The notes under the pieces are model-generated. The model made no database searches. It was not told the DNA's origin and saw only the letters and a program-made list of their open reading frames with translations. A DNA stretch of 58,737 nucleotides, the filler included, from Malassezia furfur (taxonomy: Eukaryota), in NCBI GenBank assembly GCA_052055015.1. It is 3 parts of 3 records of this genome, joined end to end, with 100 filler letters (N's around TTAATTAATTAA, not from the genome) between each part and the next. Parts side by side here need not be neighbours in the genome. Positions count along the whole stretch, not along the records: positions 19,663 to 39,203 come from JBQJIT010000188.1; 2 more parts are not named here. One strand, given 5' to 3'. Within the stretch, counting starts at the first letter, position 1; every line of letters starts with the position of its first letter. A program made the position numbers and the translations under genes. This document shows, one piece after another, positions 1-58,737 of the stretch.

Positions 1-965
1 GGTTTGGGGCGGGTGTTACGGGCTGGGGGGCGGCGCCTGGTCGGCTCTGCCGACGATGCTTGGGCCGCCTCGTTTCCCTGGCCCAGGTCGATCAAGTCAG
101 TCGCCGGTGCCTCAGTCGCTGATGCCTGCGTATCGGCGGGTGTATCTGCCTCGCGACCCGGTTTAGGCCGCACGGGAGGAGGCGGCTTTTTAACGGACGC
201 ACCCTCAACACGCTCGGTGCGCGCAGGAAGCAAGGGTTTCGCTGTCTCGCTCATATCTTGGGGTATAGGCCGGCTCTCCTCCGACTTGTCCTGTGGTGCC
301 GCACTCGCACTACTCGCACTTTCCGTCTTTTTGCTGGATATTGCACCATGGTCTCGTTCGACGTCACCGGCCTCCGCCTCTGCTGCCTTTGTCGTAGGGG
401 CCGTTTCAGAGGGCGGCGAGCTGAGGGGCGCACTCATCTCGCTTGATGGCCGAGAAAGGACCGGTTTGGGTTTCAACGCAGGTTTTGATTTCAGGTCGGG
501 CTTAGGTTTCAAGTCTGGCTTGGGTTTGAGTTGCGGTTTCGGTTTGGTATCGTGTGGGAGTGGATCGGTAGCCTCGGGGCTCTTGGCTGTGTCTGCTGCT
601 TCCGGCGACAGAAGGTCAGCTGCAGGTTCCCCAGCCCTCCCCAGCTCCTGGGTCTTCAAAGATGTCACCTTCTCCTCCTCAGAGTCGTGGTTGACGGGGC
701 TTGGTACGTCTTTCGCGGGAATTGCCTCTGCTGTTTCACCTTGATTGCGCCGTTCCGGAGCGGCCGTAGGCGGCTTGGTCCACTTTTTGCCCGCTCCAAT
801 CGTCTCACTTGCATTCCCAGAAGAGGAGCTTTTCACACTTCCTTGCCCTCTCGAAGTGCCCCCCTCAAACATAGCACGCAGATCGCGCACGTTCGCTGGT
901 CTCTGCGACCCAGCCTCCGACGGGTCGGTCATGGCGGTGGAGAACCGTGCGCGGTCGTATGACAT
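1..965 (-). CDS. 5' part of a large protein with a disordered Pro/Lys-rich N-terminus (possibly an inositol polyphosphate 5-phosphatase or actin-associated protein); runs off the window
   Basis: Open frame from ATG 965 (MSYDRARFSTAMTDPSEAGSQRPANVRDLRAMFEGG...) to the window edge; KPKPxL repeats and PPPVRPKP; no catalytic domain visible. Confidence 0.6.
   Translation of the reverse strand, partial: MSYDRARFSTAMTDPSEAGSQRPANVRDLRAMFEGGTSRGQGSVKSSSSGNASETIGAGKKWTKPPTAAPERRNQGETAEAIPAKDVPSPVNHDSEEEKVTSLKTQELGRAGEPAADLLSPEAADTAKSPEATDPLPHDTKPKPQLKPKPDLKPKPDLKSKPALKPKPVLSRPSSEMSAPLSSPPSETAPTTKAAEAEAGDVERDHGAISSKKTESASSASAAPQDKSEESRPIPQDMSETAKPLLPARTERVEGASVKKPPPPVRPKPGREADTPADTQASATEAPATDLIDLGQGNEAAQASSAEPTRRRPPARNTRPK
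462..545 (-). repeat. Imperfect 18-bp coding repeat (KPKPQL/KPKPDL)
   Basis: About 5 copies of a 6-aa unit in the minus-strand ORF. Confidence 0.6.
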
Positions 966-1006
966 AAGCAAGTACTTGGCTCGCGCGCTCGCGGGGGAAA
1001 TACAGC

Positions 1007-2118
1007 ATGCCTTATCCCACCTTCTACTCAGAGTGCTTTCCGTACGTGCTTGGCTAACTGAAGTCCACAGCCGGAATGGTCTGCGAACAATATGCCCAGC
1101 CAAACGGGGCGTGTAAGTCGCTGGACTCACCCAGATCGCTCTCGTTACGGGTGGCAATTCGGGGATCGGCTTGGAGACGGTGCGCGCGCTGCTCAGAAAG
1201 GGTGCAAAAGTCTACATCGCCGCACGCAATGAGGCCAAGGCACGCAACGAGATGACCAAGCTGCTGCATGATAACACAACCCATAAAGGCGCAGTGGATT
1301 TCCTGCACTTGGATCTCGCAAGTTTCAGGAGCATCGAGCAGTTTGTACGCGAGCTGCAACGCCAGGAGCAGCGGATCGATCTACTTTTTAACAATGCAGG
1401 CCTTGTCATGCCTGACAACCAAAAAATGAAGACTGCAGAAGGCTACGAAATCCATATGGGCGTGAATGCTTTGGGCGTATATTACCTGACCATGCTTTTG
1501 GTGCCCATGCTAAAGAGGTCATATCAGCACAACCCAGAGCGTCCGCCTCGCGTTTGCTTTACCAGCAGCCTTGCACACCGCGCCGCGCCCAGTTGCGGAT
1601 TCGATCCTGATGATCCGAGTGGTGCCAACATACGCTTTCGTATGATTCCGGCCTACATGCAGGCATATGCGAACAGCAAGATGGCCAACATTCTTGGTAA
1701 GTTTTTGTTTTCTAGACTAATACCAGTGGCGCGAAAGCTCCAACGCAGGTATGGAAAAGATGGAATTATCTTGTATGTGCTATCCTTATGCAGCCATGCG
1801 TGCAACCCAGGGAATCTCAAAACGGGTATTAACAGACACGCGGGATCCTTGTCGACGATGCTACTGGCCAATGTGATTGAGCCCTGCCTCCTCTACTCTT
1901 CTGAACTTGGAGCCTTGACGCAGCTGTATGCCAATACCGCTCCCGAAACAGGCGAGGAGGGAGGACAGTATTACGTGCCGTGGGCACGTAAAGGCGCGAC
2001 TGCTCCTGCAGCGGATAGTCTAGAGGCACAAGATAAGGGTACGTTGCGCACTGACACAGCCGCGGCATATTTCGATGCACAAATTGCCAAGCACGCACAG
2101 ACGTATACAGATGCATAG
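1007..2118 (+). CDS. Short-chain dehydrogenase/reductase (retinol dehydrogenase/WWOX-like), copy 1; introns 1042-1063, 1113-1134, 1697-1726, 1773-1793, 2039-2059
   Basis: After splicing: MPYPTFYSECFPPQPEWSANNMPSQTGRIALVTGGNSGIG, NNAG, YANSK. Confidence 0.9.
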
Positions 2119-2182
2119 GTCCCTTTCTCCACATCAGTTGAGTGATAATTCCCGTGTAGCCCCACATCATCACTCCTGAGGC

Positions 2183-2189
2183 TATATAA
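2183..2189 (+). promoter_or_regulatory. TATA-like element upstream of SDR copy 2
   Basis: TATATAA just upstream of ATG 2199; a similar TATAAA lies at 3748-3753 upstream of copy 3. Confidence 0.3.
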
Positions 2190-2198
2190 CGAATCAGC

Positions 2199-3217
2199 AT
2201 GGTGTTGAGTGCAGTATTTCCGTGCGTCTCTTATGCTAAGCCAGTCCAGCGCCAAAGTGGAACCCGGAAACGGATATGCCGGACCAAACGGGTCGCGTAG
2301 GTCGAGTTACTCATACAGGTTGCTATCGTTACCGGTGGAAACGCGGGGATTGGGTTTGAAACTGTGCGCTGGCTGCTGAAGAAAAATGCCAAGGTGTACA
2401 TGGCATCCAGAAGCCAAAAGCGTGCTGAAGAATCTATTGCCAAGCTTAAGGAGGAGAAACTCCCCGGGACTGTCGAATTTATTCAGTTGGACTTGGCGGA
2501 TCTGAACAATATTAAGACGTTCCCTTCGCGTTTCCAGGCGAAAGAGGACCACATCGACATGCTTTTTAACAACGGCGGGGTGATGCTTCCTCAATCGGGC
2601 CCGAAAACTGCAGATGGCTACGAACTTCAGCTGGGAACCAACGCCTTGGGCCATCACTACCTTACCCAGCTCTTGATTCCCATGCTGGAAGCAGCGCAGA
2701 AGGCGAGCCCCGATCGTCCTCCTCGCGTATGTTTTACTTCAAGCATTGCACACCGGTTTGCTTCTCCGAGTGGATTTAACCCGGAGGATCCGACGGGTGT
2801 CAACACAAAGAGGCCGTTTTACATTCCGCAGGTCAACCGCGAGTATGGAACAAGCAAGTTAGCCAACATCCTGTCTGCCAACAAATTCCAGCGCGAGTAT
2901 GGCTCAAAGGGCATTGTTTTTACATCTGTTCATCCGGGTGCCTTGCGTACGGAGCTCATGCGTGACTGGGGCTCGCCCATTCGTCATATTTTGGGCTGGA
3001 TACTTTTGTACCCTCAAACGATGGGATGCCTCACGCAGCTGTATGCTGTGACTGCTCCTGAAACAAGCTCAAAGGGTGGCAGCTACTTTGTTCCTTGGGG
3101 ACGCGAAGTCGAGCCGTTGCCTATCGCGCTCGATCCGAAAAACCAAGATACATGTACGTGGATTAATCTAACAAAGTCGATGAATGGGTTTCAGAGCAAA
3201 TCAAGAAGCACACATAA
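2199..3217 (+). CDS. Short-chain dehydrogenase/reductase, copy 2; introns 2222-2244, 2297-2318, 3154-3176
   Basis: MVLSAVFPPAPKWNPETDMPDQTGRVAIVTGGNAGIG, NNGG, YGTSK; ends FDEWVSEQIKKHT*. Confidence 0.9.
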
Positions 3218-3803
3218 GCTCGTCAGACTGCGGCCAGCGGGGTGGCTTCCGAGTTTATTTGTAGCTTTTGCGCGAACTTTGACGTTTACCGTTCTGTTCA
3301 ACGCAGAGCATACGCGCCTCGGTGGTGGCTGTATTGTTTCCATTCAAACATTTCTTTTTTTTTTAACATATCCAGTTACTGATGCTGAAGCTTTATCTGT
3401 CGAGCAGTGACGAGTAAGGATCAGACCTGCTTTGCCCATAGGGACTCGCGCGTGAAATTCGTAGTAGCAAAATTGTTCGCACGGATAGGCGAGGTGTCAT
3501 ATTAGTAAAGCAGTACATCAGTTTAAATTAATTCAGTTCCACGGCCTGCTACGCAATTGCTCAGCAGTCACACCGTGTTAGGGTATTGCCGTTTGGGCCT
3601 GTTACTGTTCGGGGAAGCTTATGGAACTCCATGTGAGACGTCCCAAGAGTCTTGATCGCCCTTAAATCTGTCAAAAAAAAGGGCCTATGTAGTTGCGCAA
3701 TTACGCCATGCGTCAGGAGCTCCGCGGAGTTCTCCACATGAATGCTGTATAAATTGTGGGAGGGTCCAGGTAGCATTGCGTGGTGCCACAGAACAAACAT
3801 ACC

Positions 3804-4824
3804 ATGGTGTTGAGTGCAATCTTCCCGTACGTATAGCTACTTACATGGCAGTCCGCGTCCGAAATGGAACCCTGAAAAGGACATGCCGGATCAGACGGAT
3901 CGTGTACGTGGTCCAACTAACCTAGGTCGCCATTGTGACGGGTGGTAATGCGGGTGTTGGCCTTGAGACTGTTCGCTGGCTACTGAAGAAGAATGCGAGG
4001 GTGTATATGGCTTCGCGCAGTCAGCAACGCGCCGAGGAAGCCATCGCCAAGCTGGAGAAGGAGAACCTGCCCGGCAAGGTTACATTTATCCAACTGGACC
4101 TGGCGAATTTGAACAACATCAAGGGTTTCCCCTCGCGATTCCAGCAGCATGAGGACCATCTTGATCTTCTTTTCAACAATGCAGGTCTAGTATCCTTCAA
4201 ACCCGACCAAGTGACCGCGGATGGCTATGAGCTTCAAATTGGAACCAATGGACTTGGGCCCCACTACCTGACCCGGCTGCTCATCCCCTTCTTGGAGGCT
4301 GCCCAGAAACGGACCCCTGATCGTCCGCCACGCGTATGCTTTACGTCGAGTTTGGCCCATCGGTTTGCCTCTCCGGATGGCTTTACGCCTAAGGACCCCA
4401 CCGGCGAGAACACCAACAGGCCTTTCTACGTCTCTGTGGTTAACCGGCGGTACGGAACGAGCAAGCTCGTCAACATTCTCTCGGCCAACAAGTTCCAGCG
4501 TGAGTTTGGCTCGAAGGGCATCGTATTCTCGTCCGTGCACCCTGGTGCTCTGCGCACAGACATTATGCAGGATTGGAAGTCGCCCATGCACAAGTTCCTG
4601 CGCTGTGCGATTTTCTATCCGCAGTCGATGGGTCCCCTGACGCAGCTGTACGCTGCCACAGCTCCTGAGACGGCCACTAAGGGCGGCAGTTACTTTGCAC
4701 CGTGGGGTCGTGAGGTAAAGCCACTGCCAATTGTGCTGGACACGAAGAACCAGGATGTCTGTACGTGGCTACCACTGACGCAGTCGATGAATGGGTTAAG
4801 GAGCAGGTCGCGAAGCACACTTAG
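3804..4824 (+). CDS. Short-chain dehydrogenase/reductase, copy 3; introns 3827-3851, 3904-3925, 4761-4783
   Basis: MVLSAIFPPRPKWNPEKDMPDQTDRVAIVTGGNAGVG, NNAG, YGTSK; close paralog of copy 2 with the same intron positions. Confidence 0.9.
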
Positions 4825-5316
4825 GTACCCACGAGGTTGCCTTGGATGGAATGCACCGTTGCTGTTAGGGAGCTATGAGCCCTGTCATGCTCCAGTTCCC
4901 CGCCGTAGCGTGTCGCCTGCGGCGCATGTCGCGAGAGTGCGTGTGGAATGCATGGGTGCACGGGGTAGCCGAGATATTTTAGCTATCCAACCAGTAACTT
5001 TATTTGTCAGCGTGGCTTCGGGTCCGTAAGGCGAGCGTCCGGTTGGCTGGCACAATCTGCAGCTGCCGGTACATCGCTGGAACGAAAAGAAAGGACGTTG
5101 CTTGTTGTTCACCACCGCCTTGGGCAGTGAGCGACGGTAACCAACGTATGGTTGACCCTATCTCGAACATTCATACTGTGTTTCAGCGTGTGCCGACTGC
5201 TGCCTCGTCCTTCAACCACTCCCGCTTGACGATCCTTCTGAGTGACCTGGATTCCGAGCCGCCCTAAAACAGACTTCGCTCCGATTAACCTATGGGACAT
5301 CGTGCCTGCGCGTACG

Positions 5317-8019
5317 ATGCCGATCTTCAACCGTAACAACCAACCAGCTGCCGCTGCCGCCGCAGCGCCCGCGGCAGCCGACGGCTCCCCCGAGAAGCCC
5401 GGGACTGACAGCGAGACCAAGTGGTTCAACAAGCGGCCTGGCCCGCTTTCGTTCGCTGGCCTCTCAAAACTCGCGTCTAGCGAGAAGACCCCCTCGACCC
5501 CTCCTGCTACGTCTGCCAGGCAGGCGGCGTTCCCCTTCCCCCACACTGCTGCTGACGGACCCGGGCGTGTGGATGCGCCGCGCCTGTCGCAGTTCTCCCT
5601 CTCCCTGAATGACCTGGTAAACAAGGCATTCATCGCATCGAACACGTCGTCGTCGACCCAGGCGCCGCTGTCGTGGACGTCGCCGTTCAGCGGCGCGTCG
5701 ATCAGCACACCGCGGCTGCAAAACATCACCTACGGCAACAACCGGCTGCCGGACCGCGTCAAGGTCATTGAGATGACGCGACTCTTTATCCAGGGGCTCC
5801 AGACGGCTGCTGCGGTCGACCCGTATTTGCTGCGCGCCGTGTCGCGCGCGATCCTCAAGTCCATCTCGCAGTTTGTGACGCGTATCGAGTCGCTGTTGGT
5901 GCCTGCATCGCGTGACCCTGGCGCGCTGGTGGTCCCAGCGTCGGTCAAGGCCGCGCAGCATCTGCCTGCGGCGATGGAGTTCAACCTGGCGCTGATGAGT
6001 CTCGAGTGGATCGTGGAGGAGAGCTTGGAGCGTTGCCTGAATGGGCTCCCGCCGCTGGCACTGCTCAACTCGCCCAACATCATGGTGCCGACGTCGTCCG
6101 AGGGAGAGGCCGCGCCGCCGATGCCGCAGTACGTCCACGAGATCCTCTCGCCGCTGCGCGAGCAGATGGAGGCGAGTATTATCCATGTCGTGCAGCCCGT
6201 GCTGGTGCAGGTCAAGTCGTCGCTCGCGGCGTGCATTGCGCGGGCGAACCCTCACCCGTTCCAGCCGCAAGGGCGCAACGAAGCCGAGCGCGAGGGCGCA
6301 GGCGACTTTGGCGTGCGCATCCAGAGCGGCACGCCATGGCTCAAGGAGCTCGAGGAGCGCCTCGATGCATCGTACCGCCTGCTGTTCCTGCGGATCTCGG
6401 AGCGGTGCGGCCAGGACGGCCAGGCGTGGTTCATCTCGGTGGCGATCCACATCATCTGGAAGGGTCTGGTGGCCATCACCTCGCGGTCGGTGTTTGCACC
6501 TGCGAGCGTCGTTGAGGAGCAGTTTGCGCACACGTTTGGGCGCACATCGGGGACGACGCCGTCGAGCGTAGTGCTCAACTCGCTGCTCTCGGGCGACTTT
6601 TCGCACAGCCGGCGCGTCCCGACGCCGACGCAACTGGCGCACGCGCTGCGCTCCGTCGGCAAGCCCGGCGCGCACCGGCTGCGGCGCGCGCCCGGCGAGT
6701 CGTCGACTGGCAGCCACACGCCGATCGAGGGCGCGAACGACCTCGGCTTTGACGGGTGGAAGTCGCACTTTACGCTGCCGACCGATGCCGACTGCTACGT
6801 CATCCACCCACTGCTCGTCGCCGAGCAGCTGCACGACCTGCAGATGTTTGAGCGGCTCATGGTTCAGTTCACGGCGGACCTGGTCGTGCCGCCGCAGGCG
6901 CGCAAGAAGCGGCGCTCGGCAAGCCGCCAGCGCCAGTCTTCGGGCGACAGCGAGTCGTCGGTCGAGGCGCGCGCCGCAGCGCTCGACGCGGACGCAGCGC
7001 AGCGCGCGGCCGGCGCGCTCAGCGATGAGCCCGAGGCGATGCCGTCGCCGCACGACGACGAGGACCTGGCGCGTGCGGCGCTCAAAGAGGCACTGGCTGC
7101 GCTGCAGAGCACCGTCGTGGTGCTCCGCACGCTGCTCCAGGAGCCCGACACGCTCCAATTCTTTGCGATGCGCTCGCGCGCGCCGGTTGAGTCGACTGAG
7201 CAGTTCCTGTCGCCGACTGCGAGCCACGCGTTTAATGTGATTCCCGAGCTGCTGCTCATCCACATCGCCTTTTGCCGCATCCCGCCTGGATGGACCAAGC
7301 GCGACGAGGCCAAGGACGACGGCGATGCGGCGCGTGCCGACCTGCTGCCTACGCCGCCACAGCTGTTTGGCTACTCATGGACGGACTACGACGCAGCGCT
7401 GACGGGCTTTGCGGCCGGCGAGGCTGCCGCGTCGTCGCTCGCGCGGCTCTACCAGCCGGTGATTGGCCAGGTGTACCGTACCCTGGACGACCGGTGCGGA
7501 GACGCGTGCGACCATGCGCTGCAGCCCGACCGCGAGGCGAACGACGACGACGTGTGCTCGGAGCACTCGGATGTGTCCGATGCGGACATGGCGGGTATGA
7601 CGCAGTCGGCGCCCGCGCTTGAGAACCTCAGCCTCCAAGACCGCGGACGCACCGTGCGCCAGGTGTCGGCCGGCGCCGCAGCGCACCTGGACCTCGGCGG
7701 AACGGGGCGCTCGCGCTCGGTACACCGCACAGGGGGCGCCGGGCGCTTCTGGCGCAAATCGCCGTCGCAAAACAACTCGGCGCTGTCCTTCCATCTGCCG
7801 AATGCGCTGCCGCCGCGCGTGTCGCGCGCGAATGCGACGAGCTCGCCGTACCGTGCGCTTAGCCGGAGCCGGCGTGAGTCGCCTGTGCAGCAAAGCAGCT
7901 CGCCATCTCTGCCGCGGAGCACGACGCACACGCTTGCGCACATGCAGCGCAACGCGCTCAACATGTTTGACAGCGTGCTGCTGCGCGTCGGCCAGACGTA
8001 CCGCAGTGTTTCGCCGTAG
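5317..8019 (+). CDS. Hypothetical ~900-aa protein with a segment resembling the COG5 helical domain
   Basis: Long intronless ORF, first ATG 5317; segment FIQGLQTAAAVDPYLLRAVSRAILKSISQFVTRIESLLV recalls COG5; disordered termini. Confidence 0.7.
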   Translation: MPIFNRNNQPAAAAAAAPAAADGSPEKPGTDSETKWFNKRPGPLSFAGLSKLASSEKTPSTPPATSARQAAFPFPHTAADGPGRVDAPRLSQFSLSLNDLVNKAFIASNTSSSTQAPLSWTSPFSGASISTPRLQNITYGNNRLPDRVKVIEMTRLFIQGLQTAAAVDPYLLRAVSRAILKSISQFVTRIESLLVPASRDPGALVVPASVKAAQHLPAAMEFNLALMSLEWIVEESLERCLNGLPPLALLNSPNIMVPTSSEGEAAPPMPQYVHEILSPLREQMEASIIHVVQPVLVQVKSSLAACIARANPHPFQPQGRNEAEREGAGDFGVRIQSGTPWLKELEERLDASYRLLFLRISERCGQDGQAWFISVAIHIIWKGLVAITSRSVFAPASVVEEQFAHTFGRTSGTTPSSVVLNSLLSGDFSHSRRVPTPTQLAHALRSVGKPGAHRLRRAPGESSTGSHTPIEGANDLGFDGWKSHFTLPTDADCYVIHPLLVAEQLHDLQMFERLMVQFTADLVVPPQARKKRRSASRQRQSSGDSESSVEARAAALDADAAQRAAGALSDEPEAMPSPHDDEDLARAALKEALAALQSTVVVLRTLLQEPDTLQFFAMRSRAPVESTEQFLSPTASHAFNVIPELLLIHIAFCRIPPGWTKRDEAKDDGDAARADLLPTPPQLFGYSWTDYDAALTGFAAGEAAASSLARLYQPVIGQVYRTLDDRCGDACDHALQPDREANDDDVCSEHSDVSDADMAGMTQSAPALENLSLQDRGRTVRQVSAGAAAHLDLGGTGRSRSVHRTGGAGRFWRKSPSQNNSALSFHLPNALPPRVSRANATSSPYRALSRSRRESPVQQSSSPSLPRSTTHTLAHMQRNALNMFDSVLLRVGQTYRSVSP

Positions 8020-8097
8020 ATCGGGAATTTTCCTCAGATTGGTCATCGGGCGCAGGGTATTGGCTTGCCCCACGCCCTTTGTTCTTGCGAAGCGACC

Positions 8098-10216
8098 ATG
8101 CGTGGGGTCGGCGTACACTGGGTGCGCGCGATGCTGTGCGCGCGTCCGGCGCGCCCGGCGCTCGTGCGCTGGGCGCCCGGCGCTGTGACGATGCGCCGCG
8201 CGCTGTCCACCGACAATGCGGAGTCCTTCTCCCACGCTCATTTTGACAAGGACGCCCACAACGACGAGCAGCTGCCGGTCAAGGAGCACGCCGTGATCTC
8301 GACGTTCGACCTGTTCTCCATCGGCATTGGGCCTTCGTCGTCGCACACGGTCGGCCCGATGCGCGCGGGCGCCATTTTTGTGAACGACCTGCGCGAGATG
8401 GGGCTGCTTGATAAGGTGCACACGCTCAAAGTCGCGCTGTATGGGAGTCTCGCGGCGACGGGCAAGGGACACATGACGCCGCAGGCGCTCCTGCTCGGCT
8501 TCGAGGGCGCCGACTGCGAGACGGTCGACACCGAGAGCGTGCCAGTGCGCTATCAGGCTATTGTCGACGATCAGGTGTTGACACTCGGCAAAGATACCAA
8601 CGACACCTACCAGGACGCCAAAGAGATTCGGTTCAACTTTGACAAGGACCTCGAGTGGAAGTGGGGGCAGACACTCCCGATGCACTCGAACGGTATGCGC
8701 TTCAGTGTGTTTGACGTGAACGGCGACCTGCTCGGCACCAACGACTTTTACAGCATCGGCGGTGGGTTTGTGGTGAATGGCAAAATGGCGGTCGCCGACG
8801 AGCCGGGCCCGCGACCGATGCGCACCGACGACGCGACTACGGAGGATGCCTCAGAGCCCTCGGCGACCGCGCTGGATGCGCCCAAGCCGACCGAGGTGGT
8901 GCCGTCCGGGTCGGATAAGCACCCCGAGGATATGCTCGAGAATGTCTTCTACAAGTCACTGCGCCGCAACGACGCCGGCGGCGAGCGCCGCAGCGGTGTC
9001 AACATGTATGCCAGTGAGAAGGATCTGATGCCGAACATGATCCCCATCGCAGGCGGCACCCAGGCGGAGCCCGATGCGCCGTCGCAGGGCAGCAATGACC
9101 CGCGCTTCCCCTTCCACAACATGGCGAGCCTGCTGGCACTTACGCGCAAGCACAATCTGACCATTGCACAGATTGTGTATGAAAACGAGCTGACCTGGTA
9201 CACCCCGGAGGAGATCGACGAAAAGCTCATGCGCATCTGGAGCGTCATGGACGAGGGCATCCGTGCAGGAGTGCACAGCACGCAGGAGGTGCTGCCTGGC
9301 TCGCTGCGCATGAAGCGCCGCGCGCCCAAGCTGTATGCGCGGCTCATGCGCGGCCTGTACATGGGTCCGCGCCGCCTCGGGCACATGTCCGGCGATGGCG
9401 GCGACGCGATCGACCGGCCGAAGGGCGCGGGCGAAGTCGAGCGTCTGCCGAAGCCTGAGCGTGATGCATCCAATGTGCCCGCGCGCTACACGCGGCGTGA
9501 AATGCCCCGCACGCCCAAGATCCGCGGCTCGTTCCAGCACGAGGTGGTACCGGTGCCGCCGCGGCGCCCCAACTTCCCCGCCATGGACTGGCTGTCGTGC
9601 TGGGCGATCGCGACGAACGAGCAAGTGGCGTCGGGTGGGCGCATTGTGATTGCGCCCACCCTCGGTGCGGCAGGGATCATTCCGTCCGTGTTGCGCTATG
9701 TGGTGGAGTTTGTCGCCCTGTCGCCCGAGGACGAGGAGAACCTCGTGCGCACCTTTTTGCTGACGGCCGCGGCGATCGGTATGCTATTCAAGCGTGGCGC
9801 GACGATTAGCGCCGCCGAGGGCGGGTGCATGGCCGAGGTCGGCACGAGCTGCTCTATGGCGGCCGCGGCGTTTGCGGCGTGCATGGGCGCGAGCCCCGAG
9901 GTGATTGAGCAGGCCGCCGAGACGGCGATCGAGCACAACCTCGGTCTCACGTGCGACCCGGTGGACGGCCTCGTGCAGGCGCCGTGCATTGAGCGCAACG
10001 CCGTCGGCGCCGTCAAGGCGGTCGTCAGTGCGAATTTGGCGCTCTCGACGGGGGGTGACCACTCGATTTCGCTCGACGAGGCGATCCACGCAGCGCGTCT
10101 TACGGCCGCTGACATGCACATGAAATACAAGGAGACGAGGTACGCATCCACATTGACGCAGCCTGAGCGGCCTGGCCACCACGGTCAAGATCCCCGTCGC
10201 GGTGCCAGAGTGTTAG
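8098..10216 (+). CDS. Iron-sulfur-dependent L-serine dehydratase (SdaA-type, fused beta+alpha) with a predicted mitochondrial presequence; intron 10140-10161
   Basis: FDLFSIGIGPSSSHTVGPMRAG, SAAEGGCMAEVG, EHNLGLTCDPVDGLVQAPCIERN; splicing restores the C-terminus KYKETSLSGLATTVKIPVAVPEC*. Confidence 0.92.
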
Positions 10217-10255
10217 TATGTAGGTGTGTATCACGTAAGCATCGCTCTGCGGACC

Positions 10256-12040
10256 ATGGCGTTTTCGTTCGGCAAGGCGCCGAGCACGGGCGCGACGCCG
10301 GGGCTCTTTGGCAACCAAGGCGCGGGCGCACAGGGCACGCAAGGCAACACGCAGGCGAGCCAGCCGGCCTCGTCGGGCTTCTCGTTCGGGTCTACGGGAT
10401 CGGGCGGGCTGTTTGGCGCCAAACCCGCCGAGTCGAAGCCCGCGGGCGGGCTGTTTGGCCAGCCAGCCTCGGGCACGCAGGCATCGCAGCCGGCATCCTC
10501 CGGTGGCTTGTTTGGCCAGAGCACCTCGGGCACGCAGTCTGCGCCATCAGGCGGCTTGTTCGGCCAAAATACCTCGGCGTCACAGCCGGGCCAGTCGAGC
10601 CTGTTTGGCCAGAATACAACGGCGTCACAGCCGGGGCAGTCTGGCGGGCTGTTTGGTCAGACAAACCAGAACCAGACGCAGCCGGGGCAGTCTGGCGGGC
10701 TGTTTGGCCAGACGAACCAGGCACAGTCGCAGCCAGGACAGACTGGTGGGCTGTTTGGCCAGACGAACCAGAACCAGACGCAGCCAGGACAGACTGGTGG
10801 GCTGTTTGGCCAGACAAACCAGAACCAGACGCAGCCAGGACAGTCTGGCGGACTATTTGGCCAGACAAACCAGAACCAGACACAGCAGGGGCAGTCGGGC
10901 GGCCTTTTTGGCCAGTCGACGACGCAGCAGCCGGGGCAGTCGGGCGGCCTGTTTGGCCAGGCGTCCGGCTCGACGACGCAGGGCGCACCGTCGACTGGTC
11001 TGTTTGGGCAGTCGACGTCGGGGCAGCCGTCGCAGACCGGCGGCCTCTTTGGTGCGTCGCAGACGCAGGCGAAGCCGGCCTTTGGTTTCGGCGCATCGCA
11101 GCCGTCGTCGAGCCTCTTTGCTTCACAGCCTAAGCCCGGCGCGCAGCCAGCGCAGCCCGGCGCGATGGGCGCCAGTACGGCGGGCGCTGCGCCAGACGCC
11201 AAGCTCGGTGCGCCGCTCAACGCGCGCTTGGAGCAGATCCGCGCGAGTTGGGACACGTCCAACCTGGCGACGTGCCGCTTCCAGCACTACCTGTACAATC
11301 GCGCGAGCGATCCGCAGGCGCTGCAGCAGCTCACGGTGCGCCGCCCCGACGCTGTGGGGCCGATGCACGATGCGCTGTGGACAAAGGCGATGCAAGAGAA
11401 CCCTGAGCCGGAGCGTCTATACCCCGTGCTCGCTGTCGGCTTCAGCGACCTGCGCGCGCGTGTGCAGGTGCAAGAGACCGAGGCGGTGCGGCAGCACAAC
11501 AAGCTCGCGGAGCTTGCCAAGCAGCTTGCGGCGCTGCAGCAGAAGCACGACCTGTCAAACACGATCCGCGCGCAGTCGGCGATGCTGATGCAGTCGCGCA
11601 TCCACCAGCGCCTTCTGTCGCTCATCAAGGACTGTGCGACGCTGATCCCTGCGCTGCGCAACCAGGGGATGAACGCGGCGGAGGACCAGCTGCTCGTCAC
11701 GCTCGAGACGTGCGAGGCGCAGCTGAATGGCGCAGCGGGCGCCGCAGACGCCGCGCCGCAGCAGGCGCTGCTGCGCGCGCAGGTGAACGAGCTCTGGGCG
11801 CAGCTCGGCGTGGTGCGTGCGCGCCGCGAGGCGCTCGCGAGCCAGGGCCGCGTCGACAGCGGCAACACCGAGTGGGCCGTCGTCGACGAGGCGAGCTTCG
11901 AGGAGCTGACCAGCATCCTCGCGTCGCTGCAGCAGGGCCTGCTGCACCTGACCGGCATCCTCAGTGCGGACACCAAGGCGCTGAACATGGTGTGCGACGG
12001 CCTGACGGGCGTGCCGTTGGTTGGAGTACGGAATCGGTAG
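10256..12040 (+). CDS. NUP57: GLFG nucleoporin of the Nup57/Nup54 family
   Basis: MAFSFG start, many GGLFG repeats, then HYLYN...LWTKAMQENPEPERLYPVLAVGFSDLRAR and a coiled coil. Confidence 0.85.
   Translation: MAFSFGKAPSTGATPGLFGNQGAGAQGTQGNTQASQPASSGFSFGSTGSGGLFGAKPAESKPAGGLFGQPASGTQASQPASSGGLFGQSTSGTQSAPSGGLFGQNTSASQPGQSSLFGQNTTASQPGQSGGLFGQTNQNQTQPGQSGGLFGQTNQAQSQPGQTGGLFGQTNQNQTQPGQTGGLFGQTNQNQTQPGQSGGLFGQTNQNQTQQGQSGGLFGQSTTQQPGQSGGLFGQASGSTTQGAPSTGLFGQSTSGQPSQTGGLFGASQTQAKPAFGFGASQPSSSLFASQPKPGAQPAQPGAMGASTAGAAPDAKLGAPLNARLEQIRASWDTSNLATCRFQHYLYNRASDPQALQQLTVRRPDAVGPMHDALWTKAMQENPEPERLYPVLAVGFSDLRARVQVQETEAVRQHNKLAELAKQLAALQQKHDLSNTIRAQSAMLMQSRIHQRLLSLIKDCATLIPALRNQGMNAAEDQLLVTLETCEAQLNGAAGAADAAPQQALLRAQVNELWAQLGVVRARREALASQGRVDSGNTEWAVVDEASFEELTSILASLQQGLLHLTGILSADTKALNMVCDGLTGVPLVGVRNR
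10628..10930 (+). repeat. 51-bp tandem coding repeat (QPGQSGGLFGQTNQNQT), about 5-6 copies
   Basis: Units start at 10628, 10679, 10730, 10781, 10832, 10883. Confidence 0.85.
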
Positions 12041-13056
12041 CTACTTCGGGTCCCATTCGTCCACCGCGTTGTAGAACGTCTGGATCGTGCGCTTCTGTGC
12101 ATCCTCGCCCGACTCCTGCGGCGCGTCGCCGATCGCACGCACCACGAGGTACTTGCGCCCGGTGAGGACCGCAGGCGTCACCGCGGGGGGCCATGCGCCC
12201 TTGGCGGCCTCGGCCGCATGCGCCTTGGAGCCGACCACTGCGCATCCGCTGCGTAAGTAGACACACGTACGCTTCTTGGGCAATCACCATGCCGGCGCAC
12301 ACGTCCCAGGCCCAGCACCCGATCTCCCAGTACACGTCGAGGCACCCAGCCGCGACGTGCGCAAAGTTGAGCGCCGCAGAGCCGACGGAGCGCACGCCGA
12401 GCGCCATCTCGCCGCCCTGCACACCGCCAGCGGCGTCACCGGTGAGACGCTCAAACGTGCGCGTCTTGCGCTCCATCACCTCCTTGGAGCGGTCCGAGCC
12501 CCACTCGAACGCAACGAGCGCCTGCTTGAACGACGACAGCGGCTGCGGCTTGGTGAGCGGCAGCGACCGGCGCTCAGGGTGCAGCGGGCTCGTCATGAAC
12601 GCGCCGCTCCCCTTGCGCGCCGCATATAGCTGACCAAGGAACGGCGCAAAGATCACGCCGAGCACCGGCTCCGACTTGTACACCAGCCCGATGGAAATGC
12701 ACACAAACGGGAAGCCCTTGACGAAGTTGGTCGTCCCGTCGATCGGGTCGATGATCCACGTCGGCGCATCGGTGATCTCGTTCTGCTCGCCGGCCGCCCA
12801 GCTCTCCTCGCCGATGAACTCGTGGTCAGGGAAGCGCGCCTTGATCGCCTCGTGCACGAGCTTCTCCGTGTTCTGGTCCGTCTCGGTCACGAGGTCCGCC
12901 GTGTTCTTCTTCTCGTCGAAGCCAGCTGCGGTCAGAGCAGCACAACGTACTCGCGTTGCGGAAGCGCGTCTCGCTGCCTTCCGTGATCGCCTGGCCCGCG
13001 CGGTGCGCGAGCGCAATTGCAAAGTCCAGCACTTCGTCCAAGTCCAGGGCGCTCAT
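12041..13056 (-). CDS. Inositol monophosphatase; introns 12926-12950 and 12249-12270
   Basis: ADLVTETD, FIGEES, WIIDPIDGTTNF, GSAALN, WAWDVCAG. Confidence 0.92.
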
Positions 13057-13114
13057 GGTGTCCGTTCGCATCCCCGCGCACGGGGCGCCACGTGCTGTGG
13101 AGGCGTCCGCGAGC

Positions 13115-14513
13115 ATGGCCGGATGGGCGCCGCTGCGTGCTGCCGAGTCGTTCCTAGCCGACGCGCCGCACACGCCGGCGCGCGACCGGCCGCTGGCTCC
13201 GCTGTCGCAGCTGCCTGTGCCCGAGTCGATGTCGCAGCGCGCGTCGCAGGCGTCGCCGTACAACTGCCGCGCGCCGACACCGCTGTCGTCGCTGCCCATG
13301 GTACCGGGCGTCGGCTCCGACGAGGAGGAGGTAAGCGACGCCGATACGTGGGGCGACGTCGTCGATGATGTGTACGAGGAGGAAATTGCGCCCATTACAC
13401 GCGCGCGCCTGCGCTTGCGCTCCGGCCTTCCGGCGCTCGACGCATACGCAGGGACCTTGCGCACCGCCGGCGCCTTTGCGACGCACGGTGCCTACGAGCC
13501 CGAGACCGATGACGATGCACTTGGCTTCCCGCTCGGCTCGGCGCTCGAAATCGTGGGGCCTCCAGGCGTCGGCAAGACAACATGGGTGCTCGAGATGGCC
13601 GTGCGCGAACGTCTCGCGCATGTTCTGCACTCGCTCGACCTGGCGCTTGACGAGGTCAGTGCGTCGCCCGCATCCTCGTCGTGCGACACAGATGAATGGC
13701 TTGATGAGAACGTCGCGCCATGGTGTGCACAGGTAGTCCTGGCCGACACAGAGGGGAGCATTGCGTATGCGCGCCTCGCGCAGCTCGCAACGGCCGCGGC
13801 GCGGGACGCCATGGACGCGCCGAGCTGTATACGCTGGCGCACAGCGCTGTCGAGCGCATACACCGTCCAGCATGCGAGTCTTGTGCGGTGCATCCTCCAA
13901 GGGCTCCACGTCGTGCGCCTCACATCGCTAGGCGACCTGCTTGCCTTTCTTGGCGTCGCAGCCGACAGTGTACTCAAAGTGCCCGGCCTACCGCCACGCA
14001 CGTCGCTACTGGTTGTTGACTCGCTGTCTTTCTTGCTAAATACCCACGCTCTCGCGCCAGAGGCGACGCGCGAGCAGCGCCGCGCACGGTCCAATGCGCT
14101 GGCGCTGGCGATCCATGCGCTGACGACACTGCGCGATTTTCACATTCCCGAGCACGATCGGCTCACGGTCATCGTCACTAACCAGATGGCATCACGTATG
14201 CCGGGCGACCGGCGGGCGCAGGCGGGCGTCGAGTCCGTCCTGGTTCCGTCGCTAACGGCCGCACCAACGATGCGCGGCGCATTCGATGCATCCGCGTACG
14301 ACTGGGGGCCGAGTATTCTCGGGCGTAGCGCATGGCGCTTCCTTCTCTTCTATCCCGGCGCGCAAGAGGCGCGGTACGTTGGGCTACTGACCTAGCTTCC
14401 TGGCCATCCAGTCTCGGCCTGATACCCCGAACGCGACCGCCGATGACCATGGCGCTGCGCCGCATCCCTGTATCCCGTTTGTTGTGCAGCCTGCGGCATG
14501 GCACGGTGCATAA
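13115..14513 (+). CDS. Divergent RecA-fold Rad51 paralog (Rad55/RAD51C-like); intron 14374-14395
   Basis: LEIVGPPGVGKT (Walker A), LADTEG, LLVVDSLS (Walker B), VIVTNQM. Confidence 0.7.
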
Positions 14514-15128
14514 TTACAGGTTCTTGTCGAAGCTATCGATCACTGTGTTAGTTGCGCGACGCACAGATCGTGACGGGGCCTGCGTTAGGGCTGTATACAT
14601 ACCATCGTTTACCAACGACACATCCATCATCGCGCCAAAGCGACCATCTGTGTGAGTATTCCGCGTACCCTTGATGCGCTCGGGCGCGTACTGCTCGCCC
14701 AGTCGCGTGAGGAACGCCTCGTAGAACTGCTTCGACGTTTCGCCGCCCATCGCGCGGTGGAAGTCGGGCTTGGTGCCCTTGGCCGTCTTGGCGTACAGCG
14801 TAAACTGCGACACTGCGTGAGCACGCCACGCCACGTACCGCACAGGATCTCGCCGCCCAGCTCCGCCACGTTGGCGCACCACGGCCGCGCGCCCTCGGCG
14901 GGCTGAGAGAGGCGCCCGTCCTCGATACGCGTGCCATCAGGCCAGAGCCGTGTGCCCAGCATCTTCTTGACAAGCACCTGCATCTGCTCAGGCGTATCGT
15001 CGTGGCAGATGCCAATCAGCGCCAGGATGCCCGGCCCAATTTGCGAAACGAGCTCGCCATTGACTGCGTCAGCGCGCGCACGTACCGTGCACTGACGCCT
15101 GCTTCACACGCTGCAACACTGCGCGCAT
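14514..15128 (-). CDS. DTD1: D-aminoacyl-tRNA deacylase; introns 15064-15085, 14813-14838, 14648-14668, 14580-14602, 14543-14564
   Basis: [45 protein letters not shown] after splicing. Confidence 0.93.
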
Positions 15129-15155
15129 CGTCGCCTTAGTCAGCCATTTTTTGCC

Positions 15156-16496
15156 ATGAGCGGGGGCGATCGAGCAGCGCTGCAGTCGACGCTGCTCCGG
15201 CTCTGCGTGCTGAGCGCAACGTCGTTGCAGGCCGTGCACCCGAGCCAGGTGCCGCAGGAGACCGTGGACAATGATGCTGCGAAACAGGATGGTGCCAAGC
15301 TCGGCGAACAGATTCACCACGACCTTTTGGCGCTGCTGCAGAAGGCGAGCAAGGACGTCACTGCGCTGTCGCTCGCGATGCGCCCGCCCAAGGGGCAGGT
15401 GCAAGATACCGACGAGCCACTTGCGGGGCTCGATGATGCCAGTGTTGAGGCTGCCTCGCGCCTACTCCAGTCGCTCGCGTCCGACATTGTACCCAAGCTC
15501 GTGTTCCTGGCGAACCTTGCGCAGAAGAACCAGGCGGTCTGGTCGCTGACCGACGCCGCGGCGAACGACGAGAGCGTGAAGGAGGCACAGGCACTCGGCG
15601 CCCAAATCGTCTACGGCGAGGGCGCCAAGGGCGCCAAGGCCGTCGATGCGTCCGTCGGCCGCTACTTTGCGGGCGAAATCACACGCGCCGTGTCTGAGGT
15701 CGTGGAGCTCATTGCGCAGCTGTGCCAGAGCTTCATGGATGCGCGCACGCGCACCGTGCTCCAGCGCGCGCAGGCACGTCGCGAGGGCGCAGCGGCGAGC
15801 ACGCCCTCTGTTCCGCCGCCGTCACGCGCCGCCTCCCTCGGCCTGACGAAACGGCTGTGGAACTTGTGCGATGGGCTCGCGGGACAAGGCACGGCCGCCA
15901 AGCACATTGCGCGGCTACCGCGCAGCAACAAGGAGGCGGTCGCAAAGGTGTGGAAGCAGTCGGTTCTCGTGATGGAAGACGGCCTGGCAGAGTTGGACCA
16001 GGCGATGGAGGCCACCGGCGACGAGGAAGACGACGACGACGCGGCCGAACTCGGCGAGCAGTGGTCCAAGCCTGTCGCGCTCTCTGACGCCGAGCGTCGT
16101 GCGGCGAAAGCGGTGCATACGCTGCTGGAGCACGGCCTTGCTGTACAGAAACGCGTGTGCCCAGCGGTCTTGGGCAGCGCTGCATCGGCCATCGACTACG
16201 ATGTGGTAGGCCAGATCATTTCCGAGCTCTCCGAGGCGCAGGACGACCTCGTATCTGCCGTGCTGTACGCCGGCGACGACGCCTTGCCAGAGGACCTCGA
16301 TGCCGAGGAGCAGGAGGAGACACCCGAGGGCGACGGCCACGAGGAAGGCGTCGACGAAGACGACGAAGACGAGCTTCGCTCAAGTGCAGAGACATACCGC
16401 ACGCTGTGCGGCCAACTCGCGGCGCTACCGACGCCAAGCGTGTCGATGGACGAGGTAGACCGCGCGTACGATGCGGCGCTGGCCACGTTCCTATAG
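15156..16496 (+). CDS. GCIP/CCNDBP1-like helical protein
   Basis: LTKRLWNLCD...LPRSNKEAVAKVWKQSVLVMEDGLAEL followed by an acidic stretch, as recalled for GCIP-family proteins. Confidence 0.6.
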   Translation: MSGGDRAALQSTLLRLCVLSATSLQAVHPSQVPQETVDNDAAKQDGAKLGEQIHHDLLALLQKASKDVTALSLAMRPPKGQVQDTDEPLAGLDDASVEAASRLLQSLASDIVPKLVFLANLAQKNQAVWSLTDAAANDESVKEAQALGAQIVYGEGAKGAKAVDASVGRYFAGEITRAVSEVVELIAQLCQSFMDARTRTVLQRAQARREGAAASTPSVPPPSRAASLGLTKRLWNLCDGLAGQGTAAKHIARLPRSNKEAVAKVWKQSVLVMEDGLAELDQAMEATGDEEDDDDAAELGEQWSKPVALSDAERRAAKAVHTLLEHGLAVQKRVCPAVLGSAASAIDYDVVGQIISELSEAQDDLVSAVLYAGDDALPEDLDAEEQEETPEGDGHEEGVDEDDEDELRSSAETYRTLCGQLAALPTPSVSMDEVDRAYDAALATFL

Positions 16497-16501
16497 TACA
16501 G

Positions 16502-17545
16502 CTATTTCCGCACGATGCCCAATGCATTGGGGCCGCGACGCTTCTTGGGCGCCGGCCGAGGCATGGCCGTGGGTTTGGCGAGGGCCTCGAGCTGCGCGCG
16601 CGACGCTTCGCTCAACAGGCTCGTGGCATCCGGTGGCGCCTCGTGTGCAGCATCCGTGCCGTTGGGCTGCGCTGCGTCGGCCGGCGACGCTTTCGGTGAC
16701 GTCGATGGTTCAGCTTGGGGCGTAGCGGACGCCTTGTCTTTGGCCGGCGAGGCGCGCGGCTTGTCCTCCGCCGGTGCCTCTGCCGGCTGCTCCTTTGCAG
16801 GTGCCTCCGCCGACTCAGCCGGCTGGCTCGGCACGTCGTCGGCAACGGAGGCGACGAATTTGCCCTGCATCGGATCGCTGGGGCGGACATTCCGCTTGCC
16901 AAAGTATTTCTGGACGAGCGCTTCGTCCTCCTCTTCCTCCTGTGACCGCTCCTTGGTCTCCGCAGCGGCGGGCTCGTACTTGCGCTTGCCGAGCGCGACG
17001 CTCTGCAGCACGGCATCGGGATCCACCCGTTCATGCCGGGCGTTGCGCGTGCGAATGTCCTGGAGTGCGTCGAGAATCTCCATCTCGCGCTGCGACTCGA
17101 TCGTGCGCTGCTCGAGCGCCTTCATGGGGTCGATCTCGGGCTCCGAGTCCTCGTCGTCCGAGAGAATGATGGTGATCTTGTTCACGTCCGCCTTGGGCTT
17201 GTCATTGTCGCGCCACGGCTCAAAGTTGCGCGTCGCGCCGTGTTCCGCGGCATAGTCCGTGTTCTTGGGGTCGGTGCGGAAGGTGATCTCAGACGTACAC
17301 CGTGTGCACTTGATGTAGAAGCGGTAGATGGGGATGCCGTAGTACTGCTCGCCCTGCACGATTTCCTTGCGTGCATTAAACTTTTTGCCCTTGTAAATAA
17401 ACTCGCCACACGAGTTGCACTGCATGCTGTAGGGCGCCATCAGACGCACAGTGCGCTTGTGCCCCTTACCATGTCGGTTGCGGTTCGCCTTGTTCGGATC
17501 AAAGTCCGGCGGGAAGTACTTGTTGATCACCTTGCGCTCCGACAT
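16502..17545 (-). CDS. YJU2: Splicing factor Yju2/Cwc16
   Basis: MSERKVINKYFPPDFDP, CNSCGEFIYKGKKFNARKE, FYIKCTRC, TDPKNTDY. Confidence 0.95.
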   Translation of the reverse strand: MSERKVINKYFPPDFDPNKANRNRHGKGHKRTVRLMAPYSMQCNSCGEFIYKGKKFNARKEIVQGEQYYGIPIYRFYIKCTRCTSEITFRTDPKNTDYAAEHGATRNFEPWRDNDKPKADVNKITIILSDDEDSEPEIDPMKALEQRTIESQREMEILDALQDIRTRNARHERVDPDAVLQSVALGKRKYEPAAAETKERSQEEEEDEALVQKYFGKRNVRPSDPMQGKFVASVADDVPSQPAESAEAPAKEQPAEAPAEDKPRASPAKDKASATPQAEPSTSPKASPADAAQPNGTDAAHEAPPDATSLLSEASRAQLEALAKPTAMPRPAPKKRRGPNALGIVRK

Positions 17546-17580
17546 GGTGGCGGCCGCGTGCGAAGCCCTCCACCTCCATC

Positions 17581-18172
17581 ATGGGCCTGGGGTCGCGCGA
17601 CGCGTACGTGTTGGTCTGACGCAGGGATGCGGCGCTCGGCACACAGGCACTTGCGATCGCGGTCTCGGTGCTCGCCGTCTTCTTGGCGGTGCGCATCGCG
17701 TACCGCACCATCCGGAGCACGGTCGCACTCGCGTTTTGGCTCGTCAAGTGGGGCGCCATCCTGTACGCCGTGCTTTTGGCCTACCTGTGGTACACCCACG
17801 AGACGCCCACCGCGACGCAGCAGGCACTGGCGGGCGTGAATGCGGTCATCTCAGGTACGTGCTATGGCTGATGTAGCGTCCGCCTCGACGTTTTACGCGC
17901 TCGCACTGCGCACACTCCAGCAGCCCGGCGGGGTCGGCGCCGTGGCCCAGCAGCTTGCGGGCGCCTTTGACGCGCCGCGCACGGCGCCGCGCCGCACACA
18001 GCGCCGCAAGCAGCGCCAGCGCCGCACGGACGATGTGCTCGGCGATCTCGCCGACTCGCTTGGCCTCGGCGACGTCCTGGGCGCCGCCCAGGCTTGGGAC
18101 CCGGCGGCGAACGCCGGGCAGGTCAAGCAGGAGGCGCGCAAAAAGCGCAAGCGCTCGCGGTTCTGGGACTAG
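17581..18172 (+). CDS. Small two-TM membrane protein (possibly Apq12-like); introns 17604-17624 and 17855-17876
   Basis: Spliced frame gives two hydrophobic helices (LAIAVSVLAVFLAVRIAY; LAFWLVKWGAILYAVLLAYLW) and a basic tail. Confidence 0.6.
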
Positions 18173-19404
18173 GCGAGGTTGTCGATACCCCATACTTCTG
18201 GCGACGCCGTGTCGGCACGCAGGGCACCGGCCTCCTGCGCATCGAACCAGAGCTCGTCGTCGTCGACGTGCATATCGTCGGGCCGTGCTTCGCTCTCGTA
18301 GCTGACATGCGATGGTGGCGCCGGCGGTGTGGCGAGCGGTACATAGGGCACACGCCACGTCTCGACGACGTAGCGCATCTCGTCGTCGGCCTGCTCAAAG
18401 TCCCAGTGGGTATGCTGGAGCGCGCGGCGCAGCATCCAGTCGCTGTACTGCCCCGGGTGCGTGCGCCGCGCCTCGCCCTCGCCCGGCACACGCGCGGTGA
18501 CGAGCGTGATGTCAAGCGTGCGCGCCGCGTCGTGCACCGCGAGCCGCTCGAGCGCCGGGCGCAGGTGCCGCGTCGCACCGACCCACTGCTCCTCGTCGTG
18601 CCCCACGACGAGCAGGCACACGAGGTGCGTAAGGCGGTCGGCCAGTGCGGCAAGCACCTGTGAAGCGCTGCGCGCGCCGTGCGGCCCCGTAAAGCTCGGC
18701 ATGATCAGCGCAAGGTGCGTGAGCCGCGGCAGCTCCGCGAGGGCGTCGACGGTGTGCACCGAGATACGGCTACGTGGCCCGTGCAGCTGGAGGTGCGTGA
18801 GTGCGCACCACGGCACGTGCGGTGTGCCGGGGCGCCATACGGTATCGATCGCGTCGCCTGCCCATGGGCTCTGGAGGCACACGACCTCCTCGAGCGCGGC
18901 GCGTGCCGCAAACAGCCCCCCTGCGCCGTCGCGCAGGTCGAGTGCGAGCGGCTCGCACTGGATCCGGAGCGCCCGTAGCGCCGTGCACCGGCGCAGCACC
19001 ATGCGCAGGATCTCGGCGGTATCGAGACCAAAGCGGCGCGTGCGGGCGACGCCGTCGAACAGCGCCTCGGGCGCGGCATCGTCCGGGCCCTGGAGCACGG
19101 TGAGCGTGCGGGTATGGCGTGCGACCAGCGCACCGAGCCCGAGTGTGTTGCGCGTGAGCGAGAAGCCAAAGTGCCGGAGCGCGTGCGCGCCGCGCAGCAC
19201 GAGATCGGGGAGCAGCACGCGGCCGTACAGCGCGACGAACCACGCGCGGCACGTCTGGGCCAGGCACGCGGCACGCTTGCGTGGGTGAGCGTCGCGCGCG
19301 ACGGCGTGCAGCGCGACCTCCTTCAGCACGCTCATCGGGAGGCGCGGCGGCGCGCGCGGCACACGCAGCTCCGCGCACGTCCCCCCATGAATTGTCTCGA
19401 GCAT
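18169..19404 (-). CDS. Hypothetical F-box-like/LRR-like protein
   Basis: PPRLPMSVLKEVALHA (F-box-like) and LTHLQL/LPRLTHLAL repeats; start uncertain. Confidence 0.55.
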   Translation of the reverse strand: MLETIHGGTCAELRVPRAPPRLPMSVLKEVALHAVARDAHPRKRAACLAQTCRAWFVALYGRVLLPDLVLRGAHALRHFGFSLTRNTLGLGALVARHTRTLTVLQGPDDAAPEALFDGVARTRRFGLDTAEILRMVLRRCTALRALRIQCEPLALDLRDGAGGLFAARAALEEVVCLQSPWAGDAIDTVWRPGTPHVPWCALTHLQLHGPRSRISVHTVDALAELPRLTHLALIMPSFTGPHGARSASQVLAALADRLTHLVCLLVVGHDEEQWVGATRHLRPALERLAVHDAARTLDITLVTARVPGEGEARRTHPGQYSDWMLRRALQHTHWDFEQADDEMRYVVETWRVPYVPLATPPAPPSHVSYESEARPDDMHVDDDELWFDAQEAGALRADTASPEVWGIDNLA

Positions 19405-19456
19405 ACGGCGCACCGCCCGAAAACCCACGTGGCACATCACGCGACGGCGGTACGCG

Positions 19457-19758
19457 ATGACCTCGACGATGCACACCTCCGGCTCTGGCGCGCAGCGGCG
19501 CGCCTCGAACGCGGGCCATGCCGGCCGCGGGCGCGGCCAGCATGCGCCGCTGGGGCGCTGGANNNNNNNNNNNNNNNNNNNNNNNNNNNNNNNNNNNNNN
19601 NNNNNNTTAATTAATTAANNNNNNNNNNNNNNNNNNNNNNNNNNNNNNNNNNNNNNNNNNNNGCGACCGCGGGCAAGGCGGTGCCGGGCGCGGCGGCCGC
19701 CGCCCAGGGCGCTGCTTCTTCCGCGGCACAGTCTTCTCCACAGACCTCGTTTGCGTAG
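19457..19758 (+). CDS. Possible gene interrupted by the assembly gap (5' and 3' fragments)
   Basis: ATG 19457 opens into the gap; an Ala-rich frame exits the gap and stops at 19758; linkage unproven. Confidence 0.25.
19563..19662. other. Assembly gap with artificial six-frame stop linker
   Basis: N44-TTAATTAATTAA-N44. Confidence 0.97.
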
Positions 19759-19804
19759 CCTGACAGAGACGCGCGAAGTAGATGAACGCGGCTAGTAGTA
19801 CAGA

Positions 19805-20264
19805 TCAAAGCTGGACAGCGGCTACGGTCAAGGCGGCGGCAAGCGCCGTCAACGTCCATTGGATACCGATGGTTACGGCACCACTCCCCACAGTCTGTGT
19901 GAGGCAACGATGCACGACGTACCTGGAGGTTCTTGGGGTCTGGTTCCAAATTGCTCGCGGTCGACCGCAGGTCGACGCTCTTGGCGAGCGACGAGGAAAG
20001 CGCAGGGTTCACGGTCGGCTCGAGCGTCGAGAGCGCCGCCGTGTAGTTCCACGTGTACCCGTCCGGCGTCTGACTCGGGCCGACGCCTGACATGACGATC
20101 ACCGTGCCGCTCTGCCCACTCGGCAGCGTGGAGATGGGTGTATAAGTCTGAGAGGGCGTGTAGTACGAGTTGGTCGGCGACGTGACTGGCGTGTCTTGCG
20201 CTCGCACACATAGCACACATACCAGTGCGGCCATGACCCACATCAAATACGGCGCGGAAACCAT
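19805..20264 (-). CDS. Small secreted Ser/Thr-rich, probably GPI-anchored cell-surface protein; intron 19895-19922
   Basis: Signal peptide MVSAPYLMWVMAALVCVLCVRA-QD, S/T-rich body; splicing yields the hydrophobic tail GSGAVTIGIQWTLTALAAALTVAAVQL*. Confidence 0.75.
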
Positions 20265-20412
20265 GCTCGACAAAGTACTCTGCAAATTAACGTCGTAGTC
20301 GGTAGGTAGCACGGCGTGATGTAGTCCACAATTTCTGCACCGTACCCCACAAAAGCGCGTCGAAATAATTGCACATCTACAACTTGCCCTCTATCGTACA
20401 TTCTTGCCATGC

Positions 20413-22192
20413 TCACTGCCAGGAGCTGCCCACGCTCACGCTCTCGGCACCCGCATTGTAGCTGAATCCCGAGAATTGTTCCTGGTTTGCGGCGCTGATC
20501 AGATGGCTCTCGTCCACCACGCTGTCTTGGGCAGGCTCGCTCGTAAACTCCGGGTCGAAGTTGGACGTGTCCAACGTCGATTGCACCCCCGGCTTGTACG
20601 GCGGCTGCACTTTTTTCGCGAGGAGCAGCGCCCAGTCGATATGCTTGGTAAAGAACGGATGGCTTTTGATCTCGGCAGCGCCATGGGGTCCGTAGCCGAG
20701 CCGCTCGCTTGCCTCGCGGTGCAACAGACGCGTGAGCAAATCGCGCGCGTCCGGTTGGACCTCGGGAGGGAACGTGAGCGGATCGTGGAGAATTTTGCGG
20801 TACATCTCGCTGACATCCTCTGAGTAGAATGGCGGGAGGCCAGTGAGCATCTCGTAGAGCAGCACTCCGAGCGTCCACCAGTCAACCGACTTGGTGTAAC
20901 CGCGGCCCAACAGCAGTTCCGGCGCAAGGTACTCGGGCGTGCCACAGAAGGTATGCGTCGTCTCTTTATCGCCCATGTTCAGCTTACACAGGCCGAAATC
21001 GCACAGGGCAATGTGTCCAGTGTAGTCGAGCAGGATGTTTTCTGGCTTCAGGTCGCGGTAGATCACGTTGAAGTCGTGCAGATGCTCGAGTGCACAGAAG
21101 AGCTCAGCAGTGTAGAAGCGCGCACGCTCTTCGCTGAAATGCCCCTCGGCCTGGAGGTGGTGAAAGAGCTCGCCACCGTTGACAAACGCGAGGCCAAGGT
21201 ATAGCTTGTCGGGGCTCTGGAAGGAAAACTTGAGCGGCACAATGAACGGGCTGTTGACCTGGGCGAGCACTGTGCGCTCGGCCAGGGTGTGCGTCACCTC
21301 GGAGCGCGAGATGATGTGTGCCTTGCGGATGATTTTCAGTGCGTAGATCCGGTTCGTGTCGCGCTTGCGAACCTGCATCACCTTACCGAAGCTGCCTTTA
21401 CCGATGACCTTGAGCAGCTCAAACGACTCGATCGACAGCGAGCGGCCCTGTTGCGGCTTGAATGCGAGCTGCACATGAATCTGGCCTGTACCGCCCGAAA
21501 TCGGCAGCCAGGTGTCCATGGCACGCGCGCTTTCGAATGACGGCACCAGTTTCGCCGTTCCCAGATATACATCGTTCTCGCCCATCAGGTCCCGCATCGG
21601 CTTGCGTTGTCCCCCCTGCTGGTCCTCGGCCTTGGGCGTCGAGCTGCGGAACATGCCCATGATACCGAAACTCGTCGCGGCGGCCGGTGCGACAGCCTCT
21701 CCGCGGAGATAGACGTGCAGACTCACTTCGGTCTTGCGCGAGATGTCGCTGCGTCAGCCATGGCACGTACAAGTAGGCGGTGAACTGCCACTGCGGCGCC
21801 GATAGGTCGCCGCTCGATGCAAGAATCAGCACCTCGTTTTTGTCGAATTCCAGCACCACGTAAGGCAGGAAGGTTTGGCGCTCGCGCAGTGACTTGCTCT
21901 GTAGTGCATCGCCCGATTTGTCCGCAAGCACCTTGCCAGAGGGAAGCGACAAGCCACGCGCGGTCACGACGCTCACCGCAAGCAGGTCCGATTGCGTAGT
22001 ATCGCCGCCCGCAGCCCGGGCAGGCTTCGGCGGCGAGGCCTCCTTCGTGCTCGGTGCAGGGGCGGTGGGTTTCGGCGTCGCGGAGCGGTCGACGGGCGAG
22101 GGGACTCTCGGAGGCCCGAAGGCAAAGCTCGAGCTCTCGCGCAATTCTGCATAAGTGCTTCCCCACATACTCTTGCCCAGTCTCCACGACAT
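20413..22192 (-). CDS. YPK1: AGC kinase Ypk1/Gad8; introns 22147-22170 and 21749-21770
   Basis: MSWRLGKKLRE, C2-like YVVLEFDKNE, GKGSFGKV, TFCGTPEYLAPE, hydrophobic motif FSGFSY. Confidence 0.93.
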
Positions 22193-22298
22193 GGCGGCGG
22201 CGGTGAGACCGTGGCCGTGCCTGAGGGTCAACCGGCACGCTTTGTCAGCACCTGCACGTCCGTGCCGAATGCCGTGCAAATTTTGCGCCTGCACCACG

Positions 22299-22979
22299 AT
22301 GGACGAGCTGGACGCCTCGGCCGTGCGTGGGAAGATCACCCTGCTTCCGGGGCACGACGCTGCGCTCACCGCCGTCACATTCTGTATCCGGGACGAAGAT
22401 CATACACTCGGCAATGCACTGCGGTACATGCTAATGAAAGAGTACGTCGACCCCGGCCCCGAAGATTATACCCATTGTGTCCCGAGACCTGCTTTGCAAG
22501 TGTCATGGGGGAATACAAACTTGGAATTCTTCGTTTCTGAGGGGATTATCACACCAAGAGCACGCTAACGGCAGTCCGCGCGTGGAATTTTGCGGCTATA
22601 CGTAGGTTGCCGCCGCCGCTCACACGCAGCATTCCCCATCCGTCCGAGAGCAAAATCCACATGCGCGTTCAGATGAATGGTGAGTGTCTCGGCCAATTGG
22701 TATTGGGATGACACCTTTCCGAAGCCGAGCTACGGCGATGGACTGGCAGTTATACGCATTTCCAATTGTTCCTACTGAATTCTCCTCGCGTCTGGGAACA
22801 GGCTAACCGCAGAGCACACCGTGTCGGCGGTCGACGCGTTCCGCGACGCCATCGCGAATCTCGACCAGGTGTTTGCCTCAATTCGTGAACGCTACGATGC
22901 GAGCCTTGCATCTGATGATGTGAAGAAGGAGCCAGCGGCAGTCTCGTCGGCGCCGCGGCGGGCCGAGTTCTCGGGTTAA
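22299..22979 (+). CDS. RPC19: RNA polymerase I/III subunit AC19; introns 22442-22574 (133 nt), 22602-22629 (28 nt), 22680-22812 (133 nt)
   Basis: [45 protein letters not shown] after splicing. Confidence 0.93.
22451..22544 (+). ncRNA. Intronic box C/D snoRNA, snR57-like (18S Gm1572 guide)
   Basis: CCCC...GGGG flanks, variant C box (CC)GAAGA 22459-22465, D box CTGA 22537-22540; guide GGAATTCTTCGTT pairs with 18S AACGAGGAATTCC (one G-U), D+5 rule hits the G. Confidence 0.65.
22701..22782 (+). ncRNA. Intronic box C/D snoRNA, snR41/SNORD62-like (18S Am541 guide)
   Basis: C box GGGATGA 22705-22711, D' CCGA 22725-22728, C'-like GCGATGG, D box CTGA 22775-22778; guide TCCAATTGTTCCT is 13/13 complementary to 18S AGGAACAATTGGA. 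Confidence 0.75.
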
Positions 22980-22991
22980 TGTATTCTAGTT

Positions 22992-24232
22992 TCACGAAAT
23001 GGTAGCAACAACTGCGTAAGCCTCGCAACGACCACCCACTTTTGCCCGTGTCTGTGTGAGTGAGTGTGCGACGTACTCTTGTTCGCCTGCATCGCGTCGT
23101 GCGCCTTGGCAATGTCGTTCCAGTCAAACGTGTCCCACACGACCAGGCGCGTGCCTTCGTCGTGGGTCTCCACACCACGCACGATCGAGTCCAGGCCGCC
23201 GCTGTGGAAAAAGTCCTGCACCAGCTTCGACTGGTACTCCAGCGAGCGGCTCCGCAGCGTACTGCCCTCGATGCGCAGGCGCTTCGTCAGGAGCGGGCCC
23301 AGATTCACCTCCTTGACCTTGGCGCCGCCCATAAAGCCCTGCATGGTCAGACGCCCGTCGCGTTTCAGCGACGCCAAGTTGTCCTCAAAGTACGGCGCGC
23401 CGACGAAATCCATAATGACGTCCACGCCCTCGCCATTTGTCGCCTCCATCAGCTTGTCCTTCCAGCTGCCTTCTTTGTAGTTGAATCCGTCCGTGGCACC
23501 GAGCTGCTTGCAGAACGCAATCTTCTCCGGCGACCCGGCGGTGACGTAGATGCGACGCGCACCCTCCGCCTTAGCGAGCTGGATGGCCGCAAGACCCACA
23601 CCGGACGCGCCCGCGTGTACAAGTAGATCCTCACCCGCCTTGAACGAGCCCAGCACGCGGAGTGCCTGGAACGCGGTCAAGAATGCTGCCGTTAGCAGGT
23701 GTCACGCACCTTCGGGCATACTCGCGGCTTGCACCCAGCTGATTGCCTCGGGCTTCTTGAGTACCATCTCCTCGGGAACGCGGATGTACTCGGCATAGGC
23801 ACCGCCGGTGGCGAGACCAAACACGGGGTCCCCAACGGCCAGGTGCTGGACGCCCTGACCGACATCGACGACGTTCCCGCTGAACTCGACACCCAGGATC
23901 GGGCTTGCGCCAGGCGGGATGGGGTACTTGCCCTCGCGCTGGAGCAGGTCCATGCGGTTCAGGCCGAACGCCTTCACTTGCACCAGCACGCTCTTGGGCG
24001 TGTCGGTGAGCTTGGGGGTGGGCGCCTCGCCAATGTACAGCGCACTCGAGGGGCCGACTTTGTCGCGGATCAGCACCGCGCGCATACTCTCAGGGACAGT
24101 CATCTGGGCAAATGTACGCCGCGAGACGGATGATGCGAGATAGTTTACGGTAGGTCGCACGCTACGGTATACGAGCCCACGGAACATCGGAGTTAGCATT
24201 CGGGGTCGCCCACGGAACATCGGAGTTAGCAT
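22992..24232 (-). CDS. NADPH:quinone oxidoreductase (PIG3/zeta-crystallin-like MDR); introns 23686-23709, 23052-23076, 23012-23039; alternative start 24103
   Basis: AFGLNRMDLLQREGKYP, ILGVEFSG, LVHAGASGVG, IEGSTLRSR, ends NTGKIVATIS* after splicing. Confidence 0.9.
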
Positions 24233-24241
24233 TCGGGGTCG
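24176..24241. repeat. Perfect 33-bp tandem duplication
   Basis: cccacggaacatcggagttagcattcggggtcg at 24176-24208 and 24209-24241. Confidence 0.95.
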
Positions 24242-24260
24242 TGCATCGCTGAGTAAAAGC

Positions 24261-25998
24261 TCACTAAGGGTCAGTGCGCGCTCACGTACCGTAATCACCG
24301 TGGGCTTCGAGCGGCCCGTAAACTTCTCCAGTTCGCTGAGCTGGAGTGCGACATTAATGAGAGGCATGAGCGCCTTTTGCACATCCTCCTTGTACTCCGC
24401 AGGATCCTGCGTGTACTTTTCAACATAGAGACGGATCGTCGCGCCAGCACTGCCCGTGCCGCTCAGGCGGAAGATGACACGCGAGCCATCGTTGAACAGC
24501 ACATACAGGCCCTGATTCTTGCTCACGCTCTTGTCGATGGGGTCCGTGTAGCTGAAGTCGTCGGCCTCGGCCACCGTGAAGTCGCCGAGCTTGCTGCCAA
24601 CAAAGTTGGGCTCGGCGAAGCGCGCACGAAGGTGCTCCATCATCTTCTTGGCACCATCGCTGTCGACCTCTTCGTAATCGTAACGGCTGAAGAAGTTACG
24701 GCCGTACTTGGTGTAGTGTGCGTTCAACACGTCACCCACACTAGTGCCAGGCTTCTCCTTGTTGGCCGCGGCCATGATGCTGAGCCACGCTGCGTCAGAA
24801 AATGCGTCACGTACCGACCACCGCCCAGAGACCGTCCTTTTCACGGATGTGGTCCGAGCCTGTACCAAACGACTCCTCACCGCAGATCGACAGGCGACCG
24901 GCATCCATGAGGTTGCCGAAGAACTTCCAGCCGGTCGGCACCTCGAACACCTCGTAGTTGCGCGCCTTGGCGACACGGTCGATCGCACCGCTCGTCGGCA
25001 TGCTGCGGGCCAACCCGTGGATGCCGCCCTGGGCAAAGTAGGGGATCGCCTTCTGCGCCCAGTCCGCGATGATCGCGACACTGTCGCTCGGGTTCACGAA
25101 TGCGTTCTTGCCCAGAATCATGTTGCGGTCACCGTCGCCATCGCTCGCGGCGCCGAAGCTGAGCCCTTCCTTCTCCACGGCATCAACCAGCGTCTTGGCG
25201 TACGTAAGGTTCGGGTCGGGGTGCGCGCCACCAAAGTCGGGCAGCGGCACGCAGTTTTGCACCGCCGACTCGTCCAGGCCGAAGCGCTCGACAAACAGGG
25301 CCTTGGCATACGGGCCCGTCACACCGTTCAGGCCGTCGAAGCGCACCGTAAACGAGCCGGACGACAAAAAGTCGCGGATCATGTTGAAGTCGAAGATCTT
25401 GGCGAGGTACTCGACATAATCCTTCACCGAGTCGATCACTTCCACCTCCATCGAGCCAAACGTGCTCGTGCCAATCTTGGACAGGTCGACGTCGGAGCCC
25501 TCGACCACTTTGTACTCCTTGATCTGAGTGGTCAGCTTGTAAATTTCGTTCGTGACCGCTTCGGGAGCAGGACCGCCATTGCTCATGTTGTACTTGATGC
25601 CGAAGTCGGCATCCGGGCCACCCGGGTTGTGACTCGCCGTGAGCAAAATACCACCCGTAGCCTTGTTCAGACGGATGATGTGCGAGGCGGCCGGCGTCGA
25701 AAGGATGCCGTTCTGGCCGATGATCAGCTTCTTCACCCCGTTCGCGGCCGAGATGCGGATGATCTTCTGCACCGCCGGCTTGGAGAAATAGCGTCCGTCA
25801 CCGCCCACGACCAGCGTCGCACCCTTCGCGCCGCCCGGAATGGCATCCAGGATACACTGCACAAAGTTCTCCGTGTAATTCTCCTGCTCAAAGACCTTGA
25901 CACTGGGATGAGTATAGCACGTACCGCTTGCGCAGTCCCGAGGTACCCGGCTTCTGGCCTTCGAAGGGCTTCGTCGGAATCGTCTGTGCTGTCGCCAT
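24261..25998 (-). CDS. PGM2: Phosphoglucomutase; introns 25903-25924, 24790-24814, 24264-24289
   Basis: GQKPGTSGLRKRV, TASHNPGG, DGDGDR, CGEESFG, RLSGTGS, ends PTVIT*. Confidence 0.96.
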
Positions 25999-26068
25999 CG
26001 TGTCTCGAGGAAGGCTCCACAAGCCCCAGGCACGTGCCCTAGGGTAGCCTGCGTTGCTGTGGAGCAGC

Positions 26069-26922
26069 ATGGAGAAGAAACGACGCGGGGCGGACGCGTC
26101 GCACAAGCCAGCCAGGGAATGCAGCCTGCCCGGGCACAAGCCGCACATGCCGTTCTCATCCATTGCGGCATTCGAGGCTCATTACTATACCGAGCATACC
26201 TTTCGTTGCAACGCCTTGCTGCCGTTCCATTCACACGACTCCACGCAGTCAAGCTCCCGTTTCTCCGACGAACGCGCGCAAAGATGTGGAAAGACGTTTC
26301 CAAATGAACATCTACTTGCTCTGCATATGGAAGAGTGCCATAGCAGTCTTACGGCACAACGTCGCGAGCGTGGAGAGAAAGTGGTACGTTCTCTCAGCTG
26401 ACACAGTTTGGTTGCTTTGAACCACAATGCGACCGCATGTTTGCGACACCGAAGCTTCGCCGACAGCATCTGATTGCCGCACACCACTACCCACCAGAGT
26501 TCTTCTTCAGCGTGACTAACCACGGGATTGGACGGCTCCGCGAGCTCTACGGAGATGGCGCGAGTCTTGTACGCAAGACTTGGCGGCGTAGGCCTTCCAT
26601 GGGCGACCCCCATGACGCCCCAAAGCCAAGGCACAAAGATGTGCCACACATGCAGGTCGATGACCAGAGTACGACAACGAACTCTAGATCCCGTGATGTC
26701 AGCGCTACCGCACCGCCAGAGCACTGTCAAGCAGCACCAGCAGCTTCTAAGCCGCCGACAACCTCAGCTCTGACAAGAAAGCGAAGTCTGGACTCTCTGT
26801 CCAGCGCAGAAGAAGAGCTCCCTTGCGCTTCGCCCAAGACGGACACACCTGCCCTGCAAGACGTGCTCGAGCAAATGAGCGTCTTGTCGCTTGTTCCGCG
26901 CAGTGTCCGCAAACAATCATGA
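26069..26922 (+). CDS. C2H2 zinc-finger protein (ZNF511-like); intron 26384-26406
   Basis: FEAHYYTEH, CGKTFPNEHLLALHMEECH, FGCFEPQCDRMFATPKLRRQHLIAAHHYP. Confidence 0.75.
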
Positions 26923-26929
26923 TATACCC

Positions 26930-27955
26930 CTATGTACCAAAACCGGCCCACGCCAAGCTCCAGTACTCGACATTGCCCCATAGGGGAGCCGGCGCCGTAT
27001 CGGTCGCATCATCATAGCCTGCCAAACGCTGCTCAAGCGCCACAGTATCATCCAGTGTCACCGTGTTGGCCTGGCACAACAAATGCGACTTCTTCACCGC
27101 CGTACCCAAGCGGCCCGAGGCGACGACATGGTAGGCGGCCATAGGCTGCTGCGGCGTCGCAAGGATAGTGGCAGTATAGTGCGAGTGGTATCTTAGCGGG
27201 TCTCCAGGGTACACCACAAAGTCACCGCCAAAACGCAGCCCGGTGCTCAGGAAGTATCCCTTGCTGTGCAGCGCTTCGAACGTGGCACAGCGCGCGCGCT
27301 CTTGCAACGTGCTGGGGTACGACCACACACCAGCCGCTTGTGCAGACTGTAGCGTGATGTACGCATTGGTATGTTCTGGCTGCATGTCAGAGGTGGCCGG
27401 ATGGTAGCCCGGCATCTCGGCGGACGTATTGGGGGTATGGTGGACATAGCCCATCTTTGCCATGAGGTCTTCTTGCGACGGCGGTGCCTCTTGCTCTACT
27501 TTGGCACCCTTGGCCTCTTTCGCTGCTTGGCGTGCCCGGCGTCGTTCAAGTGCCTTGGCGTCTCCCGCCTCCTGCGTGAGCGCAGCCTCAATCCGCTGCC
27601 GGTGCTCTTCTTGTTGTTGGAACTGCTGTTCCTTCTGAGCCAGGATCTGTTGTGCCTCATTTTCAAGGAACTGTGCACGCTCGTCCTCTCTGGGAACCTC
27701 GTAAGCGTCCTTGTCGCTAATCAACACTGCAGCTCTCCGCCTCAGCAACAGGACCACCTCTTCTGGAAGGAGACGAAGCGGCAGGCCCAAGAACACATTT
27801 TGCTGAGGAATCAGCGGCAGGGTACCGCTCAATAGGCCACACAGATTGTGCTGTGTTCTAACGAATTCCACATCTCTCGCTTCCCAGAGGTAGGGCACCC
27901 CGTTGGCGAGCAGAATCGGTACCCGGTCCGGATACGCTTTTCGCAGCTCGTCCAT
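26930..27955 (-). CDS. SEN34: tRNA-splicing endonuclease subunit Sen34
   Basis: QQNVFLGLPLRLLPEE, GLRFGGDFVVYPGDPLRYHSHY, GRLGTAVKK. Confidence 0.93.
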   Translation of the reverse strand: MDELRKAYPDRVPILLANGVPYLWEARDVEFVRTQHNLCGLLSGTLPLIPQQNVFLGLPLRLLPEEVVLLLRRRAAVLISDKDAYEVPREDERAQFLENEAQQILAQKEQQFQQQEEHRQRIEAALTQEAGDAKALERRRARQAAKEAKGAKVEQEAPPSQEDLMAKMGYVHHTPNTSAEMPGYHPATSDMQPEHTNAYITLQSAQAAGVWSYPSTLQERARCATFEALHSKGYFLSTGLRFGGDFVVYPGDPLRYHSHYTATILATPQQPMAAYHVVASGRLGTAVKKSHLLCQANTVTLDDTVALEQRLAGYDDATDTAPAPLWGNVEYWSLAWAGFGT

Positions 27956-27979
27956 AAGGTGGAGGCCCGCGCTAGAAGT

Positions 27980-30607
27980 CTACTGTCGGAAGTACTGGGC
28001 CATATTGTGGAGCCGATCGAACATGGACGAGATGTACGATGTCTCGTTGAAGAGGGCCTCGAAGTTCATCACGGCCTTCTCTTCGCTGACATCCAGCATA
28101 AACTTCTCCTGGATCTTGAGCACGGCTTTATCAGGTTCGGACCGGATATCCGGAATATTGGCATCGACCATGAGAGAGACCAGGTTCAGAATGAGGTTGG
28201 CATTCTTGCGAAGACACGCATACGCGGTGTTGCACAATTTCTTGAATCGTGCATAGTACACAGAGTTGGCACCTCCCATGCCATCGACCATCTCTTTGCA
28301 GATCTTAACAGGAGGCGGGAAGGGCTTCGGATCTCTGCCCAAGATGTAGCCAAAGTCCACATGGAAGAAATGCCCGTCGGGCGAAAGCAGCAGGTTGTCC
28401 AGGTGTCGGTCGCCCACGCCGAGCAGGTAGGTGATGACACAGTAGCCTGCACAGCTTCGGACAAAGGTGTCCAGCACCGAGCTTTGGACAAAGTAGGTCG
28501 CGGCGCTGTTCTTGTCAGGGTAATTTGCGCGCAAATACTCGAGCAAACTGCCGTTGTAACTCGTCATAATCGCAGCAATCGTCATGCTTTGGATGTACTG
28601 TACCATCCCATCTGATGGGCTCGTCGCCAGCACACGGTATGGCGTAATTTTCAGATCGAGGTTCTCGTTGCGGAGGAGTCGATCCATTAACGCAAACAGC
28701 TGAATCACCAGCTGGTCCTGCCGGAGGTCGTCTCCATCTTTGCAAATGATGGTGTAGGCCGAGCCGCTTTTGGCGTCGTCCTCGGGTACTTCAGTGCGGA
28801 ACTCATCCACCTCAAACTCAATGCGCAGGGGGAAGAGATTGCTTTTGAACACGGTGCTGTTCTCCGGTATCGTTTTGACGACCGACACCTGCGGATCCAA
28901 GGGCAGCGAAAGCGCAGGATGGAACGTATGTAAGCCCCCTTTTTTATCCGCAAGAAGGGTACGCAACTTCTCGATCTTCTTGGGCCGCGCATCACGCGAG
29001 AGGCGCAGCTGTTTGCACCGTGCCGAAAGCACTTCGACAAACTGGGTTTGACGTGCCAGCATCTCCTCCAACGGCGCATTCGTATTTAGCAAGCGAGTAT
29101 GCAGGGCATCTAGAACCCGTTTGAACAGAGATCCATACGTTGCATCTTCGCATTCCACTCGGACGTACCAGAAGAACATGGTTCCCAGGCAATTGTTCGA
29201 CGCACTGCGCATGCACAAAAGGTCGACCAGCTTCGAGCCATCAACTAGTGCATCCGTGTCGGTGTCCTCCGGTCGCCGATGGCGCCGGGCCTGGTTCCAT
29301 GCCACCTCGTCAAACTTGATGGCTTGCACAAGCTGCAGGAGGTACAGCTCAAGCTCCTCGTCGCTCGTCCGTTCCAAGAGGCGCACCGCATAGGCACGCA
29401 CGCGCAGGTCTCGGAACCAGGGCCCGAGAAGCTCAAGTGCGTCTGAAAGTTCGGGTTCGGCCCACATTGGTAGCAAGACATCCGTAGCTTGTCGCGTCTC
29501 GTCCGGGTCACTCCACACGACCGACTTGAGGAATTTCGTGAGCCCCTTGGGGTAGCGCGTGAGATGGAAACGGAAGGACCAGATCAAATCCTTCTCTGCC
29601 GACGTGAGTTTGCGCGTAGATGGGTATACAAGGATATCGTTCAACTCGTCGCGCACACTGGCCGTGGGTTTCCGCTCACGGTCAAGGAGGTTGGAGCGCT
29701 GGGATCGCACAAGTCGGCGGTGCTTTGCCTCAATGATGTTTTCCTTGTCACCCTCCGGGTCGTAGATGGTGAACAAGGAAGCGTCCACGGTCCGACACGG
29801 CCCAGCCGTGGCAGGCGTGGTCTTTACCGGTGGCTCCTCCTCCATTTCAGGCTCGGGCTCGGCAAATACCACAGGCAAATCAAAATTGGGCATCTCGACC
29901 GTTAGTAGGAGTCCTTCGGCCTGGTTGACCTCGCTTTCGTGCACTTGTTCAATCGCTCGGAAGGCGAGCTTGTCGAGCCAGTCAACATGGGGCATCGTAC
30001 GCCGCTGGTGCTGCTTAACGAGTTTCTCGAGCCGCAATGACTCTGTCTCGGGCCCCTGCTGGTGCGGTGTGGACGATGGAAGGTGGGTGTCACCCACGAC
30101 ATTGGGCCAAACGTGCAGGCGTTGCTGTCCTCGTCGGAGTGACCTACGTCAGGGGTGCTGCGTACCCTTTCCTGCCAAAAAGTGGCAATGTAGTTCCGCC
30201 AACAATGGTCTCCCCATGCGATGAATCGGGTTCCAGTAGCGTAAACACCAAGATGGCCGTAGGCGGGAGATTGGCAATCTCAAAGGGCATTTGCATCCAT
30301 TCGTCCCATTCCATGTCCGGTTTCGGAGCCTTGTACGACGTGCGCTTTGGAAGTGTCAGTGGCTTGTTATCCGCATAAAGCTGGCACTGCACACAGATCG
30401 GCGGCACCTTGGCGGAATCGCTGGCGCCTTTTGCTGCCAAGGTGTGGCCGTGTTCTCTCTGCGAGGGGCCCGCAGCCTGGGGGTCTGCGCTGCTGGGGCA
30501 TTTGCCTTCTAGACGAGATCTGCGTGAGATAAAATGACGCACATTTGAAAACACACGTCCCTGTGCACGTCATACGACGCCACGAAGGAATAGAAATCAC
30601 CATCCAT
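27980..30607 (-). CDS. VPS34: Class III phosphatidylinositol 3-kinase; introns 30520-30542 and 30144-30165
   Basis: C2 domain, PIK helical domain (LYLLQLVQAIKF), KDGDDLRQDQL, GVGDRHLDN, DFGYILGRDPKPF. Confidence 0.96.
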
Positions 30608-30729
30608 CCCAGCAGGAACGCACGGCGCGGGGTTGGAAACGAGATGCCCTCCACTTGGCGCTGCATGCAGCCTTATGCATAGGAGAACGTGCACTGCGCA
30701 CGAATTGCTTCTTTTCCTTACGCGCTACC

Positions 30730-32350
30730 ATGGGAATGGGATTGTCTGTCTTGCTGCCGCGCCCGACGAGGGAAGAGTGGAACACCATGGGGTACCTGTT
30801 TATCGGTACCCTGGCTGTATGCTACTACATTTCGCTGTTTGCCTGGCGCTTGGCACTGCGGGATACCAACGTCCAGAAGCGCATGCGCATCTTGCGTGAC
30901 TTGGGTGTGCGCGAGCCGCGAAGGTACATGTTCGTGGGGTTTTTCCATCCATTCTGGTATGTTGCACGTCTAACCTAGCCATGCGGGCGGTGGTGGTGAG
31001 CGTGTGCTTTTCGAGGCAATCCGCGTGCATCAGCAAGACCCCAATGTGATCTGTGTGGTATACACAGGTGATATCAAGCCTCTTCCTAATGGCGTGACCA
31101 AAGAAGAGATTCTTTCCAAGGCAGAGGAGCGGTTTGGGATCAAGTTGCGCCCTGAAGCCGTTGCGTTCCTTCCGCTGAAGAACCGCCATTTGGTCGAGGG
31201 TTCCTACTGGAGACATTTCACGTTGCTTGGCCAAGCGTTCGGTGCGAACCGTCTGGGCTATGCCGCGATGAGTGAGCTGGTACCAGACGTATTTATTGAC
31301 ACCATGGGATACGCATTTGCTCTGAGTGCCCCCAAGAACTACTCCAAAAAGATCCGTGTGGGTGCCTACGTGCATTATCCGACGATCAGTACCGATATGC
31401 TGCAGCGCGTGCGAAGCCGCAAGGCGGGCATTACAAACTCGTCGTGGATTGCTTCCAGTCTTCCCTTGAGCTGCCTGAAGCTCATCTACTACCACTTCTT
31501 TGCAGCGGTGTATGGCGCTGCGCTTCGTAACGCTGATGTGATCGTAACCAACGGTACCTGGACCAAGAACCACATCCAGACCCTGGTGCAGTGCAAAATC
31601 TGGCGGCCTTGGAAGGTGCACATCCCGGACGTGAACATTGTGTATCCCCCGTGCAACACCGAAAAGTTTGCGAAACTCTCACTCGAAAACCGCCAGGCGC
31701 GACAGATTGTGAGTTTGGCGCAGTTCCGTCCGGAAAAAGACCATGCTCTTCAGCTTCGTATGGTCCGTCAGCTGCTCGACGAGCACAAGGAGCTCAAGAC
31801 GTCATCGGGCACGAGCCGCGCGCTGAAACTTGTGCTCATCGGTGGTTGCCGCAACAAGGAGGACGAGGAACGTGTTGCTAGCCTCAAGTCGCTGGCCAAG
31901 GAGCTCATTATTGAAAACCACATCGAGTGGTGTATCAATGCGCCACTCAGCACGGTCATTGATAAACTAGGCAAGGCAAGCGTTGGGCTCAGCACGATGG
32001 TGGACGAACATTTCGGAATCAATGTCGTCGAATACATGGCGTCAGGGCTAATGGCGCTGTCGCACGCATCCGCCGGCCCCTTGCTGGATATTTCAGTGCC
32101 TGTGGACGGTCAACCGACTGGCTTCCACGCCAAGGACCTTGACGAATACGTGTCACAGGCGTACAAGCTGCTCACCATGCCCCCTTCTGAGGCGCTAGCA
32201 GTTCGCGAGCGGGCGCGGAAGCACGTGCAGACGACGTTCAGCGATGCCACCTTTGACCAGACCTGGAAGACGCAGCTTTGGGACAAGCTCGTGCCTCCGG
32301 CGCTACTTGCTGTCAACGAGGCTGCAAAGCAATCGACCTCGACTCAATGA
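30730..32350 (+). CDS. ALG11: Alpha-1,2-mannosyltransferase Alg11; intron 30957-30978
   Basis: GFFHPFCHAGGGGERVL, PDVFIDTMGY, YVHYPTIS, AQFRPEKDH, EHFGINVVEY. Confidence 0.94.
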
Positions 32351-32431
32351 GGGCAGATACATGCAGGCTGCGGCACTGGTGTTGATCGTGCCGGCAATTG
32401 TCGTCCTGTGCAAGCAATTCTGGTGATTTTT

Positions 32432-33404
32432 CTACGAAATTTCGATGCTCTTTGGCGCGCCAAGCATCTCCTTGATCTGGTCGTAGATCAAGAACTGGCC
32501 ACTCACCAGGATGGCCGTCATGAAAATCCTTGTACCCAATCCGGCCCACAGACCCATGAAGCTCGTCTGCTTCGCCGCGCGGATCAGCTTGGCCATGGGC
32601 GAACCCTCGCCGACATTGCCGCGGTTGATCTTGGAAAGGAGCGTATCGGCCGGATGCGAAAGAATGGCAGCCGCCGCACCCGCCGTAATACCACAACCCA
32701 GCTGGATCGTCAGCTGGCCTGTCTTGCCCCACGACGCTTGCTTTTCCTTGGAGATGCTGGCATTCACAAAGTTGTGGCACATCTCGTTCGTGTAGAATTG
32801 GCCGATCGCGTAAGGCACCTGCTTGAAAAGGATGGGGATGTAACCTGCGTAGAAGCCCGAGATACCCTCCTCGCGGCCCATACGGGTCATTGCGCCAACC
32901 ATGCCGCGCGCATAGCCGCGCTGGGACACCAGCCGAATGCGCGCAGCTTCCAGGGGCGTTAGCAGTGTGGTCGCAATCACCTCGGCAGCGCTCGCTGAGC
33001 CGAGATACACAAGCTGGCGGTACTCGCTCGCCTTCTGCTTGCTTCCCAGCGCATCAATAAGGTGCTTCTTGAAAAATTCTGGCGTGAGCTGTAGGCGACG
33101 TACCGTAACCGCAGAACTTCGCACCACCCTGGATCAAGTAACCCACAGCAGTCGGGCCGAAACCTGCCAGAAGACCCGTGGGGCCGTCGCTTTTAACGAT
33201 CGACCGCGCCATGCTCATCATGGTCTCCTTGCTGCCCGTCGGCTCCAGCTGCAGGCGCGTCTTCACCACATCAATCGGCGTGAGAGAACCGTGCGTGATT
33301 GTCGCGCACAAGCCACCGGCAGCCAGAAACTGACCATAGTTGAGTAACGTGAAGTCGGGGGTCAGTTGGCCCGGTGCAAGGGTACTTTTGACCTGGTTGC
33401 TCAT
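32432..33404 (-). CDS. Mitochondrial phosphate carrier (MIR1/PIC family); intron 33079-33103
   Basis: TPIDVVKTRLQ, QGGAKFCGYEFFK, PLEAARIRLV, HPADTLLSKIN. Confidence 0.9.
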
Positions 33405-33686
33405 AGTGGTGGTAGAAAGAGGTGGATCGTCGTTCAGGGCGGCGCGAGGGCTACGTTAATCTGCACTTGACGGACTTATCCCGAAAATGTGGCCCAAGCG
33501 GTACGAACGGGCCCCGGCGCATCGGGCGCGGCAGCCCGATGCACAGCAACGGGAATTTCGGACGTTTGTGCAACGCCCACGGCGGAGAACAACGCACGAT
33601 ACAGAGGTTGCGGCACAGGCTTCGCCCTTCGTTGGTGCACGTTGAATTGAGTGCTATGTTTGCATAGTGATTGTATAAAACACTGC

Positions 33687-34632
33687 TTAGATACGGCCGG
33701 CCTCCTTGAGCTTCGAAATAAGCTCGTCGACGTTTTCGACCTGTCATTAGCCTTCTGCGAAACCATGTGCCACGTACCTTGGCACCACCCTGCCGCTTCG
33801 GCGGCTCGGACACCTTCTCGGTCGTAAGCCGCGGCTGGATCTCCTTCTCAAGACCGAGGTCCGCCACAGTCATCTTCTTGAGAGGCTTCTTCTTCGCCTT
33901 CATGATGTTGGGCAGCGAAGCGTAGCGAGGTTCTGTGGATGAGTGGGAATAACGTACCGTTCAGACGCAGATCCGTAGTGATCACCATCGGGATGGTGCT
34001 GTCCACGACCGCGAGACCACCATCGACCTCACGCGTCACCTGCACCTTGTCGCCCTCGTTGCCCTTGCCCTCAAGCTGAACCTTCGAGGCGAACGTAGCC
34101 TGCGGCCAGTTGAGGAGACCAGCAAGCATCTGGCCCGTCTGCGACGCATCGTCGTCGATGGCCTGCTTACCGAGGATCACAAGGCCGATCTTGTTGTCGC
34201 CTTCCTCCTTCTCGATGATCGTCTTGAGGATCTTCGAGACGGCGAGCGGCTCAAGAGGGCCCGAAAGCGACTTGTCGGGGATGTCCACGTGGATCGCATC
34301 ATCAGCGCCCATCGCCAGAGCCGTACGGAGCACGTCCTGCGACTTGGCGGGACCAGCCGAAACGACAGTCTTGGGTTAGCTTACACACACACGTACGATC
34401 TTGTCAACAACGCCCTTGTGGCGCTCACGCAGACGCACAGCCTCCTCAACCGCAATCTCGTCGAAGGGGTTCATCGAGTGCTGCACGTTCGTGTCAACAC
34501 CCTTGCCGTCCGAAGCAACGCGGATCTTGACCGCTGGAGTGTTAGATGCCTTTCATACATGTACGTACCATAGTCAATGGTGCGCTTGATCGGGACAAGC
34601 ACACGCAGCTGGTTCACAAGAGAAGCACGCAT
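33687..34632 (-). CDS. ETFB: Electron transfer flavoprotein beta subunit; introns 34534-34568, 34370-34396, 33933-33957, 33741-33777
   Basis: [57 protein letters not shown]. Confidence 0.94.
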
Positions 34633-34787
34633 TCTGGCGGGGAATAAGAAGTGGTTCGCGTCGAAGCCTCGTGGCACCGGTGCGGAGCAATCCGGGGGAG
34701 CCGTCTTCTGCCCCGGTCCGGTCCCTCCACACCTGCGAGATGCGATCACCACGTGGTAGCTGCAGCAACGGTCTTCGCAACGCGGCC

Positions 34788-36980
34788 ATGCCAGAGTCTG
34801 TGCGCACGCCTGCAGCGCCGGATGCCCGCCAGGTGCAAGCGTGGCATACGCGCCTGCGCGAGTTACTAGATGCTGAGCGGCAGGAGGAGCGGGAACAGAG
34901 CGCTCTGCTACTCTCACAAACCCCCCCGCGTTTATTGGAACGCAATGGTCTTGCCTTGCTCGGTCTCTATGCGAGCGCCGTGCGAGTTGGCCAAGGAGCA
35001 AAATTGCTCGTGGACCTAGAACGGTCTTCCGCGCTGCACACACAAACCCAATTTCCTCCGCATACCTTCCGGACGGGTGACGTGGTTGTATTGGAGGAGA
35101 ATGGGGAGCCCAAAAAGGGCGCCAAAAAGGCCAAAGGGGACCAGGGCGTCGTCTTCCGTGTGAACGATACCCAAATTACCGTGGCTATGGATGGTGGCGG
35201 AAAAGACGAGAAGGATGACGCAGGAACAAACCTGGATCTGCCACCCACCTTGCGTCTGGTGAAGCTCGTAAACGAAGTCACGTACGACCGCATGGAACAA
35301 TCGCTCACGAGGCTGGGCAGCCTTGTTGGCCTGGTCGATGGTGCTGGCTCACTGGAAAGCGCACCCCCTGTCATCCGAACGCTGCTGGGCCTTGCACCTC
35401 CGACCTGGTTCAAGGATCCTGTCTCATGGACACCGATCAATACGCGCTTCAACGAGGCACAACGCGCTGCCATTGACTTTGCAATGCGTGCAAATCAAGT
35501 CGCACTAATCCATGGCCCCCCGGGGACAGGGAAAACGACTGTGATTGCCGAGATCATTGTGCAGCTCGCACAAGCAGATCCCAAGGCGCGTATCCTGGTG
35601 TGTGGTGCGAGCAACCTCGCCGTGGACAACCTGTTAGAACGTACATTGATGACGCCGGGGTACAAGGAAGCGCTACAGGCGGCCGATGCACGTGTGACGC
35701 GCATTGGCCACCCCGCGCGTGTTATGGCGAGTCTGAGTGGCGCGACGCTGGACGTGCAAACGACACTGTCGTCTGAGGGACAGCTCTTGCGCGAGGTGGC
35801 TGCGGAGATCGACCAGCTCATGTCCATTCTCTCGCCGCGGTCCAATGCGCCGCGTGCGGGCAACAAGAGTGCGCGCACGGCGCCGCGGCCCAAAGGTGCC
35901 GAGCGCCGGAAGCTGTGGGAGCAGGTGCGCGAGCTGCGCAATGAGTATCGCAAGCGGGAGCGGTCGCTCACTACAACGGTGCTGCAGCGCGCACGCATCG
36001 TGATGGCGACCTGTCATGGTGCAGGCAGTCGGCAGCTCCAGACGACCAGTTTTGACTACGTGATCATTGACGAGGCGTGCCAGGCGCTGGAACCGACGTG
36101 CTGGACAGCCATCTTGAAGCTAGCGCCTCAGGGCCGTCTGCTTTTGGCAGGAGATCACTTGCAGCTGCCCCCCACGGTGAAAGCGACCAAGACATTCAAG
36201 GAGGGTGACAAGTCAGCTACGCTGCGCCTGCCCAACACCTTAGAGAAGACACTGTTTGATCGCATGTTGTACATGTACGGAGATGGATGCAAGGCGCTCT
36301 TGGATACCCAATACCGCATGAACGAAGAGATTATGGCCTATCCGAACGAGGCGCTCTACAACTCACGCCTGCGCGCCGACGAGAGCTGCCGCACGATTCG
36401 ATTGTACGACCTGGAGTCTGTCGAGAAGCCCGAGGAGGCAGATGACGAACTGTGGACGGCGCCGCTTGTATTTTACGACACGACGGGGACGGGCATGTGG
36501 GAAAAGATGGCCGACGAAGACTTGCAGGGCTCCACCCTGCAAGCGACGTCGCGCTGCAATGAAAACGAGGCGGTGTTGGTCGAGCGGCACATACGTCTCT
36601 TGATGGAGCACGGCGTGCCCATGAATGACATTGCGGTGCTATCGCCGTATGCCTCGCAGATCGACCTGCTCAGCACACAGTTGCGCAACTCACTAGGCTC
36701 CGAAATGGAGATCGGCACAGTCGACGGCATGCAGGGTCGTGAAAAAGAGGTGGTGATTATCAGCCTCGTGCGCTCCAACGAAGAACACGACGTGGGATTC
36801 CTGAATGAACGGAGGCGCCTCAATGTGGCCATGACGCGTGCCAAACGCCAGCTAGTCGTGGTTGGCGACGCGGAGACGATCGCTGGAAGCTCTCAGGACC
36901 AGTCCAAGCCGCGTGTCTACCTGCGCGAGTGGATCGAGCATCTGCACTCGCATGCGCTGGTGGAAATGAATCCAACCTAA
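34788..36980 (+). CDS. HCS1: SF1 helicase Hcs1/IGHMBP2
   Basis: [57 protein letters not shown]. Confidence 0.88.
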
Positions 36981-37049
36981 TGTCTAGGAACAGTGTTTCA
37001 GTAGGTAGCGACGGAATATGATACAAGTCGCGCACTGACGTGGCTTTCT

Positions 37050-37700
37050 TTACACCAGACCATCGTACAGCGAGAGCGCCTGCACGATCGAGGGGTCCTG
37101 CTTCGATCCTTCCTTGAACTCTTCGAATGATACTGAATAAGCTTTGCCACATACACTCCGAGTTCTTGTCCACGTCCATTACGCGGAAAATCTTGTCGAC
37201 ACGCTTTTCCGGCGTATCTTCGTCCTCAGGGAGCTTGACCATCTGACCCGTCATCTTGTAGATAGCGCGAACAATGGCTGTGTGAGCCGTTACACATACT
37301 GAGCATCTCTTGGTAGGTGATGGTACCATCGCCGTCGATGTCGTACAGCTGGAACGCCCAACGGAGCTTTTCGTCCAAGCGGCCACGGCTTGTGACACTC
37401 AAAGCACAGATAAACTCCTTAAAGTCGATGAATCCGTTCTTGTTCTCGTCAAAAACGTTGAACACATAGTCCGCCAGTGGCGCAGGATCGCCGAACGGGA
37501 AGAACTGCTTGTATATCCGTGCAAATTCCGTTCGATCCAACTGGCCAGATGGGCAGTCGTTCATGAAGCCCTTGTACCATTGCTGCAGCTCTTTGCGGTC
37601 GACTGGGGTTAGCCATGCTTACACGCAACAACCTACAGTATGTATTCTTCTGCAGGTCCGTCAGCTGCTCCGGCGTAAGCTTGGACTGTGCCTTGCCCAT
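37050..37700 (-). CDS. FRQ1: Neuronal calcium sensor/frequenin; introns 37603-37636, 37278-37299, 37133-37154
   Basis: MGKAQSKL myristoylation motif, EF hands, ends [13 protein letters not shown]. Confidence 0.95.
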
Positions 37701-37816
37701 GGTTATAGCCTCTTGTGGAGAGGCCGGGCTGTTCGACGACACGCTGACCAAGCCCTGATTTCGGCCGGAAGACGCTTGTAATCCCCCGCATCCGCGTGCA
37801 GCTTCGTGGATCGGCC

Positions 37817-39055
37817 ATGGCACACACCCTCTCTACGTTCAAGCCGCTGCTGGCCCAGCTGGTGTTGAGTGTCTCGGTACCTAAGCCACCCAGTGGCACG
37901 TTCCGTGATCCCGCCTCGCCGCTCACCGATGCGCAGCTTCACGAACTGTTGGCGCACCTCACCGATGCGGAGTTCACCGGCAATCCCCAGCACCACGCCG
38001 CGATCGGGTCCGCGCTCACGGCGTTGCGCGTGACGGGACTCGATACGGCACCCAAGACCCTCGCATTTATGCGCCAGGCGCTATTGCAGCTCGCGACACC
38101 GATCAATCTGCCTGCAACCAAGCCCAGTGTAGCGTCGAGCTACAGCGGCTTCGTCGACATGGTCGGCACCGGCGGCGACGGGAAGGACACGTTCAATGTA
38201 TCGACCACGGCATCGTTCGTCGCCGCTGGTGTGGAAGGTATGCATGTGTGCAAACATGGCGGCCGTGCGTCATCTTCGACGTCCGGCTCTGCCGAGTTGC
38301 TGATGTCGTTGGGCATCCCCCTGCTGGATGTCGCGCCCGACGCACTGGCGACCCTGCTGGAGGAGCTGCGCTGCACCTTTTTGTTCGCGCCCAAATTTCA
38401 CAGTGCTATGGCGCCGCTTGCGCCGATCCGTGCGTCGCTGGGCTTCCCTACGCTGTTCAACATCCTGGGTCCGCTCATCAACCCTGCACGGCCTGCACGC
38501 GGCGTGTACGGCGTACACAGCTCGGGTCTCGGCCAGACCTATGCCGATGCCCTGCGGCTCGCTGGCATGGAGCGAGTGTGGGTGGTGTGCGGCCAAGAGG
38601 GCCTCGACGAGATTAGTCCATCCGGTCCGACGGACGTGTGGGAAGTGGACCAAGGGGTGGTGACGCACAAAGTGATTAGCCCGTCCGACTTTGGCCTGCC
38701 GACGCACCCATTGGAGGACGTGCGGTGCGGCACCGCCGCGCAGAACGCGTCGGTGGTCGTGCGCTTCTTTACGAACCCTACGCCGCCCGAGGACAAGCCT
38801 CTCGCCGCGCCGCTCCGCGTCGAGGCCGACGTGCCTGGCCTGGCGCTCGAGCCGATTCCCGCGGGGGTGAACCTGGGTGCGATCTACGATTATACCTTGA
38901 TCCAGGCCGCTTCGGCGCTGTACATTGCCGGCTTTGGAAACGGCGACCTGGTTCAGTGCACACAGCTTGCGCGCGAGTCGATGCGCGCAGGCCATGCACA
39001 CGAGTCGCTGCGCGCGCTACGGGAGGCGATGCACAACGCCAAGGCACCCGCATAG
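37817..39055 (+). CDS. TRP4: Anthranilate phosphoribosyltransferase
   Basis: DMVGTGGDGKDTFNVST, KHGGRASSSTSGS, FNILGPLINP, GLDEISP. Confidence 0.94.
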   Translation: MAHTLSTFKPLLAQLVLSVSVPKPPSGTFRDPASPLTDAQLHELLAHLTDAEFTGNPQHHAAIGSALTALRVTGLDTAPKTLAFMRQALLQLATPINLPATKPSVASSYSGFVDMVGTGGDGKDTFNVSTTASFVAAGVEGMHVCKHGGRASSSTSGSAELLMSLGIPLLDVAPDALATLLEELRCTFLFAPKFHSAMAPLAPIRASLGFPTLFNILGPLINPARPARGVYGVHSSGLGQTYADALRLAGMERVWVVCGQEGLDEISPSGPTDVWEVDQGVVTHKVISPSDFGLPTHPLEDVRCGTAAQNASVVVRFFTNPTPPEDKPLAAPLRVEADVPGLALEPIPAGVNLGAIYDYTLIQAASALYIAGFGNGDLVQCTQLARESMRAGHAHESLRALREAMHNAKAPA

Positions 39056-39063
39056 GTACACTA

Positions 39064-39203
39064 TTATAGTTCACGCTGCGTTAGTCATGCGACGTACCAA
39101 GAAGCCCGACTTCTTCACACGGTACTTGTACGGCATGCCCTGCTTCAGGCGGTCCGCATCGTCCTTGGGCTTCGCAAAGCCACTCTTCCCTGCACCGAAA
39201 CGC
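39064..39203 (-). CDS. 3' fragment of a gene truncated by the gap (possibly Ssp120-like secreted EF-hand protein); intron 39076-39097
   Basis: RFGAGKSGFAKPKDDADRLKQGMPYKYRVKKSGFLREL*; identity is a weak recollection. Confidence 0.4.
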
Positions 39204-39303
39204 NNNNNNNNNNNNNNNNNNNNNNNNNNNNNNNNNNNNNNNNNNNNTTAATTAATTAANNNNNNNNNNNNNNNNNNNNNNNNNNNNNNNNNNNNNNNNN
39301 NNN
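39204..39303. other. Assembly gap with artificial six-frame stop linker
   Basis: N44-TTAATTAATTAA-N44. Confidence 0.97.
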
Positions 39304-40622
39304 TCTGGCCCTTTCTCCTTCGGAGGGTTGAGCGGCGGGCGGAAGTAGGGCTGCAGGTACCAGTGCGGAATGTACTCGGGCCGCGTCGTGCGGTCGTCGG
39401 CATCCTGCAGGTGCTGCGGCGTGACATAGTATCGCGGCGCGCCCTGCGATGTATAGTACTCGGGCTTTTGCTCGTCCTCCAGCAGCCGGCGCTCCAGCTC
39501 GCGCACAAACGCACGGTACTCTTCGACGCGCGCCTCGCCCTGTGCCTCTTCGTTGCTGCGCGCCTTGCCGAGCATCGGCCGCAGGTCCGTGTGGATCGCC
39601 AGCGCGGGCCGCGTGATCTTGAACATGTGCCCTTTGAGCGCACTGCCCGCCGTCGGCGTACGCAGCGCGGCCACAATGTCGAGGTATTCGTGCGCAATCC
39701 GCGCGATACGCAGCGCCGCAAACCCGGCATGATCCTCATCTTGGCGCGATAGCAACGACAGATCCGCATCGAGTTCGTGGAAAAGCGTCGGGTTGTACAG
39801 GTTGCCCTCGGCACTCATCACGCCGTCACACCCCGTGTAGGCCAGCGCATCGCGCCAGTCCTGGGGAAAGAGCATGTTGCCGTTCGCAAACACGGGGACC
39901 GACAGCGCCTCTTTCACCGCGCGGATCTTGGACCAGTCGGCCAAACCCGTCTTGTGCCCTTTCATCTCACGCGTGCGGCCATGCACCGTGACCATTTGGG
40001 CGCCCGCGCGCTCAATCATCTTGGCGTAGGCCAACGTCTTTTCCAGCGAGTCGTACACACGGAACTTGGCCGTGACCGGCACCTTGAGCTCGAGGTGCAG
40101 CGTGTTGATCAGCTGAAAAATTAGGTGCCAGTCTTCCTGCAAAAAGGCGCCAAAGTTGCCGCGCTTGGCGATCTGCTGGGGGCAGCCCAAGTTCAGGTCC
40201 ACCGCATCACACTTGTCCTGCACGCTCCGTGCCGCCTGCAGCAGCTGTGCAGGGTCATTTGCACAGAACTGGACAATCAGCGGACGGTCCGTATCGCTCA
40301 CGCCGCCGAGCTCGAGCGCATGCGCGCCCTCCTCGTTGAGCGCCTGGTTAAAGTACGTCTCGCGCACACGGCGCGCGCCTTTGTTCTGCTGCACATAGAC
40401 CTTGGCATTGATCATGGGGGTATACACAAGCTGTGAGCCATACCTCCGGCTCAGTACGCGCCACGCCAGCTCAGATTGGTCCACCATGGGCGCGACAATG
40501 CGCTGCGGCGACCCAATGCTCCGGTAGAACTCGTATCCGCCGAGTTTGGCATGCTTGGGGGTGCCCGTTTCGGGGAACGCGTCAAGCTGCGGGATCTCTT
40601 CCGATCGTAGTGTACCGCTCAT
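39304..40622 (-). CDS. DUS1: tRNA-dihydrouridine synthase 1 (3' end lost in the gap)
   Basis: VAPMVDQSELAWR, QFCANDP, DLNLGCPQ, HGRTREMKG, GVMSAEGNLYNP. Confidence 0.92.
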
Positions 40623-40762
40623 CCACGTATGTGTGGCCAAAGACCGAAGTGCAGACCAACCACGACGATCCACACCCGCGATGTGCCGAACGAAGCGCAC
40701 ACCGAAAATTTTGGTGGAGGAAGAAACGCGCAGGTGGAGGGGCGCCGCCGCACCACGAGGGG

Positions 40763-41225
40763 ATGGCGCCCTTGGAGAGTGCGGCGATCGTGCCCGTCGC
40801 AGATCTGGCGTACCCCGACGATGTAGGACGCAAGGTGCGCGTCGCTGGATTGTAAGTGTACCTGCTCATACAGCTGCTCGTCCTACGACACCGACACGGG
40901 CGAGCTATGGCTTGAGCACGAGCGCGCGTGCATCGCGGTCGACCTCTCGCTCGTGCTCGAAGCAGGCACGCATTTAGAGCTGCACCCCAAGTCCAAGTGG
41001 ATGTGCATCGGGACGCTCGAGCGACACCGCGGTTCGTCTCCGGCGCTTGACGACGCGTCGCGCATGCTGTCTTCGCCCAGCGCGCACGCCCAGAAACGCG
41101 CATGGCGCGCGCAGGACACACGCGTCTCAGAGATGGTCGTACGCGCCATCTTTGCGAAGCGTGTCGATAGTTTGGATTTGCGGGTATGGGCGCAGGCCGC
41201 CCGCGCCGTCCATAGTACAGGGTAG
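40763..41225 (+). CDS. TEN1: CST complex subunit Ten1 (OB fold); intron 40852-40873
   Basis: Spliced GRKVRVAGFCSSYDTDTGELWLEH...VDLSLV...WMCIGTLE...VRAIFAKRVDSLDLRVW matches the recalled Ten1 pattern. Confidence 0.72.
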
Positions 41226-41254
41226 GATCCCCGATCGGTGTGACATCGGGCACC

Positions 41255-42357
41255 ATGGACCCCGCAGCGAGCACGTCGCGCGACCGCGTGCGCGATGGGC
41301 CGATGACCTACAATGGTGCGTGCCGCGCTTACGCAGAAACAGTCTTGTTCGTGAGGGATCTGCGTACGTGCTAATCTGACGCAGTCGAGTGCGCCATCCA
41401 CACGATTCTGGCCGTACGCCAAGTCTACCCCCCGGAGGTGTTTGTGCGTCGGAAACGGTACGAGGCGCCCGCGTTCCAGAGTCGGCATCCGGGGCTCAAT
41501 GAATACATTGGAACAACGTGCAATGCAATCATGCATGAGCTGCAGCACGTACGTCGCCCGCTCACGCAGGCGTCCCTGCGCCAGGTCGTCGTAGCACTCG
41601 TGGACGAAGACGCACCGAATGCCGACGACGTGCTCGAGCGCTACGTGTTTGCGCTGGATTTCTTGCTAACTGACACGGACGTGCGCAACCGCGATCTTTT
41701 GTACGTTGGAAGCTTACGCAGGATTAAGGGAAACCTATCGCAGGCGGCCGCCGAACTCGTTGCGCGCCAATTTTTGCTCCAGCTTCTCACGCTGGAGGCG
41801 CGGCTGCCGCCGGCCGGCGAGCGACGTACGTCGCCAAACTCACGCAGCGTGCACGTTCCGCGTGCTTATCGAGATGGACGCCGACCAGACACCGACGGCG
41901 AACTCGGACCAGGAGCCCTCGACCGGCCCCTGGGCGCCCGCGGATGGCGTCCCATTTCGTGCGAATGGTGTGGACGACGCTCACGCGACGCTCGGTGTAC
42001 GGCCAGCATATCCACGCACCTCTGTGCCGCAGCTACATCCACTACAGGTGCTCGAATCGGGTGTCATTAATGTAGGTATGGATACTGACGCAGCTCTCGC
42101 TGCATGTCGAGGCGTATGCCGAGAATGAGGCGGACGCATCGCAAGCGACGGCGCACGATCCGCACGACGCGGCGCACTCACAGCGCGATCTGGACGATCC
42201 CGAAATTGAGCAGGGTGCAAGCACGTCGACGATCCCGCTGCGCAAGCGCAAGTTATTTGCGCAGCCGGTCACGACGGGCGGTCCGACGTCGGATGCATCG
42301 AGCGCCGAGTCGGACGAGAGCGACGAGTCGGGCGAGAGTTTGTCTGCGCCGTCCTAA
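41255..42357 (+). CDS. REV7: HORMA-domain Rev7/MAD2L2; introns 41316-41336, 41364-41384, 41549-41569, 41701-41721, 41826-41847, 42072-42093
   Basis: LECAIHTILAVRQVYPPEVFVRRKRYEAPAFQSRHPGLNEYI, LERYVF. Confidence 0.88.
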
Positions 42358-42654
42358 GTCGTCGTGTCTGGCATCTTTTCCTCTTCGGGCTCTTCAAACT
42401 TGGCCACCTGCTCCGTGCGCACCCACTTGGGGATGCGCAGCGGCGTTTCGGAGCGCGTCGCAGCGCTGTCGATGCCCATACGTTCCGCGAGGCCGGGCAC
42501 CGACCCAGCAGGCTTGGCCAGCGCAGAAGGCACGACGAGGTCGCGTTTCCAGATACTGCGTGAGCCATGCGACGTACTACACGGGCTCCTTGACGCTGCG
42601 CTGCAGCTCGTGTTCCTGGCCCTGCCCCGCAAAGCGGCCGTTGATGCGCGACAT
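42354..42654 (-). CDS. Small (~92 aa) BCL7-like protein; intron 42556-42577
   Basis: MSRINGRFAGQGQEHELQRSVKEPVYIWKRDLVVP...LRIPKWVRT resembles the BCL7 N-terminal W-x-K/R...LRIxKWV motif. Confidence 0.55.
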
Positions 42655-42813
42655 GGCGGTTCGGGTCACGTGCACAGCGCGCGGCGCTCCTCGCCGCGCA
42701 CGGTCCGCTGCAGCGGCACTCGGTGTGGGGCTGCTTCCTTTCGCTATGGGCGCCGGTGGGCCTAGGGAAGGGGTATCTTGGCGCCGCACACAAGCATAGC
42801 CCTGGAACCGCGC

Positions 42814-44545
42814 CTACGAGGCGACGTCGGGCCATTGTGGGCGGGGCAGCCACTCGCCGCGGTCATTGTACCGGGGATTGAGCGCAAAGTGCACGCCGTA
42901 CGTGCGATCCGAGCGCCGGAGAGGCAGGACCCATGTCCAGGGTGGGCCGATGCTCAGCTCCATGTTGAGCAGCGGGCTCGTGGACCACCACGTGCGCGCT
43001 GTCGCGGGCACGACGTGCGCCACCGACTCACTCGGCTCGAGCCCCAGCGTCTTTTCGAGGTTCGCTGCACGCTGGTAGGCCTGCGGAGAATCGGCCGCGT
43101 ACGCGAGCTCGGCGCGGCCGCCGATCCACCAGGGGTTGCCTTTGGTCGAAAACGCGCCCCAGTGCTCGTTCCACTTGCGTAGCAGTTCGCGCCGTGCGCG
43201 CAGGCGGCGCCAGACACCGAGCGGCCCGCGGCCGAGTGTGGTGCCTTCGCCATTGTCCGAGTAGTAACGGCGAATAAGCGCACCCTCGATGCTGCGTTCC
43301 GTGTTGATGGCGCGCTGTTCGACGGAAGTGAGGTTGTGCATGCTGAGCTGCACGTGGATCACCAACAGGCTGCACGTAAACAGGAAGAAGAAGAAGCAAA
43401 GGGCGAGCACGCTGATGAGCCACCCGTCGACGTCCCAGTCGTGAATGGAACGCGCCCAGCCGCCCGGCGACTGTGACCGCACGCCGCGCGCAAAAAGCAC
43501 GGCAATGCTCACGAGGCAGAATATGGTAAACACCACGGCCCAAAATACCGTGTTGATGTAGAAGCGGTAGTTTTGCGCACCGATGCACCGGCCGACCCAC
43601 GGGCAGTGGTGGTCCATACGCAGCACGCACTTCCCGCACCGGCGGCAGTGGTGCGCGCGTGGCGGACGTGGCCGCTGGCACCGCTGGCAGTACAGCTCCG
43701 CGGGGTCGAACAGCGGTGGGTTTTGCGGCATACGCCGCGGCTCGCCCATCTTGGGCGGCGACGTGTGCGGGATCTCGCTGTCGTGTGCAGAGCGCTGGTC
43801 CACGCTGGACGTGTCGACCGGCGAGCCCGTAAACGGCTTCGCGGGCGCCACGGCCTCTTCGCCCTCAGTGTCGTGTGGATGCCGCCCGGGGTGCGGAAAG
43901 TGGGGCAGCAGTGCGCCAAAGTCAGCCGCGGGCATCACCGACACGTTCTGGTCGGGCGTCGGTGGGCGTGAGCGCGCCATGGCATGCTCAAACGAGCTGC
44001 TCAGCGTGCTGGGCCGCGCGCGCTCGTCGAGCGGCGTAAAGGGCTGCGTGTTGCGGACGCTGCTCACCTCTTCCTCGGCGCTGAGCGCGCGCGGCGGGAG
44101 CTGGATCGCGAGCGGCGATGCGGGGCGCGGTGCAGGCGCACTAGGCACGTCGACGTGCACGTTGGGCGCCTCGCGCTCTGGCACCAGGTCGGCGACGTAC
44201 CCCGGTGAGACCGTAATCACGCGGACATAGCTCCACGTTGCTGGGTCAGGCATGCGACGACGTACCCATCCCCCACAGCACCAAAAACAGCACAAGCAGC
44301 ACGATGCCTTGTGCGCGGCTCCCCAGCGCGCTCGGGCGCTCGGCGAGCATGGGGTAGCAGATGCGCCAGAGGTACATGGCGCACGTCCACACAATCGAGA
44401 ACAGGATGATCGCGACGTTGCCATACTTGAAGAAGAGCGGCTCTGGACGCGGCGGCGCCTGGGCCCATGGATCCATGGGCTGCACGCGCTCGGAGGCGCC
44501 GATGCCCGCGCGCCGCAAGCACGCGCGCCACGGTGCAGCCTGCAT
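42814..44545 (-). CDS. DHHC palmitoyltransferase; intron 44241-44265
   Basis: [37 protein letters not shown] and four TM helices. Confidence 0.9.
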
Positions 44546-44609
44546 GGAGAAGAGAGGGGTCCTGCCCATGCGCACGTGGCCGGTGCCCTCGTCCCTGCGT
44601 CTGAACGCC

Positions 44610-46228
44610 ATGTCGCACGGACGCCGCTTGGTCTCGCTGCTCGGCTCCGTGCTGATTGCGCTGTCGGCGGGGAGTACGTATGCGTTTAGCACGTATGCGC
44701 CGCAGCTCCAGGATGTACTGCACCTCACCAGCACGCAGCTCAACGTGCTTGGTCTCGCGGGCAACCTGGGCATGTACATTTCGGGGCCTATCTGGGGCCA
44801 CTGGATCGACCGCATGGGGCCACGGGGGTACGTCGCCACGACTAACGCAGCGCCGTCTCGTCCGGTGCCCTGCTCGTGCTTATTGGCTACGGCATGCTCT
44901 CGCGCGCGTACAAGAACGAGTGGGACGAGGTGCCCGTCGCGCTCCTCGCCGTGTTTATGCTGATGACCGGCTTGGGCAACTCGGCGGGGAACAACTCGGC
45001 GATCAACGTGCAGGCCAAGTCGTGGGGCGGCAGCCGCCGCGGCACCGCGATGGCCACCGTGCTGTCGGCGTTCGGCCTAAGCGCCATGGTGTACTCGACG
45101 ATCTCACACGTCTTCTTTGCCGGGAACACCACCGGCTACCTCGACATGCTCGCGTTCGGCAGCTGCGCAAGCTTCCTCGTGGGTCTTGCGATGCTCAAGA
45201 TCATGCCCCCCGACGAGATGGAGGAGGGCGACGAGGAAGGGCCCGCGCAGCGGGGGCGTTATCAACGCGTCGCCGACGCCGGCGCCCACGGCGAAGAAAC
45301 GTCGCGCCCGCGTCCCCGCCGTCCCCGCTCGTCGTCCGAGGTGAATGCGCGCGTGTACGCATGGCTCGACGACATGAACGAGCAGGAGGCGAACGAGGCG
45401 GACGCCGACGACCCGTTGGACGAGCCGTCGGCGCACGAGCACAACGTCACCGGCCTGCAGCTGCTCTTTGAGCCCGACTTTTTGCTGCTGTTTGCGATTG
45501 TCGGGCTCGTGTCAGGCGCGGGGCTGCTGCTCATCAACAACGTCGGCACCATCACGCGCGCGCTGTGGGACTACAACGTGCACGACGAGGACAGCGCCGC
45601 GCTGCACATCGCCAAGCACCAGAGCGAAAAGCTCGAGATCCAGCGCATCCAGTCGCTCCAGGTGTCGTGCATCAGCCTTGGCAACGCGAGCGGGCGCTTT
45701 CTGATCGGCCTGGTGTCCGACTACCTCGTCGAGCACGCCAAGGACCCGACCTTCCGCACGCTGCTCCTCCTCCCGGTCACGCTCATGGCCGTTGTGTCGC
45801 AGGGCCTCGCGGCGTGGCCCGACACCATCACCAACGTCCACCGCCTCCTGCTCGTCTCGTCGACCACCGGCCTGATGTACGGCACGCTCTTTGGACTCGG
45901 GCCCGTGCTCGTGTTCGAGTGGTTCGGCATCCGCTCCTTCTCGCTGAACTGGGGCTTCATGAGCCTGAGCCCGGTGCTGGGCGGCAACGTGTACAACCTG
46001 CTGTTTGGCGTCGTGTACGACTCGAACGTGCCCGCAGGAAAGCACATGCACCGCTGCCTCAAGGGCGAGGACTGCTACCGCACCGTGTTTGTCTGGACGA
46101 CGGTGGGGTGCGCCGTCGCTGTGCTCGTGTCGCTCGTGCTCATTGTGCGCCGCGTGCGCGGCGTCGCGGCGCGCCTCGACGCGTGGCGCATGGCGCTCTG
46201 GCCGCGGAACCGCATCACGATGGAATAG
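44610..46228 (+). CDS. MFS transporter (Mch1/nodulin-like); intron 44828-44850; start could be 44568
   Basis: [43 protein letters not shown]; about 12 TM. Confidence 0.85.
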
Positions 46229-46274
46229 CCCAGTCCCTAATTTCACTATACAGCACATTCTACACAAGGCACGC

Positions 46275-47819
46275 TCACGGCACAGGCGCCGCCGGCGCAG
46301 GCGCTTCGTCGGCCTTCTTGTCGTCCTCCTGCTCGTAGCCCTCGACCTGGATGTCGTTCAGGCCAAGCTCCTCGTTCTGCTCAAAGGTCCGCTCGTAGTT
46401 CTCCACCTTGAGCTGCTCGTCCTCGTCGGGCGCATACGGGTTCTGGATGTAGCTGTTCGCCAGCGGGTCGTCGAGGATCAGCGTGAAGGGGCATGCCTCG
46501 GCACTGATCGCGCGCTTCAGTTTGCCGAGGAAGCCTTCAAACTTGTTCACGTCGCCCACGTTCGCCGAGTCGCCGCGCATGAGCACCTTTTCGTACAGCT
46601 CGTCGTACACGCTCTGCAGCAGGCCTTCGAGCGTCGTGAAGCGGCCGCCCAGCGTGCCGGGCGACAGGTGCAGGTCAATTTCGGGGATCGACAGGCCCGC
46701 GGTGTCCGACTTGAGGATGTCGCGCGACAGGTCCTCGCTGTCGTTCACCTGCAGCGTCAGCTTGCGCCCGGTCTCGGAGATGGCCGCGCCCGACTTGACC
46801 TCGTTGTCGCGGTAGCCACACCGGTCGCAGTTGGTCGACATGATGACAATGTCCTTGAAGTACGGGATGTTGACCTTCTTCATCAGCGTCTGGATCGGCG
46901 CGTTGCAGCTCGAGCATGTGCCGGCAAACGAGAAGATCTCTTCGTTCTCAAACTCGGTCTCTCCCAGCTCCTTGCTCAGACCGCCACCGCCCACCGCGTC
47001 CGCCGGCTTGTTCGGCGCATCGGGGTCGGCAAGCAGGCCGAGCAAGATGTTTTGCTCCTTCGTCCGCGGATAGTCGCGCTTGCTCCACTTGTTGTCAGCA
47101 CCGCCGCCGCTCTCAATCGGGCCGGTGTACTCGACAAAGCTGTTGCCCGACGGGTCGTCGAGGCCCAGCTTGAAGGGCCGGAACTGACGCGTGTCCGCAC
47201 CCTCGTCCTCCTCGTGCCGCGCACCGACAGGGCCAAGCGAGCGCATGGTGCCGGACTCGGCACCGCCCTCCTCGGGCGCCGCCACCTCTTCGACGCGGTG
47301 CTCGCCAAGGATCTCGCGCAGCCGGTCGCAGATGCTCTCAATCTTCTCGTACACCTCCGGCTGCATGTGCTTCCGCAGCGGCTGGTCAAGCTCGAGGTCG
47401 CGCAGGGTGTCGTTCAGCACACCCTCGATCGTGGTGATCTGCCCGCGCTTCGCGGGGATCTGCAGCTCCAGCTCGGGCACACTGAGCGTGCAAAACTCCG
47501 ACTTGATCAGCTGGCGGTCCAGATCCTTCTTGTTCGTAACGTGGATGGTGTACGTGCACCCCTTCGGCTGGATCTCGCCCGCGCTCTGAATCTCGCTGTT
47601 GCGCTCGCCACAGTGCGGGCACGAGAAGCTCATCACAATCACCTCCTTGAAGTAGGGGATGTAGGTCGGCAGGAGTCGCGTGATGCCTTGCTCGCCGCAG
47701 CGCATGCACAGCGACTCGATTTCCTCAATCGGCTTGCCGACCTCGTCGTCATTCTTGTCCTGCGCCTCGGCGTACTCGCCGATGGGGCGGAAATGCGGGT
47801 CGTTTCGTTGCGTCGTCAT
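46275..47819 (-). CDS. ZPR1: Zinc-finger chaperone Zpr1
   Basis: IESLCMRC, IPYFKEV, CPHCGERNSEIQ, two ZnF-domain modules. Confidence 0.95.
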   Translation of the reverse strand: MTTQRNDPHFRPIGEYAEAQDKNDDEVGKPIEEIESLCMRCGEQGITRLLPTYIPYFKEVIVMSFSCPHCGERNSEIQSAGEIQPKGCTYTIHVTNKKDLDRQLIKSEFCTLSVPELELQIPAKRGQITTIEGVLNDTLRDLELDQPLRKHMQPEVYEKIESICDRLREILGEHRVEEVAAPEEGGAESGTMRSLGPVGARHEEDEGADTRQFRPFKLGLDDPSGNSFVEYTGPIESGGGADNKWSKRDYPRTKEQNILLGLLADPDAPNKPADAVGGGGLSKELGETEFENEEIFSFAGTCSSCNAPIQTLMKKVNIPYFKDIVIMSTNCDRCGYRDNEVKSGAAISETGRKLTLQVNDSEDLSRDILKSDTAGLSIPEIDLHLSPGTLGGRFTTLEGLLQSVYDELYEKVLMRGDSANVGDVNKFEGFLGKLKRAISAEACPFTLILDDPLANSYIQNPYAPDEDEQLKVENYERTFEQNEELGLNDIQVEGYEQEDDKKADEAPAPAAPVP

Positions 47820-47985
47820 GGTGAGTCGTGCGCGAGGCGTGTGCAGCGCGCTTTTCTACTGCCCGCCCGCAAATTTGGCTGAGTCAGCAGGATCTCGAAC
47901 GTGGTAGAAAGGCCTCCACCGTTTGTCCATCATTCGCGGCTGGACGACGCTTTCGACGCTTCGATCCTCGCTGCGCACCTTTCGC

Positions 47986-49011
47986 ATGTCGGACGCCAAA
48001 CGCATCAAGCTCGACACCGGTGCGCGCCCGGTGATCGTCACGCACTCGGGCACGTTCCATGCGGACGACGCTCTCGCCGTGAACCTCTTGCAAAAACTGC
48101 CGCAGCTCGCGGACGCCGACCTCGTGCGCACGCGCGACGCGGCCGAGATCGCCAAGGGTACCATCGTCGTGGACGTCGGCGCAGAGTACATCCCAGAGAA
48201 GCACCGCTACGACCACCACCAGCGCGGCTTCTTCGAGACCTTTGACGCCGAGCACAAGACGAAGCTCAGCAGCGCCGGCCTGGTGTGGAAGCACTTTGGC
48301 CAGGACATTCTCGCGGCACACTTGAACGTCGACGTGTCCGATGAGCGTGTCCCGCTGCTGTACCAAAAAATGTACGACGACTTTGTCGAGGCCATTGACG
48401 CGATCGACAACGGCATTGCCCTCTACCCGGACGCAGCCGGTGAGCCGGCGTACAAGTCCCGCACCGACTTGTCGTCGCGTGTCGGCTTCATGAACCCGCG
48501 GTGGAACGAGCCGTTCGACGACGCGGATCTGCTCGCGCGCTTCCGCCGCGCCTCGGCCATGGCCGGCGGCGAGTTCTTCGACCGTGTGAACGACGCACTC
48601 TATGCATGGCTCCCGGCGCGCGACATCGTCGTCCAGGCGCTCAAGGAGCGCAAGTCGTTCGAGGGCGCCGATGCGCAGGGTCGCATCCTGCTGTTTGACC
48701 GCGCGGTCGGCTGGAAGGGGCACATCTACGACCTCGAGACCGCCCTCGAGATTCCCGAGGCAGAGAAGCCTCTCTACGTCGTGTACCCCGACGAGTCGGG
48801 CAAATGGCGCGTGCAGGCCGTGCCGGTGAACAGCGAGAGCTTCGAGAGCCGCAAGGCGCTGCCCGAGGCGTGGCGCGGCATCCGCGACACGCAGCTCAGC
48901 GAGCTGTCGGGCATCCCAGACTGCGTGTTTGTGCACCAGTCTGGCTTCATTGGCGGCAATGCCACCAAGGACGGCGCGCTGGCCATGGCGACTAAGGCTC
49001 TCGACATGTAG
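47986..49011 (+). CDS. MYG1: MYG1 exonuclease
   Basis: THSGTFHADD, VVDVG, YDHHQRGF, KLSSAGLV, FVHQSGFIGGN. Confidence 0.93.
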   Translation: MSDAKRIKLDTGARPVIVTHSGTFHADDALAVNLLQKLPQLADADLVRTRDAAEIAKGTIVVDVGAEYIPEKHRYDHHQRGFFETFDAEHKTKLSSAGLVWKHFGQDILAAHLNVDVSDERVPLLYQKMYDDFVEAIDAIDNGIALYPDAAGEPAYKSRTDLSSRVGFMNPRWNEPFDDADLLARFRRASAMAGGEFFDRVNDALYAWLPARDIVVQALKERKSFEGADAQGRILLFDRAVGWKGHIYDLETALEIPEAEKPLYVVYPDESGKWRVQAVPVNSESFESRKALPEAWRGIRDTQLSELSGIPDCVFVHQSGFIGGNATKDGALAMATKALDM

Positions 49012-49012
49012 A

Positions 49013-50110
49013 TTAGGCGCTATATTTTTGCAACCAGCTCTCCATCTCCTCGCGCGCGTTCTCGATGCGGTGCCCGGGCGCAGACAGGTGCCGGTAGAGC
49101 GCGTCGAGCCGCCGGATCGCCTTGGCACGCCGCTCTTCGTCCTGCTCGGTAGAGGCCTCGGCGGTCGCCTCGCCAAACGTCTTGGCGACCAGGGGGGGCA
49201 GGCCATAGACATCGTCCGTGTATCCCGCGCGCACGAGCCAGCCGCGGAGATGGTCAACAACTTCTTGGCCCCGGACACGGGTATACGATGGGCCACTCAC
49301 TGGCTTGGTTTTCTCCCCCTCGCGGAACTGCGCGACGTGCGCTGCGCGCGTCTTTTGCGCGTCCCACACCGTCGCAAGCGCCTGCTCGGGCGTCGGGGCG
49401 TACACGCCCTCGCCCAGCGCCGCGTCGTCGGCAGGCGGCATATAGGCTTCTGCCTGGCGGTACGGCTGGTCGGTGTCGATGCCGGTTTGCAGCCGCGCGA
49501 GGCGTTCGTGCATCGCATGCTGCTCCTCTGTGACCTCTGTGCCGTGCGACGGCAACGGCGGGCGCCACACGCGCGTCAGCCGCACGCCGGGCACGGCCGA
49601 CACCGGCCCCGACGCCGCCGGCTCCGCTTCGTGCTCGGCGGCATCCAGTGCCGCAAGAAAGTTGGCCGCATCGCCTTGCACATCCACCTGCGTCTGTGCC
49701 TCGGGCGGCGCAGGCGCGCGCGTCACGGCAGGGGGGCGCGCGCCGCCCACAGTCGACTGCCACGCACGCTCCATCATGTCGGGGTTCGCGCGCGCCGCAT
49801 CGACGTGGCCGCCCAGCTGGGACTGTGCAGACGCCTGCCCCCGCTGGAACGCCGCAAACTCATCGTCCACGGCGGTCGGCGTGCGTGTCCGCCCAGATGC
49901 CTGTCGGAACGAGGCGCGCTGCGCGGCAGGTGCCTCGTGCAGCGACAGGTCCTGCATCGCGTCGTGCATCTGTGCGCCACCGGCAGCACTCGTGCCTTTT
50001 CCTTGGTTCGCGAGCATGTTGCGCAGCTCTTCGCCGAGGCCACCGCCGCCCGAGGGGCGCGTAGGACGCTCGTCGCCGCCGCCACGGCTCGCCTGCTTGC
50101 CTTTGTCCAT
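49013..50110 (-). CDS. Hypothetical protein
   Basis: 365-aa ORF filling the space between MYG1 and the G-patch gene; C-terminal YTDDVYG...AIRRLDALYRHL. Confidence 0.65.
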   Translation of the reverse strand: MDKGKQASRGGGDERPTRPSGGGGLGEELRNMLANQGKGTSAAGGAQMHDAMQDLSLHEAPAAQRASFRQASGRTRTPTAVDDEFAAFQRGQASAQSQLGGHVDAARANPDMMERAWQSTVGGARPPAVTRAPAPPEAQTQVDVQGDAANFLAALDAAEHEAEPAASGPVSAVPGVRLTRVWRPPLPSHGTEVTEEQHAMHERLARLQTGIDTDQPYRQAEAYMPPADDAALGEGVYAPTPEQALATVWDAQKTRAAHVAQFREGEKTKPVSGPSYTRVRGQEVVDHLRGWLVRAGYTDDVYGLPPLVAKTFGEATAEASTEQDEERRAKAIRRLDALYRHLSAPGHRIENAREEMESWLQKYSA

Positions 50111-50154
50111 CGTTGCGGGGAAGAAGACTATCCACGTGGCGATCGGTGATCCGG

Positions 50155-52226
50155 CTATAGGTCGTCGGGGTCGAAGGTGAGCGGCCCCACACGCGCGCCT
50201 TTGGCCTTTTTCTTCGGCTTGGCTGCATCGGGCTTGCGCTTGAGTGGCACCGGCGCGGGCACCTCGTCGTCCTCCGAGTCAGACGCAAACACCGCTTTGA
50301 ACAGGTCCAACGACGGTCGCTCCTCGGTCAGCGCCGCCTCCTGCGCCTTCTCCGCCGCCTCGCTGGGCGGCGCAAACACAAATGCGGGTGCCGGCGACGG
50401 CTCGCGCGCCGCAGCTGGAGCGGGTGTGTCTGCGCCAAACTTGTGCAAGATGTGCTCCATCTCGTTTTCGCTTTGCTCGGGATGCGGCGGGTCGACGCCG
50501 AGGCGCTTGCACAGCAGCCGCGGCGGATTCCAGCGGCGCACGGTGCGTGTGCGGTCGCCAAACGCGCCCTCACGCGCGGCCTGCTGTGCGGGCGTGCGTG
50601 GTGTGGCATCCTCGAGCGGAGCCTCGGTTTTGGGCTGCGCCGCCTCGCGGGGGAGAAAGCCGCCTTGGGCAGGTGTATCGGCTTGCAGGATGCTGCTGGA
50701 CGTGAAGCGGTTGGCCATGGCGCCCTGTACCGGACGGTAGCGCTGTGCTGTCTCGTAAAACTCATCCAGCTCTTCCTGGACATGCTCGATCCCGTCGGGC
50801 GGCGTATAGCTGCGATGCGCAATGGAGGCTTCCAGATACGCCTTGTACCGCGCCTGTTTCGCAGCGTCGGTGCCGACCGGCACAAACGCCTCGAGCGCAC
50901 GCACCGCCGTGTCGGGCTCGAGAGCGTGTACGGTCAAGGGGCGTGCGTATGCCTCCTCGGCCTGCGCCGCCTGGCTCTGTACGCGCTTGGCGGCCTGCTC
51001 GCTCAGGTACGCGGTAATGACCGGCGGCGGCCCTGGCAGTTTCGCCTCGCCCAGCAGCCTGCCACGGTGCGCCGCATCGCGCGGCTTCTCCGGCGCCGGA
51101 CCCGGCTCGGATTTAGCCCACACACGGCGTGGATCGGGCGCCCAATCCGTCGGTACGCTCGGCGGATCAAACCTGGGTTAGCGTTGCACGTACCAAGTTG
51201 GATTCGTCTCCACCGTATCGTCGCCCTTGACAAAGCCCTTGATGAGCGGCCGCCCGTCGTGCCAGGTCTCGTCAGAGGTGAGTGCGGACGTCCCTTCTGG
51301 CTTGGTCTTCTCCCCAAGCCGCAGCGTGTCGTGCCGCGACGCCAGCGTCGAGTCACGAATATCTTGCGGCGCGCTGTACACATGGTCCTCGTCGTCCGAA
51401 TCCATGCCCGACATGCCGATCGCACGCTGGGCTTTTTCGCCATGAAAGCGCTGCAATGCGTCCTGTAGGGCGGAGCTGCTCGTGGCCGAGCCAAGGCCCC
51501 GCTTATCGCGGTTGTCTGCCACCTGCACCAGCTGGGTATCCGGCGGAGGAAATTTGTGCCGCGCCGCTTCGCTGTGCTCGGGCGCCGACGCACGGGGAGG
51601 TGCGAGATGCAGCGACTGTAGCAGTGTGTAGAGATGCTCGCGTTGTGCGTAGGACACCAGTGGGCCGATGCCTTGGCCGGGTTTCCAGCCCATGCGGCGC
51701 AGCAGGTTTTGGCCCATCTGCGAGGAGCTGGCCTGGACCGTGTCGGTTGCGCTGCGGTCGACCATCTCAGCAAAGGGGTCCTGCGTGTCCGCGTATCCGT
51801 ACGCGTCCGTGGTGCTCAGCTTCGACTCGCGCTGCAACTCGGCGAGGTCCTCTGCGTCCATAAAGTCCTCGGGGCGCTGCTCCGACGCCGTCGCCCGCGC
51901 CTTGCGCGACGACCGGAACGACGATGGTGTCCATCCCTCTTTGGACCCGACGGTGTTAAAGTAACCGGCAGAGAAGCCGCCCGTAAATGCGCCGTGGAAG
52001 CGCCGCCGTCCGCGCTCGTCGTAGGCCTGGCGTTAGTGTGCGACGCACCTCTTGCTCCCAGAGCGGTTTCAGCTCATTTTTGTCCTTGCGCGAGTCATTG
52101 GCGGCAGGCAACGGTGTGCCAAACTGGGTCAGACAGGTAGCGCACCTTGACGAAGCTTTCGCCGAAATTGACGTGCGTCGGCACGCCATCGCGCTCCAAC
52201 TTGCGCCTGAGGCGCGACGTTGCCAT
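50155..52226 (-). CDS. G-patch domain protein GPATCH1 (DUF1604); introns 52124-52145, 52027-52048, 51173-51193
   Basis: GRRRFHGAFTGGFSAGYFNTVGSKEGWTPSSF, MGQNLLRRMGWKPGQGIG, WNPPRLLCKR, RPSLDLFKAVF. Confidence 0.88.
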
Positions 52227-52283
52227 GGCGGCCACCTCGAAAGCGGACGCTGTGGAGGCGCGAAATTGGACACATTCTCCACC

Positions 52284-53361
52284 ATGACGCTCTTCCTGAT
52301 CGGCCTGGGCCTCGCCGATGAGAACGACATCACGCTCAAGGGCCTGCGGGCCGTGCAGTCGTGCGACAAGGTGTATCTCGAGTCGTACACGAGCATCCTG
52401 CTGGTAGGCGATTTTAAGAAGCGCATGGAGGCGCTCTATGGCAAGGAAGTGACACTCGCGCACCGCGAGACGGTCGAGCTCGAAGCCGACGACATTCTTC
52501 TTCACGCACACAAGGGCAACGTCGCGTTCCTGGTCGTCGGCGACCCGCTGTCGGCTACGACGCACTCGGACCTGATTCTGCGGGCGCGCTCGTTCCAGGC
52601 GCCGGGTGCAGAGGCGCCCACGCCCGTCGACGTGCGCATCATCCACAACGCGAGCATTACGACCGCGCTGGGCTCGAGCGGGCTTGCGGGCTACAACTTT
52701 GGGCAGACGATCAGTGTGCCGTTCTGGACGGAAGACTGGCGCCCGGACTCGTGGCTTGAGCGCATCGGTGAAAACATGAACATTGGGCTGCACACGCTGT
52801 GCCTGAGCGACATCAAAGTGCGCGAGCAGAGCATCGAGGATATGAGCCGGTACGTTTGTGCACATGTGTGCTGACCCCAGCGGAATCGTACGATACCAGC
52901 CGCCGCGGTACATGCTCATTCCTCAGCTGATCCGGCAGCTCCTGGCGGCCGCGAAGGAGCACAAGGTCGACTACCTCGACCCCGACCGCACGCTCGCTAT
53001 TGCTCTCTGCCGCATGGGCGCCGAGCCGGACGGCGAGCGGCGCGGCGAACTGATCGTGGCAGGCACCCTTGGAGAGCTTCTGTCCTACACCGAGCCGACC
53101 GACGAGCAGCGCAAGGAGGACGAAGCAGATGACGAGGCATACGAAGAGGAGAACCCGACTGCGAGTGAGAAGGAGATGGACGAGCGCCGCGAGGCGCGCG
53201 CGGTCCGCCGCGCCATTGCGTTCTGGGGCGAGCCGCTGCATACCCTGATTCTGGTCGGCTCCCGACTGCACCCCATGGAGGTCGCCTACGGCAGCTCCCT
53301 GACGCAGCCGGGCAGCCGGTGGGCCGAGGTCGCGGAGAAGGTGTACCACTGCCATGCATAG
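52284..53361 (+). CDS. DPH5: Diphthine methyl ester synthase; intron 52850-52880
   Basis: LIGLGLADENDITLKGL, YLESYTS, VVGDP, HNASI, YNFGQTIS, HTLCLSDIKVREQS. Confidence 0.94.
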
Positions 53362-53364
53362 ATT

Positions 53365-54231
53365 CTATGGAGCCAAGTATCCCCCGTCGCGCCAGCGCTG
53401 CCACCGCGGCACGCCGAGGCACAGCTGCTCGCTACGCGCGAGGCCTTCTACCACGTCGACCAGCGCATCCTTGGGGCACTGCGCTAGCACAGCCTCGGCG
53501 CGCCGGTTCGTGGCCATCTTGCGCATGCCTTTGAGCGTGCCGCGCAGGTCGACCAACTTTGTCTTGGCCGCCTTGGTCTGTGCATGCGCCGCACCCAGCT
53601 GCGCAACGAGCGCCGCATGTTGCTGTGCAAGCTCATCGACATGGCGCTCGAGACGCTCCATCTCACCTTGGTCATCGGCGTTCGCAAGGTGCTTTTCAGG
53701 ATGCTGGGCGTCCCAGTACATCGGCTTGGATCCCACCGGTCCCCGCACGGGTTTGGGCGCAACGCGCAGGACACGCAGGTGCGTGCCTGCCGCGGTATCG
53801 GCGGTGCCTGCATCCATCTCGGCCAACGCCTCGTTCACCACCGACTGCTTACGCGGCGCGGTGCTGGTGCTGGACCCACCGGCGCGCTTGCGCTGCATCG
53901 CCGTATTGGGCGATAGGTGGTGGTATGTGAGCGACGCAAGATTAGCGACGCAGCGGTGCGCAAGTCGCGCTGCATCAGAACTGGTATCCGGACGCCATAC
54001 GGGTGCGCCGCGATGCTCGGGCTGCGCGATGGGCCGATCGTACAGCGAGGAGAGCAGGAACAGGGCGAGCGTAGGTTGTGGTGTATCGAGTGCGGGCGTC
54101 GCGTGCTCGACGTCCTCACGCACCAGCTTGCGCACGCTCCGTGCCGCCGGCCGCGCAAAGCGCACCGACGCCGCGGCGGCGCGCAACAGCTGCCGGAAGA
54201 CGCGCCGGCGCGCCGCGTCGACGGCCGCCAT
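53365..54231 (-). CDS. Hypothetical protein with LYR-like/DUF1763-like N-terminus and coiled coil
   Basis: RRRVFRQLLRAAAASVRF N-terminus; ORF fills the interval. Confidence 0.55.
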   Translation of the reverse strand: MAAVDAARRRVFRQLLRAAAASVRFARPAARSVRKLVREDVEHATPALDTPQPTLALFLLSSLYDRPIAQPEHRGAPVWRPDTSSDAARLAHRCVANLASLTYHHLSPNTAMQRKRAGGSSTSTAPRKQSVVNEALAEMDAGTADTAAGTHLRVLRVAPKPVRGPVGSKPMYWDAQHPEKHLANADDQGEMERLERHVDELAQQHAALVAQLGAAHAQTKAAKTKLVDLRGTLKGMRKMATNRRAEAVLAQCPKDALVDVVEGLARSEQLCLGVPRWQRWRDGGYLAP

Positions 54232-54263
54232 GACGGATCACGTGGAGGGAGTGCAGGGGCCAT

Positions 54264-56146
54264 CTACGGCTGGCTAAGCAAAACGTCGCGCACACGCTGG
54301 TGGTTGGTGCGGAGCCTGGGTGAGTTGTGCATACGTACTTGAGGTTCTCCATCTCCAGCTCGCGGATACGCGTGTCGCGCTCGGCGATCTGCGCCTTGAG
54401 CTCCTCGATCTCTGCCGAGCTTGTTGAGTCCGGTGCGGCGGCGGTTGCGGCGGGGGCCGCCGGCGTGTCGTGCGAGGCCGGCTTGGCCTCGACGGCGTCA
54501 GCGGCGCGTGCGATGCTCTTTTCCTTGGCCTCGGCACGTGGCTCTGATGGCGACGGGTCGACCGACTTGGCTGGCGCCGTGGGCTCCGCAGCCTTGGGCA
54601 CCGCCTTGGGTTCCGCGGCAGGCTCCGCGGTAGGCACTGCGGCAGGCACTGCGGCAGGCTCGGTGGCAGGCACTGCAGTAGGCACTGCCTTGGGCTCCGC
54701 CTTGGGCTCTGCGGTCTGGGGCTCGGTCTTGGGCTCCACGGCCTTGGGTTCCACGGCCTTGGGCTCGGCCTTGGGCTCGGCCTTGGGCTCCGCAGCCACT
54801 GCCGCGGCCTTGGGAGCGGCCTCCCCAGCACCACCGGCCAGCGTGGGCGTCGCCGACTCGCTCGGCACGATCGATCGGTCCGCAAAGTCGAGCAGGTTCG
54901 GCGTGGCGGTCTTCTTCTGCACGAAGAATTCGTCGGCGCTCAGAGCCGGCTTGTCCGACGGCGCCAGCGGGAAAATATCCGCCTGGAACGTGTCGGCCTT
55001 GCGCGGCACGTAGAACGACACCGGCTGGATGAGGCTGTTGGTAACCTTGTACATGCGCGCGATCTCGTTGTCGTCCACGGACAGCGAACGGCGCGGCAGG
55101 AAGGCCATGCCACTCTGCGGCTCGACCGACTTGTACTCGGTAAGGTAGTGCAGTTCGTCGGACTCGAGCTCAAAGTAGCGAATGTTACCGTCGCCCTTGC
55201 CCGCCAGGAAGACGATGTTGTTGTCGCTCCAGAACGGCATCAGGATGCCGTTGCTGCTGTCTAGCGACACGGTCGTGATCGGCTTGGTGGGCTGAGTCAC
55301 GTCCCACAAGAAGACCTGGCGCTCCGACAGCTTACTGAAGCCCGAGGTGATCAGGCGCGGCTTGTCGCCGCACCACACGGCACGCGCGCCCTTGATTCCG
55401 CCGTGGCTGTCCACCGTGTGCACCGCTTTGGGCGTGCGCGTGTCAAACAGACGCAGTTTGCGGTCGCGGCACGTCGCGGCGATCGCACTGCCGGTCCAGT
55501 CGAACGTCATAGACTGGATCGCATCGCCGAAGCCGTCGAGCACGATCTGCGACTTCTGCTTCTCGACATCAAACAGCTTGATTGCATGGTCGCCCGTGGC
55601 TGCAGCAAGCACGTTGGCCGCCGTGGGGTGGAATTGCACATGGCCCACCCGACGCCGGCCGCCGGCAAAGGTCGCGACGGGCTTGATGTCCTCGGCGGTC
55701 GCCTCCTTGCTGTCGAGCCGCTCGACAATTTCGTCGGGCGACACCTTCCACACTGCGACCTGCGCATCGTCGCCGCCGCTCGCGATCACGTTGTCGTCAA
55801 ACGGACTGAACGAGGTGTTGAGCACCGCCGCGGTGTGCCCTCGGCACACAGGATACACATCCGGCAGCTTGCCGGGGCGCGATAGGGGAATCAGCGCAAA
55901 TGCGCCACCGCCGGATGCCTGCCAGTTCATCGCGAGGAACTGGCCATTGGCTTCGAGCAGGTTGGTGTCCCATGCCTGGGGTAAGTGTGCGCACGCACGT
56001 TGTTCGACACCTGCGTCAGTGGAGCAACGTACCTTGACATTGTCGTAGCAAACCTCCTTCTTGGCGGGGTTGCCATACACGTGGCTGCATCAGCCACGCC
56101 GCGCTACGTACCGATACTTGGACGACCGCACGAACCGCCTGCTCAT
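54264..56146 (-). CDS. CRN1: Coronin; introns 56085-56111, 56011-56032, 55976-55998, 54316-54338
   Basis: MSRRFVRSSKYRHVYG, WD40 repeats, GKGDGNIRYFE, VPRKADTFQADIFP, C-terminal coiled coil. Confidence 0.95.
54583..54812 (-). repeat. 12-15 bp coding minisatellite (AEPK/AVPT) in the coronin linker
   Basis: AEPKAEPKAEPKAVEPKAVEPKTEPQ...AVPTAVPA. Confidence 0.8.
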
Positions 56147-56528
56147 CGTGTCCCGTGGTGTTGGTATGGACGAACCCCTGAGGCCCCTGCGCGGCACACG
56201 CATATTTCCTCGTGTGCGTGGAGTCGCAACGTGCATACATCCTCGTGGCGAAGCGGTGCAGGGCCGGGGCAATCGTCCATTTAGTTGAATATACACGACG
56301 TCATAATGACCTATGGAGCCATGGGGTATGAGAGGCGGGCATCCGTTGAAGACGCTCCTGATTGCCACGGGCGGTGCGGGAGGAGAAGGTGGCGGGGAAG
56401 GGGGCGGCCGAAAAGACATAGTATTCAGAGGGCAGGGCGCGGCACAGCGGCGCGCACCCAGCACCCAGAAACGGTGCTGGCGGTCGTTGCAGGTAGTTCT
56501 AGTCCATCAAAGAATCCTCGATCGTAGT

Positions 56529-56702
56529 TTACTTGGCGCGCGCAGCGTTGTTCGAGAGGTTGTCCACCTGGCGCATCGTCGACACGGCGAGAATCTAGGT
56601 AAGGATCCGAACCGGGAAACATACATGGTAGACCACAATCAGGATCATGGCGCCGCTGCCGAGCATGTTCGAGATCGTCGTGAGCGCAGTGTCGGTGATC
56701 AT
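56529..56702 (-). CDS. OST4: Oligosaccharyltransferase subunit Ost4 (47 aa); intron 56595-56624
   Basis: MITDTALTTISNMLGSGAMILIVVYHILAV. Confidence 0.9.
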
Positions 56703-56858
56703 CGTAGCAAGAGATAGACAGGGCTAGTCGAGGGGCGCTAGTGACGTGCAGGCCGTCCAAATAAAAATTTTGCCGCGAGCCAAATCACGCAAGCGGTGCT
56801 TTGTCATGACGTCATACCTCCTAGGAAATCTACGAGCACGCAGGACAAGGCGCCTGTA

Positions 56859-57674
56859 CTACTCCTTTCGCCGCTTGCCGGTGGTCGACACCTTTTTGCG
56901 TGCGCCGGCGCCCGACTTGGCGCGCGCGCGATTCGCAGAACGCCGTATTTCGGCCTGTTGGTGGTTGCGCTCGCGCTGCCGATGCCGCTCTTCGGCACGC
57001 TCCGCGGCTGAGAGGTAGTGGTGCTCGCGCTTTGCCGGCGCCGGCGCGGCGGTCTCCGTAGCAATTATAGGCATAGCATTCGCGACCTCGGGCTCGAGAA
57101 TCGACGTGAGGCTCCCAGATGGGCGTGTGTAGGACGGCTTCTTTGGCTTGGCCGGCTCTGCGCGCGCCTCTTTCCGCGCGGCGCGGCGCGACGACGGCGG
57201 GAGTTCTTCGCGTGGCGCCGGTTTGGGCGCAGGCGCGGCCCAGTCGTCCACATCAAATTCCTGGACGGTGACGTGCGCGCGACGCTCGTCATTTTCAAAG
57301 TCGTGCTCCTCCTGCATGCGGACCTCCTCGTCGTCCGCCTCCTCGTCCGACAAGAGACCCAGCGCGCGACGCTCCGCGCGCACGTTCTCGGCGGCCTGCT
57401 CCTTGCGCGCCAGTGCAGCATCGCGCCGGCTCTGCCGGATCTCTTCACGGATTTTGGCCTGCTTGGCGTCGTGTGCATGCTGCCTGCGCTGTTGCTTGCG
57501 TTTCGAGAAGCCGGTGAGGTACTCGCGCCGTGCGTCCTCATCGAACGTGACGGTCTGTCGCTTCTCGAAGCGCCGCTTGGGCGGCGGCGGGCGCAATGGC
57601 GGTGCGCGCTTCTTGAGCACCGGCTTGCTCTTTTGTGCCGACTCGGTCAGCTGTTGCAGCGTGCTACCGGCCAT
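56859..57674 (-). CDS. RRP17: Nucleolar protein Rrp17/NOL12
   Basis: VTFDEDARREYLTGFSKRKQQRR. Confidence 0.85.
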   Translation of the reverse strand: MAGSTLQQLTESAQKSKPVLKKRAPPLRPPPPKRRFEKRQTVTFDEDARREYLTGFSKRKQQRRQHAHDAKQAKIREEIRQSRRDAALARKEQAAENVRAERRALGLLSDEEADDEEVRMQEEHDFENDERRAHVTVQEFDVDDWAAPAPKPAPREELPPSSRRAARKEARAEPAKPKKPSYTRPSGSLTSILEPEVANAMPIIATETAAPAPAKREHHYLSAAERAEERHRQRERNHQQAEIRRSANRARAKSGAGARKKVSTTGKRRKE

Positions 57675-57766
57675 GATGAAGCGTGCCTGCAAGCTGCGCG
57701 CAGGCACGCCCGATCACCCACCGCAAAAAAAGGCCCGATCGCGCCCAGACGCCGCCCCCCACCCTG

Positions 57767-58737
57767 ATGCGCGCGACGCCGACACAGGCGAAGCCGCGCG
57801 CGCCCGCGGTCTCGGGCCTGGGCCGCGGCGCCGTAGGCCAGGCACAGATCGCGGACAAGAGCGGGCGCATCACCGAGTACTGGTCGGAGGACGACAAGTG
57901 CCCTATCTGCAAGACGGACCGCTACCTGTCCCCTCGGCTGCGGTTGATGGTCAGTCCGTGCTACCACAAGATGTGTGAGTCGTGCATCGACCGGCTCTTT
58001 TCGCTGGGCCCTGCGGCATGCCCCGTGTGTGGCAAGATCGTGCGCAAGCAGCAGTTTAGTGCGCAAACGTTCCAGGACCTCGGCGTTGAGGAGGAGGTGG
58101 CCATCCGCCGGCGCGTCGCCAAGCTGTTCAACCGGCGCCCCGAAGACTTTCCGAGCCTCAAGGCCTACAACGACTATTTGGAAGAGTTTGAGGAGATCAC
58201 GTTCAACCTCGTCAACAAAGTCGACGTGGAGCATACGCAGCAGCGGCTCGCGCAATACGAGGCGCGCAATAAGGCCATCATCGCCGCACACCAGCAGCAG
58301 CGCGAGCACGAGTCCGAGCAGCAGCTGCAGGCCGACGAGGAGGCGCGGCATGAGCGCCAGGTGCGTGCGCAGCGCGTGCTTGCGGAGCAGAAGCTCGAGC
58401 AGGAGCAACGCGAGGAGGACGAGCGTGAGATGGTCGCGGCGCTCGCGAATGGACGCAGCATCGACGAGGTGATGCGCGACCGAGCCAAGCGACTCGAGGC
58501 GCGTGCACGCGATGCGCAGAAACGCGAGCGCGCCGAGCAGCAGCGCCTGCAAGAGTACGAGCGTGAGCGACAGGCGCGGCGGAATGCGGCGCCGAAGCCG
58601 CGGCAGACGGCCGCCGAGGCCGAGGTGGTGCGCGAGGCGACGCGCTCCGACTACGTAGGCGCCTTTGCGACGATCGACGACGGCGCGGCGCTGGCGCCCG
58701 TTCGTGCGGCACCCGCGTCGCTCGGCGGGCGGGGCGG
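57767..58737 (+). CDS. TFB3: TFIIH/CAK assembly factor Tfb3/MAT1 (runs off the window)
   Basis: CPICKTDRYLSPRLRLMVSPCYHKMCESCIDRLFSLGPAACPVC, YNDYLEEFEE. Confidence 0.93.
   Translation, partial: MRATPTQAKPRAPAVSGLGRGAVGQAQIADKSGRITEYWSEDDKCPICKTDRYLSPRLRLMVSPCYHKMCESCIDRLFSLGPAACPVCGKIVRKQQFSAQTFQDLGVEEEVAIRRRVAKLFNRRPEDFPSLKAYNDYLEEFEEITFNLVNKVDVEHTQQRLAQYEARNKAIIAAHQQQREHESEQQLQADEEARHERQVRAQRVLAEQKLEQEQREEDEREMVAALANGRSIDEVMRDRAKRLEARARDAQKRERAEQQRLQEYERERQARRNAAPKPRQTAAEAEVVREATRSDYVGAFATIDDGAALAPVRAAPASLGGRG

Follow-up and report, generated by a model that had tools for sequence, protein, structure and literature searches.

Ultra-short U2-type introns in Malassezia furfur, probably old introns shrunk to a lower limit of the major spliceosome

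The stretch of DNA analysed (58,737 nt; referred to below as the window) consists of three contigs of the hybrid-like genome of the skin yeast Malassezia furfur, joined by N44-12 nt-N44 spacers (19563-19662 and 39204-39303). Motif-guided splicing of the coding regions identified 66 GT-AG introns across 29 gene models, a list from which UTR introns and introns with odd signals may escape. Three short-chain dehydrogenase genes lie in tandem on the + strand. The first (1007..2118), which has an open frame once spliced and matches Pfam adh_short, contains introns 1042-1063 (22 nt), 1113-1134 (22), 1697-1726 (30), 1773-1793 (21) and 2039-2059 (21), its two middle introns being missing from the models of its two paralogues. 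The second (2199..3217) contains introns 2222-2244 (23, without a clean branch motif), 2297-2318 (22) and 3154-3176 (23, AAG acceptor), and the third (3804..4824) contains introns 3827-3851 (25), 3904-3925 (22) and 4761-4783 (23). In the L-serine dehydratase gene (8098..10216, +; intron 10140-10161, 22), the Pfam SDH_alpha match covers the model up to position 254 of 260, where exon 1 ends, and the intron is kept in the homeologue. Next are genes for inositol monophosphatase (12041..13056, −; 12950-12926, 25, and 12270-12249, 22) and a protein with weak AAA matches, tentatively named RecA/AAA-like (13055..14513, +; 14374-14395, 22). The D-aminoacyl-tRNA deacylase gene DTD1 (14514..15128, −) has five introns (15085-15064, 22; 14838-14813, 26; 14668-14648, 21; 14602-14580, 23; 14564-14543, 22) and a 15-nt micro-exon (14579-14565) that completes the NDGPVT motif. 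The intronless gene for the branching factor YJU2 (16502..17545, −), with its conserved N-terminal domain, provides context, and a membrane protein with no name and no Pfam match (17581..18172, +; 17604-17624, 21, and 17855-17876, 22) follows.

The second contig carries genes for an unnamed, secreted-looking protein (19805..20243, −; 19922-19895, 28), a YPK1-like protein kinase (20413..22192, −; 22170-22147, 24, and 21770-21749, 22) and an RNA polymerase Rpb11-family subunit (22299..22979, +; 22442-22574, 133, 22602-22629, 28, and 22680-22812, 133). The two 133-nt introns, the only long ones in the window, are probably snoRNA hosts; a match to snR41 within the second (22732-22806) fell below the cut-off (E 4.3). 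These genes are followed by those for a zinc-binding dehydrogenase/quinone oxidoreductase (22992..24085, −; 23709-23686, 24, 23076-23052, 25, and 23039-23012, 28), phosphoglucomutase (24261..25998, −; 25924-25903, 22, 24814-24790, 25, and 24289-24264, 26), a Cys/His-rich protein with no name (26327..26922, +; 26384-26406, 23), the VPS34 PI3-kinase (27980..30607, −; 30542-30520, 23, and 30165-30144, 22), in which PI3K_C2 positions 4-81 and 85-136 fall on consecutive exons, ALG11 (30787..32350, +; 30957-30978, 22), the mitochondrial phosphate carrier (32432..33404, −; 33103-33079, 25), ETF beta (33687..34632, −; 34568-34534, 35, 34396-34370, 27, 33957-33933, 25, and 33777-33741, 37) and Frequenin/NCS-1 (37050..37700, −; 37636-37603, 34, 37299-37278, 22, and 37154-37133, 22). 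The 3' end of a further gene (39064..39202, −; 39097-39076, 22) is cut off at the contig end.

On the third contig, a Ten1-like protein (40763..41225, +; 40852-40873, 22; Pfam Ten1_2 below the cut-off) precedes a gene that we take to encode a REV7/HORMA-like protein, the single exons being without a Pfam match (41255..42357, +; 41316-41336, 41364-41384, 41549-41569 and 41701-41721, all 21, and 41826-41847 and 42072-42093, both 22). Further along are genes for a small protein with no name (42354..42654, −; 42577-42556, 22), a DHHC palmitoyltransferase (42814..44476, −; 44265-44241, 25), an MFS transporter (44610..46228, +; 44828-44850, 23), with MFS_1 positions 3-62 and 68-205 on consecutive exons, a GPATCH1-like G-patch/DUF1604 protein (50155..52226, −; 52145-52124, 22, 52048-52027, 22, and 51193-51173, 21), a DPH5-like diphthine methyltransferase (52284..53361, +; 52850-52880, 31), a coronin-like WD40 protein (54264..56146, −; 56111-56085, 27, 56032-56011, 22, 55998-55976, 23, and 54338-54316, 23) and Ost4 (56529..56702, −; 56624-56595, 30), the homeologue of which was not found in the second-subgenome DNA compared.

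The window introns are of 21 nt (nine introns), 22 nt (24), 23 nt (nine), 24 nt (two), 25 nt (seven), 26 and 27 nt (two each), 28 nt (three), 30 nt (two), 31, 34, 35 and 37 nt (one each) and 133 nt (two), with a median of 22.5 nt. An earlier note on this DNA had counted about 66 GT-AG introns, some 42 of them of 21-23 nt, with a mode of 22 nt and all but two no longer than 37 nt, and these figures were reproduced (66, 42, 22 and 64/66). All 66 introns have GT...AG ends and a G at position +5, and 39 have the donor GTACGT. A CTNAY or TTGAC branch motif, which by its sequence could base-pair with U2 GUAGUA, was present upstream of the 3' AG in 65, and in 46 of these it was located one nucleotide ahead of the YAG. 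This agrees with the GTACGT...CTNAC-N-YAG architecture described previously, the layout being a 6-nt donor (mostly GTACGT), at least four free linker bases, a degenerate RCTNAC and a YAG usually one nucleotide on, with no polypyrimidine tract. The same signals run through a continuous length series up to 133 nt. The predicted branch A of 41 introns of the 21-23 nt class was at position 16, 17 or 18 (12, 22 and 7 introns), so the positions 16-17 given in the earlier note stand, with 18 to be added. Units of donor, branch and acceptor of 21-23 nt numbered 43 in the window; in 50 dinucleotide shuffles the mean was 1.96 and the highest count 6. The segments are thus supported as U2-type spliceosomal introns with a predicted lariat loop of 16-18 nt, which falls, as had been claimed for ciliates, within the range of ciliate and myxozoan introns in the available text of a 2026 paper (PMC13644364). 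Neither the RTATCC donor nor the TCCTTAAC branch site of the minor, U12-type class occurs in any of the 66.

A genome sample of 530 kb outside the window (~4% of the assembly, drawn from the largest contigs) was scanned in a motif-guided manner. The training set for the splice matrices of the gene model consisted of 20-30 nt hits in 33 of the 53 stretches sampled. The sample median was 24 nt, and 33, 38, 43, 25 and 30 motif units were found at 21, 22, 23, 24 and 25 nt, respectively; the sharp 22-nt mode reported earlier therefore holds in the window, whereas the sample has a 21-25 nt plateau with an abrupt lower edge at 21 nt. In the set with a GTAYGT donor (n=626), position 14 carried the branch A in 2 cases, position 15 in 4, position 16 in 42, position 17 in 35 and position 18 in 33. 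Two un-nested units with an A before position 16, of 16 nt in L080 and 17 nt in L037, could be genuine exceptions. From position 15 to position 16, the counts rose from 2 to 33, 0 to 7, 0 to 2 and 0 to 3 for branch-to-AG spacers of 1, 2, 3 and 4 nt, respectively, the branch A almost never lying before position 16 whatever the spacing. Minimum sizes of 16 nt for the lariat loop and of 21 nt for the intron follow from this. What sets the length floor is how far the branch A lies from the 5' G (position 16 or beyond), and this hard floor supports the notion of a physical limit of the M. furfur spliceosome.

It is highly probable, in our view, that ordinary U2-type introns of old origin have here contracted as far as the major spliceosome of M. 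furfur physically allows. Recognition would occur across the intron, donor positions +1 to +6 being bound first by U1 and later by U6 ACAGAGA, and the 5-6 bases ahead of the branch A first by the branch-binding protein and later by U2 GUAGUA; the 3' AG chosen would be the first YAG 4-5 nt past the branch A. The catalytic core would be standard, with any accommodation in peripheral parts.

A refinement of this explanation, rather than its exclusion, is a remodelled spliceosome, in which a lineage-specific Isy1 N-terminus, the U6 internal stem-loop (ISL), a divergent U1 and perhaps lost factors would permit a 16-nt lariat; we regard this as possible, at somewhat less than an even chance. Isy1 deviates at residues 2-4: it begins with MPPS in M. 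yamatoensis as in both subgenome copies of M. furfur, and with MAPS in M. psittaci, versus MARN in human and in a fungal spliceosome chain. According to the published text available, the N-terminal segment of Isy1 contacts the branch helix (10.1101/2020.09.22.306647), and it is likewise non-conserved in Stentor (PMC9505925). The U6 ISL loop has one extra base that is absent from all 17 of the other eukaryotic U6 stretches compared (contaminant stretches, several of them near-duplicates), and U6 also has an additional 3' hairpin. The earlier note had proposed inspecting the snRNAs for losses or truncations: the U2 gene (124.4 bits) and two U6 copies (77.8 bits) were found in the genome with U2 GUAGUA and the U6 ACAGAGA and AGC elements intact, whereas U1 was matched by neither Rfam RF00003 nor RF00488, a miss that weighs little in a draft assembly and a loose first pass, and searches with two patterns gave 5 and 14 hits, all interpreted as donor sites of introns or as coding DNA. 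The spliceosomal proteins compared were Yju2, Cwc25 and Isy1. Against remodelling, Yju2 is conserved, and so is the N-terminus of Cwc25 (MGAGDLNMKKSWHP), unlike that of Stentor. As the Isy1 and U6 comparison lacks a control from longer-intron Malassezia or Ustilago, these deviations, which may serve as leads, may be unrelated drift.

The junctions are predicted from DNA and protein sequence, and the segments might instead be retained, be assembly or indel artefacts, or be spliced at more distant donors and acceptors. We judge this very improbable. In reading frame, 51 of the 66 introns are not multiples of three and seven of the other 15 contain an in-frame stop, so retention would wreck conserved proteins for 58, being cheap for the eight 3n introns without a stop. 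In a splice-blind deletion test with homologue profiles at 13 junctions, the predicted length scored best at 12 and the predicted sites beat all other in-frame GT/GC-AG pairs at all 13 (ETF beta 4/4, Frequenin/NCS-1 3/3; for the REV7/HORMA-like gene, 5/6 for length and 6/6 for pairs), the exception being the REV7 intron at 41826, where a 25-nt deletion scored slightly above any 22-nt deletion. The spliced models are equal or nearly equal to GenBank M. furfur proteins, as expected from the earlier claim that splicing restores conserved proteins: ETF beta is identical to record P0003 (273/273) and colinear with the Meira, Ustilago and Rhizopus proteins, Frequenin/NCS-1 (190 aa) is identical to P0274, and DTD1 matches P0443 at 164 of 166 residues. 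Public read-through proteins do exist (P0002, P0124, P0141 and P0545), but such records have frameshifted or truncated tails or 7-residue insertions relative to solved structures (two in the unspliced DTD1 copy, versus 2okv and 3knf), defects that are to be expected when genes are called on genomic DNA and the introns are left in. The second subgenome, 86-89% identical to the window, keeps the signals while the middles drift: GT..AG is retained in 54 of 54 homeologous introns, the +5 G is altered in none and position -6 in three, whereas differences affect 119 of the 372 sites compared in the middles (32%), versus 4.6, 2.2 and 25.6% at codon positions 1, 2 and 3. None of the nine length changes between homeologous introns is a multiple of three.

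A recent burst of mobile short introns (introner-like elements) would account for the narrow size range and for the six of 15 introns tested that have no counterpart in the relatives compared, for which gain in the M. furfur lineage is possible. We nevertheless judge such a burst most unlikely, and for the window it is contradicted by the distinctness of the linkers in all 24 introns of 22 nt (two linker pairs with 6/7 matches versus 0.96 expected, a value reached in 24% of column shuffles), by an end redundancy of only 0-1 nt in 53 of 66 introns, and by the other nine introns tested, which match at least one other Malassezia in position and phase. Relatives carry introns of 29-61 nt at shared positions; in L096, the two VPS34 positions are occupied by introns of 34 and 36 nt, and those of Frequenin/NCS-1 by introns of 32, 33 and 29 nt. 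Since these positions are shared and the introns of the relatives are for the most part longer, the short introns would be old, their size reflecting contraction and not fresh insertion. The M. restricta counterpart of phosphoglucomutase aligns without introns (339/554 identical), the ALG11 position is empty in L088, L090, L091 and L096, and intron 39097-39076 has no counterpart in the loci of six relatives; the M. sympodialis VPS34 region contains a 22-nt unit. CTCAC, CTTAC and CTGAC branch sites are likewise found in related Malassezia with introns of 27-61 nt, so relaxed branch sites give no sign of the adaptation that the earlier note had read into them. Ire1/HAC1-type and tRNA-endonuclease-type introns are also about 20-30 nt long, and size alone favours a non-spliceosomal excision of either type, which is scarcely credible given GT-AG ends in 66/66, a branch motif in 65/66, the series with the same signals up to 133 nt and the free middles.

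Short introns are already described for the genus: M. sympodialis has 5350 curated introns with a mean of 30 bp, 99% of them supported by RNA-seq (PMC5389616), M. restricta introns have a mean of 37.2 and a median of 30, annotators have used minimum intron lengths of 10-20, and a review speaks of "very short introns" (PMC5389616, PMC9241646, PMC6473144 and PMC7426719). As far as these texts go, M. furfur shares the genus and the signals, but its introns are shorter (medians of 22.5 nt in the window and 24 nt in the sample). The texts, taken without the length plot of Fig. S8, give means and medians and make no statement of a floor at 21 nt, of a lariat of 16 nt or of a branch-to-AG spacing of 1 nt, and we found no paper on the floor. 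In its available text, the report on Stentor coeruleus (PMC9505925) describes U2-type GT-AG introns whose branch A lies six positions from the 3' end, a conserved Yju2, U2 branch-recognition site and U6 ACAGAGA, and a changed Isy1 N-terminus, all as in M. furfur; the Stentor introns measure 15-16 nt, are AT-rich, have their A at 10-11 and lack a branch consensus, and Stentor Cwc25 has no glycine plug. The introns of M. furfur, by contrast, are mostly of 21-30 nt and GC-rich, with a clear RCTNAC. A Stentor-type system was therefore rejected (floor of 21 nt, A at 16 or beyond, Cwc25 N-terminus kept), the Isy1 change being the only shared distinguishing trait.

Human introns need roughly 70 bases, and nucleomorphs have ultra-short introns. 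In human extracts, the minimum distance from 5' splice site to branch is about 50 nt, 46 nt abolishing splicing in vitro, and work on human short introns and Smu1/RED indicates, in the text available, that this distance and not total length is limiting, as in M. furfur, where the limit is 16 (PMC6692369). Two myxozoans have intron medians near 22 bp, U2-dependent and with no real polypyrimidine tract, and the accessible parts of the same 2026 paper name Microsporidia alone among fungi and do not mention Malassezia (PMC13644364). Myxozoans, dicyemids, ciliates, microsporidia and nucleomorphs belong to the reduced parasites, to the nuclei of endosymbionts or to ciliates whose branch signals are weak, whereas M. 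furfur is a basidiomycete that grows in culture and whose 5' and branch signals are strong. As a species that can be grown and gene-edited, M. furfur is a handy test case for the removal of very small introns.

Curated gene models placed 66 introns in 29 genes of the window, and a recount reproduced the figures of the earlier note (about 66 GT-AG introns, about 42 of 21-23 nt, a mode of 22 and all but two of 37 nt or less): 42 introns were 21-23 nt long, with a mode of 22 nt (n=24) and a median of 22.5 nt, 64 were of 37 nt or less and two were of 133 nt. The models were generated by a script in which a length penalty favoured shorter introns and lengths of 10 nt were allowed (replacing a flat intron-length prior, which fused genes through false long introns), and were then curated by hand. 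Before any count, 14 predicted introns were dropped as false (3008-3038, 3827-3836, 4594-4645, 4648-4661, 10216-10239, 13827-13844, 17607-17574, 29056-29042, 33146-33129, 37638-37752, 48979-48921, 47978-47879, 54293-54270 and 57721-57642), on the grounds that the second copy of the locus in the assembly (the homeologue) lacked GT/AG, or that identity was coding-like, the frame was open unspliced, or the prediction lay antisense to a gene; the first intron of VPS34, modelled at 37 nt, was corrected to 23 nt.

A scan for donor, branch and acceptor motifs at a given spacing (hereafter referred to as units) identified 10, 24 and 9 units at 21, 22 and 23 nt in the window, a total of 43, versus an average of 1.96 and at most 6 across 50 shuffled sequences. 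The donors of the 66 introns were GTACGT (39), GTATGT (7), GTGCGT (7), GTAGGT (4) and others (9), and the branch pentamers were CTGAC (17), CTAAC (16), CTCAC (13), CTTAC (7) and others (12), with none in one intron; a single base separated the branch motif from YAG in 46 of 65 introns. The branch A, counted from the 5' G, lay at position 16, 17 or 18 in 12, 22 and 7 of 41 introns of the 21-23 nt class, so that the placement at 16-17 previously proposed holds for 34 of these introns, the other seven having their branch A at 18. The reading frame was shifted by 51 of the 66 introns, and 7 of the other 15 contained an in-frame stop.

Both 133-nt introns (22442-22574 and 22680-22812, plus strand) belong to an Rpb11-family gene and have the same length in the homeologue. 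They probably host C/D snoRNAs, given that the second contains a snR41-guide-like stretch ahead of a CUGA box (an Rfam match with E 4.3, short of the cut-off); no Rfam match at the cut-off and no tRNA were found in the window. Micro-exons between tiny introns were present at 14579-14565 (15 nt), 56010-55999 (12 nt) and 23051-23040 (12 nt).

The assembly containing the three window contigs (13,683,795 bases, 1856 contigs) carries a colinear second copy of each of them, with 86-89% identity (L005-L007 and L030-L033). Together with the two U6 gene copies, which have different flanks, these second copies suggest that the M. furfur genome is hybrid-like, resembling that of an interspecies-type hybrid; the available text of PMC4634964 refers to doubled M. 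furfur genomes. The artificial spacers at 19563-19662 and 39204-39303 (44 N + TTAATTAATTAA + 44 N) connect the three contigs, which are ordered by falling length, and gene order across them carries no meaning. Three tandem short-chain dehydrogenase paralogues (1007-4824) have three intron positions in common, the first paralogue having two more, and their second-subgenome copies align at only about 70%, far below the rest of the contigs. An Fe-S type L-serine dehydratase, from a mainly bacterial family, is encoded at 8098-10216, where a single fungal gene combines the SDH alpha domain, the SDH beta domain and an N-terminal extension.

Comparison of the subgenomes provided indirect evidence of splicing. 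GT..AG was kept in all 54 comparable introns (excluding 11 dehydrogenase introns, aligned at paralogue level, and that of Ost4, for which no homeologue was fetched); the donor +5 G had changed in none of the 54 and position -6 in three. The middles of the 54 introns differed at 32% of sites (119 of 372), and codon positions 1, 2 and 3 by 4.6, 2.2 and 25.6%, respectively. Intron length had changed in nine cases, always by a non-multiple of three. For 13 junctions in the NCS-1, ETF beta and REV7-like genes, we also scored all nearby in-frame deletions of 90 nt or less, imposing no splice rules. The profiles used for scoring comprised 62, 91 and 51 homologues, respectively, after removal of named Malassezia proteins and of the three closest REV7 hits, but further Malassezia members may remain. 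The predicted length ranked top at 12 of the 13 junctions and, at all 13, the predicted sites scored above every other in-frame GT/GC-AG pair, which, within the reach of protein evidence, speaks against the use of more distant donors or acceptors that the earlier note had named as refuting. A read-through DTD1 protein contains two insertions of exactly seven residues each relative to structures 2okv and 3knf, and the NDGPVT motif requires a 15-nt exon flanked by introns of 23 and 22 nt. Orthologues lacking some of the window introns align uninterrupted across those sites. The spliced ETF beta model matches the M. furfur record at 273 of 273 residues, that of NCS-1 is identical to its record and that of DTD1 matches at 164 of 166. 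Several window introns are already implicit in GenBank protein records. Taken together, this strong indirect evidence makes it almost certain that the window introns are real spliced U2-type introns.

The length distribution was then estimated outside the window, from 53 stretches of 10 kb (530 kb) of the largest contigs, including about 22 kb of homeologous overlap. Units numbered 1, 2, 33, 38, 43 and 25 at 19 to 24 nt, and 30, 14, 5, 17, 9 and 2 at 25 to 30 nt, for a background of 1.4 per length; without the branch filter, the step between 20 and 21 nt was one from 35 to 85 counts (background 48). Gene models for the same sample, with splice matrices trained on part of it, yielded 239 strong introns, with a median of 24 nt: 103 were of 21-23 nt, 159 of 21-25 nt, 213 of 30 nt or less and two of less than 21 nt. 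The sharp 22-nt mode reported for the window does not, therefore, extend to the genome, in which the peak is a plateau from 21 to 25 nt with a sharp left edge and no single mode.

The position of the branch A accounts for this edge. After 626 GTAYGT donors, it lay at positions 14, 15, 16, 17 and 18 in 2, 4, 42, 35 and 33 cases, and the jump at 16 was found for branch-to-AG spacers of 1, 2, 3 and 4 nt (few cases at 3 and 4). As the jump occurs whatever the spacer, these motif counts indicate that the hard lower limit is set by the lariat loop rather than by total intron length. Two of four units with a branch A before 16 were nested inside introns of 21 and 23 nt. Two strong-looking candidates below the floor, of 16 nt in L080 (plus strand, near 9927) and 17 nt in L037 (minus strand), both sample stretches, may be due to chance or be real exceptions.

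A metagenome scan for NCS-1 recovered 80 loci, 17 of which were aligned and six, syntenic and Malassezia-like, examined further; exact protein matches identified L088 as M. sympodialis and L090 as M. restricta. The lengths compared rest on 16-20 kb per species. At shared positions, window introns of 34, 22, 22, 35, 27, 37, 23 and 22 nt corresponded to introns of 32, 33, 29, 38, 34, 36, 34 and 36 nt in the metagenome locus L096, and those of 34, 35, 25 and 37 nt to introns of 42, 43, 40 and 61 nt in L103; those of 34, 35 and 22 nt measured 28, 29 and 28 nt in M. sympodialis, which also has 22-23 nt units, and that of 34 nt measured 27 nt in M. restricta. The genomes represented by L096 and L103/L104 are syntenic with the window and have more numerous and longer introns (29-38 nt, with one of 72 nt, and 38-61 nt, respectively), among them NCS-1 introns that M. 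furfur has lost. In another Malassezia-like genome, a read-through NCS-1 protein (P0334) carries seven inserted residues where the second NCS-1 intron of the window lies, which implies that this site has a 21-nt intron. NCS-1 introns of more distant fungi were of 48-93 nt, at other positions.

Of the 15 window introns tested, 9 had a counterpart at the same position in a relative and 6 had none. Since positions are shared and lengths there are mostly greater in relatives, the window introns are mostly ancestral and shrunk rather than a mobile family. The branch motifs CTCAC, CTTAC and CTGAC, as well as GTACGT and GTGCGT donors, are also used by the longer-intron relatives, so the relaxed branch sites, previously taken as a sign of adaptation to minimal substrates, are no mark of minimal intron size.

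Co-evolution of U6 with the GTACGT donor was unsupported, the ACAGAGA being unchanged; the U6 AGC and the U2 GUAGUA are likewise intact, the N-terminal domain is preserved in Yju2, for which the window contains the gene, and the Cwc25 N-terminus is MGAGDLNMKKSWHP in both copies. Isy1, the family of which was confirmed by a protein atlas search, starts with MPPS in both copies and in M. yamatoensis, MAPS in M. psittaci and MARN in human and the fungal chain 9l5s; its N-terminus is also changed in Stentor (PMC9505925, partial text). The ISY1 gene (L169, 1492 onward; L167) itself carries introns of 23 and 22 nt. Both U6 genes (L002 1501-1605 and L003 1295-1399, minus strand) have a six-base loop in the internal stem-loop (ISL) and an additional hairpin of 14 nt, located between U2/U6 helix II and the terminal oligo-U; all 17 U6 stretches from other eukaryotes that were compared (L170-L186), none from a longer-intron Malassezia, have a five-base loop. 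These 17 genes lie on contigs of bacterial genome bins and are eukaryotic contamination of that collection; a U6 search of a viral collection found none. No U1 gene was identified, and two Rfam models gave no match to it. The U1 pattern ATACKTACCTGG had five matches, versus four in the control, all reverse-complement intron donors, and a U1-70K loop pattern had 14, the best-looking pair being antisense to a ubiquitin-conjugating gene, which we take to be RAD6-like.

With the branch A at 16, the donor would occupy positions 1-6 and the U2 helix about positions 11-17, four bases linking the two, with the AG 4-5 nt past the branch A and no pyrimidine tract. The simplest reading, and a highly probable one, is that recognition would occur across the intron, with a standard catalytic core at its steric limit. 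Human spliceosomes, by contrast, need about 50 nt between the 5' splice site and the branch and fail at 46 (PMC6692369, partial text), and the branch A of Stentor lies at 10-11 (PMC9505925), below the M. furfur floor of 16. It is possible, but somewhat improbable, that enabling changes exist in the M. furfur spliceosome. Equally tentative is the broader proposal that a major spliceosome whose minimum lariat is a measurable 16 nt arose independently in the M. furfur clade through specific changes, for which the candidates would be the Isy1 MARN-to-MPPS change (the Stentor parallel), the six-base ISL loop of U6 and a U1 that has diverged, alongside a conjectural graded series of Malassezia species at about 40-60, 30-38, 22-30 and 21-25 nt. 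If this series were true, the enabling changes could be mapped and tested through gene editing.

Malassezia introns have been termed very short in a review (PMC7426719). In M. sympodialis, the 5350 introns of a curated set average 30 bp, and 99% of them have RNA-seq support (PMC5389616), the median is 30 in M. restricta (PMC9241646), and automatic annotation gave means of 76-79 bp in M. globosa (PMC4634964). Neither a 21-nt floor nor a 16-nt lariat was mentioned in the accessible portions of these sources and of the other papers searched, but intron lengths may be tabulated by species elsewhere. Malassezia does not appear in the available part of PMC13644364 (2026, on lineages with introns <30 bp), nor very short Malassezia introns in those of PMC6157073, PMC5654937, PMC3560662, PMC7385547, PMC8476143 and PMC4634964. 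The additions of this analysis are the lariat-loop limit and the graded series of introns, longer than those of the window, that relatives have at corresponding sites.

Some tiny introns are missed by gene finders: in GenBank, M. furfur ISY1 (WFD47939.1) reads through into its first intron, of 23 nt, and stops within it, at a length of 69 residues, and the M. brasiliensis DTD1 record lacks five residues, including the GP of NDGPVT, which are those of the 15-nt micro-exon. Claims of gene loss in M. furfur should be re-examined with introns down to 20 nt allowed. A standing question is how a spliceosome of very large size copes with introns that cannot span its binding sites, and the known extremes (Stentor, myxozoans, nucleomorphs and microsporidia) are difficult to manipulate. 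M. furfur is culturable, with Agrobacterium and CRISPR/Cas9 tools (10.1101/638429, consulted in part). Its sharp floor (A at 16), strong and readable signals and relatives with longer introns at matching positions make a base-by-base test of the limit feasible, and the main value of these introns is that the short-intron question becomes testable in an editable fungus.

Follow-up and report, generated by a model that had tools for sequence, protein, structure and literature searches.

RPC19 of Malassezia furfur as a likely host of two intron-encoded box C/D snoRNAs of the snR57 and snR41 types

In a genome whose ordinary introns measure 21–26 nt, what keeps two introns of a single gene at about five to six times the usual length, and at exactly the same length? 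The question is raised by the gene for the RNA polymerase (Pol) I/III subunit RPC19 (RPAC2, AC19) of Malassezia furfur, which lies in a stretch of 58,737 nt (filler included, three parts of three records joined end to end) hereafter called the window. A preliminary description of the window held that introns 1 and 3 of this gene are its only long introns, that both are exactly 133 nt long, that their sequences are otherwise unrelated, and that each contains a snoRNA whose D box (CTGA) is separated by 34 nt from the 3′ splice site and by 28 nt from the branch-point A. As judged from sequence, the overall explanation is very likely that two box C/D snoRNAs are encoded in introns of RPC19 in this compact, GC-rich, yeast-like fungus. 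The gene and its parts are as follows.

22299..22979, plus strand: RPAC2/RPC19 (AC19) gene, four exons, 128 codons plus stop
22299-22441, 22575-22601, 22630-22679 and 22813-22979, plus strand: RPC19 exons, with the ATG at 22299
22442..22574, plus strand: intron 1, 133 nt, GTACGT...CTAAC (branch A 22568)...CAG
22602..22629, plus strand: intron 2, 28 nt, without snoRNA
22680..22812, plus strand: intron 3, 133 nt, GTGAGT...CTAAC (branch A 22806)...CAG

Once the introns of 133, 28, and 133 nt are taken out, a single open frame of 128 codons is obtained, both by direct reading and by script. For the Pfam test of the host protein, exons 1 and 4 were run as separate pieces; exon 1 (47 aa) scores 32.7 bits against RNA_pol_L_2, whose cut-off is 27, and exon 4 (54 aa) has no Pfam match. 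Exon 1 furthermore matches RPAC2 chains in the PDB from S. pombe (7aoc_K, E 1e-11), human, and S. cerevisiae; one further weak match is an unrelated protein, and no Rpb11 chain is found among the matches at E ≤ 0.01. The encoded protein thus carries an Rpb11-like dimerization domain that is nearest to the AC19 subunits of Pol I/III, and the RNA_pol_L_2 and RPAC2 matches together identify the host as the shared Pol I/III subunit gene RPC19/RPAC2, in agreement with its original naming.

Intron lengths in the window were surveyed by a census based on motifs rather than cDNA, in which each branch-plus-acceptor motif was combined with a GT[AG]NGT donor within 400 nt. From 33 such motifs, 23 give introns of 21–26 nt, four give 31–49 nt, two are the 133-nt introns of RPC19, and four give 146–386 nt; the last four pairings sit in coding-looking sequence and look like chance. 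Strict short introns number 26 in the window, whereas 30 shuffles give 1.4 on average and 7 at most. In nearly all introns of the window, 5–6 nt separate the branch A from the 3′ splice site, and in most the distance is 5 nt. For an ordinary intron, just about 10 nt from 5′ splice site to branch motif are enough. Since these introns are 21–26 nt long, the extra length of the two RPC19 introns is not a general requirement of the spliceosome. All four points of the preliminary description regarding these introns are borne out: by the motif census, introns 1 and 3 are the only credible long introns of the window; both measure exactly 133 nt (22442-22574 and 22680-22812); in both, 34 nt follow the D box CTGA up to the intron end, and its distance to the second A of CTAAC (22568 and 22806) is 28 nt; and they are essentially unrelated otherwise. 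Compared in register, 50 of the 133 positions are identical (33.6 ± 5.2 in 300 shuffles), and 18 of these 50, counted from the match line, belong to the 5′ splice site, D box, branch, and 3′ splice site, so that identity outside the shared signals is 32/115, near chance. An origin of introns 1 and 3 as duplicates was considered and rejected, as their similarity beyond the shared signals is at chance level.

The element in intron 1 is summarized below.

22457..22544, plus strand: snoRNA 1, snR57-type box C/D candidate (Rfam snosnR57, guide duplex, conserved boxes and stem)
22457-22460 and 22541-22544, plus strand: terminal stem, 5′ CCCC and 3′ GGGG
22462-22468, plus strand: C box AAGATTA
22482-22485, plus strand: D′ candidate CCGA
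22505-22512, plus strand: C′ candidate ATGGGGGA
22519-22536, plus strand: D guide
22537-22540, plus strand: D box CTGA

When intron 1 is scanned alone against Rfam, the sole match is snosnR57, over the full model (1-95), with 16.2 bits and an E-value of 5.6, which is below the gathering threshold of 50 bits for snR57 (RF00474). The snosnR57 consensus is matched exactly by the CCCC/GGGG stem, by the C box read as GAUUAUA, and by the guide GGAAUUCUUCGUUU. The 18 nt upstream of the D box form 17 of 18 possible pairs (16 Watson–Crick and one G–U) with the 18S sequence AAACGAGGAATTCCTAGT, where the 18S rRNAs used for this and the following guide duplex are proxies from other eukaryotes and not those of the organism itself. 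The 17/18 duplex is present in 8/8 eukaryotic 18S loci among the metagenome matches listed; nine fungal-looking 18S loci have GGAATCCC or GGAATGCC as target sequence, which gives 10 contiguous pairs followed by a mismatch. The fifth nucleotide of the guide is opposite the G of AAACG, and the duplex falls on 18S AAACGAGGAATTCC, the site corresponding to Gm1572, for which snR57 is the guide (PMC8307265, in the part available). S. cerevisiae snR57 (RF00474) has the same guide, GGAAUUCUUCGUUU, the same unusual C box, GAUUAUA, and the same order of C, D′, C′, guide, and D, with 88 nt in snoRNA 1 against the 95-nt model. The D box differs, as it is CUGA in the window and AUGA in yeast and in three relatives. 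The C box, D box, and stem of snoRNA 1 are kept in an alignment across four genomes, and the terminal stem (4–5 bp) is 90% paired over the four sequences, compared with 30–65% for slid partners. One stem pair is compensatory (CG, CG, GC, and UA), and the shuffle control of the stem (51/500) is weak with n = 4; hence, covariation in the terminal stem is suggestive only. An alignment of the RPC19-type snoRNA 1 with its yeast-type and cluster-type homologs is reliable at the C′ region and the guide only. Taken together, snoRNA 1 would be an snR57-family guide and would direct 2′-O-methylation of the 18S G corresponding to yeast Gm1572.

The element in intron 3 has the following parts.

22700..22783 (ends approximate), plus strand: snoRNA 2, snR41-I/U62-type box C/D candidate (Rfam snR41, guide duplex)
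22705-22711, plus strand: C box GGGATGA
22719-22722 or 22725-22728, plus strand: D′ candidates CCGA
22736-22742, plus strand: C′ candidate CGATGGA
22751-22757, plus strand: conserved TATACGC
22759-22773, plus strand: D guide
22775-22778, plus strand: D box CTGA

The top Rfam match of intron 3 is snR41, with 18.2 bits and an E-value of 0.81, again below the gathering threshold (50 bits, RF01218); in this alignment CCAAUUGUUCC.ACUGA is identical to the consensus. The Rfam alignment imposes the two-guide layout of yeast snR41 on an element with one guide. Because that layout is forced and GGGATGA is invariant in the orthologs, the C box was set at GGGATGA. Over 15 contiguous pairs, the guide is complementary to 18S AGGAACAATTGGAGG, which immediately precedes the 530-loop sequence, and the fifth guide nucleotide is opposite the first A after GAGG, the site corresponding to yeast Am541. 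The target GAGGAACAATTGG occurs in 29/29 of the eukaryotic 18S loci found, on contigs inside prokaryote assemblies. An alignment across three genomes shows no variation in C box, guide, or D box, and in it the terminal stem appears weak (2–3 possible bp, judged by eye). Yeast snR41 shares the guide consensus CCAAUUGUUCC but is organized differently, in that its Am541 guide stands at D′ and is accompanied by a second guide for Gm1126 (PMC8307265, in the part available), whereas snoRNA 2 has one guide, at D. There is no room for a Gm1126 guide in snoRNA 2, as 34 nt remain after the D box, and no conserved D′ complementarity corresponding to this second guide was found with the 18S and LSU proxies. 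The closest described form is that of CD13, snR41-I, and U62, i.e., short, single-guide, and intronic, with the guide for 18S Am541 at D. CD13 of Neurospora crassa is an intron-encoded single-guide snoRNA of 84 nt with an Am538 guide at its D box, and it has been equated with S. pombe snR41-I and human U62A/B (SNORD62) in the accessible part of PMC2780460. On this basis, snoRNA 2 is predicted to be a single-guide snR41-I/U62-type snoRNA that would direct methylation of the 18S A corresponding to yeast Am541.

Several observations concern both elements. Each has a C and a D box (AAGATTA and CTGA in snoRNA 1, GGGATGA and CTGA in snoRNA 2), and each C box departs from RUGAUGA at one or two positions and is kept in the orthologs. 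With the proxy rRNAs, complementarity of at least 10 nt lies beside the D box in both, in accordance with the fifth-nucleotide rule. The predicted targets are 1030 nt apart in the 18S locus L109, and yeast Am541 and Gm1572 are 1031 nt apart (PMC8307265, in the part available). A scan of the whole window for rRNA antisense stretches beside NTGA found only snoRNA 2 to combine a long duplex with an upstream C box; the scan used an exact-seed index, by which snoRNA 1 is undetectable. Rfam returned nothing for the window at the gathering thresholds, and at E ≤ 10 the whole window gave no snoRNA match, only a chance match to COG2908; at E ≤ 10, the orthologous loci L087 and L083 (described below) likewise gave no snR57 or snR41 match. 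The Rfam comparison proposed in the preliminary description is accordingly upheld in part: snosnR57 and snR41 are the top matches of the single introns, but their scores of 16.2 and 18.2 bits stand far from the threshold of 50. As the orthologs are not recovered by Rfam either, the family assignment rests on guides and boxes and not on Rfam scores. The Rfam snR57 model appears to have been built mainly from Saccharomycetes-type sequences. Folding energies of the two introns are like those of shuffles (z 0.47 and -0.99). No conserved D′ target was found for either snoRNA in 18S, 5.8S, and LSU proxies. Two D′ guides were tried and rejected as chance, CCTTTCCGAAG in the window (11 bp with one 18S proxy) and GAGACCTGCTTTG (13 bp with another 18S proxy), both being absent from the orthologs. 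The proposal that both introns contain box C/D snoRNAs of named families is consistent with the Rfam matches to snosnR57 and snR41 and with duplexes on the expected 18S sites, and in all probability both intronic elements are functional snoRNAs.

Relatives were obtained from one metagenome scan with the guide-plus-D-box pattern of snoRNA 1, which gave at least 106 loci. A filter for a C box, a D box, and a downstream branch and acceptor was passed by 4/106 among the matches listed (L018, L087, L083, and L065). Eight others among the matches listed are 18S rDNA and two are yeast-type snR57; the remaining listed matches, in unrelated and mostly coding-looking sequence, look like chance as judged by eye. 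L018, L087, and L083 are RPC19 orthologs on metagenome contigs and have an snR57-type RNA in the same intron, after ...LRYMLMKE; the exon-1 protein of the window is 71–81% identical to those of L018 and L087. Because the guide was the search pattern, its conservation in snoRNA 1 among the matches is given by construction. By contrast, snoRNA 2 was absent from the search pattern and its presence in the orthologs is thus independent evidence: an snR41-type RNA is found in L018 and L087 in the intron after ...RVQML, and the L083 sequence ends just beyond the C box of the second snoRNA. In the alignments of both introns, splice signals, boxes, and guides occupy the invariant columns, and the tails have diverged; the boxes and guides are therefore kept in orthologous introns of relatives, the outcome on which the preliminary description had staked its reading. 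Intron 2, of 28 nt in the window, has 27, 27, and 43 nt in the orthologs. The recurrence of the same RPC19 introns and snoRNAs on three contigs implies that the predicted dual snoRNA hosting by RPC19 is conserved in at least four genomes.

The fourth locus that passed the filter, L065, belongs to a fungus of 42% GC and has four snoRNA introns in a row, the first of which contains an snR57-type RNA. The other three introns match Rfam SNORD33 once and snR61 twice, and SNORD33 (U33 family) is taken here to be the snR55 family. The flanking exons of L065 are noncoding-looking by eye. For all these introns, the geometry is listed below as the distances, in nt, from the 5′ splice site to the C box, from the C box through the D box, from the D box end to the branch A, and from the branch A to the intron end, the branch points in every row being motif predictions.

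Window, intron 1: 20, 79, 28, 6
L087, intron 1: 23, 74, 30, 8
L018, intron 1: 36, 73, 47, 9
L083, intron 1: 48, 76, 82, 13
Window, intron 3: 25, 74, 28, 6
L087, intron 3: 26, 74, 29, 6
L018, intron 3: 25, 76, 30, 7
L065 cluster, four introns (first three values only): 19, 63, 30; 20, 70, 31; 19, 62, 27; 18, 62, 27

The distance from D box to branch A is 27–31 nt in 9/11 introns from five genomes, and none is shorter, although the orthologous introns among them are not independent. The distance from the 5′ splice site to the C box is 18–26 nt in 9/11 introns. The two RPC19 introns of the window are long because each holds a C-to-D core of 74–79 nt, a 5′ spacer of about 20–25 nt, and about 28 nt from D box to branch. 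The spacing had been described as very short and fixed: its shortness stands, at about half the mammalian value of approximately 50 nt, and its fixity does not, the orthologous introns having 29, 30, 30, 47, and 82 nt. Whether the spacing is general had also been raised, and the answer is similarly divided; the exact value is not general, whereas 27–31 nt is found in 4/4 introns of the L065 cluster, and as these belong to an apparently noncoding cluster, the spacing is not special to RPC19. The 34/28 geometry therefore looks like a common minimum, or a favored value, of about 27–31 nt and not an exact ruler. The chances that the D-to-branch spacing is functionally constrained are about even. 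A stronger form, in which snoRNA-bearing introns of minimal-intron fungi are built to one blueprint and the 27–31 nt is the footprint of the U2 snRNP, is a tentative proposal that we consider rather doubtful; such introns may consist of a 5′ spacer of approximately 18–26 nt ahead of the C box, the snoRNA, 27–31 nt from the D box to the branch, and 5–9 nt to the 3′ splice site.

The same measurements could arise if the spacers had no role in snoRNP assembly and shared ancestry, together with a deletion bias, had shrunk the introns to an unrelated limit, for example that of keeping the splice signals outside the snoRNA structure. This account, and likewise such a limit, is possible though on the unlikely side. 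It draws on the extreme reduction of introns to 21–26 nt, on the tolerance of 47 and 82 nt in 2/7 orthologous introns, and on the fact that the tails of the window and L087 still have GAACAGGCT in common, so that these introns are not independent. It does not readily accommodate the unrelated, apparently noncoding host of the 42% GC fungus, with 27–31 nt in 4/4 introns, nor tails that have diverged in sequence and by indels while their length stays within 3 nt, nor the finding that 0/11 introns fall below 27 nt where about 10 nt from 5′ splice site to branch motif suffice for ordinary introns.

An exact molecular ruler, with distances of exactly 28 nt from D box to branch A and 34 nt to the 3′ splice site and an intron length set at 133 nt, is improbable. 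Both introns of the window do have the 34/28 geometry and 133 nt, and the values in relatives cluster tightly at 27–31 nt. However, since the distance from branch to 3′ splice site is nearly constant, the 34 and the 28 nt are one measurement and not two, and the equal totals are made of unequal parts (20+79+34 versus 25+74+34). Among the orthologous introns the distances are 29, 30, 30, 47, and 82 nt and the total lengths 135–219 nt; an exact fixed spacing is ruled out by L018 (47 nt) and L083 (82 nt).

Regarding the elements themselves, the non-canonical C boxes AAGATTA and GGGATGA, the low Rfam scores, and the weak terminal stem of snoRNA 2 are what would be expected of decaying relics, with functional copies of snR57 and snR41 elsewhere, e.g., in the usual noncoding clusters. 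Such decay is highly improbable: boxes, guides, and stem are kept in three to four diverged genomes (exon-1 identity 71–81%) whose flanks have diverged, C boxes of the UGAUUA type are the norm of the snR57 family in the Rfam consensus, and useless inserts of 100 nt would be expected to be lost where introns shrink to 21–26 nt. That the introns are long for some other reason, such as regulation of RPC19 splicing, and resemble snoRNAs by accident, as the weak Rfam E-values of 5.6 and 0.81 might suggest, is scarcely credible against rRNA-complementary stretches of 14 and 15 nt that lie directly upstream of CTGA, obey the fifth-nucleotide rule at known methylation sites, and recur in orthologous introns, and against the antisense scan, in which snoRNA 2 was the only site with long duplex and C box (snoRNA 1 being undetectable by its index).

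We therefore return to RPC19 as a host of two snoRNAs. For intronic snoRNAs in general, the core snoRNP proteins assemble on the C/D kink-turn and exonucleases trim the debranched intron. In RPC19, the core proteins would bind the C/D kink-turn in the pre-mRNA or in the excised intron, and splicing and debranching would be followed by exonuclease trimming to the protected snoRNP, such that one transcript would yield the mRNA for a Pol I/III subunit and two guides for 18S methylation. The splicing-coupled assembly and the link between rRNA synthesis and methylation put forward in the preliminary description are putative. The spacers of 27–31 and 18–26 nt would be the minimum that lets a snoRNP and the spliceosome share one short intron, everything else presumably being deleted from introns in these genomes, and the limit could plausibly be the room for the U2 snRNP upstream of the branch point beside a bulky snoRNP. 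The primary papers on position dependence are reportedly those of Hirose and Steitz (2001) and Vincenti et al. (2007). In mammals, the position described as optimal lies about 50 nt ahead of the branch point, with Aquarius/IBP160 as the coupling factor (available part of the review PMC8162545), and in a later survey a distance of 100 nt or more was found for most of the expressed human snoRNAs (PMC10234308). The mammalian splicing-coupled assembly and RPC19 have in common one snoRNA per intron, located upstream of the branch point at a short constrained distance, although the prevailing distance from the D box in RPC19 and L065 is 27–31 nt as against an optimum of approximately 50 nt.

Intron-encoded box C/D snoRNAs in ribosome-related hosts are textbook knowledge, and the kind of arrangement is not new. 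Two published fungal clusters are relevant, snR57-snR55-snR61 and snR41-snR70-snR51; the former is a polycistron in yeast and is intronic in a noncoding host in most fungi, including Basidiomycota, Euascomycetes, and Zygomycota (PMC3596301, in the part available). By contrast, snoRNA 1 lies in an intron of a protein-coding gene, and the published host of snR41, as given in the accessible text of PMC3596301, is the snR41-snR70-snR51 cluster, not RPC19. As far as that text extends, the pairing of snR57 and snR41 in one gene is distinct from the separate fungal clusters, as the preliminary description had anticipated. Since L065 matches the published snR57-snR55-snR61 cluster, the RPC19 location is most simply explained by relocation in the lineage of the window; the location of snR57 in RPC19 is thus probably a relocation, its direction being inferred. 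Related cases are RPL7 (snR39/59) and NOG2 (snR191), whose snoRNA introns are kept in intron-poor fungi including Ustilaginomycotina (PMC8476143, in the part available). According to the same portion of that study, a gene of ribosome biogenesis keeps an intron for its snoRNA and protein and guide are co-expressed, a likeness to RPC19, which differs in being another host and in having two snoRNAs in one gene. RPC19 has 0 occurrences in the accessible text of PMC8476143, and no report of RPC19 as a snoRNA host was found in the papers searched, though the supplements of ‘The fungal snoRNAome’ may list these families in Ustilaginomycotina. The host, the pairing of two guides from separate clusters, and the conservation in at least four genomes thus appear unreported in these papers.

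RPC19 provides a clean example of the probable relocation of snoRNAs between hosts, and the case shows why a few long introns survive among introns of 21–26 nt. Furthermore, the spacing of 27–31 nt offers a testable hypothesis on the closest approach of a snoRNP to the branch point. If the single blueprint were true, the snoRNP would assemble touching the early spliceosome, at about half the mammalian optimum, and such genomes would display the true minimal geometry for splicing-coupled assembly of box C/D snoRNPs.

The ordinary introns of the window share a stereotyped layout, in which GTACGT is followed by a few bases, by CTGAC or CTAAC, and by 5 nt to the AG. As called from these motifs, most are 21–26 nt in length, and strict-motif candidates of at most 45 nt number 26 in the window, vs. 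a mean of 1.4 after shuffling. According to PMC13644364, introns shorter than 30 nt are considered rare except in ciliates, microsporidia, and a small number of animals; very short introns have been ascribed to Malassezia genes in a review. Examples of the motif-based ultra-short introns are as follows:

2039–2059, plus strand, ultra-short intron
17604–17624, plus strand, ultra-short intron
41364–41384, plus strand, ultra-short intron
44828–44850, plus strand, ultra-short intron
15064–15085, minus strand, ultra-short intron
21749–21770, minus strand, ultra-short intron
24790–24814, minus strand, ultra-short intron
56011–56032, minus strand, ultra-short intron

Inspected by eye, the RPC19 orthologues on the metagenome contigs L018 and L087 each carry an extra ultra-short intron (reverse complement about 1283–1312, about 30 nt, and about 99–123, about 25 nt, respectively), which falls within the stretch corresponding to exon 1 of the window gene. 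This intron is absent from the window gene and was therefore either lost there or gained in L018/L087. Upstream, approximately 105 nt (22194–22298, by eye) separate the RPC19 start codon from the apparent start of a divergent minus-strand gene, suggesting a very compact promoter region shared with this neighbor.

Elsewhere in the window, 13813–13852 (plus strand) scores weakly against the Rfam family COG2908 RNA (22.2 bits vs. a gathering threshold of 58.7, E 0.19). Because this family is bacterial and cis-regulatory, the similarity most probably arose by chance in GC-rich eukaryotic sequence.

Eukaryotic 18S rDNA was found on at least 29 contigs filed as bacterial species genomes (L107–L135), many of the host assemblies being Streptomyces, Nocardia, and similar; these contigs presumably represent contamination. 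A further rDNA locus, L136, has an LSU gene interrupted by a group I intron:

G001:C4:11800–16800, rDNA locus on one 24-kb MAG contig with three rDNA repeats

A snoRNA host of another fungus, on contig L065, contains four consecutive snoRNA introns of 115–128 nt each, encoding box C/D RNAs of three types (one snR57, one SNORD33, and two snR61), and the spacer lengths are nearly equal across all four. The flanking exons looked noncoding by eye.

L065 971–1582, minus strand, host with four consecutive snoRNA introns

Alignment of the snoRNA 2 (snR41-I/U62-type) orthologues revealed an element, (A/U)UAUACGC, kept in all three (window, L087, and L018):

22751–22757, (A/U)UAUACGC of snoRNA 2, just upstream of the Am541 guide

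An LSU proxy site is also matched by this element and was taken as chance. Its complement in 18S is GCGUAUAU, located 54 nt 3' of the target A; L109, the 18S locus serving as rRNA proxy, has no other such site. Judging from this complementarity, (A/U)UAUACGC may provide accessory base-pairing with 18S that aids the guide.
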